A stretch of 64,000 nt of DNA from Chiloscyllium plagiosum (lineage: Eukaryota): the NCBI RefSeq assembly GCF_004010195.1, contig NC_057718.1, positions 99,121,780 through 99,185,779 of the forward strand, written 5' to 3'. Of the stretch, positions 1 to 64,000 are shown one piece after another. Within the stretch, counting starts at the first letter, position 1. The number at the start of each line of letters is the position of its first letter. The notes beneath the pieces were generated by a model that saw nothing but the letters and a program-made list of their open reading frames with translations, was not told the origin of the DNA and did no database searches. Made by a program: the position numbers and the translations under genes.

Positions 1-199
1 GTTGAGAAGGAGATTCCTTCATGGTAACCTCAGCCAGCTCAGGAATTGAACCCACACCGTTGATGTCACCATCACAAACCAGCCGCTCAGTCAACTGCCA
101 GGCAGTTAGGCGCAAAAAAGGTTTATTGGCGAAGTTAAGTAGGTCTGAATGTACTGGCCATCTCGAGTCAGCAGTCGCTTAGCTGGCAGCGGTCTTGGG

Positions 200-520
200 G
201 TGGAAGTCAGGAGATTGCAGGTTCAAGTCCCAGAACCATCTCAGCTAACATCCCTGGGCAACAGAAAGGAGGAATGACAAAGTCTTTTCAATAGAGGCCC
301 CCTTTGCCACCTCCGGTGGACCCAAAAGATTTCACAGCATTTCCCCCCCCACCAAGAGGAGGTATCTGCACCTCCACATGCACCCTGGCCAATATTTCTC
401 AAAAATTAGATTACTTGCTCATTGTCACATTGCTGCCTGTGGGAGCTTGCCGTGCACAAATTAGCATTGCGTTTCCCACATCTACAGTTCCAATGGTCAG
501 TTCACTCATTTTGGCTACAA
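200..520 (+). mobile_element. DeuSINE-like (SacSINE1-type) SINE, degraded
   Basis: tRNA-like head (GGTTCAAGTCCC B box) and conserved tail CACATTGCTGCCTGTGGGAGCTTGCCGTGCACAAATTAGC, also found at ~31090-31380, ~40040-40360 and ~43810-44450. Confidence 0.6.
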
Positions 521-769
521 CAGCGAGCCCAGTGTTGGCTCCGTTCCCACACCAGCTGAGGTGATCGTGAAGGACTCTCCTCCTCAACCTCTCCCTCGTT
601 GGGGGGGGGGGGGTGAGCCTCTGGTTAAACCAATCATCGCTGTCTCTAATAACAGAGCAGTCCTAAGGTTCGGTATGGCTGTGGCAACTTCGAAACCACT
701 CAATTGGCTGCAAGATAAAAATTCGCCAGAGTCCCACCGAGGGAGAGGGGACTGGTGGGGAGCGTAATG

Positions 770-885
770 AGAGGGTCACAAGGAGTGAGGTCAAGTAGGG
801 ATAATGTCCACGGTAACCCATGCTGTTATCATTACATTGCATCACAAACCAGTCATCCAGCCAACTGAGCCAACTCACCGCCATG
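770..885 (-). mobile_element. tRNA-derived SINE fragment (family also at ~1-100, ~530-665, ~46975-47150, ~59780-59930)
   Basis: Minus-strand A box TGGCTCAGTTGG; other copies show the B box GGGTTCAATTCC and share the ATGGTAACCTCAGC..GGAATTGAACCC block. Confidence 0.5.
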
Positions 886-3800
886 ATTATAAAGCACTTG
901 GTGACCCCCAAAGGTAACGAAAAGCTTAAAAACACAGGAGGCTTACGCGAAGGCCTAGGTAGCTCCCAGCTGTTTTGTACCCTTCAGAGCAATACCATAC
1001 AATCTGAGACAGGATCAGCTAAACAAAGCATTAGGGAGTTTGATTTACACAGTGGGATCCTTTTATTTCATCCCATCAAACAAAGCATGTGAGGGAAAGC
1101 TTTACCATAAAGGCACACGCTGTTAGACACCCAGCTAGAGCTCAACTGTGATCCAATATCCCTCAAGGCCCCAACAGCACCACTCCAATGGCAGGTCCGA
1201 TAGCTCGCAGCCATCCACCCCCAAGACAAAAAAGGGAACACTTGTGATTTCACTGACAGCAAGTCAAATAAACCACATCTAGATCCAGAAAAAAAAAGGA
1301 GGGGGCTGGGGGGGAAATAAAAACCACACAGTTCATTGCCACATTAAGTTGAGATGTAAAACCCAAATTAATGACAGAAGCAGCTGCAAGTCTCTCTCTC
1401 TCGTCAGAGTATAGGAGCAACTGAAGACCAGCCCCCCGAATCACAGCAGCTGTCTCTCTCTTCCTTCCCCCCCCACCACAGAAAGGTTGAAACACCGCTA
1501 TCCAAACATCCCACAAACCGGGTCAGTGCCTGACCTGGCGAGGCCTGCTGGAATAATTAGCAGCCCATGAATATATAATGTGCTGACGTTGCCATTGTGG
1601 AGTTCTGGTGTGGAGCTTAGCAATGCTGAGTCTACTGGTGCTTCCTGTTGCTTGTCATGTATTAGCATTATTTCTGGAAGGTTCCATTATATTCTGTAAT
1701 CCTCACTGCAGTCAGTTTGCTTTTCCTATTGTTCTTGGTTAATATTAGCAATCCCCACCTCTGTCTGGGTGGCCAGAACACCACTTCCTAGACTCCAAAT
1801 ACTGATAAAAAACACGCTGTGTTGGACTTGATTCCAAAAAAAAAGTTGGGGAGGAGGACAGAACGTGAGCACAATGCAAAATGTTATTCCGCTGGAAAAG
1901 GCAAAGTTTTCCAAGTTTGATGAGAATGAAGCCCCCCCCTTCCCCCTTTTTTTTGGATTTGCTTTTATTTGAGAGAAACAGCGCATTGATAAATCTGTCA
2001 AATGCACCAGCTACTGAAGCTGTAAAGTGACGAGAAGCAATACCTCTCAGTTAGCCAGGCACAACCAGTCAGGTTAACAGACAGCAAGTCTGGACAAGAG
2101 CTTCCCAGGCCATAATTAAATAGAATGAACTCAGGGCATTTTTTGGGGGAAAAAAAATCAAGTCTCGCTTGCATAAACTGTATCACTGATCTTTATCCAC
2201 CATCCTGAGTCACAAGCTCCTTGTTTGCCTCGATACAACTTAAATTGACAATCTTGCAGCTAACTTAATTTTGTGACTAAAACATTACTCCACACAAAAT
2301 GGCTTCCCAAATGAATTGGCCATTTTCGATCGACATGTGGTTTCCTCACGGTCGCACTGTTTTGTGTAGCAAACATCACCACTGATTAAAACAAAGCCAG
2401 ATTTTTCAGTTACGTCAAAATTACTTTGTTACCAATACCAGGAAGCATTTCATTGCACACACTCCATTTCTCAGACAAAAGGAACAACTGCACAAGATCC
2501 CTGCATCTGCTGCTTGCCTCTTCAATCGCATGCTCAGAAGCGGCCACTGCATCTTAAGCAACTCGAAAAATTGACATTTGATCTCAACTGTAGAGTTTGG
2601 TGGCCCAAGAATTTCAGCTAGGTTTTACCTCTATTATGAGCAACATGAACATTTGCTGAGTTAGGCCACAAAAGCATGTGCCACAGACATTAAAGACAAG
2701 TTTAAGTAAACTTCATCTACCTCAAAAAGTGTTCTTTTCCCAGAAAAAAAAATCCACATCTGAAGTTGATTACCATTGATTTTGCCAGAAGGCATAATCA
2801 GTGCACTGATTGGCTAGCCAGAGGTTTCCCACACACTTTCACACAAAGTACCAGGTGCAGCCTCACTTACACTGCCTGGAGACCACAAATGCAGCTCAAA
2901 ACCATGGGCGTTCTAAAAATGACAGATTTGCAATGCTTGGGGACATTATCGTGCTGTTTAGTAGTGCTACAGACTGCTTGAAGTCACAACCTCACCACAA
3001 ACTTTCTCCCTGGCAAAATTATAAATTCTGTTGAATATAAATCACTGCTAAGTGAATTAACTCATGAACAAAACTCTCCTTAGAACTGCAGAGTTAAAAA
3101 GCAATCCTTTTGCAGGATTTTTAATATATTGAAAATGTTGAAACTCAGCACCTCCGCTACAAAGCTGAACCAACTTTGTTTTAACAGGTTAAGCAGATAG
3201 TTTTAATTGTTCCAAATAAATCTTGGTGGGGCATACCGGAAGGGGGAAGAGTAACTGATTATTCCCAGGACAAACCCACCAAATTTAGTAAAATGGTCCC
3301 CAAATTCCATACAAAAGCTGTGTCAATCAAAACCAGAAAAAAAAACTCACTTTCTTCAATAAATTACACGTGGTGGTGGTGGAAGGAATATAACTTACTG
3401 GGCCAAGAGACTGTCTGGTTTGTTCACCAAGCCAACTTCTAGCACACCCCCACCAGATTACATTAAGTTAATTTCTGCTCCAGATCTATGACTAATTACC
3501 TTGCAATCGGCCAAAATTCAAATCATTCACAGGTTGTTTCAAAAGTTTAAAACTCACCTGGAGAAGCTGAGAGGGGGATAATACAAACAACATTCTAAGT
3601 ACTATGCCTGGCAAGACATTTTGATGAGGTTTTACATTGAGTTAAATGATGAGCAACAAAGTCTTTGTAAAATGATGAATCAGAGTCAAAAGAATTGAGC
3701 GCTTAGAATCTGCCAGTTCTGAAAAATTGAACTGGCAGAATCATTTGCCAAAATGCAGGACACATCCGACCACTGCAACAATTTTATATTTACTTTTCCA

Positions 3801-6174
3801 TTGTCATGGCCATAGCCTTTACTGAACAGTTCTGCGTCAAGGAGAGATGGATTTACTGGAGATAATCTGGGGTTATCCCTCAGAAATGCAAGGCTGGGTT
3901 TACTGCAAATTAAAAAAAAGGAAAGCAGACCTGCATACAATGCTAACATGTGGATCGTAAGTGGAGCAGAATTTTAAAACTCGGGACAGACTATTTTTAC
4001 AAAAGGGAAACAGGGAGTTGCGCCAACTCTTTCCAATGCAGGTGCAGCTTGAGTGGTTTCTAGTTATTCCTCAGCGCCAGCCTGTTGCTGCGTTTCCTGG
4101 CAACTCATTCAACCTCCCAGTCATCTCAATGAATTTAACAGTCCACCATCTCCACACTCATTACTCTCATTTCCCTGTCAGGCCCTGGCACATCAGGAGC
4201 TGAGCTGCGAACTATTTGCGAAAATTTACCCTCACATTTGCTATTATATACAACAACTCCCTCCCGACTTCTGCCTCACCCTACTGTGGCACAATTTACA
4301 TTTGCTGATTTGTCATAATGACTGGAATTGCTAAGTACATGCCCTCTGAATGAGTAAGCATGCAAAATGACAATGGCCAATTAGGGCTCACCTTTCAACA
4401 CAAAAGTGGGGGGTGGGGAAGAGAGAGAAAGGAAGTGTCAATAGTTGTAGTCATGGCAACACAGCTTTTCCAACCATATACCCCCAATTACAAGGAATGT
4501 CCTCCTTTGTATCAGATCGCCTGCGATACTAAACCAGTAAGGAACTAAAATCTGGGACAGCCCAAGAGTGAAAAGACCCAGTGCTGATTAGAGGTCCAAG
4601 TGCGGGGGATGCAGTCAAACATCGGACATTCAGTCTCAAACATCACTGCACAACTTTTTCCAGACAATATTTTCAATTTCTCCATGCCTCTCAACACTAC
4701 AAAGGCCATTCACAAATACTCTGCTAAGAGCTTACTGGACTATTATGGGACAGGCCAAGCAAAATCACTTACTAAGTGTTTGCAAAGCCATTTTGCTTGC
4801 CTGCACCTCAATTACCAATGTTTCATTTTTCATCTTTAATGAGAGAGAGTGTGAAAGAGAAGAGATGGACATAATCCAGACAGTCCTCTCCGTTACAATC
4901 CGCAGGTTGACCGTCACTCTCAGTAACAGACGCATTTTTTTTAAAAAAGGAAACACTACTGTTTCAGTGGGATGTTGCTGCACTTTGACACTGGCGAACA
5001 TGGCAAGAAATTCCATTTTTTTGTGGAAGGGAAACTTAATCCTCTTTCCACATCCAACCCCCAACCACAAACTTTGCAAGAGAAAGTGACAATTTATAGC
5101 AGCTCATAGTTTCAGTTTGCAGGCTCATATTTCAGTTATATCAAGGTTCCACAATCATTACATCTGCCCCATTGTTTTGTTCATTTAAAAGCACTCACCA
5201 CAAGGGAAACATTGAAATCACTAAATTACATTACAAAGATTACATTAGTGCAACACAACAGCATCATCTACATACATTGTGCCTATCATGGAGAACTGAT
5301 TCACCATTTTAAATAGGAGACTAATTAGACATCTAGCCACAACTTCTAGCTCAGAATTCTAATAATTTCCTTTAAAATGTACAAACCAGGTCAGATTTTA
5401 AAGTGGAATTCCTGTTACTAACCTTCATGCCACAGAAACACATTATACATTAAATTTACCGTGTGCTAACTGCTTGCAAATTGTCCAGCTCCATTGTCAT
5501 TGGCCCCTTCACATGAAATCTGACTCAACAATTTCATAGTAAAGAGATCACAGAAGTACTTCACTTGGCAGATCTGGATTCCTTGACTGAAGCTGCATTG
5601 GAAGAATCTGAGATGTTGCTGTAATAACAGACACCTACACTAAAAAATTGCAGATCTACCATGTCACTGTGTCATAACAAACTGCTTCTGTTTAAAATTA
5701 CAACACGAGGTGCTTCTACTGTTTAATCCCCACTTACTGAAAAGAAAAACACACCCCATGATCAAATACCGAAGGCTGGAAGGGAAAATTAAGGTGGCAA
5801 AGTGAAGTTCTGAGTACAACTTTTTGGGATACGTAGCAAGTTGGAGTCTCACCATACATCAACATTCCACATTAACTCAGTGGGTCTGAAGGGTTTTTAA
5901 AGTTGGCAATGAACACTTTCTGCTCCTGTCTCTCCCACTCCTCCCATCCCCAAAATAAAAACGTGGAAACACTTTGAGCGTGCAATTTTTTTTAAAAAGA
6001 GAACACACAACAGTCCTCTTAAATTCTGCTCTGCATTCTGTAGCCCCTACTTGTCTTGACAGCTAAACCATTGCCAATGGAACACACACACAGCTGTTAA
6101 TGGTTTAGAACCGTTTAAAGAAAACTGTTTGAAAACAAACGTTGAATCTGCATTTACAAGAGTATTTGAATATT

Positions 6175-6348
6175 ATGAAGTGGACAGACAAGCACAGAAA
6201 CAGTGTGCAAACCATGAGGTGGGACAGACAAGTAAAACAACCGTGTATAACCCATGAGGTAGGACATACAAGCACAAAAAAAAAGTGTACTGTATAAACT
6301 AGAAGGTGGACAAGCCCAGAAAAAGTGTGTAAACTAGGTGGACAAATC
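6175..6348. repeat. Degenerate ~35-45 bp minisatellite, 4-5 units
   Basis: Recurrent GAGGTGGACA(GACA)AGCACAGAAA..GTGTG(T/C)AAAC units. Confidence 0.75.
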
Positions 6349-6480
6349 CACTAAGTGCAAGAAAAATGCTGTTTCACAGTGTAGGAGGAGGAAAGAGACA
6401 AAAGCAGCAGACAAGGGAAACAAGCTGCTGCAGATTTCTCTCTCTCTCTCTGTTCTAGCAGTTCCCGGGGACTCACTCAC

Positions 6481-6786
6481 CGGCCAAGCGAAACTGAAGG
6501 GCAGTACAATCCTGCGTTCGCTGTTGCTGCCTCCCGCCCTCAAGTTAAAGGTATTCCCTCCGATGACCGGGGTCGAGGAGAATCCGAAGCTGCAGGGTCC
6601 GCCGGGGGAGACACGGGACTGATACTCCTTGAGGCAGACTTTGAAGAAAGTGTTGCACTGAGCCCGCACGCACTGGCGGTCCTGGTTTCTGCTACTGCCT
6701 TCACAGCAATTCCCATTCTGCAACTCGCCGTTAGCATTCTGCATAAAGTTTATCTGCAACTCGAACTGCCCCGAAGCCTGGGAAAA
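6481..6786 (-). CDS. jag1: Jagged1-type Notch ligand, coding exon 2 (N-terminal C2/MNNL domain)
   Basis: Translates [28 protein letters not shown]...[12 protein letters not shown]...[18 protein letters not shown]...[11 protein letters not shown], matching vertebrate JAG1 rather than JAG2 or DLL. Polypyrimidine tract plus CTGCAG| acceptor at 6787; CCG|GTGAGT donor at 6480; 306 nt, phase 0-0, the length recalled for human JAG1 exon 2. Confidence 0.95.
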
Positions 6787-7186
6787 CTGCAGGGGGAAAA
6801 AGGGGGGGGGGGGAGAGAAAGAGAATGGTTTGATTTTAAAACCAAAACAACAAGCGGCTTCATAAATAAATAAAAGGTCGTTTAACAAAAGCTACAAACT
6901 TCACACAACACAGAAACTGAAAAGATAAACTGGAGTGCAAAAGCCTCCCAGAGTTTTTCTTGGGTGTAAAAGCCAAGCAGCAAAATTGCAACAAAAAGCC
7001 ATGCATTTGGAACGAATAAAGTATATTTTTTGAAATAATGCATTTGGAAAAGTTGCTTAGAGCTTTTGGGGGGGGAAAAAAAAAGTTGCCCTCGAGATTC
7101 CACCCACCCCCCTTCCCCACCCGTTGTAAAAGCACCAGCTTTGTGAAGGAGTTAGAAATAAAAGGGGGGGAAAAAAAAAATCCTAC
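6787..7186 (-). other. jag1 intron 1 (400 nt, GT-AG)
   Basis: GTAGGA donor and pyrimidine-rich ...TTTTCCCCCTGCAG acceptor between two in-frame exons. Confidence 0.88.
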
Positions 7187-7246
7187 CTGGGTCCGCAAAA
7201 CGACAAGGCAGAAGGCAGCAAAGACTGGAAGCTCACTACAAACCAT
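7187..7246 (-). CDS. jag1: Jagged1-type Notch ligand, coding exon 1 (signal peptide MVCSELPVFAAFCLVVLRTQ)
   Basis: ATG at 7246-7244 in good context (GAAGCGATGG); 20 codons forming a hydrophobic signal peptide; ends at a phase-0 donor CAG|GTAGGA at 7187/7186; joins exon 2 in frame. Confidence 0.88.
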
Positions 7247-7800
7247 CGCTTCGCCTCGCCTGCACTTGGCTGTACTGAGGGTGGAGCGGAACGCAACACG
7301 GCAATATACTGCACCAATTTTCGTATGCACGACTGGACGAGACACTTGCTACAGGGGTAAAAGAAATGTTTGAAAGGAAAGCGGATCATCAATGCAAAAC
7401 AAAACAACGGGGGGGTGAAAGCAAGCCTGCTCTCTCTCTCTCTCTCTTTATATTATTATTCTTTTATTTTCCAAAACCAGCGACGTCTCCCCTCCCATGC
7501 ACAAATCTCCACCTCGGTCACAGAAACACAAAACAAATCCCCCTTCCCCTCCTCCTTTCACATACAAAAAAAAAACCACACAGCCGTCTAGTTGATAGGG
7601 ATAGTAACTGCTTCATCTAGACACACAGAGAGAGAGAGAGAGAGAGGGGGAGAGACGTTTACGTTTATTAATATGCATTAGAAAGGCTGGTCGAGCCCAA
7701 TATTAAACGCCCACTTTTTTTTTTGTAATCCGCTTTCTACAGACCGGCCCCCTTTTTTTGGGGGAAAAAAAAGAGAGAAAAGTTTTTTTTGGGGGGGGGT
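7247..7800 (-). promoter_or_regulatory. jag1 5' UTR / proximal promoter
   Basis: Directly upstream of the ATG; CpG-enriched; (GA)n tracts at ~7430-7447 and ~7627-7655; TATA-like ATATTAATAAA (minus, ~7664-7674); CCAAT at ~7697. The TSS cannot be fixed from sequence. Confidence 0.55.
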
Positions 7801-9684
7801 GGGGGAAGGTGGTTTTGGAAGATGGAATTATGCCACAGATGGAGGATTTAAGCGTGAAGGCATTGAACAAAAAGAGAAAAAAAAAGTGTTAGTGTGGGTC
7901 AACTTTAAAAGAAGTTTCCAATGCACAGGGGGAGTGGATATTACAGATTGCTACACCATAATAAAGACTTATTGTTGCTGCAGCATTAGTGGTCGAATAG
8001 GCTTTTGGGGTGGAAAAAAAAAGTCTGGAAAAAAAGAAAACAACACACACACAGATGTTAAAGAGAATGAGTGACTTTTGGTTCCGAAAGTGTTGAGGAT
8101 TTCCACCCCACAGGGGAAAAACAAGACTGAAATATTGCTGCTGTCCTTATTCTACACCTATAGGCGTCTCTTCCTATCCATGTGGCCGCTATTGGCCACA
8201 TTGAGTGAGCGTGTGTAAGAAATTGCAATTATACTGTATCGTTTCCACCTCATGCAGCCTACCAGAACGTGGAGTCTAAATATTTATTTGGGGGTGGGGA
8301 AGAGTGAAAAATTGCTATGGGGTGCCTTAATGCCTATCAATCTTGCAATCTGCCCATTAACCCGCTCCAATCTTGTTCAGAATGTGAAAAGGGCTCCATC
8401 TCACGAAATGCCCGTGTCTGTGTGTGTGTGTGTGTGAAATACGTGAAGCACTTTTAAGAATAAAACCAGATTTGGTTCCAATCTACATTAATTCACAAGT
8501 AACCACAAGGACTGCAACAAGACACACACTCATTAATTGTTGCTTTTTATTGGATGCCATTTCGGCGATTAATTTGGTTTTGTTTGAACAGAACATCAGC
8601 ACCAGTAAAAATCCATGATAATCGCCAATATTGCGCCCTTTTCACACTGTTAAGGACCCCCCCCCCCCCCCCCCCCATTTATGCTGACGTTTTTTCGACA
8701 GTTTTGCAGAGAACCATTTACTAAGGAACCAAGTCTGTTCGCGTCTAGATTACTGAACCTAATATCCATTGTCTGAAATGTTGTTTGAGACCGTTGGTTT
8801 CAGATTAATTGCACAAAATATTTGATTTGAAAATACTAACGCTTTCAGGTTGCACGTGGGGAGGCAACTAAATGGATAAATCTCCTTACAGATATTGTTG
8901 TTGACTGCTTTGAACTCAGCCTGTTCAATGTGCAGATTAAATGGACGCCTTATTTTAAGAAAGCTTTCCATGACAATGCAGCCATAGTATTTTTTTTTAA
9001 AAGTATATGTAATGAATTGCTGGGATGTGGGCATTTCTGGTAAAGGCTAGTATTTATTACTGTTCCAAATGCCCCTGAGAATATGATGGTCAGCCATTTT
9101 TGTGAATCTTTCTGGTCCACGGCAGGATAATAAGATTGAAAATTCCAGGATTTTTGACCCAGTGATGTATGGTGAGTGTCTTGAAGGGGAACTTTTCAGG
9201 TGGCGGTGTTCCTGTGTATTGTGCTGCCCTTGCCCCTTCTAGATCCTATCCCAAAGTTTGAAAACTACCATGACCCCCTCTATGAGAATGAGGGTGGGTG
9301 TTGCTTCCATCCTCCTCCCCTGCCCCATTTACCTCTGTCTCAAATATAGGAGCAAGGATAAGCTATTTGGCCCTTGAAGACTTTGTTCAATATGATCATG
9401 GCTGACCATCTGACTCCGTATCACATTCTGGCTTTTTTTCCCCTCACATATGCTTGGATCCCTTTAGCCCCAATTTAACTCCTTGTTGAAAACATTCAAT
9501 GTTTTGGTCTCCATTGCTTTCTGTGGTAGAGAATTCCACAGGCTCTTCACTTTCTGGATGATGGCATTTCTCCTCATCTGTCTTAAATGTCCTTATTCAG
9601 TAATAAAGAACAAAGAGAATTACCGCACAGAAACAGGTCTTTCGGCCCTCCAAGCCTGCACTGATCCAGATCCTCTATCTATGT

Positions 9685-9974
9685 GGGTGGCACAGTGGTT
9701 AGCACTGCTGCCTCATTGCACCAGAGACCTGGGTTCAATTCCCGCCTCAGGCGACTGACTGTGTGGAGTTTACACATTCTCCCCATGTCTGCGTGGGTTT
9801 CCTCCCACAGTCCAAAAATGTGCAGGTTAGATGAAGTGGCCATGGGAAATTATCCATAGTGTTAGGTGAAGGAATAAACCTAGGGGAATGGGTCTGGGTA
9901 GGTTGCGCTTCGGTGGGTCGGTGTGGACTTGTTGGGCCGAAGGGCCTATTTTCACACTAAGTAATCTAATCTAA
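9685..9974 (+). mobile_element. HE1-like V-SINE inserted into a CR1 3' tail
   Basis: A box GTGGCACAGTGG, B box GGTTCAATTCC, V-domain GTGTGGAGTTT.CACATTCTCCCC.TGTCTGCGTGGGTTTCCTCC, CR1-like 3' end and (TAATC)n tail. Confidence 0.85.
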
Positions 9975-9975
9975 A

Positions 9976-10555
9976 CCTGTCATCTATTTTCCAAGGGTCT
10001 GTATCCCTCTGCTCCCCTGCCCATTCCTGTATCTGTCTAGATACATCTTAAATGACGCTATCACCCCTGCCTCTACCACCTCTGCTGGCAACGTGTTCCA
10101 AATGTAATCTCTGGTTTGAGACTCTCTATCCCTCCTGTCTAATACCATGAGAATTTTAAGGTTTTTGAGATCTTCCTCATTCTTAAACTCCTGTGAACAT
10201 ATTCCCAACCAATCTAATTTCTCTTCATATGTTAGTCCTGCCTTCCTAGGAGTCAACCTGGGAATCACTCCCTCTGTTGCCAGAATGTCCTTCCTCTGAT
10301 AAGGAAGCTGTACATGGTATACCAGGTGTGATCTCATCAAGGGTCTGTATAATTGCAGCAAAACAAACCACCTGATGAAGGAGCCGTGCTCTAAAAGCGA
10401 GTGTGCTTCCATTTAAACTTGTTGGACTATGACCTAGTGTTGTGTGATTTTTTTTTAAACTTTGTACGCCCAAGTCCAACACCGGCATCTCCAAATCATC
10501 CCTGCTCCTGTGCTTGAACCCTCTAGCTATGAAGGCCAACATACTATTTGCTTTC
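9976..10555 (-). mobile_element. CR1/HER1 LINE fragments (RT C-terminal region), interrupted by a PLE insert
   Basis: ORF remnants LLQLYRPLMRSHLVY and YEEKLDWLG...WNTLPAEVVEAG typical of the CR1 ORF2 3' end. Confidence 0.8.
10367..10499 (+). mobile_element. Penelope-like terminal-repeat fragment, family A (degenerate hammerhead)
   Basis: CCACCTGATGAAGGAGC...GTTGGACTATGACCTAGTGTTGTGTGATTT...CCAAATCAT; splits the CR1 sequence GCAGCAAAACA|TCCCTGCTCC. Confidence 0.75.
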
Positions 10556-10717
10556 TCCCTTTTGTACCAAAAACCGTGCCTAAAACCTTGCTTTCAGCTC
10601 ACTCTTTGGGATGGCAGCTTAGCATCAGGTGAAGTCTCATAGATCAAAACCACCCTCTCCTGCTTCGCTTCCTGGTTAATCTTGGGATCTCTATGAATGT
10701 TAGATAGATATGCAGGT

Positions 10718-11076
10718 TCTGGATTAGTGGTGCTGGAAGAGCACAGCAGTTCAGGCAGCATCCAAGGAGCAGGGTTGGACTTTGTTATATGGCCTCTCAG
10801 GAGAGTAGCATTTTCACTCCATGGTCTTACCACTTCAACACGGTAATCTGTAATAGAACTGTACTGCCCTCTGACACTGTGGAATCTCAAAGATGAGCTG
10901 AAAATCAGACTGGAATATGAACAAATTTACATTGCAATATGGATTGGAGGACTTGAGCTACAGGGAGAGGCTGAATAGGCTGGGGCTGTTTTCCCTGGAG
11001 CGTCAGAGGCCGAGGGGTGACCTTATAGAGATTTATAAAATCATGAAGGGAATGGATAGGGTGAATAGACCAGGCG
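10718..11076. mobile_element. Chimeric insertion: family-B PLE fragment plus a copy of local DNA 11830-12132, flanked by a 12-bp TSD
   Basis: AGATATGCAGGT at 10706-10717 and 11077-11088; 10770-11074 is near-identical to 11830-12132. Confidence 0.8.
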
Positions 11077-11141
11077 AGATATGCAGGTGCCTCTTTTAGT
11101 ATATCTCCATAAATTGGAGATACTGGGGTGTACAAAGTTAA

Positions 11142-11260
11142 GATTAGGTTAGATTACTTACAGTGTGGAAACAAGCCCTTCGGCCCAACAAATCCACACC
11201 GACCCACCGAAGCGTAACCCACCCAGATCCATTCTCCTACATTTACCCCTTCACCTAACT
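11142..11260 (-). mobile_element. HE1-like V-SINE 3' fragment nested in a family-A PLE
   Basis: GATTAGGTTAGATTACTTACAGTGTGGAAACAAGCCCTTCGGCCCAAC is the reverse complement of the SINE tail. Confidence 0.75.
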
Positions 11261-11383
11261 TATAAATTCTGTGTCTTACAATTGTGAACTCCACAACCAC
11301 CTGATGAAGGAGTGGCGCTCTGAAAGCTAGTGCTTCCAATTAAACCTGTTGGACTATAACCTAGTGTTGTGTGATTTTTAACT
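11261..11383 (+). mobile_element. Penelope-like fragment, family A, with near-intact hammerhead core at 11294-11336
   Basis: CAACCAC-CTGATGA-A-GGAGT-GGC-GCTCT-GAAA-GC-TA-GTGCTTC. Confidence 0.75.
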
Positions 11384-11996
11384 CTATAAGTTACAAAGCA
11401 AGTTTGTGTATTTATGTGTATATCTAGCAGTGTATAAATATATTTGAAATGTGCAATCAATGAGCACGTATCTTTCATTCTCTGAAACTGCCATTGTGAA
11501 AGTCAGATATTTGTCTCTATTTGTGTTTCCTCAATATCTATTATTTTTTAGGTTATTCTTTGTTCACAATTGAGTTTGAGCAAAGTCTTTGTAGCTTGCC
11601 TAACGACCCAGCAGGTGAATGGGCCACATGCTGTGAGGTGCATGAGGCAATTAGACCAAAAAGGTCACCAGTTCGATCCTCAGTCTGTGTTGAGTTAATT
11701 GATCGCAGTCCTGATAAGGAAACAATGGGGGAATTTAAATTGGCTTCAATGGTTTGGGACAGAGAGTGAAAAGGAAAACTAACCCAGTGTTTCCACTGCT
11801 GGTAATCACGTGGTAACACCAAATCAGAACAGGGTTGGACTTTGTTATATGGCCTCTCAGGAGAGTAGTAGTTTCACTCCATGGTCTCACCACTTCAACA
11901 CAGTAATCTGTAATAGAACTGTACTGCCCTCTGACACTGGAATCTCAAAGATGAGCTGAAAATCAGACTGGAATATGAACAAATTTACATTGCAAT

Positions 11997-12445
11997 ATGG
12001 ATTGGAGGACTTGAGCTACAGGGAGAGGCTGAATAGGCTGGGGCTGTTTTCCCTGGAGTGTCAGAGGCTGAGGGGTGACCTTATAGAGATTTATAAAATC
12101 ATGAAGGGAATGGATAGGGTGAATAGACCAGGTCTTTTCCTTGGGGTGGGGGAGAACAGAGCTAGAGGGCATAGATTTAGGGTGAGAGGAATAAAAATTT
12201 AAAAGCGACCTAAGGGGCAACTTTTTTACGCAGACAGTGGTGCGTATGTGGAATGAGTTGCCAGAGGAAGTGGTGGAGGCTGGTACAATTACAATATTTA
12301 AAAGACATCTGGATGGGTATATGAATTGGAAGGATTTAGTGGGAAGTGGGCCAAGTGCTAGCAATGGAACTAGATTGGGTTGGGGCAGTATGGACGAGTT
12401 GGACCGAAGGGTCTGTTTCCGTGCTGTACACATCTCAATGATGTA
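11997..12445 (+). mobile_element. CR1/HER1 LINE 3' fragment
   Basis: LEDLSYRERLNRLGLFSLE..RLRGDLIEIYKIMKG and WNELPEEVVEAG; 3' UTR GGACCGAAGGGTCTGTTTCCGTGCTGTA. Confidence 0.88.
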
Positions 12446-13321
12446 GCAGTAGAAATAGACCATTCAGTCTGCTCTATCATTCACTGAGATCATGGCTAAT
12501 CCAATAACCCTCAACACTACTTTCCTGCCTTTACCCTATAACCCATGATTCCTTTACTGTTTAAAAATCTATCTCAGCCTTGAATACACTTAACGATCCA
12601 ACCTCAACAGCCCTCTGTGCTAAAGAACTCCATGGACCCTCAGAAAAGAAATTCCTCTTTTATCTCTATTTTAAATGGGTGACCCTTTTTTAATGAATCT
12701 AATGAAATACATGGATAACCTCCAGCCACAGTGCTGGGGCGGGGGGGGAGGATAAATCATTTGAGAGGAAGCTGCTGAATCCATTTTGAAATATCTTAGA
12801 CCACCATTTTAAAAAAATCATTTTGTGATCATGCTGCATTATGTAAGATGTGAATAAATATTAGCCACACAGTCATTAAACAACATTGTAATTTAGGATT
12901 CTCTTTCTGTTTAAAAGGATGAGTTATTTATTGAATAGTTCCACATATTTTAAACTTTACTTTTCATTCTCACCATCATGTTCTGTTGCTTCCTTTGCTT
13001 AGCATGGTTTTCAAACAAACTAACATGGGCCATACAGAGACTTGCAAAAGCCAGGAAATCCTCTCAGATCAGACGTGGCCATTTTAGTTTGCATATCTTC
13101 TTGACTGGCATGACTGAGTGAGCTGAGTTTCCACTTTAATTTTCTCTTATGAACTGTTTAGAGCAATATTTCTTCAGACATTGATGTTGCACTGAACAGA
13201 GTCAGTTTTTATATCCTTTCCTGGGATGTGAGCGATTCTGGTCATCCCTAACTGTCCTTGAAATGGGATGGTGAGTCACCTTTTTGAACCATTTCAGTCG
13301 TGGTTTGCCCAAATGTCAAGA

Positions 13322-13608
13322 GAGGAGGAAAACTTCTTCAAGGCAGGCATCCTTGCAAGAGGATTTGCAGTAGGGTTAAAATCAACTAGGTAAAAACAAG
13401 GACTGCAGATGCTGGAAACCAGAGTCTAGATTAGAGTGGTGCTGGAAAGGCACAGCAGGTCAGACAACATCCGAGGAGCAGGAAAATTGACGTTTCGGGC
13501 AAAAGCCCTTCATCAGGAATAAGGACTTTTGCCCAAAAAGTCGATTTTCCTGCTCCTCGGATGCTGCCTGACCTGCTGTGCTTTTCCAGCACCACTCTAA
13601 TCTAGATT
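13322..13608. mobile_element. Penelope-like fold-back insertion, family B
   Basis: Inverted arms ~13422-13503 and ~13526-13608; minus-strand hammerhead core at 13483-13520. Confidence 0.8.
13483..13520 (-). ncRNA. Minimal type-I hammerhead ribozyme motif (PLE family B)
   Basis: ATTC-CTGATGA-A-GGGC-TTTT-GCCC-GAAA-C-G-TC: all core residues present, with a palindromic ACGU in place of helix III. Confidence 0.65.
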
Positions 13609-13754
13609 CTGTTCAGATGTCAGTGGGTCTGGAGTCAATGTATACCAGACTTGGTAAAGATGGAAGATTTCCTCCCCTGAAGAATATCAGTGCATCAGTT
13701 AAAACCAGCAATTGACAAGAGTTTAATGTTACCTTTTTATTTTGTAGAGGGGCC

Positions 13755-14066
13755 GAGTGGTATAATCGCTGGACTGTTGCAGAAAACCAGGAAATGTTCT
13801 GGGGATCGGAGTTTGAATCCCACTGTAATGATGACCATCAAGCCATTGTTGATTGTCAGAAAAGCCCATCTGGTTCACTAATGTCCTTCTGTGAAGGAAA
13901 TAATCTAAAAAATAAATTGCCATCCTCACCTGATCTGGCCTACATGTGACTCCAGACCCACAGCAATGTGGTTGACCGTTAATTGCCTTCTGGGCAATTA
14001 AGGATGGTCAATAAATGCTGGCCCAGACAGTGACGCCTATATCCCATGAATGAATAAAAATAAAAA
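13755..14066 (+). mobile_element. tRNA-derived SINE with LINE-derived tail (related copies ~30015-30180, ~36380-36670), nested in an opposite-strand copy (~13620-14180)
   Basis: GTGGTATAATCGCTGGACT...GAGTTTGAATCCCAC head; AAAAGCCCATCTGGTTCACTAATGTCCTT body; ATCCCATGAATGAATAAAAA tail. Confidence 0.6.
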
Positions 14067-14403
14067 TTCAATTTTGATTTGGTTTTAAATTTCATGAACT
14101 ACCGTGGTGGAATTTGAACCACATGTCACAAACTCCAAGCCTGGTCTCTGGTTTACTGGTCCCAGTGATAGTGCCATGATCTGGCTATCTACTTAAATGC
14201 TCAACGTTCTGATTCGAGAACACTATTTGCATCAAGTGCTGAAGAGTTGGCAGTTCAGTATCGTGCAACTGCCTCAGCTTGTGTCTCTGGTCAGATTTCT
14301 TTGTTGCGTGCATTGATAATGGCACTCAATAATGGTTTTCATCACACCTCAATTTTCAGCTCAGCAAACGTCTAAGGGGATAGCTGACTCTCACCTGAAG
14401 AAT

Positions 14404-14506
14404 GGAGAAAGTGAGGACTGTAGATGCTGGAGATCAGAGTCAAAGAGTGTGGTGCTGGAAAAGCACAGCAACCGAGGAGCAGTAGAATTGACATTTCGGG
14501 CATAAG
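14404..14506 (-). mobile_element. Penelope-like fragment, family B
   Basis: GGAGAAAGTGAGGACTGTAGATGCTGGAGATCAGAG...TTGACATTTCGGGCATAAG, truncated inside hammerhead helix II. Confidence 0.75.
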
Positions 14507-14669
14507 GTAGCTAATTGGATACCTTGGAGGCACTTGGACTGCTCTCCTTGGAAAGTTTGAGCAGTGATTTAATCAGGATGTTCATGTGATAGGATTAATA
14601 TGCTACTGGTGGGTCTGAACATAGCAAGTTCAGGATAACTCAACAGTATAAGACAATCAGTATGTTTTA

Positions 14670-15098
14670 TAGAGACAGAGAGATGTACAGCATGGAAACA
14701 GACCCTTCAGTCCAACCCGTCCATGCCGACCAGGTATCCCAACCCAATCTGGTCCCACCTGCCAGCACCTGGCCCATATCCCTCCAAACCCTTCCTATTC
14801 ATATACCCATCCAAATGCCTCTTAAATGTTGCAATTGTACCAGCCTCCACCACGTCCTCCGGCAGCTCATTCCATACACGTACTACCCTCTGTAAAAAAG
14901 TTGCCCCTTATGTATCTTTTATATCTTTCCCCTGTTACCCTAAACCTATGCCCTCTAGTTCTGGACTCTCCAACCACAGGGAAAATACTTTGCCTATTTA
15001 CCCTATCCATGTCCCTCATACTTTTGTAAACCTCTATAAGGTCACCGCTCAGTTCCGACGCTCCAGGGAAAACAGCCCCAGCCTGTTCAGCCTCTCCC
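14670..15098 (-). mobile_element. CR1/HER1 LINE 3' fragment
   Basis: Reverse complement of the 11997-12445 family. Confidence 0.85.
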
Positions 15099-15108
15099 CA
15101 CTAATTGA

Positions 15109-15345
15109 ATGTAGGTTGTATCTTCATGGTATATTCTTTGTGAAATAGCACCACAGAGGCTGGAATCATGTCACCAAGTCATCCTTCAATTTCCACATGG
15201 AGAGTCCTTGACACTGCTCCTGCTCCCTCAGAGCCAGTGTGTCAGAATGTCAGCCAGGGTTCCCTGATTGGACCAGATTAACAGCCCCAATCGGTGAACT
15301 CAGACTCTGAGATCCAGTTGGCTGACCTCTTTGCAATGACTACAC
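15109..15345 (-). mobile_element. Probable solo LTR (related to 27115-27346)
   Basis: TG...CA termini; shares CTCAGAGCCAG and TGTCAGCCA..CCCTGATT..ATTAAC..CCAATC..GAGATCCA blocks with the 27.1-kb copy; no clean TSD. Confidence 0.45.
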
Positions 15346-15979
15346 TTTGCATCTATTCATAATTAACTTTGCATCCCATTTCACCCGGATACTCTCCCCT
15401 CCCACATGTGTTTGTATGATCTATAGTCTACCTGACTGGAATGTCATAAAATTCTGTTTGTTTCACTAAATTCTTTTTAGGAAAGGCCTTTATATGACTC
15501 CAGTTTACAATAATCTGATTGATTATGAAGGGTTAAGAAAGTCACTTAACCAACCAAAAAGTTGGCTCACCACTATCCTTATTGAGGTCAGTTGAACATG
15601 GCTCATTAGTGTTGGCATTATCAATGATGCCCACACCCTGTGAATGAGGAATACATGGAAGGTGGATGTTTCCTCTGACAGAAGTATAGAGCAGTCTCTG
15701 AATAAGGGGTTACCCATTTGGAACTGAGAGGAGGAGACATATCCTCACTTGTACAAGTTTGGAAATATGTTCTGGATGTCGGTTTGCGAACCTTCATCCA
15801 GAACTTCAACCTGAGCTACAAATCTTCTCAAAGGTCGCTGGAAAATATGTACCTGCCCAACTCCCCTACCCCGAGAACCGTGAGTATTTTGTTCTTGTGT
15901 ATATTCAATACTGCAGTGAGGACTTTTTTGCAGGTAATAAGAGGATAGTGTGGGAAGGTAGAAATTAGCTGCAGATTCT

Positions 15980-16235
15980 GATTTAAAAGGGACCTAAGGG
16001 GCAACTGTTTCAAGCAGAAGGTGGTGCGAGTATAGAATGAGCTGCCAGAGGAAGTGGTGGAGGCTGGTGCAATTGCAACATTTAAAAGGCACCTGAATGG
16101 GTATGTGAATGGGAAGGGTTTAGAGGGATATGGGCCAGGTGCTGATAAGTGGGACTAGATTGGGTGGGATATCTGGTCGGCATGGACGGGTTGGACTGAA
16201 GGGTCTGTTTCCGTGCTGTACATCTCTGACTCTAT
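15980..16235 (+). mobile_element. CR1/HER1 LINE 3' fragment
   Basis: GATTTAAAAGGGACCTAAGGGGCAAC...GGGTCTGTTTCCGTGCTGTACATCTCTGACTCT. Confidence 0.85.
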
Positions 16236-19049
16236 TGAATGATAGTAGACTCAAAGGACCAAGTGATCAACTCCTAGTTCCTATGTTCATAAAACTCTTC
16301 CTTTACCCAACAATCTCACTCTGAATTGAAAGTTAAATGATTCTACAGCAATCTGACTTGTGTTCTCCTGTATTTGAGAAATAAAGAATAGATGCTAAAT
16401 TTAATCTCTAAGTGAAGTTTCTGAGTTTGCAACACACCTTTTGCAATATCAGGGTGAAGTGACCTTTGCTTTTACTTTATGCTCTGTTTCCCTGTTGTGA
16501 AATTCCAACAGAAGTTCATTTCATGAAATATTCTGCATCCCACAAAACAATAGGAAGGAACAGGAACAGATCAAAATCCTCAAAAGGTGGGCAAATGAGT
16601 GAAGGAAAATAATACAGATGCTGGAAATCCTGAATACAAAATAGAAAATGCTGGGAACACACTGTGGGTCTGACAATTTCTGTCACCATTGATAGGGCTC
16701 TGTTGAACTATCTCTTGCAAGTATTTTACTCCCGCAGGGGAAAAAGAAACTTATGGGTCAACATATGGCCAAATACAAAAGAAAATCACAGGCAGCAATA
16801 CCTGTGGGTTGACAATACCCGTCCGATAATACTTTGTGCTTTCCTTATTTCTTCCCCTCTCTGTGATCATTGAGCGTGGACATGTGCTGACTGCACTTGA
16901 GCAGAAAGGCAGCACATTGCTTTAGGAGGATGCAGTTTTCAAAGCCATGTGTCCTCACCCATTCTCTTGGGTCAGCTTAAAAGTTGTCAATGCAAATTTG
17001 AATAGAATCCAAAGAGAAGAGAATGATTCTGATCAATATGTATGGAGTTCCCCAGAACAATAACTTTTCTGTCCTCCCTCAAATCAGAACAGCTGCAATG
17101 TTCTATTTGCCCCTCATTTGCTATTGTAAGCCATGAACTTTTATAGAGAGGGAGTGAAAGAGAGATAAGCCAATTGAAAGTGTTGCTCTAATAATTGTTT
17201 GACATTTGTATGTAGCGACAGAAGGGAATTAATGAGAGCTTTGAATCTAAAGTTGAAGAAAGTCAATCTTATTGTTGCTTGACTAGTCTTTGCATTTAAA
17301 AGATCTGTCACGGGTGCAAGCTGACTGTATCGTTTCTTTAATGTAGAATCGCTCTCCAAAAAAATGCAAAGAACAGTATCAAATATTGGATTGGCGGGGG
17401 GAGGTTGGAGTGTGGATTTCAGAAGCTGTGTAATTCACTAAGCTGTGATGTGAATGGAGTCTCTATCGAAGTAAACTCTGCAAATGATGCAAACACAAGA
17501 AACAACAAACAGCAATAAAAAGGGAGGATGGAACTGCTGATAGAGGATGAAAGGTACTTTTTGTTTGACACCTGCCACACAAGGTACAGATAAATTGGTG
17601 CTCTTACAAGCTATACTTCACGATTTTTAAAAAAAGCCACAAAGCAAACTTGTTTGAAAGTCGAAAGTTTACAGAACTTTAATAAAAACAAATTAATTGA
17701 AGGTTGTCTTCCTGCTGCTTCTTAAATGTAAATAAGTCTTAACATAATTGTAAACAAAATAAATTGACATTGTTTCTCTAATATCAGGACATGATCGCAG
17801 TTGACTCTCAAAATAACAGTCAGAAATGAAAACAAAGTAAAATATAACACTTTGGATTTTAGTTCCCGGTTTCCAGCTGGTTTAAATTCCGCTCAGCAAC
17901 GAACGATATATGATGGAAAGTTTCTTTTTAAAATTTAATCCAGAGTTACCTGTCACAATTTTTGCAAATGTACATAATGCAGGAGGGCTGTCAGATCTAT
18001 TAACATTCTTTGACATAACTGCTTCTAGCATCTTATCTTCCAATGTTGCTGTTGTCTATAGAATCACAGAAAAGGTTTTAACAATGATCACATACTGCCT
18101 TTGTTTCAGTTGTTGGTGTGGTTTAAATCAGAGCCACTGTACCCAGTATAATACAAGGGAGAATTGCTATTGTCTTGTTACTGGAGGGGCAAAGGATGAA
18201 AAAGCTTTTCTGCGTTTCTTTGTGTGCAGTGCAAAGGCGACTGGAAGTTGAATGATGAGGGCAGTGATAGTTCGTGTCTCCACAGCCAAAGAATCCTGTG
18301 TGGGTGTGTGTAGTAGACTGGTCAATAGGCACTGGATGTCAAATTTCTAGACAAAGGCCAGGCTGTATCAGGAACCCTGTCTGCTGCGAGACGGATGGGG
18401 AAAATACATTGTTTATTTTCATCAAAAACTGCTGGTCCAGATAAGCGAGATGGAACATTAGTAAAACAGCCAATGTTCTTAAGTTTTACACTTATTCAGT
18501 ACATGATAAGGACCATAGATCTCAGCTCATGGTGGGCAGGAGGGGAAAACAAAAAATATTGGAATAATGGGCGCCACACAATAATACCTCGACATCAAGG
18601 TATGTGTCAGTCTTAAAGCACCCGGAAATCATTCTAAAGGTTGGTGGGGAACTTGAACACCGAGCAAAGAAGGTGAAGTGCTGGTGTGGTTATCGCCGAA
18701 TTGAAATCTTGAGAAAGAAGATAAACAGTAGAAATTCATTGGAGCGAAATTTAACGTAATGTGCAAATGAAGCAAGGCTGATGTGAGTAACAACTTTGTC
18801 ACACAGTGATTGTTTAGGGTATGGAATGCACTGCTGGGGAATGTGGTGGAGGCAGGTTCAATTGAGGCATTTGAGTGCATTGGGTGATTATTTCGATAGA
18901 ATTAGTGCAAAGTAATGGAAAGAAAAATGCAGGACACTGGCACTAGGTAACCAGGAAAGACTTGATGGGTCGAAGGGCCTCTTTCTCCAGCATAAAAGTT
19001 CTCTGGTTACATGCTTGGAGCACAGTTCACTGAATAAATAAAAAATGCC

Positions 19050-20150
19050 TTTAATCACAGTTAAACCTATCGAATTCATTGTCTTCATCGTCCATAACCA
19101 AGATCTTATGGATATCATTCAGGGTCACTTTGGAAATGGTGTCATCGTAAGGCTCCCATTCTGGATCAGATTTTGTGCTTTTGGCTTCAAAATCATGTCT
19201 CCACCACAAGACATCTTCCTGCCACTCTACTGAATGAAGCCTTCTGCATTGTTTGAACAATCCGTGGTAGTGTCTATTCCAAAAACCTCCCACAATTGGA
19301 TGTCAAAACCAAACAAAATCTGAAGTCACATGACACCGGGTTATAGTCCAACAGGTCTATTTGAACTCACAAGCTTTTGGAGCACTGCTCCAAGTCAGGT
19401 GAAGTCCATCATCCAATCTGACCACGGCTGATCATCCAACTCAGTACCATGTTCCTATTTTCTCCTTTGATCCCTTTAGGCCTAAGAACTATATCTAACT
19501 ATATATGTCGAAAGAGCAGTGCTCTGAAAGCTTGTGATATCAAATAAACCTGTTGGTCTATAACCTGGTATCGTGTGACTTCTGATGTCATCTATCCCAG
19601 TCCGACACCGGCACCTCCACATCATGAAAACAAAATATCAAGCTGACAGCATTCCTGTTTCCTCTCTTTTGGGAAGGCTTTTTCCAAACCTTATCAATCC
19701 ATAACTTCACTCCATCTTATGTAATATGTAATATGTCTTTGAAATATGTAAGAACCCAAGGCAGGGAACTTCATTTTTTTGCTAAGGTTTTATGTTTGAT
19801 AATGACCGTAGATTTTAATTTTGTTCTGTTGGCCGTGCAGACCTGTACCCTTGTGAATCTTGTCTACACACGTCCTGGTGTTTTCACTCCATGGTTCAGT
19901 TGCTGGGGATGTTGAAACTGACAGGCGTTTCAACCACATTCTTATGTGATTTCATGGGCACTTGTGTTTTTGTCGCCATTTGCTGGAAATTGATTCTTTC
20001 GCCATTGGGGCCTTTTGATAAGTCTCTGAGTGATCCTTCTGGACTTTTTATTATGTTCTATGAAGTAGGTACAGCATCTGTCTGTTGCTGCAAAGCCTTT
20101 TGTAGGATTCGTGGTTGGATCTGATCTTTTTAAGTGTGTCATATATTTGA
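19050..20150 (-). pseudogene. Decayed pogo/Tigger-family (POGK-like, DDE_1) transposase, interrupted by later insertions
   Basis: Manual minus-strand translation of 19980-19750 gives NVVETPVSFNIPSN*TME*K and TRFTRVQVCTANRTKLKSTVIIKHKTL..MKFP, resembling pogo NMDETP..FD.PSNRT and RFTVVLAC.ADGTKL..MVIFKRKT.PK.KFP. Acidic C-terminus QEDVLW...DDEDNEFDRF at 19290-19050. Stops and frameshifts throughout. Confidence 0.65.
19321..19625. mobile_element. Penelope-like inverted pair (family A variant, GAAAGCTT) enclosing a CR1 tail fragment
   Basis: Arms ~19321-19402 and ~19510-19590 are reverse complements (GTTATAGTCCAACAGG / CCTGTTGGTCTATAAC). Confidence 0.7.
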
Positions 20151-20395
20151 TGAATTAGCAAACAGAGTCATACAGCACAAGAACAGACCCATTAGTCCAA
20201 CTCATCAATGCTGACCAAGTTTCCCAAACGAAACTAGTTCCAGTTGCCTGCATTTGGCCCTGATGTGACATTTTGCTAGAGATCAGTTTCAAACTTTGGT
20301 TCATTGGAAGGCCCTTTTCTGTTAGTTCCCCATCAACAGGCAGTCTGTTGTGTGTGGGCATCCCCTAATCTCCTTTGCAACACTTACAGTATTGC

Positions 20396-20525
20396 TTCCT
20401 GATGAAAGGCTTATGTCCGAAATGCTGATTCTCCTGCTCCCCGGGTGCTGCCTGACCGGCTGTGCTTTTCCAGCGCCACACTTTTGACTCTGATCTCCAG
20501 CATCTGCAGTCCCTCAACTTTCTCT
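20396..20525 (+). mobile_element. Penelope-like fragment, family B
   Basis: TTCCTGATGAAAGGCTTATGTCCGAAATG...CTGATCTCCAGCATCTGCAGTCCCTCAACTTTCTC. Confidence 0.78.
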
Positions 20526-20578
20526 TAACACTTTCAGTGTTACCTACCTCTATCCCATGCATCCGTTTATAAGGACCA

Positions 20579-20776
20579 AATGAGGACTGCAGGTGCTGGA
20601 GAGTCAGAGTTGAAAAGGTGTTGCTGGAAAAGCACAGCAGGTCAGGCAGCATCTAAGGAGCAGGAGAGTCGACATTTCGGGCATAAGCCTGATGAAGGGG
20701 TAATGCCCAAAACATTGACTCTCCTGCTTCTCGGTTCCTGCCTGATTTGCTGTGCTTTTCCAGCATCACTGTTTTG
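20579..20776. mobile_element. Penelope-like fold-back insertion, family B
   Basis: Inverted arms meeting at ~20687/20688 (GGGCATAAG|CCTGATGAAGGG). Confidence 0.78.
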
Positions 20777-23200
20777 GACTTCCATTTATAAGACATCAGT
20801 CACTGTGGGGTGAAAATTGATAATGATTACAAATGTGAGTACAGCATATTGTGGCTGAAAAAGGGACTCAACTTGGATGTAAAAGTATAATTATGGGGGT
20901 TCTGGAAAAATGGGGTTTTCTTATCCAAAAATCACCTTATTGACCATGATCTACTTTGGATCTCCGATGTCAACATTCTTCAATATGAAAGCTAATGACT
21001 TGTGCATATTGGAGTCTTTGCAACTTTTGTAAACTAAATTATGAAGGTATTGGATAATTCTGCGTTTTTCCAATATTTGTTTCATTGTGCTTTATCTTAT
21101 CCTCATGTCTAAAGCTCGGGCAGGACATCCTGCAGCTTGATGCTAAGTTGTACCCTAATCCGTCAATTCTGAATCTTCTGTCTAGTTGTCCTTTTTTTTC
21201 AAGCTGTGACATCGGAGCTATCATCTCTGACTTCTTTAGCATTTCTACTCACAACTGCACACAAGTACAATCATGTGCGAAGCACATGTAAATGTCATGT
21301 TTCACCTTCCCTTTGTATAAAATGAGCTGTTAAATATACTTTCAAATATGTTCAATCCAGGCTAGACAGAGGATGAAGGTTGTAAGATTTTTTTAAACAA
21401 ACCAAAGTGTTTGTGTAGTCTCAAACCAGTTTGAAGTGGGTGTGAGTTCATAACATGTAATTGCTCCTAATTTAACCCTAATTATATGCTTCACTCAGAT
21501 GCCACAGAAAGACAGTGAGTGTGGGAAAAAGAAAGAAATGTTACACTGGTCCAGTCAGGTTTATTCCACTGAAGTGAGGATTAAGAGATGCATTTGCTGT
21601 ATTGACAAGAAATCTGTGTTTCACTAAATTGATTTAACTGACATGAAAATATTTGCGGTGATTACTCATGTGTTAAATAATATGCCAATTCCCCAACATT
21701 CCTAACTCTCATTTAAACTCTCTCCTCCTTTCTCCTGCAGTCTCCCACTTCCACAAACATAGGATGGTTCTAAGGAACTGTGCAATGTCATTCCATTTTA
21801 TTATTGACTCCATGTTCTCATTTACACTGGGTGGAAGAAAGTGGCTCGACATGTTAGCCTGCTTTCTCTCTGTAAATGCTGCCTTACCCTCCAATATTCC
21901 TTATTTTCAGTGCAGATTCCAGCATCTGCAGTAACTTCCTCTAACTGAGTGGAAATTTTGTCTTAACCAAAATCATTTTTCACAGGCTAATTCTTGTCTG
22001 GACTAAGTATTTAAGCAAAGCTAGTTGCAGGATCTCGGGTAGATTTTCTTTTAACCTCATGTTGTATTGTCACACTTAAGACCTAGATACGACTCAAACT
22101 TTCCAGTACTTTGGCTACTTAGCCATGTGGTTGTGTGTGAAGAGGCAGCAGTATGAATTCTGAGAGTTGAGGTGTCGGAGGATTGATATCACTATTCACT
22201 GGTGGGAGGGAGAATACATGATGTCACTTGCAGTTGCACAATAATGTCTTGCAATTATATCGCACCTTTTATTTTAAATGTAGTAAAACATGCTTTATAG
22301 GAGTGTTGCCAAATAAAATTTGACATTGGGCCACATAAGATATTAGGTCAGAACAAAAGCTTGGTCTAACAGGTAGGTCTTTAAGGAGGAGAGAGAGAGA
22401 GGTGGAGAGGTTTAATGAGGGAATTCCAAAACTTAGATCCTTTAGCTGCTAGGGGCAGAGTCATTGAAAATAGAGGATGCACTGAGAAATTCTGGGAATA
22501 AACAGATAAGTTTCAATTGGCCTGACAGGGATTTTTTCCTTGTCACTGACATCTCTTCAATATGCATTTGGTCTAGGCTTACTAGAACAGACAGTTTTTC
22601 AAGGGCGAGAAAGGTACTACTCAACATTTGGGATTGAAAAATCCACAATTTAAGAATCTCAAGAATTTACATTCAAGTTGGAAGAGAAACTGAATGATTA
22701 AAGGCAGTTATTTACAGGTATGTGCAAATTGTGGCTTCCAAGAACTGGTTGTAACATGTTTCTAAAGATTGATATTGAAGTTATAAATTTTCATCTCTTG
22801 AAATATAAAGATGTATGTCTTACTTGAGTTATGTTATCAGTTTTACTGCAGAACTGAAATACATTTTAAAAGCAAATATTTTTCTTTTCCTTGATCTGTT
22901 CTCCAGATGAATAATAGTAATGCTGGGGAAAGGAGTGTGTTATCAAAAGGAAGTATTGACATCAAACACGCCCAGTGTCAGGTATAATTAACTATATGTA
23001 AATTGTGTTTAACTGTGGCAGGTGTGGGCATGAACTGGGGAATCCAGCTTGTGCCCATATAAGTAGATACACAAAAGATGGTAGTGTCCTCACCTCTGAC
23101 ACAAAAGGTCTGGATTCAAGGATTCAAGTCATGGTTATGCAGATGTGTTGTAACATGTCAAAGCAGAATGATCAAAACAAAATGTCAGTAGACACTAAAA

Positions 23201-23320
23201 ACTGAAGAAAGGTCACTGGATTCTAAATGTTGACTTTGCTTTCTCGAACAGATGCTGCCAGACCTGCTGTGTTTCTCCAGTAATTTCTGTTTTTGTTTCC
23301 GATCTTCAGTATCCACAGTT
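23201..23320 (+). mobile_element. Penelope-like fragment, family C (older)
   Basis: CTGAAGAAAGGTCACTGGATTC..CAGATGCTGCCAGACCTGCTG..TTTCTCCAG; related to 36730-36918 and 39885-39980. Confidence 0.6.
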
Positions 23321-23621
23321 CTGTGAAACTGTTGTCGTTGGTTTACATGTAACTGTTCCGTCACTGGATAAATAAATACCTATTCCAGTGTTTTAAGATT
23401 GTACCTGTTGCGTAAAAAGGAACCTCCATTGGAACTCCAGGTGATCATTTCTCCCTATGAAGCCAGTATTGCTACAAACACATTCCCAATATTGTCAGCC
23501 AGCTCTGTTATTAACACTCTCATCTCTTGAGTCAGAAAGTTGTGGGATCAAGCAAACATCAAGATTGATATGCTAGTGTAGTATTATGGGAGTGCTGTCC
23601 CGGTGAAAGTGCTGCCTTCAG

Positions 23622-23968
23622 AATTACAGAATCCCTACAGTGTGGAAGCAGGCCATTCAGCCCACACTGACCCTCTGGGGGAGTATCCCAGGCGGACCCA
23701 GACCCTTACTCCATCCCTGTAACTCTGCGTTTCCTGTGGCTAATTTCCATTAGCCTGCACATCCTGGACATTATGGGCAATTTAGCATGGCCAATTCACC
23801 TCACCTGTACATCTTTGGACTGTGGGAGAAAACGGCAGCACCCGGAGGAAATCCACGCAGACACGGGGAGAACGTGCAAACTCCACACAGTCGCCCAAGG
23901 CTAGAATCGAACCCGGGTTCTTGGTGCTGTGAGGCAGCAGTATTAACCACTAACCATTGTGCTGCCCC
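23622..23968 (-). mobile_element. HE1-like V-SINE
   Basis: Reverse-complement A/B boxes, V-domain and CR1-like tail. Confidence 0.85.
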
Positions 23969-24547
23969 AAGTCCTTGCAATCGTCTTCCTGAAAATGCAG
24001 TGGAATCAGAATCCCTAGATATTTCCAAGCCAGGGTGAATGGATTCTTGTTAAGCAAGGGAGTAATAGACTGAGAGGTAATCAGATCATGTGTGATCTTA
24101 TTAACTGGTGGAGCAGGCTCAGGGGGCCGAATGGCCTCCTCTTGCCCCTGATTTGTTTATTTGTATGTAATTCTCACCATATAAGTGGCAAAGTTAGAGA
24201 CAAAGCAAGTGTATTAATAATAATTTAGGGAGCGTTGCTCTCATCAGTGGGTAAAGTAACAAAACTAAAATATTTCACCTATTTGAAAGCATTTATTACA
24301 TAGAAGCCAGAGAACTGGTTACTTCAATGTAGGGAATTAATGGTAACTCAAAGACTTTTGCCTTCTGTATGAAAATAAGAGTATTGCATTTAAGGGTAAA
24401 TCATCTGCACCTTCTGCAAATCCTGCCTTTACAAACTTGAATTCTTTTGTCAGATTATACAAGCAGGGACTCCCTGATTTGTGAACATCCAATTTACACA
24501 CGTGATCCTTGACGGGGTGGGGGGGTATAATTTTAAACATCTGACCT

Positions 24548-25010
24548 GGAATCATACAGCACAGAAACAGACCCTTCGGTCCAACCAGTCCATGCTGACC
24601 ATAATCCCAAACTAAACTAGTCCCACCTGCCCGCTCCTGGCCCATATCCCTCCAGACCTATTCCTATTCCTATACTTATCTAAGTGTCTTTTAAACATTG
24701 TAATTGTGCTCACATCCACCACTTCCTCAGGAAGTTCATTCCACACATGAATGTTTAAAAACAATTGCCCTCGTATCTTTTTTAAGCTCTCTCCTTTCCC
24801 CTTAAAGTTATGCACCTTAGCCTTGAAATTCCCCCATCCTAAGGAAAAGGCACTTGACATTAATCCTATCTATACCCCTCATTATCTATAAGCATCTATA
24901 AGGTCACCTCTCAATCTCCTATGCTTCAGTGAAAAAGGTCTCAACCTTTCCTTATAACTCAAACTTTCCACACCCGGCAACATCTGGGTAAATCTCTTCT
25001 GAACCGTCTC
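24548..25010 (-). mobile_element. CR1/HER1 LINE 3' fragment
   Basis: ETVQKRFTQMLPGVESLSYKERL..RRLRGDLI and WNELPEEVVDV. Confidence 0.85.
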
Positions 25011-26458
25011 GAGTGACGGTTTCATACTGAGATTAGGAGGAATTTTTTCACTTGGAGGGAAGTGAATGTTTGGAATTCTCTGCCCCATGAAGGCTATGAG
25101 AGCCCAATCATTGAGTATGTTCAAGTCAGAAATTGATGGGTGTCCAAAGATTAATGATGTAAAGAGATGTAGAGATAATGCAGGAAAATAGCAATGGGGA
25201 GATGATCAGTACTGATGCAGAATGGCGGGCTAGACAGGATGGGCTGAAAAGCCTACCCCTGTTTCTATTTTTGCCGACTCTTTAGTTTGAGCAGGGGAAA
25301 CGAGGCAGGACATCCTGCCGTCCAAAAGGCTTTTAAATGTTAATATTTGTATAGTGTCATTTCAACATCTCTCTGCCCATTGTATTATTCTCTGTTTAAC
25401 ATTCGGCAGCCACTGACCTTCAATATCAAAGATTCTGTGCTTAAACGACATGGACATATGCAAATGAAAAGATTTTGGGATTGCAACCACAATTTTAATT
25501 CACCTTTCTAATTATGCTTTTATAATCACAGAGGCAAATGTTTTCTGTGTCATATTGCATGTAATGAACATATATCATGCAGGTTCACCTCTGAATTCAG
25601 ACAGTTTGATTATTATGCTATTATTTCATGAATAGGTTAACTTTTCTGTGCTTATTCTGTGTTCCTGGCCAAGAACTCCAACTTGTGGAATTCTACCTCC
25701 CTCAGTCTTTCCTTCCTCCACAATCTTTAGGCTTTTAAAATCCAAGCTGGGTGTTACCTGATCATTGCTTCCTGACTGACTTTGTTTTTTCTTTTGACTG
25801 CTTTTTGCAGCTTCAGTGGTGCCCAATCCTATTGTGAGTTAAGATCTTTCTCCTGGTCTCTCTAAAATGCACTGCCGTACAAGAATTCCTTTAAAATCGC
25901 CGAGGAAAATCTGAAAGGGAAATGCTGTTATCACGCCTTCATATTCTCAGAGGTTATTTACTTACTGCCTAATTTGCAGGAAATTGTGTATGGCAGTCAT
26001 CAAAATAGGGAGGCATCAGGCAAGAGCTTAGCATGTGCTGAGCCCCTTCTACGTATCATGAGTGCTACGACTTTGCAAAATTAGCATTTTACAAAGAAAA
26101 TTGAATTCGACTTCCTCTTTTTGTTTATTTTGCCAGGTTATTGTATGTGAGAGCATTACAAGAATGCAGGAGTGGATGGGATTTGGCACTGATCAGAGCT
26201 AACTTCAAAACGTAATAAAATCTCAAACTATGCTTAACTGTGTACCCTTCAGCCACAACCTTTTGCCCCAAAATGTTATCCAGCTCTCTTGAAAATATTG
26301 GCACGATTCACATCTCACAGTTGTGCCAATTAATTCCCGATGTAAGTCAATTTTATACATTTATCTTGTTGCTTCTGAATTTATGTCTGTGCCCTCAGAT
26401 TGCAGTTACTTTCAGCAACATGTTGGAACTCTGTTTATCAATATTCCTTTGAATGTGG

Positions 26459-26819
26459 TTAAAAATCACACGACACCAGGTTATAGTCCAACAGGTTTAT
26501 TTGGAAGCACTAGCTTTCAGAGCACTGCTCCTTCATCAGGTGGTTGTGGAGTATAAGATCGTAAGACACAGAATTAAAGCAAAAGTTTACAGTGTGATGC
26601 AGCTCAAATGATATATTGAAAAAGACTTGGGTTGTTTGTTAAGTCTCTCATCTTTTAGATAAATTCTGTGTCTTACAATCTTATACTCCACAACCACCTG
26701 ATGAATGAACGGTGCTCCGAAAGCTAGTGCTTCCAAATAAACCTGTTGGACAATAACCTGGTGTTGTGAGATCTTTAATTTTGTACACCCCAGTCCAACA
26801 TCGGCTCCTACAAATCATG
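26459..26819. mobile_element. Penelope-like fold-back insertion, family A
   Basis: Inverted arms ~26459-26576 and ~26660-26779 with a longer PLE spacer; hammerhead cores on both strands. Confidence 0.82.
26503..26546 (-). ncRNA. Minimal type-I hammerhead ribozyme motif (PLE family A)
   Basis: CAACCAC-CTGATGA-A-GGAGC-AGT-GCTCT-GAAA-GC-TA-GTGCTTCC; helix I CAC/GTG plus AA/TT; palindromic AGCU in place of helix III. Confidence 0.65.
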
Positions 26820-27114
26820 ACTACCTTAGAATGTTGAAAGTTACAATAAATGGGTGAAGGCAACGTAGTGGTAATGTCATCGGATTATTACTCCAGGGGC
26901 TAGGCTAGTTTCTCTGCTATTTCTCGAGCATTTTCAGTATTTGTTTCAGATTTCCAGCATCTGCTATGTTTTGATTTTGTGGCAATCCTCTAGGTGCATG
27001 AGTTCAAATCCCACCATGCCAATCTTTGGACTTTTAGCTGCAATTAATAAGCCTGGAATGTAAAGGTAGACTCTGTGATGATGACTGTTATCGATTTTCA
27101 AATAGAAGATACAC

Positions 27115-27346
27115 TGTGGAATCATTTAAGGGAGCCAGGTATCCCATCATCAAGTCACACTTTATTTACATGAGCACAGTACATCGGCTCTGACCAGGCA
27201 GCTCAGAGCCAGTCCCTAGAGTGAGGACATTCTCTGAATCTCCTGCTTATATCTGTCAGCCATGACTCCCTGATTAGGCCATTAACCCGGACCAATCAGG
27301 GATCTCATAGTCAGAGATCCACCTGGCCCTGCTTCCAATCACTGCA
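27115..27346 (-). mobile_element. Probable solo LTR
   Basis: TG...CA ends; minus-strand TATA-like ATATAAG (~27246-27252) followed by AATAAA (~27160-27166); homologous to 15109-15345. Confidence 0.5.
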
Positions 27347-27657
27347 CACTGGTTTCCCTAATCTCCTTCAGGAAAGGACTGAAGGGTCTATGTTTCTATG
27401 ACTCTGTGTACAATGGAGTAAAATGTTATGGGAGGGCAGGCAGAAATATGAAGCTATCAAATTAAGTAGGGAGAAGCTGCTTCCACTCTGAAAGGGAGCA
27501 GGAACGTGAGGTGCGTAGATTTAAAGTGATATAGAAATGACACAAAGGTGATGTGAGGAAAAACATATTTTTACACAGTGAGTATATCGAGTCTAGAATG
27601 TACCGCCTGGAAATCTGGTGGCGTCAAATTAGATTGAGGCATTCAAGAGGGCCAAGG

Positions 27658-27800
27658 AATGAATGATTTTTGAATGAATGGTTTTTGAAATGATTTTTGA
27701 ATGAATGATTTTATTGTCACATGTACTTTTCAGTGAGATAAACAGTAACCTACAGTGAAAGGCTTCCCCTGTCGCCACAATCCAGCGCCATTTTGAATAA
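27658..27800 (-). mobile_element. LINE 3' end with (TTCA)n-type tail, resembling the Rex1/Babar-like element at 55835
   Basis: GAATGAATGATTTT repeats followed by TTTATTGTCACATGTAC...CAGTGAAAGGCTT, compared with TTTATTGTCACGTGTAC..CAGTGAAAAGCTT at ~55848. Confidence 0.5.
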
Positions 27801-30605
27801 TTTAAGAATAAGAAGAAAATAAGAAAGATGTGGCTTAAAGAGTGTCTGTCAATCCTGAGCCAGCTCATTGGCACTGCCAAACCCCCCTTCCTCCACCTCG
27901 CTGCCGTCTATTACAGACCCAACCAATGTCCAAGTCGCCACTCTTCAGGCGCCGTCTTCTCCTGCTGGGTCAGCTCTCCTCCCCCATCACCTCAGCACCG
28001 CCTGCACCAGACCCACCAACATCGGAGTGTCATCTCTCGCCACTGGGCCTTTTGGGTTGGAATTGTTTGGGGCAAGTTCCAGGGTGACACCCGGCAGTTT
28101 TGGTTCAGTTCCCGCACTGGCTGAGGTTAGCATGATGGTGCTTTTGCTCTCACTCTCTCACATGAAGGACTCTGTCTCTGTCTCTCCTGCCTTAGGAATA
28201 GTGACCCTCAGGTTAAACCACCACCGGTCCCCTCTCTCTCTTTCTCTAATGCAAATTTGTGTTTGTTGGGATCACGTTCTGTTTGAGATAGTACGTGTTG
28301 CTTTTTAGTTCAATAAAACATTTGCATTACATCCTCAGCCGGTGTTTCCTTCCTTTACCTCCTCCTGCGGCAGCCCTCTGCTACAGTCAGTCAAATCCTG
28401 GTCTCCCAGCTGTATCACCTGTCTGGTCTGCTACCAGAACCTTACCTCTTGCATTCTGTGCTTACACTCCTGTGGTAACCCGTATTTAAGATAAGAATGT
28501 CAGTGTGGGGTGAGTAAACACAAGGCGGGCTCCTTTGCTGTGGTTTCTCTGACTTTGAGGCATTCTGATGATAGTGTTGGCAGTTAAGGAGGGAGTGCCC
28601 GAGCTCTACATTCACAGAATATTCCTACTTGGAGGTAATTCATGGCTGTTGACCCATGGTTTCTCTCAGCAATGTGATATTCCTCTTGTGAAACAGGAGA
28701 CCTTGCTTAGAAGTTAATAAATCTCCAGTTCTCTTTTCCCCCAACCCCCTCAAATTATAAACCTGTGACAGACAATAAGCAACTCAGGTTAGCACCATTT
28801 TGTACAGCATTATTTTCACAATGAAGCACAAAATAATGTTTACTGATCTTATAACATAAGTCTATTGAGATATAGAAGCAAAGTCCAACTGGGAGTAATC
28901 AGCATTATGTTGTACAGACGCAAAGTTAGATGTTTGGTGTGTATCATGAGTAGACTTTTCTGTTTCAGTTCTTGTTCCAGCCCATGGATTCAGTCTAACT
29001 ACAGCTAATGAACTATGGGCTCCCTGTCCACTTGCAAATTCCTTTATGGTGTAGGTAATTCAACCCACCATTCAGAATCAATCGACATTCCTTATCGTTT
29101 TGAGATATGAACTTACAGACCTACTGAAGCATTCCAAAGTAATTATTAGAACTGAGAAAGCATTGATAAGCATATTACACTCTGCATAGCAGGCTAACAT
29201 CTACTAATTGACAGCAATTTTTCAGGTCAAAACAGCATCTGGTTTGGAGAAGGAAGAGAATACTCCAATATGGTCAATTTGTAGGTAACTTGTGTATTAT
29301 TTGACAAACCGTTTCAGGGCCTGGTGTGTCTGAATGGCTTTGTGACCAGAAGATGGATTAATGTCTTGGTTTGATTCAGAAATTGTCATTTGCCCATGGA
29401 TTGAGTTGTATGTTTATTGTCCACTCTCAAAAGCCACCGTGAATTTAGGTGCAGTCCATTTTTCTGTTAGAACTATTCGCACACTGGGCTAGTGTTCGTT
29501 TGTTCCAGTTTTAATTGTAGCCCAGCATAGAAGACATTCAGGGCACTAGTTTACAGATCTGGCCAGGCAGGGAGAAACGTATGATACCCTGGGTCACCTT
29601 GCCACCTTCCTCACGCCCACTTTCAACCTCTCTGCATTTTGACAGGCCCTCAGCTGAATCCTAGGCTTCAGCCCAGTTGACGCCATTGGTTTCTTTAAGG
29701 GCTGTTTCCCATCTACCTTCAGATTTGAGGTTAATGAGAGGGGTTCAGAGGCAATTAGGGATGGCCCGACAGGCCACCTTGCCTGAGCCAGGGGTTGGGA
29801 AGGGTGACGTCTCCCTCAAGGGCCTCTTTTACTATGTCAGTTACCATCCCTCCTTCACCCCATAGGGCTACCCACTGAACGTGCTCCTCCCAATCCTAGC
29901 CCCTCTATCAAGCTCCCCCCCTATTGACCCTAGTGCTGACTATCAATGCTGGCAAATGGGACTAGGTTAATTTAGGATATCTGGTCGGCATGGATGAGTT
30001 GGACCGAAGACTCTGGTAATGTTCTGAGGACCTGGGTTTGAATCCTGCCACAACAGATGGTGGGATTTGAATTCAATAACAAATTTGGAATTGAGGGTCT
30101 AACGATGACCGTGAAACCATTGCCGATTGTCGGGAAAAACCCATCCGGTTCATTAATGTCCTTTAGGGAATGAAATCTGTTGGAATTATGTTAACAATTA
30201 GTTCTGCCATTTGGAGTTACATCTGTGTGGTATTGGTGGAGAATGAAGCAAAAGATGACCAGAATTAGAAAGTTTAAGAAAAAGCAAGTTGGATAGAGAG
30301 AGAGAACATTTTGCAAACAGTTTCAGCTATTTGAGCTAACATAAGATTTATTACTATTTTGGACAAAATTAAAAAAAAAACTGTGTGCTTTTGTTGCAAA
30401 CAAATTTATTGATGGATCCTCTTACAATTAATAAATTAATATTTGTCTTGGGAGCTATAACTTAATCTTGTTAAGTTTTTAAGCTATACTTATTTCAAAC
30501 CCATTGCTAATAAAGTTTCCTTGTCTTGACATCTGGATAGCTATTAAAATGCCAATTTATCAAAAAGAATTTGGGGCTAAGAGTTGAGTTGATGATCTGA
30601 GCTAC

Positions 30606-30895
30606 GGGCGGCATGGTGGCTCAGTGGTTAGCACTGTTGCCTCACAGTCCCATGTTCAATTCCAGCCTCGGGTGACTGTCTGTGTGGAGTTTGCACATTC
30701 TCCCTGTGTCTGCGTGGGTTTCCTCCCACAGTCCAAAGATGTGCAGGTCAGGTGAATTGGCCATGCTGAATTGCCCGTAGTGTTCCGTGCATTAGTTAGG
30801 GGAATGGGTCTGGGTGGGTTGCTCTTTGGAGAGTCAGTGTGGACTTGTTGGGCCGAAAGGCCTGCTTCCACACTGTAGGGAATCTAATCTAATCT
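30606..30895 (+). mobile_element. HE1-like V-SINE, full length
   Basis: GGGCGGCATGGTGGCTCAGTGGTTAGCACTG...GTTCAATTCC...V-domain...GGGCCGAAAGGCCTG...(AATCT)3. Confidence 0.88.
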
Positions 30896-31087
30896 ACCAT
30901 GAGGTTTCTCAACAATGGGTTGGATGCAATAAAATACTTCAGTTGTGAAACCCAGGCCAGGCAATCTTTGTTGCTACCTGTTATTGTTCCTCTCGATTCA
31001 ACAACCAGTCACTGTGGTTCTGAGTAACATGCTTATTTCTGGGCTGGAGCTACTTTGCAAGACTGGAGTGTAAATAATAAGGTTGAC

Positions 31088-31380
31088 CCTCCTGTGCAGT
31101 ACTGTGGGAGTGCTGCTTTGTTGGAAGTGCCATTATACAGATGAGATGTCAAACTGAGGTGCTGTCTACCCTCTCGGATGAAACAAAGGAGATTCTATAC
31201 TGAAGAAGAGCAGCAGAGTTATTCCCAGTATCCTGTACCAGCATTTATCTCTCTACCAAAATCCGATTGTGTTGATATTATCAATTTGCTGTTTGACACA
31301 ACATGCTGTGAACAATATTTTCCTCCATTTATAGCAGTAACCACACATTGAGAATGGCTCATTGGCTGCAAAGTACATCT
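31088..31380 (+). mobile_element. DeuSINE-like SINE, degraded
   Basis: GTGCAGTACTGTGGGAGTGCTGC..ATGAGATGTCAAACTGAGG..GAAGAAGAGCAG Deu-domain-like core. Confidence 0.6.
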
Positions 31381-34300
31381 GGTGATCATCACTGACATTT
31401 TCTTTCTAAATCATTCCTTTCATAAATTCAATATTGGATAAGTTTGCAAGATAGATGGAAGGTCTTCACCTGGCTGAAATTTGCTTTCTATCCATATTGT
31501 TTTTCTCATGCTTCATGTTAAGCAAGTAGGTAGGTGCAAGTTTATTGGGGAAGATCGAACGTTTCAGGTTATGATTCAATCGGATACAATGTGATCCTTT
31601 TTAATTGGCAGAGCAGATCTTGAGGGGCTGAATGGTCTAAACCCACTCCTTAATCAAATGTTAATGCTTGTATTGAAATAGCAGGGAGTAGAACCTTCAA
31701 GTGTGTTGAGTGGTTATCCAGCTGCAGAGAAAATGAAGATATAAATGGTTATCCATCTGAAATTAAAATTCCCTCGAAAGAAAATAAATGTGATGCTTAT
31801 GGTGCCTCATTTTAGACGTAAATCTCCTTTTTTTATTCTTCATATAGAAGCAAATTTTAAACTTCTTTTATCTAACTGTTGCTGTAATAAGTGTGTAAAT
31901 TATTCATTAATCTCAGGTTTAGCAACATAAGAGCACTTTTTTTTGAGGATGAGCTGGGAGTCTTGTTGACGGTGCAACACTTTGCATTACGCAACTGGCC
32001 AAGCAGAGACTAGAATTTTCAAAGACTACTGTATGATGTGGCTTCACTGACCACAAGACAGTGGTTTCCAATGTTTCCTGGAGAAACCACAAGATCTGTT
32101 TGACCCATCTCAAGAAAATCTTCTTCCTTCTCGACATTAGTTTTCCCTCCCAGTTTGTAGATAAAGCTCCTGATACTGAATTGAATAGAATGCTAGTTCT
32201 TTGATTTTGAAAAACCGATTTTAACCACATTCTGAGTCAGCGATGAACAGAAGAATAGCATCTTCAATGCATAACAGCATTATGAAACAAACACTTCTGC
32301 TTAAAGTTCGTTACTATAAAATCTAAGAATGAATGATGGTCAGGCAAAAAAAAATTGACAAGCAAAGACATAACAAAGTTAATTTAAGTAATGGTTGATT
32401 TAGCAGTATCTTTATAACATAATTTTGTATGATAAACCATTTCTGGCACTAATTTCCTTTAATCCCTCTAAGTGTTAATTTATTAAGTTGTAATTGGGAT
32501 TCCACAATAGAAACATGTATACCACATACAACAGATGTATGACAGAACCAAAGAATAAGACTCACATGATTTATATTTGCAATACAGGTGGCAGAATATG
32601 TCACACAAATAAAGAATAAAGCAGTCATGGACTTGCACTGTCGGGAATAACAGAACAGTGCAGTAATGTGATTATGGTAATGATCAACAAGTCATAGTCT
32701 GCTGCTTTTGTTAGCAGTAATTAACTTCTCGGAATGACAGAGGCAGCTTTCTCTGTGTACATCAGATGGCCCTGTCTTTGTGTCCCAGTCTTCCATTTTC
32801 CCCGCAGGGACCACAGGCCTTCAAGTGCATGACTAAATGAATTCATTTCTGGAACAAAGATTCGATAGGGAATAGAGATTGATATCTTTTGTTTAGGACA
32901 TTCAATACCATACACCAAGCCAATTATTTAAGCTGTTTCTGTCAGTCTCATTACTGCTCCTATTGAGGCATGCTCTATGCTGATCATTCTCTTCCAAGAA
33001 TGTAGTGGAACAGATTAGAGGTTTAATGAGAAAGCTTCTATTGGTTAAGAGTTTTCTCCCACCCCCCGATCATTGCAGAATTTAGCAATCATACATAGGC
33101 AATAGGAAGGGGCTAAATTCAATCTTGCATGGACTGATCAAAGGCAAGTTCGAGATTGCATGAGTCACTTTGTGACTTCTTATAATGAGGGGACATATGT
33201 GTATACCTTCCTGTAACAGCAGTCTCATCAGCTGTCCCATTTGTGATGAGAGTCTGTGAACACAAGAGAAGATTTATGCTTGTTGGCATTCATTTGTTGG
33301 GGATGTTTAAGTACATGCCTTTAAACATTATTACGTTGATTTGTCGGTGATTTTTTTTTCTCGTCATGCTTCAGAGAATGGTTTCTGTGTTTAGTGACCA
33401 TCTAAAATGAATGTTGTTTGCACAAGAGACTTTATGGCACTGTCGACAAACGTGGCAGTAGTCAATTTTCCTCCCTATTCAATTCACAAATAAATCTTTG
33501 ACTTCGACACAAGTCCGAGCAAGCTGATGTGTTTGTGAAGTAATATCACAGCCCATGTCCTCTCTGAAGTTTCTTTGCAAGTTTGTGTTTTAGAATTCCT
33601 GAGTTGAACTATCCTGGAAATACCTCCAGATAAACCAACAAAGTTGTAAGTGCCCTGTTTATTTCAACACAAGGTATGTTACACATTGCATCTTGAAGGT
33701 AACATTCAACACAGTGGGAATCCATTGTTAACGTTTAAAAAATGGTCACTGCACTCTAATGTAATTTGATGAAATGCTGGGACATATTTTGATGTAGTAA
33801 AATGCTATATAAATACAATTTATTGTTCCATGCAAAGACCAGTGAACTCCCTGCTGGAGTGTTACATTATTTAACAGTGCAAACTCTCATGCCATTCCTA
33901 CACAGTTCTGTAAAACTCCTTTGGTTATTATAGTTGGTCGCAGCCAAGTATTTTTACATTAATAATACCTGGAAATTGTGTTAAAAGATCACATGGCGTT
34001 TTTTTCAGTTCTTTCATTTTTTAAAAATGTAAATGATTCTATGGTTTATAAATGTTTTTAAAAAATAAATTATTAATACTTCCTAAAGGACTCTGGTGTA
34101 TTAAAAGACAAAACATTGATTTGATCAGTCTAGCAGTCTGCTGACCATCAAAAATGATATTATCTCATTCAAAGTAGCCCTTAGAATAATAATGTGTACT
34201 GGATTTAACAGCATTCCTAACATGTGCATGTATATCTGTATGTGCTTGTTTGAAAACAGAAAGGCCTTTCAAAATTGAAGAACACATGGTGTTAGTCTAT

Positions 34301-36101
34301 TGTGTAACAGCATTCATGAACAGGAAGAATTATTTTACATTAAGCATTTGTGTGAATTTTTAGTTTTGTTTAAGTAGACTGGAAACCTTTGCAGTTGAAG
34401 AGGCAAGACATTGTTATAAGAAGTAATGAGATAGCTTGCAAGCCTAACACGGCCTCTACTTTTCGAATGGTCAGCTAAACTGTAGCAACATGTATTTAAG
34501 ATAATGTAGTTGTGTCAGGAAAGAGACAACAGCATGGATTTAACTGAAGCGTTAGTTGCAATTTAAATAGGTTACCTGAGTAATGTAGAAGATGGAGAGG
34601 CAAAGAATGTACCGTCCACTTGATTTTGAATCAATATTTGGAATAAGGCTGGAATTTCAAGATTGTTCAAAGATCGGTCACACTAAATTGTGCGTCTCGT
34701 TGTAATAAATTTGACATTTTCTTGCAACACCAGGATAGAGCCAGTATGGTATCTCAATTGATGCTCAATTATTTTTCATTGTTCACTTTTATTATTTGTT
34801 AATTTTAAATAATTTTTATAATAATTTGAATTATGATCATGGACAATTGCTTCAAAATCTCAGGTGGAGGCAGTCACCAAAACACTATACAAAGGGCCTG
34901 TGGGGGACTCGAATATGGTAACCGTGAATGTTATAATGGCCGGGTTTTGACTTTGTTTCAGCTTCTCGAAAGAGTTTGGCCTTCTGCAGACAGTTTAACA
35001 GTTTCCCTCTGCTTGAAGATCAGGGAAACCCTTTGCAAAATGATTTTACACGATCTCCCCATCCCCAGAAGTTCTGAGACTTCCTGTCAAAGTCACATTG
35101 GATACTGTTTGGAAACTTCCCGTAATGGGAGGGTACTGCATGAGACTGAGAGAGCAATTAGGGTTTTAAAACTCTGAATAATTCCCATTGTGTGAAAAGG
35201 AAAAAGACTACTTCCTGTGATTTAAGCAGTCACCAGCTTAAAATTCTCATAAAGAATGAGGAGAGGTTTTCGGAGAACTCTCATTGTACTCAGAATTATC
35301 GGAGCATGGAATGTTTTGAGGAACAGTTGAAGAGGAGACCATTGGATTTTCTAAAAGTCTGGATAAACGTTGGAGTTAATGATGTCTGCAGGGCACTGGG
35401 GGCATGAAACATTGGGATTAGTGTCAGAATGCAACAGCACTGGCCAGAATGGCCGTCTTCTGAGGACAAGTGGTGCGAGGCATGTGTGATTATTCTAAAT
35501 TCATCACGGACTTTGACAATTACGTAGCATGTTTGGATAAGGGTGTAAGTGAGACGAAATTAGTGATTGGAGCTCTGCGACAGAATGTAATGAATTGTAA
35601 AGTAATAATGTAATGTGTGTTAAAGCTTTGCTTGCCTGAGGCAATTTAAGTTCCCACTTATGGTAATAGTTTGTCATCTTTAAATACAGCGCAAAGACAC
35701 TAATGAGGTCGACAGAGGTTAAAAGAATTCATTCTCAAGAGGCAACCCTGTTATCCCCAGGGACGAAGAGCATTGCAGTTTGTTTTAGATCTACATGTTT
35801 GAGGTAGAGTCGGCAAACTGTTACCCAAGTATAGCTGGATTTCAATCCCGTTGACATACCTTCCCATGAAAACGTTGTGCTGTTGTCTTACTTTACACGT
35901 AGCCGCAAGCTGCAATATTCATTTACCCCAAGATGTCATCCACCAATGTATCACTCGGGGAGATGGGCTTCACTACCGTCCGTAAGGTTTCTTAACAATC
36001 TCCATGCTATATCCAAATGGAACATGCAGAGTCTAACTGCAATGTCAGATGAAAATTGTTCATTAATAAGGGTTTGTGCAGCTTGCTTTACTGGAAGTAC
36101 A

Positions 36102-36302
36102 ATTTGGTGGTGCTGGTGTTGGACTGGGGTGTGCAAAGTTAAAAATCACACAATACCAGGTTATAGTCCAACAACAGGGCTATAAATTCTGTCTTACAAT
36201 GTTATACTCCACAACCACCTGTTGAAGGAGCAGCGCTCTGAAAGCTAGTGCTTCCCAATAAACCTGTTGGACTATAACCTAGTGTTGTGTGATTTGTAAC
36301 TT
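36102..36302. mobile_element. Penelope-like fold-back insertion, family A
   Basis: Arms AAGTTAAAAATCACACAATACCAGGTTATAGTCCAACA / TGTTGGACTATAACCTAGTGTTGTGTGATTTGTAACTT; core mutated (CTGTTGA). Confidence 0.8.
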
Positions 36303-36729
36303 ATGAAAGTACACAGCCAGCAGTGAAATATTGATTTGTGAAATGGTTTTGTCATTTATGCCAGGGTTATAATCACCTTGTAGCATTAACGGTAGACTAA
36401 ATAATCCAGAGATCCAAGTTCAAATCCAACCAAGGCGGATAGTGGAATTTGAATTCAATACAAAAAATACTGGTATTAAGATTCTAATGATGACCATGAA
36501 ACTGTTGACTGTTGGAGGGGGGAAAAGCCCATTTTGTTTATTTAATGTCCTTTTAAGAATGGAAACTGCTGTCCTTACCTGGTCTGGTCTACATCTGACA
36601 CCCATTTCATTGACTGCCTTCCGGACAATAAACACTGGTGTCACCAGCAAATCAATCAGTGAATAAAACAAATGCTATGTACATTTTTAATACAAGTTTT
36701 CCTTTAAATAAATCATTTGTGTTTGACTA

Positions 36730-36918
36730 AAAACCAAAAACTGCAGACTCTGTAAATCAGACACAAAAAATAGAAATTGCTGGAAAAGCTCAGGAGGTCT
36801 GGCAGCGTCTGGGGAGAGAAATCAGAATTAACGCTTTTGGTCAAGTGACCCTCTGATTTCTCTCCACAGATGCTGCCTGACCTGCTGAACGTTTTCAGCA
36901 ATTTCTATTTTTTGTCTC
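36730..36918. mobile_element. Penelope-like fold-back insertion, family C
   Basis: AGACACAAAAAATAGAAATTGCTG...GAGAGAAATCAGA is inverted against TCTGATTTCTCTCC...CAGCAATTTCTATTTTTTGTCT. Confidence 0.72.
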
Positions 36919-36978
36919 ATTTGCATTTATGTCTGTTTTACACATTTAAATGTTGTAATAGTGAAATGATCTTGCCGT

Positions 36979-37613
36979 TGTGACGATACTACAGCTTTTG
37001 GAGGTGTATTTTGACCTGTTTGTTTTATGAGGAAAGATTGAGACAGAGATGATCAGTAATCTGCTTCAAAGCCAACAAAATAAACCATTTGTGAGGCTTT
37101 GGGTTTTTAAAAAAGTTGAAACAATAGAAGCAGCCTGAATGGTGGGATCAAGCTCTCACAGTACCAGGATTTTTAGTTTAGCTTTCAGCAGTTGCTGGGG
37201 TCTTGAAGCGGTATATGGAAGCTTTTATTCCTCTCTGTTACAGCTAAAAGCTGGGGTTCTCTTCCCGCTGCTAGAATTTTATGTCCGAAAATCTATTTTA
37301 CTGAATTTGCCTTTGCCCAGGGTGTGCTTATGGGATGTTCCTATATTGGAACAGTTAATTGGTGTTAGTTAATGTATAGATTACTTTGTTAAGCATTTTG
37401 ATAGAGTTAAAGTTAAGTCAATTCTTTTATTTTTATTTTGTTTGTATTTTAACTATAGTATATAAATAAAGTATGTTTTATTTCAAGGCTAGTAGTTTGA
37501 CCAATCGAATTGCATCCAGAACACAATGCCTTACACTTACCTTTAGAATAAGAAAAAGTTAGGGTCTAGATTATCTTCTTGTATTTTGAGGGAGTTTGGT
37601 TGGGTCCATAACA
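36979..37613 (+). mobile_element. Probable solo LTR (Gypsy-type)
   Basis: Begins TGTGACGA, ends CATAACA, internal AATAAA (~37465); TSD not exact. Confidence 0.5.
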
Positions 37614-37987
37614 CTCTCTTAACAATTGCAATCAAAATGATAAAAAGTGGATTGAATTAACAAAATGGTGATTATACATACTGACATCTCCCCTCAGCAC
37701 CACCCAAGGACTATTTTTGACCCCACCCTATCACCTCAAAAATAAGGGATTGTTTCTCTGTTGATGTGACCTTGATTTTATCTAATAGATTATGGCTGAA
37801 ACATCATTATTTGCAGATCTGGAAGGAGTGACATTTATTTGTGTTTGAAAGTAGTAAAAATTAAATAGAGTTTTGAAAAATAGAAATGGGATCAAATATT
37901 TCTTTCACTTTTTTAAAGTGAATTGTTATGTGGCTATGTTCAAATTCTCCTTTATGGCTGGTGGAGATTAAACTCAACTACTTAAAC

Positions 37988-38197
37988 TGTACAAAGTTAA
38001 AAATCACACAACATCAGGTTATAGTCCACCAGGTTTAATTGGAAGCACACTAGCTTTCGGAGCGACGCTCCTTCACCTGATGAAGGAGCATCGCTCCGAA
38101 AGCTAGTGCTTCCAATTAAACCTGTTGGACTATAATCTGGTGTTGTGTGATTTTTAACTTTGTACACCCCAGTCCAACACCGGCTCCTCCACATCAT
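37988..38197. mobile_element. Penelope-like fold-back insertion, family A, near-perfect palindrome
   Basis: Arms ~37988-38075 and ~38081-38166; intact plus-strand hammerhead core CTGATGA 38077-38083, GGAGC/GCTCC, GAAA 38098-38101, TA 38104-38105. Confidence 0.85.
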
Positions 38198-38406
38198 GAC
38201 TTAAATTGTGGAATTGAAATACAATAATAAATAAATAAATCTGGAATTGAAGGTATGGCGGTAGTGGCCCTACCTTTCATCCAGGTGATCTGGGTTCAAG
38301 TCTTATCTGCTCCAAAAGGTGTACAATAATATCCCTGAGCAGATTGACGAGGGGAATATTTAAATCTGGAATTGAAAACTTGTCTCTATAATAGTGATCA
38401 TAAAAC

Positions 38407-38625
38407 TATAGGTTATTCTGCTACAATGCAGCAGTTGCGTTCCTCTGCAATCTCGTGCTACAGAAAAATGCACTATGGAAAATCGCAATAGAAAAACATG
38501 CTGTAGAAGATCACTGTATCCATTCAATAGAAAGTTTGCATTGTCCAAACAACGTCCACAATTCAACAATCATGTTATAGCCAATTTGCATTGATGAAAT
38601 ACGTATTATACCAGAATGACCTGTA
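38407..38625. mobile_element. Tc1/mariner (Tigger-type) MITE
   Basis: Terminal inverted repeats TATAGGTTATTCTGCTACAA versus revcomp TACAGGTCATTCTGGTATAA (16/20 match including flanking TA); non-coding interior. Confidence 0.65.
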
Positions 38626-39166
38626 CTATCAATGTTATTTTGCCATGGTAGCCATGGTGATCCAAGTTAGGCCAAACAACTAGGGGAAGACCTCCCACCA
38701 ACATTTCAGGGAGATTCCTTTGGGCAATTGATGACTGGGCCTCCTGTCCCTTTTCAAATGCAATGACGAGATCGCTAAGAGCTAAGTTCAGGAAGCAGCA
38801 GATCCTCAGTCTCATCAGCGCCATCATGAGCAATGGTTCTTGCTGGTACTGCAGCCAATCAGTAGCAACCTCAAAGGAGGAGGCCCCGAAGTAAGCCCCA
38901 ATGAGAGTATTGGGAGGGAAGGGAGGAGGGCATGGTGTAGGGGATTAGACATCCTGTAGAGTGACCTTTGCAGGTAGGTGGTTCCTCTGTGGCCCAAACA
39001 TGACCAGAACCCCCTGCCTTAAAACTGCAAGGAGCTGCCAGATTTTACTGGGCAGTGTTTGGAGGAATGAAGCCCTTAAGTGGTCCTTAATTAGCCAGTT
39101 AAGGGGCTCAGTTGATCTTCAGCAGGAAGGCTTTGACTTATCTTCCTTGCCACTGAGTGAATTGGA

Positions 39167-39388
39167 ACTGAAAAATGTGTTGCTGGAAAAGCGCAGCAGG
39201 TCAGGCAGCATCCAAGGAGCAGGAGAATTGATGTTTCGGGCATAAGCCTTTCTTCAGATTCCTGAAGAAGGGCTTATGCCTGAAACATCGATTCTCCTGC
39301 TCCTTGGATGCTGCCTGACCTGCTGCGCTTTTCCAGCAACACATTTTTCAGCTCTGATCTCCAGCATCTGCAGTCCTCACTTTCTCCT
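39167..39388. mobile_element. Penelope-like fold-back insertion, family B, with 15-bp TSD
   Basis: ACTGAGTGAATTGGA at 39152-39166 and 39389-39403; arms meet at ~39257/39258. Confidence 0.88.
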
Positions 39389-40039
39389 ACTGAGTGAATT
39401 GGACAGAGTTGACCAGGCAAAAGGAACTCCACGCCTTCAAGACACAAGTTCCCTTGTCCTATTGCCATCAAGTCTAGATCTGTACTCTTTCCAGCAAGGA
39501 CAGAGGTAGAAATATTTCAATTTAAATATTTTTCACCTAAAAAGTCAAGGTCTACTTTAACATTTAACCCTGTTGAACCCTAGACCAGCAAATGCAGCAG
39601 GGTGTGACTTGTGGGAGTGAAATTGGACCCCTCCTAATCCATCTGACATACTGTGACACTTTCTTTTCCAATTCACTCTTGGGATGTGAGAATCACTGGA
39701 AAGACCAGCATTTATTTCCCATAGTAATTGTTGCAGAGGGGCTGCAAATCTCTTGAGTGAAGTTGCTATTAGCCTATTAGTCAGTTCCAGGATTTGGTTC
39801 AAGTTTGTCATGGTTATAATTTGACTGACAATACGCTCAGTTTGCATTAATATGATGTCCATCTTTCTCTGCCTAAAGCTTCCAGTGTAGACAGGCAGGA
39901 GGCTGGAAGAACACAGCAAGTCAGGCAGCATCAGGAGGTGGAGAAGTCAACTTTTCAGGTGTAACCCTTCTTCGGGACTGGGGGTGGGGGCGTCCAGTAC
40001 CTTGTTGAGACATTAATGCCGGACACTCCTGCATCTAAG

Positions 40040-40360
40040 TCCAAATGTTCCAAGTTCTCGTTTTAATCCAGAGACGTGAGCCTATAGTCTCTCTAATGTT
40101 CCAGTGCACTGCTGAGGTTGTGCTGCACTGTCAGAGGTTCCCTCTTTTACAGTAAGACGTTAAATCCAAACTCTCTCAGCTGGATGCAGAAGATCCCTTG
40201 ACAGCACTCAGCTCAGTTCTTTCTGTAACCCTGACAACCCAGTTATTCATTGGACGTGCTGGTTATTTATTTCATTGCTGTTTGTGGGAGCTTGCTGTGC
40301 TGAAATTGGCTGCCACCTTTCCTCTGTTACCCCAGTGGCAGTACTTGAAAAGATTTCCAT
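40040..40360 (+). mobile_element. DeuSINE-like SINE
   Basis: CCAGTGCACTGCTGAGG..GTGCTGCACTGTCAGAGG..AGACGTTAAA...CATTGCTGTTTGTGGGAGCTTGCTGTGC..AAATTGGCTGCC. Confidence 0.62.
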
Positions 40361-41187
40361 TTGCTTGTAGGTGAGGTACAGCTTATAGGAGCAGGGAGGT
40401 TATGCTGGAGCTGTACAGAACTCTGATGGGTCACAGCTGGAGTACTGTGTGCAGTTTGTAGGTTTAGAGAAGATTTGAGGAAGAGGGTCTTCACCCAGAG
40501 GATAGTGGGGTGTAGAATGCATTGCCTGGGAGGGTAATTGAGGCAGGAAATGTCATAACTTAAAAAAATACTTTGGATGAGGCCTTGAAGTGCTCTAACA
40601 TTCAAAGTTGCAGGCCTACACAGGAAAATGGGGCTACTGAAGGTGGTAGTATAATTTTGGCCACACAGATGCGAGGTCAGAGGTCAGTAATGTAATGGTT
40701 CTATGAGAGGTTTGAGATGTCTTGTGGTTATGAATGTGAGCCAGCCTTTCTTCCTTAAACTATTTCAGATTGAAAAATGCTGACTGTTGACATGTTTTAA
40801 AATTGTACCTTTTCCTGATTGACCATTTAAGGATCAGAATAAGAACCAATTGCTGCATGTGAATTTGTAGTGCAAATGCAAACAAGTCTCACCTATCTGT
40901 CTTTAAGTCAAGGTACAAAGGCACCAATAGCCCTTTCTATTTTCTTTCAAATTGTGTGTATAAATGCTGTGAAGTTTGTTAATTATCAAACAAACCATTG
41001 TTCTCCCCATTAAAAGACTCAATGTACAATAACTCAAAATGACATTTGAATGGACACTGTTTGTTGCTTATCCTCATCAATGTAGGATCAGTGCCTGGGG
41101 GAAATATAGCTCAATGTGGGGCTACAGAAGTGAAGTTTAAGATAAGATAACATTGCATCAAAAAGTGCAACTAGAAATATGGCCTGG

Positions 41188-41497
41188 ATACATACACACA
41201 GACTCTCACACGCACACTGACAGCAACGCACACAGACATAACCGGCCCCCCAACACACACTGACACATACTGACAACAGACACATGCACAGACACATATT
41301 GGCGCGCGCACACAGACACATTGACACATGCACACTGACATAGACTGACAGACACACACACATACTGGTACACGACAGACTGACAGACGCGCACACACAC
41401 ACAGACACATTGAGACACACACACTGACATAGACTGACAGACACACACACACACATACTGGCACACAGACACAGATTGACACTGACACGCACACACA
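41188..41497. repeat. Degenerate (CA)n/(CAGA)n low-complexity microsatellite
   Basis: CACACAGACAC/ACTGACA runs; source of the spurious Cys/Val-rich ORFs. Confidence 0.9.
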
Positions 41498-42066
41498 ACC
41501 ATATTTTTGTGAACAAAAATGTGAGGGATGGGGTGGTGAGGTTACGTTTCGTTGTAAAATCACAAGATATGAACTCACCATAGCTTAATTCTTTTGGTCA
41601 GCAGTGCTACTTTCCCAGGATTGATCAGAAAAGGGTAATTGTAGTCCTGGGCGGAAGCAACGCTAACTCAATAAAGAATCAATTGGGACAACTGTTTTCC
41701 CTGAGGGTATTGGATCAGCCATGCTGAGAATGTTCCATCGGAATGATTCCCGTTTTAGTTTACTTGTTGGAATTATAAAGATCACATGGAGAGTCTTGGG
41801 TGAATGGAAGCCACAATTGTTAACTTGTACATTGATGTCATAGTGTGATCATTGTACTCGAATTCACAATTATCAGTGACTTATCAAAACAATCTGCTTA
41901 ACAATTCAGTGACTGTTAGTGTTTGTGATGAGCATAATTACATGAAATGTAATGGGTTTGTAACTGGGGATTGCTGCCTTTTTTTTCTTTTGTCCCTTAC
42001 TTCCAAGTCATAAAGTAGTGAAAGACCTCTTTCTGTATGTTCAAAAAAATTCTCTTTTGAATGTTA

Positions 42067-42281
42067 TGATGTGGAGATGCCAGTGTTGGACTGCGGTCAA
42101 CTAAGTTAAAAGTCACACCACACCAGGTTATAGTCCAACAGGTTTATTTGGAAGCACTAGCTTTTGGAGCGCAGTCCCTTCATCATCTTTCACCATCTGA
42201 TGAAGGAGCAGTGCTCTGAAAGCTAGTGCTGCCAATTAAACCTCTTGGACTATAACCTGGTGTTGTGTGACTTTTAATTTT
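42067..42281. mobile_element. Penelope-like fold-back insertion, family A
   Basis: Inverted arms around ~42185-42195; plus-strand core CTGATGA (42197-42203) AGGAGCAGTGCTCTGAAAGCTA. Confidence 0.82.
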
Positions 42282-42884
42282 GAATGTTAAAGCTTAGAAG
42301 TGACTGTTGGTAAACAGTCAATCTGATTGCAAGAAAGTGAGATTAAAGGTTTTTTAATGAAGTACATGTTCCAACCAGGAAGCCTGAAGCCAGCCTGCGA
42401 TTCTATCTTGAGTCTTATTTAACATTTTCTGAACAAGCCCCTGAGGCACTCCACCTATTTTAAGACAGTCCAGATATTGCAGAGTTGAGGAAGTAAGCCA
42501 ATAGCTTTCGGATTCAGCGTGTTGATTTTATTTTTGAAATGAGAAATCCTTTTGGTGGTGGTATTTGCTTAGATGATAGGCTGTGTTGCTGCTCTACAAT
42601 GTCCAATTTGGACTGAAGTGGACACTCCTTTATATACAGTAATTCAAAGGTCTCCTGCTACTTTAAGCAGCTTCCTATGTCTATTGTAAATGGCCTGATA
42701 TGATATGAGATGGACGTCCTGAAGGCATTCTTCATATTCCAGTTGTTCCTCTGAAATTGCCCCTCATTACAGTAGCAAAGGATGAACCACTTGAGCCTTA
42801 ACAAGAAAAGGCAATTGTCTTTTCAAGATGTAACGATTTCAATCAAGCAATAAACTGCAAGTTACATTGACTAATTCGACCAAA

Positions 42885-43725
42885 TACCAAGAACTAGGGC
42901 GCATAGGTTTAGAGTGAAAGCAGAAAGATTTAAAAGGGACTGAAGAGGCAACTTTTTCATGCAGAGGGTGGTGTGTGTATGGAATGAGTTGCTAGAGGAA
43001 GTGGTGGAGGCTGGTACAGTTACAACATTTAAAAGGCACCTGGATGGGTAATTGAATAAGAAGGGTTTAGAGGAATATGGGCCAAATGCTGGCAAATGGG
43101 ACTAGATTAGGTTAGGATATCTGGTCGGTGTGGACGAGTTGGACTGAAGGGTCTGTTTCTGTGCTGTACATCTCTATGATTCTATCAGGAGACATCAATG
43201 ACATGGAGTCATACAGCACAGCAACAGATCTTTTGGGCCAATTAGCCCATGCCAACCATAATCCCAAACTAAACTGGTCCCAAGTATCAGCGGCTCATCT
43301 GTCTCCATCAGGATCTTGACCAGGCTTTGAAGACTGTACGGCATCGTTAGATTGGTAAGCCTTCAAGTAGTCTCTAATATTAACCCGTTTGGAACCATCA
43401 CCTCATGCGACACCATGTTTGTTTCAAATAATTGATAAGGTATAAGAGTTCAGAAAATATTTACAAGGAATGTTGCCAGGGTTGGAGGGTTTGAGCTACA
43501 GGGAGAGGCTGAGTAGGCTGGGACTGTTTTCTCTGGAGCATCGGAGGCTGAGGGGTGACAACATTTAAAAGGCATTTGGATGGACATATGAATAGGAAGG
43601 GTTTGGAGGGATATGGGCCAAATGCTGGCAAATGGGACTAGATTAGATTAGGATATCTGGCTGGCATGGGCGGGTTGGGCCGAAGGGTCTGTTTCCGTGC
43701 TGTACATCTCGATGACTCTATGATA
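42885..43725 (+). mobile_element. Two CR1/HER1 3' fragments (~42885-43185, ~43450-43725) plus a short opposite-strand tail (~43205-43280)
   Basis: Same family as 11997-12445; CTCTATGA(T/C)TCTAT tails. Confidence 0.8.
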
Positions 43726-43844
43726 TATTTCCAGCTGTCTCAATGGAGGCATTCAGGGGATGTCAGCATCACTGACAAGGCCAGCATTGATTGCCTGCTG
43801 AAAGAAATTATCTGGTTACTTTCACATTGCTGTTTCTGGGAGCT

Positions 43845-44112
43845 AGGAGAAAAGTAAGTACTGCAGATGCTGGAGACCAGAGCTGAAAAATGTGGTGCTG
43901 TAAAAACACAGCAGGCCAGGCAGCATCCAAGAATCGACGTTTCGGGCGTAAGCCCTTCTTCAGGTATCCTGAAGTCGAGAGGGTGTTGTTGGAAAAGCAC
44001 AGGTCAGGCAGCATCTGAGAAGCAGGAAAATCAATGTTTTGGGCAAAAGTTTCCTGAAGAAGGGCTTATGCCCGAAACATCGATTCTCCTGCTCCTCGGA
44101 TGCTGCCCGGCC
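43845..44112. mobile_element. Compound family-B PLE insertion in a DeuSINE tail, 17-bp TSD
   Basis: TGCTGTTTCTGGGAGCT at 43828-43844 and 44113-44129; two direct segments followed by an inverted arm. Confidence 0.78.
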
Positions 44113-44162
44113 TGCTGTTTCTGGGAGCTTCCTGTGTGTAAAATGGCTGCCTTGCTGCTTAT

Positions 44163-44358
44163 AGGCGAAAGTGAGGACTGCAGATGCTGGGGATTAGAGT
44201 TGAGAGCGTAGTGCTGGAAAATCACAGCAGCATCCGAGGAGCAGGAGAATTGACATTTCGGGCAAAAGCCCTTCATCAGGAAACTTTTGCCCGAAACATT
44301 GATTTTCCTGCTTCTCGGATGCTGCCTGACCTGTGCTTTTCCAACACCACCCTCTCAA
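44163..44358. mobile_element. Family-B PLE fold-back insertion, ~16-bp imperfect TSD
   Basis: CTGCCTTGCTGCTTAT (44147-44162) versus CTGCCTTGTTTCTTAT (44359-44374); arms meet at ~44281. Confidence 0.75.
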
Positions 44359-47300
44359 CTGCCTTGTTTCTTATGCTCCAGCTTCACACATATCTTCAAA
44401 AAGACTTCACCGACTGTAAGGTGCTCTGGGGCATCCGAAGGACATTAAGTGAGTGCTTAGCAAAGCAATGACGACAATCTCTAATTCAGTTTGAAATGAG
44501 TCAAAATTCATTTCTATTTAGGTGTGATATGTCAAAGTCAGGAAATAGTTTCCAGCACAGTCAGATGTGCCAGCAGTAATTGTAAATCAAAAATTACATG
44601 CATGTCTGTCAGTTCTCTCAGCCACACCTGTGGCCCCACCTATCACAACATTTTTTTATGATTTGTTAAGTCCCAGATTTTCACTTTCCACAAAGTCAAG
44701 TGACTGCTGTAATTGTGGTGTCTGGGTACAGGCAGAGAGAGTCTGCACGGGTAAACCTAGCAGTTACTGTTCATAGTAAAACAAATGTTATTTTATCTTC
44801 ATCATGCTACACATAATGTGGAGTGGCAATCACTGACATTTTTCTAACCTGGAGCGGTGGGTGGAAGAGAAAAAGACTTTTGGTTCAAAATTGTTGTTTA
44901 TCTGCAATGTGTTTATGTAAATACAAATTTCTCCAGCAAGTGATTTGTCTTTTGTTTGCCTTTCAGACTTTTCAAGACAAAGAACAAAGGCCTTACTGGC
45001 TTAGCTGACAGCAACTTGCTAATCAACCCCTTCCTTTTTAGTCAAGCAAATGTCAATGAGGTGGATAAGTGTCCGACTCCCAGCTGGCAAGTTGCAGTTA
45101 CTCAAAAAGACCTATGTGGATTCCTACAGCTTCTTAGCTGTGGCTGTACTTAGTTCGTAGCCTGGAGTATGTACAGAGTACATCCCACCGGGTTGTGTCC
45201 CGATGCTGTTGAATAAGCAAGTGTCAGCATCTCCACGGGTCTCAGTGAGGGATGCCATGGAACTATCGGGAAGCCATGATTTATTATCTGAGAAATTCAC
45301 TGTCAATCTAGGCAGGGTTCAGAGAGTCAAGTTCCCTAATGTGATGTAAGATTTCTTTATATCTCATGAAAGCACAGGCAGCTCAATCTGACTGGGAACA
45401 TACAATCCTCGGTGTTAAGTCACTTGTAGTTGAGGATCACCACTTTCTCGCAATGCAATCCTCAATTGACTCTCTCAGTTTTTTCCATCCCTTAATTAGC
45501 ATCAATCCTGCAAAACTAAAATGAACGCAACCTGCAAGATGTGGAGAATGAGTAGCATATACATATTGAGAGCCTGAATTGAGGATAACCAGACCTCTGA
45601 TGCTGATGATGGCTAAATTTGAAAGATTAAGAAAAGCATTTAAATTGAAGTGCAAGTGGCAACAGAAGGACAACATTTTGAAAATATGAATAATTTTTGA
45701 TTGCTTCTGGATCGAAGACAGCAACAATGAAACCCAGGGTGCCTTGTATATCATGGTTAGAGAGGCTGCGAGATTGTGTAAACAAATGACCAAACACAGC
45801 ATGAAAGTATATTATGGGAATCGTACCCTCAGTATCGCCACATCACATGGAAAGATATGATTGTGTTCTCACAACCTCAATTAATCTCCTTCTAGACTGT
45901 CAATGGTAGAAATCAGGCCAAAACATAATGTTGTGCCAGGAGACACAGTAGGGAAAAGGAACTTGGGTGGGATTTCCAGTCTGAAACGATTCAATAACTA
46001 CATGAGTCAATTTGCAGCATTGGCTGTTTAACAGATTTTATTTGGGATTAACAATGAAATGAATTTTAGACTGTGTTGCAATTGTATTATCTTGTGGAAA
46101 AGCACGGTATGCTTTTATTTGTGTTTGTGGCTCTGAAGCAGTTGTTTAAGTAAAGTTGAGAAATCTTTATAAATGTTTGTTTAGGAATGTAGTGCCTGAG
46201 GATTGGCTCCAGAAAATTGCTACATAAATTCTTAGGCGAGCAACGTGCACCCACTTGACTTATGCCAGGCTTGTCATAGGCTGTATAATTTATGCGAGGG
46301 TTTTACCATTCCTGTTTGCATTGTATTTTGTTCGCATAATGTTTATGGCGTTAGCTGCAACAGCAGTTTGATTTAACAGAAAACATATTTTTGGAGCACA
46401 GTATGAAAATGCTTGACAGAGGCCTTTTGAGATTATTTTAAAAAAGAAATCTTTGATAGCACAGGAGATGTTTCCACTTGCGGGAGAGGCCAGACCAGGG
46501 ATTGTGTATAAGACAGTCCCTAATAAATCCAATGGAGAGTGGATTCTTTAGTCAGGGAGCAATGGGAATGTGGAACTCATTACCAGACAGAGTATTTGTG
46601 GTGAATACCATACGTGCATTTAAGAAGAAGCTGGATAAATATATGCAGGAGATAACAAGGTTGAGGTGTCAATAATCAGGGGGTGCAACATTAAACTAAG
46701 CAGTGGAAGGATTAGAGTGCATTGAGGAGAAATAGTTTCACTCAGAAACACAACAGAGTAGACCTTGTGGTGTGCTTGAAGTGTAAAGGGCCAACTATTG
46801 CTACTGAGCATACATGTAAGCAGTTATATTGCAAGCCACATCAGATTGCATAGAAGTGGAAATCAAGTCTGTCAGGTTCCAGATGTATATTAATGCTTAA
46901 TAAAGGTTTATTGGAATGTGTGTGCACTGCCTTCAATCAATAGTAAGGTAAGTTGTTAAACTCTCCTGGGGCTGCTGTCTCATTACAGGGAGACAGATTA
47001 ACCCATCACAAGCTAAAGGTCACCAGGAGTCAGGTAACGGGAGAAGGAGGGACTTTCATGGTAACCTCAGCTGATGTGGAACTTGCCAATGGTGCAGGTT
47101 CATCACTTTTCATCTCAAATCAGCTGTCCAGTTAACTGAGCTAACCACCAATAACTCTGACCTGATATTATGACACAAGGAAGACTTGGTCTCTTTGACC
47201 ATCTCTGGAGATGTCCTGCTGTACTTGATGTAAGTACTTGAGACTCTGTTACGTGATGCACACTCTCATGGCCTTGCTCTGAGACCCACAGCATGAGGAA

Positions 47301-48581
47301 GGGGGCAGGATGTCGCACCTTCCTAAAACCTTCGCTGGAATGATCCAAACTCTGCACACTCCTACTCCAACGACTCAGCTTTCAGAAATGATCAGATATT
47401 GACCTCCTGGTGCAGGTTCCAGCCAATGAACAGCACGGTTAGTGTTGGTTGGATGCTGTACTCATGTAAACTTAAACCATGAGGCATAGTCTGAGAATTA
47501 GGACCTGACTGTTCGTGAGAAATGTATAAGGAATATGGGTCAAAGGCAATTATATGGAGTTAGGCCACAGATGCCATAATCTTATTGAATGGTGGAGCTG
47601 GCTTGAGGGGCTGAATGGCCTGCTCCTCCTCAAAGTTTTTATGGAAAATAGAAGCAAGAGTAGTCATTGAGTCCTCCAGCACGGAGACAGGCCCTTTGAC
47701 CCAAATTGGTCCATGCTGACCGAAATGGCCATCCACACTAACCCCATTTCCTTGCACTTGGCCCATATCCTTCTAATCTTTTCCTAACCATGTATTTGTC
47801 CAAATGCCTTTTAAATATTGTTACTGTACCTGCCTCAACCACTTCCACTGGCAGCTCATTCCATATGCGTACCACCCTCTGTGTAAAAAAGTTTCCCCTC
47901 AGGTTCCCTTTTATTCTTTCCCCTCTAACCTTAAACTGATGCCCTCTAGTCCTCGATTCCCCAACCCTGGGGAAATTACTGAATGTATTCACTCTATCCA
48001 TGCTTCTCACGATATTATACACCTCTTTAAGATCCCCCTCAGTCTCCTACGCTCTAAAGAAAAGAGTCTCATCTTGTCCAACCTCTCCCTATAACTCAGA
48101 CTGTTGAGTCCTGGCAACATCCTTGTAAATTGCTTCTGCACTCTTTCCAGTTTAATAGCACCCTTCCTATAGCAAGGTGACCAAAACTGAACACAACACT
48201 CCAAGTGCGACCTCATCAATGTCTTGTATAACTGCAACATAACTTCCAAACTTCTATCCTCTGAGTCCTGACTGAAGGTCAGTGTGCCAACAGCCTTCTT
48301 CAATGCCCTGTCTACCTGTGATTCCACCTTTAGAGAACGGTGCACCTGAACCCCAAGGTCCCTCTGTTCCACTACACTCCTTAAGGCCCTACCATTCACT
48401 ATGAAACTCCTACCGAGATTTGACTTTCCAAAATGCAAGCGTTCATATTTATCTGTATTAAACTCCATCTGTCATTTCTCAGTCCGCTTCCCAGCTGTTC
48501 AAGGTCCTGCTGCAATTTCTGATAATCTTCCTTACTGTCCATGATACCATCATTTTAGTGTAATCTCCAACCTTACCAATC

Positions 48582-48695
48582 ATGATTTGGAGATGCTGGT
48601 GTTGGACTGGGGTGTACAAAGTTAAAAATCACACAACACCAGGTTATAGTCCAACAGGTTTAATTGGAAGCACATTAGCTTTCGGAGTGACGCTC
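48582..48695 (-). mobile_element. Family-A PLE fragment nested in the CR1 RT
   Basis: ATGATTTGGAGATGCTGGTGTTGGACTGGGG...TAGCTTTCGGAGTGACGCT; flanks share AATCATG. Confidence 0.8.
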
Positions 48696-49515
48696 TTTGC
48701 TAATCATGCCTTGGAAATTCTCATCCAAATCATTGATATAGTTAGCAAACAGCAATGGGCCCAGCACTGACCCTTGAGGCACTCCACTCTTCACAAGCCT
48801 CCAAACTGACAATCATCCTTCCATTATTACCCTCTGCTTCCTATTATCAAGCCCATTTTGTATCCAATTTGCCAGCTCACCCTGGATGCCATGCGATCTA
48901 ACCTTCCAGAGCAGCCTACCCTTGGAACCTTATCAAAGGTCTTCCTGAAATCCATTTGGACTATGTCTACTGCCCTGCCATCGTCAACCTTCCTGGCCAC
49001 TTCATTAAAGAACTCTAACAAATTTTTGAGGCATGATCTCCCATGTACTAAGCCATGCTGACTATTCCTAATCAAACTCTGTCTTTCCAAATGCATGTAT
49101 ATCTTATCTCTCAGAATCTTCTTGAGTAACTTACCTACCACAGATGTTAGGCTTCCTGGTCTATTGTTCCCTGGATTTTCTTCAGCGCCCTTCTTGAATA
49201 AGGGCACAACAGTCACTACTCTCCAGTCTTTGAGGATCTCACCCATGGCTAATGATGATGTATAAATATCAGCCACAGTCCCCACAATTTCTTCTCGAGT
49301 CTCTTGCAGCGTTCTTGGATATATCTGGTCAGGACCAGGAGGTTTATCCACCTTCATACATTCAAATGCATTCAATACCTCCTTTGCTGTGAAATGGACT
49401 GTCCCCAAGATATCACCACTGAATTCCCCAAGTTCCCAAGTCTTCTTGTCTTCCTCCACAGTAAATACAGAGGAGAAATATTCATTGAGGACCTCACCCA
49501 TCTCCTGCGGTTCTA

Positions 49516-49811
49516 TACATACATGTCCACTTTGACCCTTGATGGCTCCTATTCTCTCTCTACTTATTCTTTTTCTTTAAGTACCTCCTTGGATTCACCC
49601 TAATCTTCTCAGCCAAGGCTATCTCGTGCCCCCTTTTACACCCTCCTGTATTCCCTGTTACATACATGTCCACTTTGACCCTTGATGGCTCCTATTCTCT
49701 CTCTAGTTATTCTTTTTCTTTAATATCCTTAAAGTACCTCCTTGGATTCACCCTAATCTTCTCAGCCAAGGCTATCTCGTGCCCCCTTTTACACCCTCCT
49801 GTATTCCCTGT
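49516..49811. repeat. Tandem duplication (143 + 153 bp) inside the CR1
   Basis: TACATACATGTCCACTTTGACCC...GTATTCCCTGT at 49516-49658 and 49659-49811; copies differ by a ~10-nt indel. Confidence 0.9.
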
Positions 49812-51345
49812 GTACCTCCAGGGATTCCCCTGATCCCAGCTGCCTGTACCTGAATCACGCCTCCTCCTTTTTTTCTGATCAAAGCCTCAATGTCTCTTGT
49901 CATCTAAGGTTTCCTATTCCTGTCAACCTTGCCCTTCACCCACACAGGAACATATAGACCCTTGTACTCTAGCTATCTCACTTTTAAAGGTCTCCTACTT
50001 GCTAGAGGTCCTTTTGACCTGAAAATAAAACTGCTCCAATCAAGCTCCTGTCTAATTCCAGCAAAATTTGCCTTGCCCCAATTTAGAACTTGATCCTGTG
50101 GACCAGTTTTGTCCCTCTCCATAACTATTTAAAAATTAATAGAACTATGGTCACTGGTCCCTATGTATGCCTCCCCATTGTCACCTCCCTCACCTGTCCT
50201 GCCCTATTTCCCAAGAGTAGGTTGAATTTTGCTCCTTCCTGAGTAGGACCCTCTATATGCTGCTTGAACGCACTTAACAAATTCCACTCTGTCTGAGCCC
50301 TTAACGCTATGGCAGTCCCAGTCTATTTTAGGAAAATTAAAATCCCCTGCTATGACAACCCAATTGCTTCTGCAAGTCTCCCCAGTCTCCCTGCATATGC
50401 TTTCCTCTAATTCCCATTGACTATTTGGCGGCCTATAGTACAATCCCAATAACATCACCATCCCCTTTTTATTTCTCAGCTCCACCCACAAAGCCTCACT
50501 GGATTATCCTTCCGTTATTTCATCTCTGATTACTGCTGTGATACTCGCCTTAATCAAAGATGCAACTCCCCCTCCCCTCCTTCCTCCACCTCTGTCCTGC
50601 CTAAAGCACCTGTACCCTGGCACATGAAGCTGCCAGTCCTGTCCCTCCCTTAACCATTTTCTGTCATGGCTATAATATTCCAGTCCCATGTACCTATCCA
50701 TGCCCTGAGTTCATCAGCCTTACCTGTCAGCCCTCTTCCACTGAAATAGATGCAATTAGGCATTCCTCGCTCAGTCATTTTCCAACATGACTTCACTTTA
50801 CTATTTCTGATTAGTGTATCTCCTTCTAGCCTCGCCCTTGCCTCCCTGCTGCTGAGGATCGCATCTCCTTCCAATCTAACCCTCCCTTGTAGCATGAGCA
50901 AACCTGGCCACCAAGATTTTGGTCCCCCTCCAATTCAGATGCAACCCGTCTCTCTTGAACAGGTCACCTTTGCCTGAGAAAAGATCTCAATGATCTAAGA
51001 ATCTGAAGCTCTGTACCCTGTACCAATTCTTTGGCCACACATTCATCTGCCATGTCCTTCTGTTCGTTTGGTCTTTGAGCTTGCTCTGCTATTGACTATG
51101 ATCATGGATGATCATCCAACTCAATTGCCTGTTCCCACATTTCCTCTGTATTCTTTCATCCTTCTTGCCCCAAATGCTACATCCAACTATTTCTTGAATT
51201 CATACATTGTTTTGGCCTCAGCTTTTTGCAATTTCACCACACTCAAGGTAAAGAAATCTCTCTTGTTATTGTGTATGAAGCATGAATTACAGTTTACAAG
51301 GTCATACAGCATGGAAACAGACCCTTTGGTTCAGGCAGATTGGCT

Positions 51346-51440
51346 TCACAACCACCTGATGAAGGAGCGTCGCTCCAAAAGCTAGTGCTTCCAATTAAAC
51401 CTGTTAGACTCTAACCTAGTGTTGTGTGACTTTTAACTTT
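51346..51440 (+). mobile_element. Family-A PLE fragment
   Basis: CACAACCACCTGATGAAGGAGCGTCGCTCCAAAAGCTAG (core G12 mutated to A). Confidence 0.78.
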
Positions 51441-52049
51441 ATTTTTTCACTGTGAGTCTTTGCAATTGTATAACGTCTCCCATTTGGGTCAGAAGTCAAT
51501 CCAGAGCTATATGTCTCCCTGTTTTATCTGCCGCCTGAGTTGCTGGTTTTCGCAACTTTTCCCCCAAAACACACATCCCTCCTTTCTACTTGATTTTATT
51601 AGGTAGGTTATCCAATCCAGCATTCTCACTTCCTAAGGGATCTCATGATCTGAGCTCGCAGGCCTGTAAACAGGTTAATTATCTGCGGAGGTGTTATCTG
51701 AGGATGGATTACATGAGCCTGTTTAAAGGTTTCTGCAAGAACTAGGCTCACTCAGATAGACAAGTAAACAGATTCCTAATTACGAGTCAATGAGTAGCCC
51801 TTTCTGCACTGCTGCCTGACAACGTTCGAACCACCTGCTCGTAACAATCTCCCTTTGCAGCAGATTATCAGCTTTTTCTGAAAGGTGCTTATCGCCTCTT
51901 TTGATAAACACCGGAGGGGGGGGGGAATCTTTTTGACTAGCATCTAAATCAGGCTGGAGGGATGTGGAGGAGGGGAATTTCATGATAATGGCCTGATGAC
52001 ATAAATGTGAATTCCAGCATAACTTTTATTCATTTGTGGGATGTAGATT

Positions 52050-53000
52050 TAGGAATAGACGTAGGTCTTTCGGCCCATTGAGTCTGCTGTGCCATTCAAT
52101 AATATTGTGGCCAATCTGATAATCCTCAACTCTACTTTTTTCCCTTATCCCTGTAACCCTTAATTTTCTTACTGATTAAAAATTTGTTCCTCTTAGCCTT
52201 GAACGTGTTTAATGACCCAATTTCTACAGACCTCCACAGTTTCAGCCTGTGTGGAGCAGTTCCTCCTCATTTCTATCTTCAATATCTTACTCTGAGAGTT
52301 TGCTCTGTGGTCCTGGACTCTCCCACATGGGGAGCGAACTCTGTGCATTGATCTTGTCAAGAACCTTATATGTTTCAATAAGGCCACCTTTCATTCTCCT
52401 AAACCTACCTCCCTTTTCTATATGTTAGAGATTATGGGTTTGGAAATTATAAAAGGCATCTGGATGGATATATGAATAGGAAGGTTTTAGAGGGATATGG
52501 GCCAAGTGCTGGCAAATGGGACTAGATTAGGTTAGGAAATCTGGTCAGTATGGATGTGTTGGACTGAAAGGTCTGCTTCTATGCTGTGATGCTCTGTGAT
52601 GCTCTGACTCTGCTATTATAGAGTCATCCAGCACAGAAGCAGATCCTTCGGTCCAACCAGTCCATGCTGACCATAATCCCAAACTAAACTAGTCCCACCT
52701 GCCTGCTCCTGGCTCATATCCCTCCAAACCTTTTCTATTCCTGTAATCATTGTAATTGTAACTACATCCACCACTTCCTCAGGAAGTTCATTCCACACGC
52801 AAACCACCCTCTGTGTAAACATGTTTGCACCTCATGTTTTATTTTTAAATCTTTCTCCTCTTACCTTAAAAATGTGCCCCCTCACCTTGAAATCTCCCAT
52901 CTTAGGAAAATATAACTACCATTAACCCTGTATGTAGTCCTCATGATTTTATAAACCTCTATAAGACTGCCTCTCAACCTTCTTTGCTCCAGTTGAAGGA
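52050..53000. mobile_element. Cluster of CR1 3' fragments (minus ~52050-52410, plus ~52450-52610, minus ~52618-53000)
   Basis: WNELPEEVVDV remnants and shared CR1 3' UTRs. Confidence 0.78.
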
Positions 53001-53011
53001 GTCTTGGTGAG

Positions 53012-53338
53012 TTTAGATTCCCTACTGTATGGAAACAGGCCCTTCGGCCCAACAAGTCCACATTGACCCTCCGAAGGGTAACCCACCCAGACCCATTCCC
53101 CTACCCAATATTTACCCCTAACTAACGCATCCAACACTATGGGCAATTTCGCATGACCAATTCACCTGACTTGCACATCTTTGAACTGTGGGAGGAAACC
53201 GGAGCACCCAGAGGAAACCCACGCAGACACAGGGAGAATGTGCAAACTCCACACAGGCAGTTGCCTGAAGCTGGAATTGAACCCATGTTCCTGGTGCTGT
53301 GAGGCTGCAGTACTAACCACTCAGCCACCGTGCCACCC
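53012..53338 (-). mobile_element. HE1-like V-SINE
   Basis: Reverse-complement head GGGTGGCACGGTGGCTGAGTGGTTAG, V-domain and tail. Confidence 0.87.
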
Positions 53339-53793
53339 AAGTTGTTGCAATGCATCTTGTTGATGGTCCACACTGCTGTTACTGCATGTGGGTGGTGCAG
53401 GAGGGTGAATACTTAGGTTAGTGGATGGAGTTCCATCCATGAAGATCAGCAAGGTACCAGGGCAAAAGCTTGCTGTAAATACAGGCTGCATGGTGAGGCA
53501 ACCATGGGCAGAAACATGGACAGGGCGGGCAAAAGACCTGCATATATTCTGGCCCCTGAAAATCATTGGCAAATCTTGTTTTCCCCTTACAGTAGGCCCA
53601 ACACCTGTTGCATTCAATGGACCATTGATTAAAAGACCAAAATTAGCATAGCAATGGTGCCTGGTTCACATGATGAAAGTAAGCTTCCACATGTTCCAAA
53701 CCTCAACAATGACAGCGCTAATGAAAAGTACCGAAGTAAATGGGAACAGTGGTCACTTGCAGAGTGAACCGCAGACCTGGGGGCAGACCTGGG

Positions 53794-54600
53794 GCCTGGA
53801 GCCCAGTTACAAGTGGAGTTCAGCCTGGAGCCCAGTTACAAGTGGAGTTCCGCAGGGATCAGTTCTGGGTCCTCTGCTGTTTGTAATTTTTATTAATGAC
53901 TTGGAAGAGGGAGTCGAAGGGTGGGTCAGTAAATTTGCAGATGATACGAAGATTGGTGGAGTTGTGGATAGTGAGGAGGGCTGTTGTCGGCTGCAAAGGG
54001 ACTTAGATATGATGCAGAGCTGGGCTGAGGAATGGGAGATGGAGTTCAACCCTGTCAAGTGTGAGGTTGTCCATTTTGGATGGACAAATAAGAATGTGGA
54101 ATACAGGGTTAACGGTAGGGTTCTTAGTAAGGTGGAGGAGCAGAGGGATCTTGGGGTCTATGTTCATAGATCTTTGAAAGTTGCCACTCAGGTGGATAGA
54201 GCTTGTAAGAAGGCCTATGGTGTATTACCGTTCATTAGCAGAGGGATTGAATTCAAGAGTCATGAAGTGATGTTACAGCTGTACAGGACCTTGGTAAGGC
54301 CACATTTGGAGTACTGTGTGCAGTTCTGGTCGCCTCACTAAAGGAAAGATGTGGAAGCTTTGGAGAGGGTGCAAAGTAGGGGGGATATCAGGGGTAGGTT
54401 CTTTACCCAGAGAGTGGTGGGGGCATGGAATGCGCTGCCTGTGGGAGTGGCAGAGTCAGAATCATTGGTGACCTTTAAGCGGCAATTGGATAGGTACATG
54501 GATGGGTGCTTAAGCTAGGACAAATATTCGGCACAACATCGTGGGCCGAAGGGCCTGTTCTGTGCTGTATTGTTCTATGTTCTATGTTCTATGGTCTATT
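53794..54600 (+). mobile_element. Young 5'-truncated CR1 LINE with RT core and internal deletion
   Basis: [26 protein letters not shown]...SKFADDTKIGG...LVRPHLEYCVQFWSPH open for ~180 codons; deletion near 54377; (CTATGTT)n tail. Confidence 0.93.
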
Positions 54601-55039
54601 GTGTTTCCATCCAGGGTCAGTGTGAAAAATACATCAGGTCTAAAGAAACTCACGTGTATTGAATGCAGAGTATCTGAAAGCAGTGAACACTGTGACTGAG
54701 TCCCAATAATAATATTAATCACTCTGTGGCTTATGATCTCATGAGCAACCTTTGATTATGTTACTGTTTGTAATTCAATACACAATTAGGTTTACCACCA
54801 TTCAATCTAAAAAAAAAAGCTTTTTATTTAAATGTGGAGTTAATGATGTCTTTGGGAGCTAAACAAGACACATGTAGCAGCAGGAAATAGGTTAGGGAGA
54901 GGATAATTTGTGGTTTCTCAAACAACAAAGGAATTATAAATAAAACATTTTGCCCTTTCTATTTTCTCCCTTTCTTTTCCTCAAACTTTCACCCTTCAAA
55001 TACATTTCTCAAAGGAACTTAATGTTATAGGTTTTCAAA

Positions 55040-55815
55040 TCATGTTTTCGTATTCATCCATTGGATGTGGGTGTAGCTGGCTCAGCCAATGTATATTGCC
55101 TTGTTTCTCATATCCCTGGAGACTTTGTTGGTGAGGTGTCTTGAATAGCTGCAATCCTTGGGTTTCAGGTCACCCAGAAGCCACACCAGCGATTAGCATT
55201 GGCATGGCGATCATGGCTTTGATTTCTAATTCCAGAAGCCGCTGCCACAGATGGGCTTTGGAGGACTCTGAAGCTCGTAAGAAAATAAAAATGTTGCTTA
55301 TGGCCCCAATACTTACATGGCTGGTTCAGTTCTATTTCTAGAAATGGTAACCCTTAGGAAATTGGTTGTGGGGGGATTCAGTGTATATCAAAAGACTATG
55401 GTTAGATTTGCTCTTGTTGGAGTGTGGGATTTGTATGGAATAAATGTTGCTTGCCACTTACCAGGCAAAGCCTGCATTCCTGAAGAAGGGCTCATGCCCG
55501 AAATGTCGATTCTCCTGCTCCTTGGATGCTGCCTGACCTGCTGCGCTTTTCCAGCAACACATTTAAAGCCTGTATGTTGTCCAGGCCTTGCTGCATTTGG
55601 ACTGTTTTAGTCTCACAGGAGTCGTGAATGGTGCTGAACATCATACAATGATTAATGAACGTCCCCGCTCCTGACCATGTGATGCAGGGAAGGCCACTGA
55701 TGGAGCAGCTGAAGGTGGATGAGCCTAGGACGCTCTGTGGTACTCCCACAGAGATGAACTGGAGCTGAGATGACTGACTTCCACAAATCACAACCCATTG
55801 GGTCATGACAGTCTC
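55040..55815 (-). mobile_element. Older CR1/L2-group LINE RT and 3' fragments (related ~57480-57760 minus, ~58880-59730 plus)
   Basis: VGVPQSVLGSSTFSCSISGLP...MQQGLDNIQA decayed RT motif. Confidence 0.65.
55478..55564 (+). mobile_element. Family-B PLE fragment with 11-bp TSD
   Basis: AAAGCCTGCAT (55467-55477) / AAAGCCTGTAT (55565-55575); starts at the hammerhead CTGAAGA. Confidence 0.78.
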
Positions 55816-55834
55816 CATTGGACTTAAAGTTATT

Positions 55835-56510
55835 AAATTGAATTGAATTTATTGTCACGTGTACTGAGGCACAGTGAAAAGCTTTGTCTTTCGAGCAATA
55901 CAGGCAGATCACAGAGTTAAGTAGCATAGGTAAATGAATAAGAGTAACAGTGGCAAAAACAAAAACACAGATACAGGCGAATGTTAAGAGTTTCTGAGTC
56001 CATTCAGTATTCTAACAACAGTAGGGTAGAAACTGTTATGAAACCGGCTGGTGCGTGTGGTCAGGCTTCTGCACCTTCTCCCCGATGGTAGATGTTGGAG
56101 AAAAACATTGCCAGGGTGGGATGGATCTTTGAGAATGCTGGCGGCCTTTCCTTGACAGTGGGCCTGGTAGATGGATTCCATAGATGGGAGGTTGGCCTTT
56201 GTGATTGTCCGGGTCGAGTTCACCACTCTCTGTAACTGTCTCCGATCTTGAATGGTACAGTTGCCACACCAGGTCGTGATGCATCCAGATAGAATGCTTT
56301 TGATGGGGCTTCTATAAAAGTTGGGGGAGAAAGTGAGGACTGCAGATGCTGGAGATCAGAGTTGAAAATGTGTTGCTGGAAAAGCGCAGCAGGTCAGGCA
56401 GCATCCAAGGAGCAGGAGAATCGACGTTTCGGGCATAAGCCCTTTTTCAGCTCACCTATAAAAGTTGGCAAGGGTATTCACCATCATGCCAAATTTCCTC
56501 AGCTGCCGAA
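55835..56510 (-). mobile_element. Rex1/Babar-like LINE 3' part
   Basis: KAASILKDPSHPGNVFLQHLPSGRRCRSLTTRTSRFHNSFYPTVVRILN matches the C-terminal motif of Rex1/Babar-type RTs; AATAAA plus (TTCAA)n tail. Confidence 0.72.
56325..56455 (-). mobile_element. Family-B PLE fragment nested in the Rex-like LINE, 13-bp TSD
   Basis: CTATAAAAGTTGG at 56312-56324 and 56456-56468. Confidence 0.82.
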
Positions 56511-59151
56511 TTTCCTTAACTTGGCTAAATGCATGGGTTTTGAGTGGGTTTGATGTTCATACATGGGATTCCAGCAGGAACCACTGCATAGCAATCAGGG
56601 TAATTCTCTGAATGCAGTGCCCTTCCCCAGCTCCAACATCACTCCCTCCCAGAGTATCCAACATCACTCACTCCCTCCCAGAGTATCACCAGTAAAATCA
56701 CTTCCATCCCGGTGGAGATCAAGGGTTGCATTTTCCATTTGGGATCAGTCCTATTTGTAGCCTTCATTCTCAGATTGTGTCCTGACTGGTCATTCACCAT
56801 CAATTGGATACAGTGTGTAGCTCTTGAAGCTGAATGACCGAGATGAGGATTTACATGGCTCAAGGCGGAACAACATTCCCTGCAGCTAAGGATTGTGGGT
56901 GGATACCTAGTGATCAAGGAAGCCTCTCTATGCTTGCTGCGAATCAGGAGGAATGGCCTCAGCTGGGCAGGTCCCACAGTTGTGGAGGGGAGACATTGGA
57001 GATGCCTCCGATCTTCCCAGTGGGAACAATGCTTGCAGTGATCCTGGAGGACTGCTCAGTCACCCCCACCTACATTCCCCTGAGCCTGGTAATCCACCAG
57101 GGGGCACTGCCAGCCTCCCAACACCAGAAGGAGACAATAGACCCACCCGAACGTCTTTGCATTCACAGAATGTGGATGTTGGTGGTTGGCCAACATTTGT
57201 TGTTCATCCCTAACTGCACTTGAGAAGATCGCAGTAAGGTGCCATTTTAAGTGGCTGCTACCCGTGTAATTCTCACCTGGCATGTCCATGCAGGGCTGAA
57301 TGAGCCCTGCTGGGTGTCAGGTTAAACTGCCCACCTTTGCCGGTGGAGCAATATGATCTTGCAACTATTTGAGAAGAGCAGGAAGTTCTCCTGGTGAAGT
57401 AGGCAACATTTTTGCCTCGAAACATCACCAAAATGTTTCAGCTGATGGATCTTCCATCGGTTCTTTCAGTATTTATTTAGTATTCCATCACACTCCTGCC
57501 TTGTGCCTTGGAGATGACCTTTAGTGAGTTGGGAAGAGAGTTACTCACTGTAATATTCTGAGCCTCTGACTTGCTTTTGTAGCCGATGTGTTTATATGAC
57601 TAGTCCAGTTCATTGTCTGAACTGACAACTGGCAAAAACAAGGAAGTCTATTGGGGGTCCATCATCTGCTTTTGGGCAAAATGGCTGAGGGTGGAAATAG
57701 AGGGTGGAGTCCATGATTCTTGGTGGCAATATTTCCTCATATGGCCCTCCATTTGCCTCTTATTGAGTAAAGCAAGTCTCCTCCTCCATTTGAAATGTTT
57801 CCTCCATTCTTCATCCCTGTCTGTAGTGTTCAGTTCATTCTTGGACTCCGTGTTGTTAGAGGTTAACCAATTACACGTGTTTGTGTGAAGACTTGGGCCA
57901 TCACACGACTCTGTCCATGGAGCTGAATCTGCCCAGTATGATATTGGAGTGACTCCAGGGGTCTGTTTATCCAGCTGCAATCCTAGGATTAATCCACAGT
58001 TAGTTATGACAGATTTGGTCCCTTCATTGTCCTGTGACTATCCTATATACACAATTTCCCTGTCTGAGGGAAATATTGAAGCAATGTGCTCTGAGGAAAT
58101 AGAACTTGAAATAAAAGTTTTTAAAACAGTTGGCTGCAAACATTTGGTTCATATTACACTCTATCCAATGGTAGAGATCTTTCCCTCTCTTATCAAAGAT
58201 TATTCCTGATCTTGTGGCATTCCCAACCGCATGTGGAACATTGCGAAAATCTCCCTGTCTTCTGTTCTTTATTGCAGTTAGTGGTAGGTGTACCATTGGT
58301 GCAAACACTGACCCTCCACTCAAAATGCTATAGTTATTTCTCAAGTAAATATGGAGAAACAACAATGTTTGCCCACAGTTTTAACAGCGATTGTTTCTTA
58401 AATACGACAGACAGCCCATTGGTAAAATGGCTGTGACCCTGTTCTCTTCCATTGCACCTCTTAAGTTGTCCACTAGGAGGTGAATGAGAGCAGTGTGTGT
58501 TGGTTCTTCATGCTGGAAGGGTGATGCTTTTGTTGTCAATGTGTGATGGACTTGCTCCACTCTAGACCAAGATGAAATATGAAGGATAGCATATAGAGAT
58601 TCTCAGCTTTGTCTCACTATTGGTATGAAGATATGGGTGTGCTGTACCTTTCTATACCTTTTATCTTCATAACACATTGGCAAGCTATGTTTGCAGCTAT
58701 GTATCTGACCAGGGTTACTATTAGAATCTCCCCAATGTGTGAATCTGTTCCAACTTTGGCAGAATTTCTTCTCCTGTGACAGTACAATTCAAATGATCTA
58801 GCCTGGTATTTATACCTGGTGCATCCCATGAAACGAGGGCAATTTGAAATGCATTTGAAGCATATCTGAAGAATTTGGAGTTTCCGAGGCACAGTTGCTT
58901 TCAGCTGTTCGTTAATGACCTTCCCTCTGTTATAAGATCAGATGTGGGGACATTTGCTGATGATTGCCAACGTACATCACCATTCACGACTCTTTGGATA
59001 GTGACGTGGTCCATAATTCAAATACAGTAAGACCTGGACAACATCCAGACCTTGGCAATCCAATAGTTTGTCACGTTCACAGTGCAAGTCCCAGACAATG
59101 ACCAAACCTCCATTGACAGAATTTTTCAAACATATAACATTGCCATTTGTG

Positions 59152-59482
59152 AGCGGCACCATAGCTCAGTGGTCAGCACTGCTGCCTCACAGCACAGGGA
59201 CCCAGGTTTGATTCCAAATTTGTGGCATTTACACATCATCCCCGTATCTGTGTGGGTTTCCTCCAGGTGCTCTAGTTTCCTCCCACTGTCCAAAGATGTG
59301 CAGGTTTGGTGAATTGGCCAAACTAAATTGTCCCATAGTGTTCAGGGATGTGTAATTTAGGTGCATTAGTCAGGGATAAATGTAGAGTAATAGGGTTGTG
59401 GAGTGGGTCTGGGTGGGTGACTCTTCGGAGGGTAGGTGTGGACTTGTTGGGCTGACGGGTCTGTTCCCACACTGTAGGGATT
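59152..59482 (+). mobile_element. HE1-like V-SINE
   Basis: A/B boxes, V-domain and tail. Confidence 0.8.
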
Positions 59483-60067
59483 CGAGATAGACAAAAATAG
59501 CAAGTGCTTGGGAATGTAGCGACCTGAAAGCTCTTCTTCAAGCCTGTCTTGGAAATATATTGTTATTCCTTCATTGTCATTGGGTCAAAAAACAGCTGCT
59601 AGAACATTCTCCCTAACAGCATGAACTGAGGCAGTTCCGGAAGGTACCTCACATTCTCAAGGGCAGTTAGGGATGGGTAACAAACACTGACCAAGCCAGC
59701 AATCACCACATCGCATGAGAGAACATATGAAAGGATCAATTGGAAAAACCTGAATTCAAGTCGCGAGAGTCTACCAAATCATAGGGCTGCTCTCCCATTC
59801 GAGAGAGAGGTGGTGATTTAACTTGAAGGTCACCACAGCTCAGATAAGGGAGGAGGTTGAGCAGGAGACTGGTAATCTCAGCTGGTGCAGGAATTGAACC
59901 CACACTGTTGGTACCACACTACTTTGCAAAGCAACACCCCCACCCCCTCCATGACTGGAATCATATTGAGTCTCACAAGCCATTAGAGTTTCTCTGATCT
60001 TTTCATTGTAATCCCAGTTCATTCATAAAATGCAAGCAATGAGGAAGGCAAATGCTGTTGCATCTTA

Positions 60068-60480
60068 AGACCATAAGATGTTGAAGTGGAAGTAAGGCCA
60101 TTCAGCCCATTGAGTCCTCTCCACCATTTAATCATGGCTGATGGGAATTTCAACACCACTTACCCACACTCTCCCCGTAGCCCTTAATTCCTTGCAAGAT
60201 CAATAATTTATCAATCTCTGCTTTGAAGACATTTAACGTCCCACTGCGCTCCGTGACAATTAATTCCACAGGTCCACCACTCTCTGGCTGAAGAAATGTC
60301 TCCTCATTTCCGTTCTAAATTGACCCCCTCTAATTTTAAGGCTGTGCCCACTGGTCCTAGTCTCCCCGCTTAATTGAAACAACTTCCCAACGTTCCCCCT
60401 TTCTAACTCATGCATTATCTTGTAAGTTCCTATTAGATCTCTCCTCAACCTTCTAAATTCTAATGGATACAATCCCAGGA
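60068..60480 (-). mobile_element. CR1 LINE 3' fragment
   Basis: YPLEFRRLRRDLIGTYKIM...FFSQRVVDLWN; TCTTATGGTCTTA tail. Confidence 0.85.
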
Positions 60481-60849
60481 TCTTGTGAGGGAAATGGATG
60501 TTGCTCTACATTTGTGCAGGTGCCCGTTTTGATCTCTTTATTTAAGAAAGCAAATAAATGTCAAAGCCTAGCAGAGAAATTTCACTTGATTGATACCTGG
60601 GGTGACAGGATTATCTATTGAGGAAAGGTTGGACAGGGTGGGTCTGTATCCGTTGGAGCTTAGAAGAGTGACAGTTACTGAGATAGATAAGATCCTGAGG
60701 GGACTTGACAGGGTGGATACGGTGAAAGGGTGTCTCCTTCTCATGGGAGAGACTAGAACTGGGGGGGATGCAGTTTAAAAATAGGGGCTCTCCTGTTTAA
60801 GACTGAGAGTAGGAGGATTTTCATTCTTATTTTGAAACTCTGTTTTTGT

Positions 60850-61146
60850 AGATTAGATTAGCTACAGTGTGGAAACAGGCCTTTGGCCCAGCAATCCCAT
60901 ACTGACCCTCCAAAGAGTAACCCACCCTGACCCAGTTCCCTCTGACTAATGTATCTATAATTCCAGGCAATTTAGCATGGCCAATTCACCTGGCCTGCAC
61001 ATCTTTGAACTGTGGGTGGAAACCAGAGTACCTGGAGGAAACCCACGCAGGCAGAATGTGCAAACAGAGAGTCACCCACGATTGGGATCAAACCTGGGAC
61101 CCTGGTGCTTTGAGGCAGCAGTGTTGACCACTGAGCCACCGTGCCG
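60850..61146 (-). mobile_element. HE1-like V-SINE nested in a plus-strand CR1 fragment (~60560-61290)
   Basis: Reverse-complement SINE; host ORF remnant EERLDRVGLYPLELRR. Confidence 0.8.
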
Positions 61147-62512
61147 TTTCTCAGAGAATGTTGGAGGGAGGGTCACTTGAATATTTCCAGGGCAGAAATG
61201 AATTCTTGACTAACAAGGGAGTCAAAGGTTATCGGGGGTAGATGTTTAGAGCCCAGTCAGATCTTAATGAATGGCCTACTCTTTCTCCCAAGTCATGACT
61301 TTACATTCAGGGAACCCAATCAAAGATTCTGTGATTATGTTCAATAATCTTTTATTTGATTTCGAGGGAGTCCCTCAACTTCCTACTTATAAACATAATC
61401 TCATACAGGGGTTTAATTGTAAAGACCCAACATGTGATATTTCTCCATCGACAGTTCCTGTACATTGTCCTGCATCGTGTTATGTATTGTGTAAAAATCG
61501 ACTTGTGAATGATTTTCAGTGCAGAAGCTGTTTGCAAATGGGGGCTTTAAAAAGTCCCCCCCTTTTGTCCATGCCGCCCCCCCCTCCCCCCGACCCCCTC
61601 CCCTTTAGTCTGGACACTGAGTCATTCATTTTCAAATAATTTTCAATGGCTTCAGAGCAAAGCTAAACACATTCTAACCCAAAGGCCACATTTATGTAAA
61701 CAAGTTCATTTCAACTGAGGCAGAGACATTGCTAACCATTGTTAGACATGTGGAAACAAAGGGCAGGCGACGATTAACCCTATCAGCTTGTGGTGCCTTG
61801 AGACTGAGAGGTCAGCTAATAGTCAGCAGTCCAGGGTGGGTAGAGTTTCCCACACTCTCACTGTTGCCTGTTCCCCTTAAGCTATCTGGTTCTTTATCCT
61901 GAATCATGGGGAGTTGCTTTTATCAGTTTACAGCTGTTCCCAGAGAAGTGAAATTGACCACTAAAAGGCTGATTGTCAGATATGAAGTAAAGATCAGCTC
62001 CTGACACCTTCGGACGGTAAATTGAGCAGGATTGAAAGCAGAGTAGATGGTATTTATAGAAGCAGTTATACTGGCTGAAAAATGGATGTTAGAGTAGCAG
62101 TGAATCCTGAAATATAAAAGGCTTTCCTATTAAGGGTCACTTTAGAAACTGGAAATATCTCCTTGCGTTTCTGAACAACGTAAATGATAATGATTATATG
62201 TACTACAACATTCGCAAGAAATATTTGGGAATTTCCTTAACTGTTTGTTTAACCTATTGAAATCACTGAAAAAAACAGAACCGTGTCATTTAGTTATTGC
62301 CCATTGCACTGTTGAGAAGAATGAATCTAAAAGCCACAATCTGCACTTAATTTTGTATGGCTCACTCCTGTGGCTTGGATGTGGCTCCTCCAGAGAATTG
62401 ACCACATTGTACATGGTGGTTCTTTTTAGGATGAATTAGATTTTCTTCCAAGCATGGCTGAACGGCTTTACCCCCTCCCCTTCCAACAGACCAGTCTACA
62501 TGAAAGAATGGA

Positions 62513-62713
62513 AAAGCGCAGCAGGTCAGGCAGCATCCAGGGAACAGGAGAATCGACGTTTCGGGCATAAGCCCTTCTTCAGGATTCCTGAAGAAGGGCT
62601 TATGCCCGAAACGTCGATTCTCCTGTTCCCTGGATGCTGCCTGACCTGCTGCGCTTTTCCAGCAACACATTTCCAGCTCTGATCTCCAGCATCTGCAGAC
62701 CTCACTTTCTCCC
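62513..62713. mobile_element. Very young family-B PLE fold-back insertion; perfect 76-bp-arm palindrome; 17-bp TSD
   Basis: 62509-62584 is the exact reverse complement of 62586-62661; TSD CTAC(A/G)TGAAAGAATGGA at 62496-62512 and 62714-62730. Confidence 0.92.
62582..62621 (+). ncRNA. Minimal type-I hammerhead motif (mirror copy on minus strand at 62549-62588)
   Basis: GGATTC-CTGAAGA(62588-62594)-A-GGGC-TTAT-GCCC-GAAA(62608-62611)-C-G-TC^-GATTCT; predicted cleavage after 62615. Confidence 0.68.
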
Positions 62714-62904
62714 CTACGTGAAAGAATGGACTAGTACATTTTCCTAATCAACCCGTTCAAAGATGTTATTACACACCTCTGGAGCAGGTGGGACTCAAAC
62801 TTGAGCCTCCTGGCTCTTGGGTAGGGATACTACCACAAGACCTTTTGGAATGAACCAGGATCTAGATATAATAGAGAGTGGCTGATGCTCAATGGAGCAT
62901 ATAG

Positions 62905-63368
62905 AGCCACAGAGGTGTATAACACAGAAACAGACCCTTTGGTCCAACTTGTCCGTATGACCAGATAATTAATCAATTAATAATCAATTAATCTAGTCCC
63001 ATTGGCCCATATCCATCTAAACCCTTCCTATTCATATACCCGTCCAGATGCCTTTTAAATGCTATCATTGTACCAGCCTCCGCCACTTCCTCTGGCAACT
63101 CATTCCATACACATACCATCCTCGGCATGAAAATATTACCCCTTAGGTCCTTTTTAAATCTTTCCACTCTAACCTTAAGCCTATGTCCTCTAGTTTTAGA
63201 TTCCCCAACTTCGGAAAAAGACCTTGGCTATTCACCCTATCCATGCCCCTCATGATTTTATAAATCTCTCTAAGGTCACCCTCAGCCTCCGATGCTCCAG
63301 GGAAAACAGGCCCGGCTTATTCAGCCTCTCCCTGTAGCTCAAACCCTCCAATCCCGGCAACATCCTAA
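62905..63368 (-). mobile_element. CR1/HER1 LINE 3' fragment
   Basis: RMLPGLEGLSYRERLNKPGLFSLEHRRLR and 3' UTR. Confidence 0.87.
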
Positions 63369-64000
63369 AAGACTGGTTTCCTTTGTTTATATTGTGCTGT
63401 GGTAGTGTCCCTATCCCTGAGCCAGGAGACCTGGGTTCAAGAAATACCCCTACCCCTTTCCCGGCATATCCATCACCTTTGATGATTGGCATTGCCAATA
63501 ATAGCCTTTGCACATAGATTAATCAATTAGAAGATTGATTATCATTAACTGGTTAAGAAATACTACAGGTGATTTAGTGATGAAGGAAATGTGTTCACTT
63601 GCGTGTAAGAGCACTTCTGAATATAAAAAGAAATCAATAAAGGGTGTATTTCATGGTGGTGCAGTAGTCCCAACTTCTAAACCAGGAGATCTAGGCTCAA
63701 GTCCCAACTGCTCCAGAGGTGTATAATAACACGTCTGAACAGGTCAATTAGGAAAAGACTGGATTTCAAGGGGCTTTAAATGTAAATTCAATCCTCTGCT
63801 TCCCCTCCTTTCCTGAGGTTTTACTTGTTTTCAAAACTCGACTCATTTCCCCAATTCCTGCCCCACCCTGTTGTGTGATTGTTTAGGTTTCATTTAAACA
63901 TTGTACGTTTATACAATTAAACAACATTATGAAATATGATTTTCAGAGAGAAAGGTGCTACCTCGTCTTCACAGCCTCTCTGTGGACTGGAGTCAGTGGT

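Follow-up and report, generated by a model that had tools for sequence, protein, structure and literature searches.

What are the hammerhead-bearing repeats found in 52 kb beside shark Jagged-1, and how did they come to be inserted there? The window, by which we mean the whole stretch of Chiloscyllium plagiosum DNA that was analysed, is 64,000 nucleotides long. A first-pass annotation had described about 20 copies in two or three families, one per 3 kb, and had assigned them to Penelope-like elements (PLEs). Dispersed minimal hammerheads derived from truncated PLEs are described in fish, coelacanth, Xenopus and reptiles (PMC4209133); the category is known already, and the two main families here are further members of it. 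Statements about published work refer to the portions of each cited source used here. We put the probability at roughly 0.85 that the insertions are short products of two or three endonuclease-bearing PLE lineages, each representing the end of a terminal repeat.

Families, copies and the hammerhead motif

Homology mapping places 14 arms of family A at 9 loci and 19 arms of family B at 12 loci; three more arms, at 2 loci, belong to family C, an older relative of B. Together these 23 loci, one per 2.3 kb or so across the 52 kb, bear out the earlier estimate of copy number and spacing, though a single window sets no size for a population genome-wide. The repeats cover 3,877 bases, or 6.1% of the window. 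All six hammerhead motifs cited in the first-pass annotation were found where it had placed them. In the list below, a strand is given where the feature has one, signed positions are relative to C3 of the hammerhead, and fractions are identities between the arms of a pair.

6478..6774, minus: Jagged-1 coding exon (MNNL domain), context only; marks the host as a shark
10366..10499, plus: A1, single A arm, tailed; G12 mutated; no target duplication found
10718..10773, minus: B0, B fragment from +34, without hammerhead or tail
11100..11141, minus: tailed A remnant truncated by a different repeat; probably the missing left arm of A2
11261..11383, plus: A2, A arm from about -36, untailed; strict core 11301-11325
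13395..13611: B1, head-to-head pair of the older B subfamily; 83/91; left (minus) arm tailed; strict core 13493-13516 minus; target duplication not found
14404..14506, minus: B2, single B arm from +11, tailed
19318..19626: A3, old head-to-head pair with 123-nt spacer; right-arm tail; 9-bp target duplication; 63/73
20396..20524, plus: B3a, single B arm, tailed; 12-bp target duplication
20572..20775: B3b, head-to-head pair; left-arm tail; 12-bp target duplication; 55/67
23201..23330, plus: C1, decayed single C arm, tailed
26458..26819: A4, head-to-head pair; right-arm tail; 11-bp target duplication; 108/117; minus arm reaches at least -101, the longest 5' extension; strict core 26515-26539 minus
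36098..36302: A5, head-to-head pair; tail on left arm (starts +46); 10-bp target duplication
36728..36918: C2, decayed C head-to-head pair; left-arm tail
37988..38198: A6, head-to-head pair; right-arm tail; 11-bp target duplication; 82/86; fully intact minimal hammerhead 38077-38101 plus
39165..39388: B4, young head-to-head pair; right-arm tail; perfect 15-bp target duplication; 89/93
39902..39977, minus: B4b, diverged single B arm, untailed
42066..42282: A7, head-to-head pair; left-arm tail; perfect 12-bp target duplication; 72/83; strict core 42197-42221 plus
43845..44118: B5ab, a single insertion flanked by a perfect 17-bp target duplication; in order, tailed minus arm, inner piece (about 43975-44058; inverted copy of neighbour B5c, 80/84 identical), untailed plus arm
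44163..44358: B5c, older head-to-head pair; left-arm tail; 16-bp target duplication with 2 mismatches; 54/64
48581..48698, minus: A8, single A arm from +6, tailed, inside a CR1-type LINE; target duplication doubtful
51344..51440, plus: A9, single A arm from -12, untailed; G12 mutated
55476..55564, plus: B6, young single B arm, untailed; 8-bp target duplication (about 11 with one mismatch)
56326..56450, minus: B7, young single B arm, tailed; perfect 13-bp target duplication
62509..62713: B8, youngest head-to-head pair, 76/76; right-arm tail; 17-bp target duplication with 1 mismatch; cores intact at 62588-62611 plus and 62559-62582 minus

The descriptor search recommended in the first-pass annotation was carried out over the window. 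A strict minimal-hammerhead descriptor (CUGANGA, one extra base, a G-started helix II of at least 4 bp, and GAAA) gave 12 matches, four in family A and eight in family B, compared with 0.03 on average, and at most 1, across 200 dinucleotide shuffles. The hammerhead family is not among the Rfam matches in the window at E<=1; the nine matches, all on the hairpins of these elements and below the gathering score, are to eight microRNA-precursor models and one plastid cis-element. Local alignment of A with B finds only a 10/11-nt core stretch in common, and the two are otherwise unrelated. In both families helix II pairs, as first proposed, and the majority base at each position gives the PLE minimal hammerhead, with its core boxes, the extra base after A9, G10.1-C11.1 and a palindromic helix III position. 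The palindrome noted earlier is thus present in both consensus sequences, but it is kept in only 8 of the 12 strict matches; its loss in four of the eight B matches (ACGU broken) is due to CpG decay. Helix I has 3 bp in A and 0-2 bp in seven of the eight B matches (B sequence upstream of -4 is absent from all copies); published PLE minimal hammerheads have about 4-5 bp, or 2 bp in Drosophila virilis.

A complete ribozyme, one that combines the core, G10.1-C11.1, the palindrome and a helix I of 2 bp or more, is found in only 3 of 33 arms (C3 at 38077 plus, 62588 plus and 62582 minus), and the label 'ribozyme-bearing' therefore overstates function. CpG decay has removed G12 from 4/13 A arms and 3/18 B arms; apart from such decay, hammerhead variation lies mainly at N7, loop II and H17. 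The expectation that the core would be better conserved than its flanks was not borne out at significance within either family (A, 2/104 core versus 43/661 flank, p 0.07; B, 4/147 versus 49/812, p 0.12). Nor does any locus in the window carry two intact cores in tandem on the same strand. Since the pairs place their ribozymes on opposite strands, they would form long hairpins rather than the dimers first envisaged: six head-to-head pairs gave predicted folds of -116 to -211 kcal/mol in which the motif is buried. Self-cleavage of PLE minimal hammerheads has itself been published as low or protein-dependent (PMC4209133, PMC11167929).

Could the host have selected these sequences, as ribozymes or hairpin RNAs regulating the Jagged-1 region? 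The slight, non-significant excess of core conservation points that way, and the strong predicted hairpins could feed ADAR or Dicer. Against this stand the loss of G12 to CpG decay, the scarcity of intact arms and the 10 kb around the Jagged-1 exon, which contain no element, and we regard the idea as hardly credible. The copies in the window are mostly decayed and mostly neutral debris; the ribozyme would have been under constraint in the source elements.

Identity between the arms of a pair ranges from 82 to 100%, which implies activity spread over a long period. The description 'recently active' suits only the young B subfamily, with 0-3.4% non-CpG divergence, while other arms reach 19%.

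Anatomy of arms and pairs

Each arm comprises a minimal type-I hammerhead and, downstream of it, about 60 nt; some arms then carry a tail of another 35-40 nt. The core lies about 65-125 nt ahead of the arm ends, which fall into two groups, and no poly(A) was seen at them. Head-to-head inverted pairs make up 11 of the 21 A/B insertions, and in all 11 the tail is present on exactly one arm (P=0.0005 if arms were independent at 0.5); the rule becomes 11/12 if the inner part of B5ab, which is tail-less, is counted as a pair of its own. Single A/B arms are divided evenly, five tailed and five untailed. Endonuclease-bearing PLEs can also form partial tandems with a direct pseudo-LTR; B5ab is the only case of same-strand arms here, its inner piece being the B5c copy.

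The tail pairs back to +45/+46 in both families, with 9 and 7 Watson-Crick pairs (tail-shuffle p 0.007-0.018, in a Watson-Crick-only test picked after the G-U-inclusive result was known); with G-U pairs allowed, the stem is not significant in A (p 0.18-0.48) or C (p 0.46-0.58). Target duplications of variable length, 8-17 bp, flank 14 of the 21 A/B units, that of A8 being doubtful, and 7 have none. They were called at a score of at least 7, a threshold reached by 2.5% of 400 random position pairs. An AT-rich target preference is a trait of endonuclease-bearing PLEs; thirteen of the duplications are 64% AT, versus 58% for the window.

At the other end, 27 of 33 arms start within -12..+11 of C3, that is, at the ribozyme 5' edge. 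Starts lie upstream of the cleavage site in 31/33 arms and exactly at it in none, which implies that the templates were uncleaved.

Probable origin from Penelope-like elements

Head-to-head pairs, a one-sided tail and 8-17 bp duplications are the published PLE signature and make a PLE origin likely. The first-pass annotation proposed this origin without citing these three features, having missed the anatomy. The link it had anticipated to a reverse transcriptase (RT) and GIY-YIG reading frame was not found: between 9 and 64 kb of the window, none of the 237 frames that reach 62 aa or more matched GIY-YIG, pattern searches gave no such link, peptide searches returned unrelated proteins only, and no locus in the window has an ORF between its repeats. 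This is expected, because the copies are truncated.

Cervera and de la Pena 2014 (PMC4209133) list four marks of PLE minimal hammerheads, and all four sequence marks of these metazoan type-I motifs are also present in the shark copies: the core boxes, the extra base between 9 and 10.1, G10.1-C11.1 and the palindromic 15.2-16.2. Several consensus families per genome, mainly dispersed single motifs and close opposite-strand pairs are likewise common to both. The pairs in that study are 100-700 bp apart, whereas those in the shark mostly abut directly, and the Schistosoma examples have longer helices than the shark motifs, in which helix I has 2-3 bp and helix II 4-5 bp. The main text and supplementary files of that paper, as far as these were covered, make no mention of sharks.

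Endonuclease-bearing PLEs of the Poseidon and Neptune clades (PMC8557442, PMC3846280) show the same 5' truncation, inverted head-to-head copy, 30-40 bp tail at one end and short target duplication; in Arkhipova 2013 (PMC3846280) an inverted pLTR carries a 31-bp tail on one copy, with 8-10 bp duplications. Unlike the shark loci, those elements have an ORF between the repeats, and their tail rule is worded as 'often' or 'optional', compared with 11/11 A/B pairs here. PAc, the Poseidon element of Anolis carolinensis (Frangieh 2024, PMC11167929), is alike by description, with a hammerhead followed by two internal RT start sites bounding the tail and an uncleaved template. Read by eye, the letters of its Fig. 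S1B show the tail pairing with an internal segment as part of a nested stem. Two features set PAc apart: its reading frame begins within stem II, and about 30 nt more separate the cut site from the first start site.

Many of the loci, as 190-360 bp inverted repeats with target duplications, could be taken for class II MITEs with hammerhead-like words arising by chance. The duplications vary in length, however, the two ends are unequal, the centre differs at each locus, single arms (B3a, B6, B7) have duplications of their own, and the same ribozyme core sits at the centre of two unrelated families; the MITE reading is already strongly disfavoured. Non-LTR retrozymes, whose hammerhead units repeat in tandem and yield circular RNAs, are likewise short and non-coding, have type-I hammerheads, are related to PLE terminal repeats and are reported from one chondrichthyan (PMC7229834, 10.64898/2026.07.22.740005). 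Retrozymes form head-to-tail arrays, whereas the shark copies are dispersed single arms and palindromes with minimal rather than canonical motifs; no array of at least two hammerhead units occurs in the window, and 0/7 Tandem Repeats Finder rows overlap an element, so that this identity is very improbable. A SINE (Pol III, LINE-mobilised) was also considered and is ruled against by the two end groups without poly(A); no tRNA or 5S match was found in the window in Rfam at E<=1.

How the pairs may form

Craig 2021 (PMC8557442) states that the formation of PLE inverted repeats and tails is unresolved. The regular back-to-back layout hints at how PLEs copy themselves, and its most useful lead is the strictness of the one-tail rule. 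In anole, the PLE protein, a predicted dimer, cuts and extends both strands, and starts at two internal sites bounding the tail on uncleaved RNA (PMC11167929).

Tentatively, the palindromes may record obligately asymmetric double priming, in which the two subunits of a PLE protein dimer each extend one end of the same staggered break, the first beginning at the distal (tail) start and the second at the proximal one. The stem formed when the tail folds back onto about +45 would fix the choice of start, and both cDNAs would end at the hammerhead, near the RNA 5' end. By analogy with published PLE biochemistry, an RT/GIY-YIG protein would bind the stem-loop downstream of the hammerhead, make a staggered target cut and begin reverse transcription inside uncleaved RNA at one of the two sites, giving tailed or untailed ends. 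The cDNA would stop near the hammerhead 5' edge, where the RNA begins or the RT stalls, so that copies would be just 90-130 nt. In our own model, the two 3'-OH ends of the cut would each prime a cDNA, one per start site; the cDNAs, joined at their 3' ends, would give a one-tailed palindrome, and a single arm would remain if either was lost. A minor allele is common to both arms in 9/11 pairs, which supports this account. Counting against it, informative sites differ between arms in 9/11 pairs (five sites in B5c), and in A6 an indel that recurs in A1 and A8 separates the two arms; a single template does not predict this. Obligately asymmetric double priming, if true, would account in a single reaction, with no need for ribozyme cutting, for the inverted repeats, for the tail being on one side and for the excess of copies of 90-130 nt. 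No account of obligate asymmetric double priming was found in the published work on PLEs covered, twin priming included.

It is also conceivable, though doubtful, that one cDNA (or an antisense template) self-primes and copies back, the published reading of Arkhipova et al. 2013 (PMC3846280). The B8 arms are 76/76 identical and have in common two variants not found together elsewhere, and several junctions are near-perfect palindromes. Against fold-back, some pairs differ at subfamily sites. Furthermore, single arms are untailed as often as tailed (5 versus 5), so that fold-back starting from an untailed first cDNA should yield tail-less pairs, yet these number 0/11.

The reading of the copies as short products of PLEs differs from a further possibility, itself somewhat unlikely and the version given in the first-pass annotation, on whether short copies beget short copies: self-standing non-autonomous families, with source loci and a promoter of their own, mobilised in trans by PLE protein. 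Such families are compatible with PLE ancestry. Upstream of the hammerhead, arms extend by about 100 nt at most, and in family B never past -4; three A arms share a start region, about -36 to -43, at a TATAAA-like word; a stem-loop alone suffices for internal initiation (PMC11167929); and a B5c piece, junction included, was re-copied into B5ab. On the other hand, junctions and 5' starts vary between pairs, so palindromic units were mostly not copied whole, most PLE insertions are 5'-truncated regardless (PMC8557442), and transcripts across the six folded pairs are predicted to be long hairpins that bury the signals. Nor is there a need for separate families, since autonomous PLEs can themselves give rise to such short copies.

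If the rest of the genome resembles the window, it would offer thousands of natural products on which the one-tail rule and the end positions could be tested. The repeats also matter for annotation: making up about 6% of the window, they resemble MITEs or microRNA precursors to standard tools, and they appear translated within Chiloscyllium gene models.

Hammerhead motifs and the repeats that carry them

The hammerhead loci in this window are real, and they are most likely short products of Penelope-like element (PLE) insertion, a known kind of sequence seen here in a shark. All six motifs cited in the first-pass annotation are present where it placed them, and a strict hammerhead descriptor returns 12 matches in the window, compared with a mean of 0.03 and a maximum of 1 in 200 shuffles. 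Homology mapping assigns 14 arms (an arm being one copy of the repeat) at nine loci to family A and 19 arms at 12 loci to family B. Three further arms at two loci make up family C, an older relative of B, for a total of 23 loci covering 3,877 bases; all counts of hammerhead elements apply to the 64-kb window only. A lone fragment at 21904-21932, similar to the tail region of B and C and probably a very old copy, was left out of the counts. Hammerhead positions follow the standard numbering scheme, and arm coordinates are given relative to position C3, with minus values upstream.

The hammerhead core is the only sequence that families A and B have in common. Both carry the four marks of PLE minimal hammerheads that are found in the account of PMC4209133: families that differ in sequence with pairing kept, an extra base after A9, the G10.1-C11.1 pair and a palindrome at the helix III position. 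At the cleavage site, the majority triplet is CUA in family A and GUC in family B. The palindromic helix III position, reported in the first-pass annotation, is seen in both families but is kept in just 8 of the 12 strict matches, and everything is intact together in 3 of 33 arms.

Inside each family the core varies a little less than its flanks, but not significantly so (2/104 versus 43/661, p 0.07 in A; 4/147 versus 49/812, p 0.12 in B; CpG sites excluded). CpG decay has destroyed G12 in 4 of 13 A arms and 3 of 18 B arms, and the recurrent differences inside the motif are mostly at N7, loop II and H17, a pattern consistent with constraint on the source elements and with decay of the copies. 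The arms of a pair are between 82% (locus B3b) and 100% (B8) identical, with non-CpG divergence of 0 to 19%. The description of the population as recently active suits only one B subfamily (B4, B6, B7 and B8), which is young, while the other copies are older; the perfect symmetry of B8 could alternatively come from gene conversion or assembly.

Insertion anatomy and the origin of pairs

Two classes of arm end are seen, one at about +63 to +96 and the other at about +115 to +126, which indicates an optional tail of 35-40 nt. Head-to-head pairs account for 11 of the 21 A/B units, and in all 11 one arm is tailed and the other untailed; the ten single arms are evenly divided (five with a tail, five without). 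If arms were independent with a probability of 0.5, the chance of the 11/11 pattern would be 0.0005. The family C pair obeys the one-tail rule as well. At A2, the tailed left arm was probably removed by another insertion. A perfect 17-bp duplication encloses locus B5ab, which is therefore scored as a single unit; when its inner part is scored apart, the rule holds in 11/12. This inner piece (43975-44058) is an inverted copy of the older B5c (44273-44360), about 200 bp away, with 80 of 84 positions identical and the junction included, and looks like the result either of a jump to a nearby DNA or RNA template as insertion took place, or of later gene conversion.

Target duplications of 8-17 bp (score at least 7) flank 14 of the 21 units, that of A8 being doubtful, compared with 2.5% of 400 random position pairs; the other seven units have none. 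No arm ends in poly(A). B6 and B7 each have a separate duplication, which rules out a single long tail-to-tail element.

At the 5' side, 27 of 33 arms start between -12 and +11. Among the rest, three A arms begin near -36 to -43, one arm extends to -101 or beyond, and two have starts downstream of C3 (+34 and +46). The family B reference starts at -4, and the alignment contains no common sequence upstream of that point. Ribozyme cleavage is ruled out as the source of these ends, as none of the 33 arms begins at the cleavage site; thus, the inserted cDNAs came from RNA uncut by its own hammerhead. Short copies may reflect run-off where the RNA starts close by, or stalling of the reverse transcriptase (RT) at the hammerhead. 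In Drosophila virilis, as described in PMC4209133, the start is 46 nt before an intron whose end lies at helix I, and by analogy run-off is plausible. The three A arms with a joint start, some 40 nt before the hammerhead, have a TATAAA-like word there (11258-11270, 26658-26670 and 36180-36192), possibly an RNA start, a promoter or an RT pause.

How pairs form can be considered in light of the anole PLE protein, for which the available account (Frangieh 2024, PMC11167929) describes cutting and extension of both target strands, two internal start sites that bound the tail, a predicted dimer, and no requirement for ribozyme cleavage. In the proposed mechanism, cDNA would be primed on sense RNA from each of the two 3'-OH ends left by a staggered cut, giving a head-to-head palindrome within the duplication; this predicted product is the layout observed. 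A single complex using each start site once is the simplest fit to the one-tail rule. If each arm picked its start site independently, pairs with two tails and pairs with none would both be expected, and neither is seen. The palindrome might also be made by fold-back of the first cDNA, but fold-back from an untailed first cDNA predicts tail-less pairs, again not seen. Under the single-complex scheme, displacement of the first cDNA by the RT could allow the same RNA to be copied twice; PLE RTs are not known to have RNase H. Alleles point both ways: the two arms have a minor allele in common in 9 of 11 pairs, and in 9 of 11 they are unlike at informative sites (five sites in B5c). Both the strict one-tail rule and the way in which 5' ends cluster could be tested cheaply across a genome, and they bear on how PLEs insert.

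Probable relationship to Penelope-like elements

The PLE origin claimed in the first-pass annotation agrees with the anatomy of the insertions, but the expected parent reading frame (RT plus GIY-YIG endonuclease) was not found, and so membership rests on that anatomy. The parts of the published record drawn on here describe PLE insertions with 5' truncation, an adjoining inverted copy and a tail of 30-40 bp that is often confined to one end (Craig 2021, PMC8557442), an inverted repeat in which one copy has a 31-bp tail, with a 9-bp duplication (Arkhipova 2013, PMC3846280), and thousands of minimal hammerheads dispersed per genome, opposite-strand pairs among them (Cervera and de la Pena 2014, PMC4209133). 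Portions of further papers were also used (Li 2026, 10.64898/2026.07.22.740005; Goubert 2022, PMC8969392; Schostak 2008, PMC2377424; Cervera 2020, PMC7229834; and the whale shark paper, PMC8455134). Among the papers listed for shark or Chiloscyllium Penelope elements, shark hammerheads and palindromic non-autonomous PLEs, none describes these families, although they may already have entries in Repbase or Dfam. Readings of the repeats as MITEs or as tandem retrozymes were dropped, since the repeats fail the defining tests of each.

GIY-YIG is matched by none of the 237 frames (62 aa or longer) taken from 9-64 kb. Peptide searches and pattern scans of viral contigs, metagenomes and prokaryote genomes gave no link to a PLE frame; blanks in the scans are expected, because this is shark DNA. 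An ATG near +46 is conserved in family B, and in several copies the frame stays open through the tail end. A profile search with this frame matched two proteins only, a PDZ gene model from Chiloscyllium and a repeat protein from an insect, the latter unrelated, and a second family B frame matched only two isoforms of another Chiloscyllium gene model. As none of these is a PLE protein, both frames were rejected as the start of a PLE reading frame.

In families A and B, the tail pairs with a segment from +45 or +46, enclosing an inner hairpin. The stem has nine Watson-Crick pairs in A and seven in B (tail-shuffle p 0.007-0.018, from six non-independent arms), a test chosen after the result with G-U pairs was known; with G-U allowed, p is 0.18-0.48 (A), 0.012-0.013 (B) and 0.46-0.58 (C), significant in B only. 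Whole-arm folding energy is better than in shuffles for only one of five arms. By eye, the letters of Fig. S1B for the anole element PAc, taken from its text form (Frangieh 2024, PMC11167929), give a similar nest, with CAUGGCC/GGCCAUG around CACAG/CUGUG. A common downstream fold from the tail to +45/+46 is suggestive, not established.

Copies in place and their genomic setting

The two motifs of a head-to-head pair are on opposite strands, and the six pairs folded are predicted to form, whichever strand is taken, long hairpins (-116 to -211 kcal/mol) that would keep the hammerhead from folding. Tandem intact cores on the same strand are absent from every locus. Dimer cleavage is thus a question for the parent elements rather than for these copies. 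Unconstrained co-folding of two hammerhead segments gave no dimer fold, a result uninformative on activity; the 4-bp helix III palindromes pair only weakly (-1.7 and -2.5 kcal/mol).

Some palindromic insertions (26497-26740, 38033-38121, 62538-62631 and others) match unrelated Rfam microRNA-precursor models, with E down to 2e-9. These matches are below the gathering score and are ruled out as microRNAs, being hairpin artefacts; such insertions could thus inflate shark microRNA predictions. Family B also appears translated in two gene models of Chiloscyllium plagiosum, near the C-termini of a FUBP3-like protein (two isoforms) and of the PDZ protein, probably as annotation artefacts and possibly as real exonisation.

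A Jagged-1 exon (6478-6774, minus strand) contains an MNNL domain (Pfam) and is 90% identical to a Heptranchias perlo protein, and at most 74% identical to the other 119 matches listed. Among sequencing runs, matches were listed for organism A (best share 0.75) and for a relative, organism B (0.32-0.33), with no RNA run among them. Around the exon, self-BLAST shows positions 1-9685 to be free of multi-copy repeats, and no hammerhead element lies there. Beyond 9685 there is one element per 2.3 kb, and an empty 1-9685 has a chance of about 0.02 if elements are uniformly distributed, which suggests selection against insertions near the Jagged-1 5' region. From 9 kb onward, the only protein remnants above Pfam cut-offs are pieces of LINE RT and APE-type endonuclease, interpreted as CR1-type:

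47662-50503, CR1-type LINE remnant (RT and APE endonuclease pieces), with hammerhead locus A8 nested in it
53652-54338, CR1-type LINE remnant (RT and APE endonuclease pieces)

Other repeats lack a visible hammerhead. A 75-nt inverted repeat (62739-62813 and 63682-63756, 79% identical) surrounds 868 nt right after B8, and two repeats of about 125 nt are each present in two copies (18749-18871 and 27519-27643; 30056-30182 and 36438-36571).
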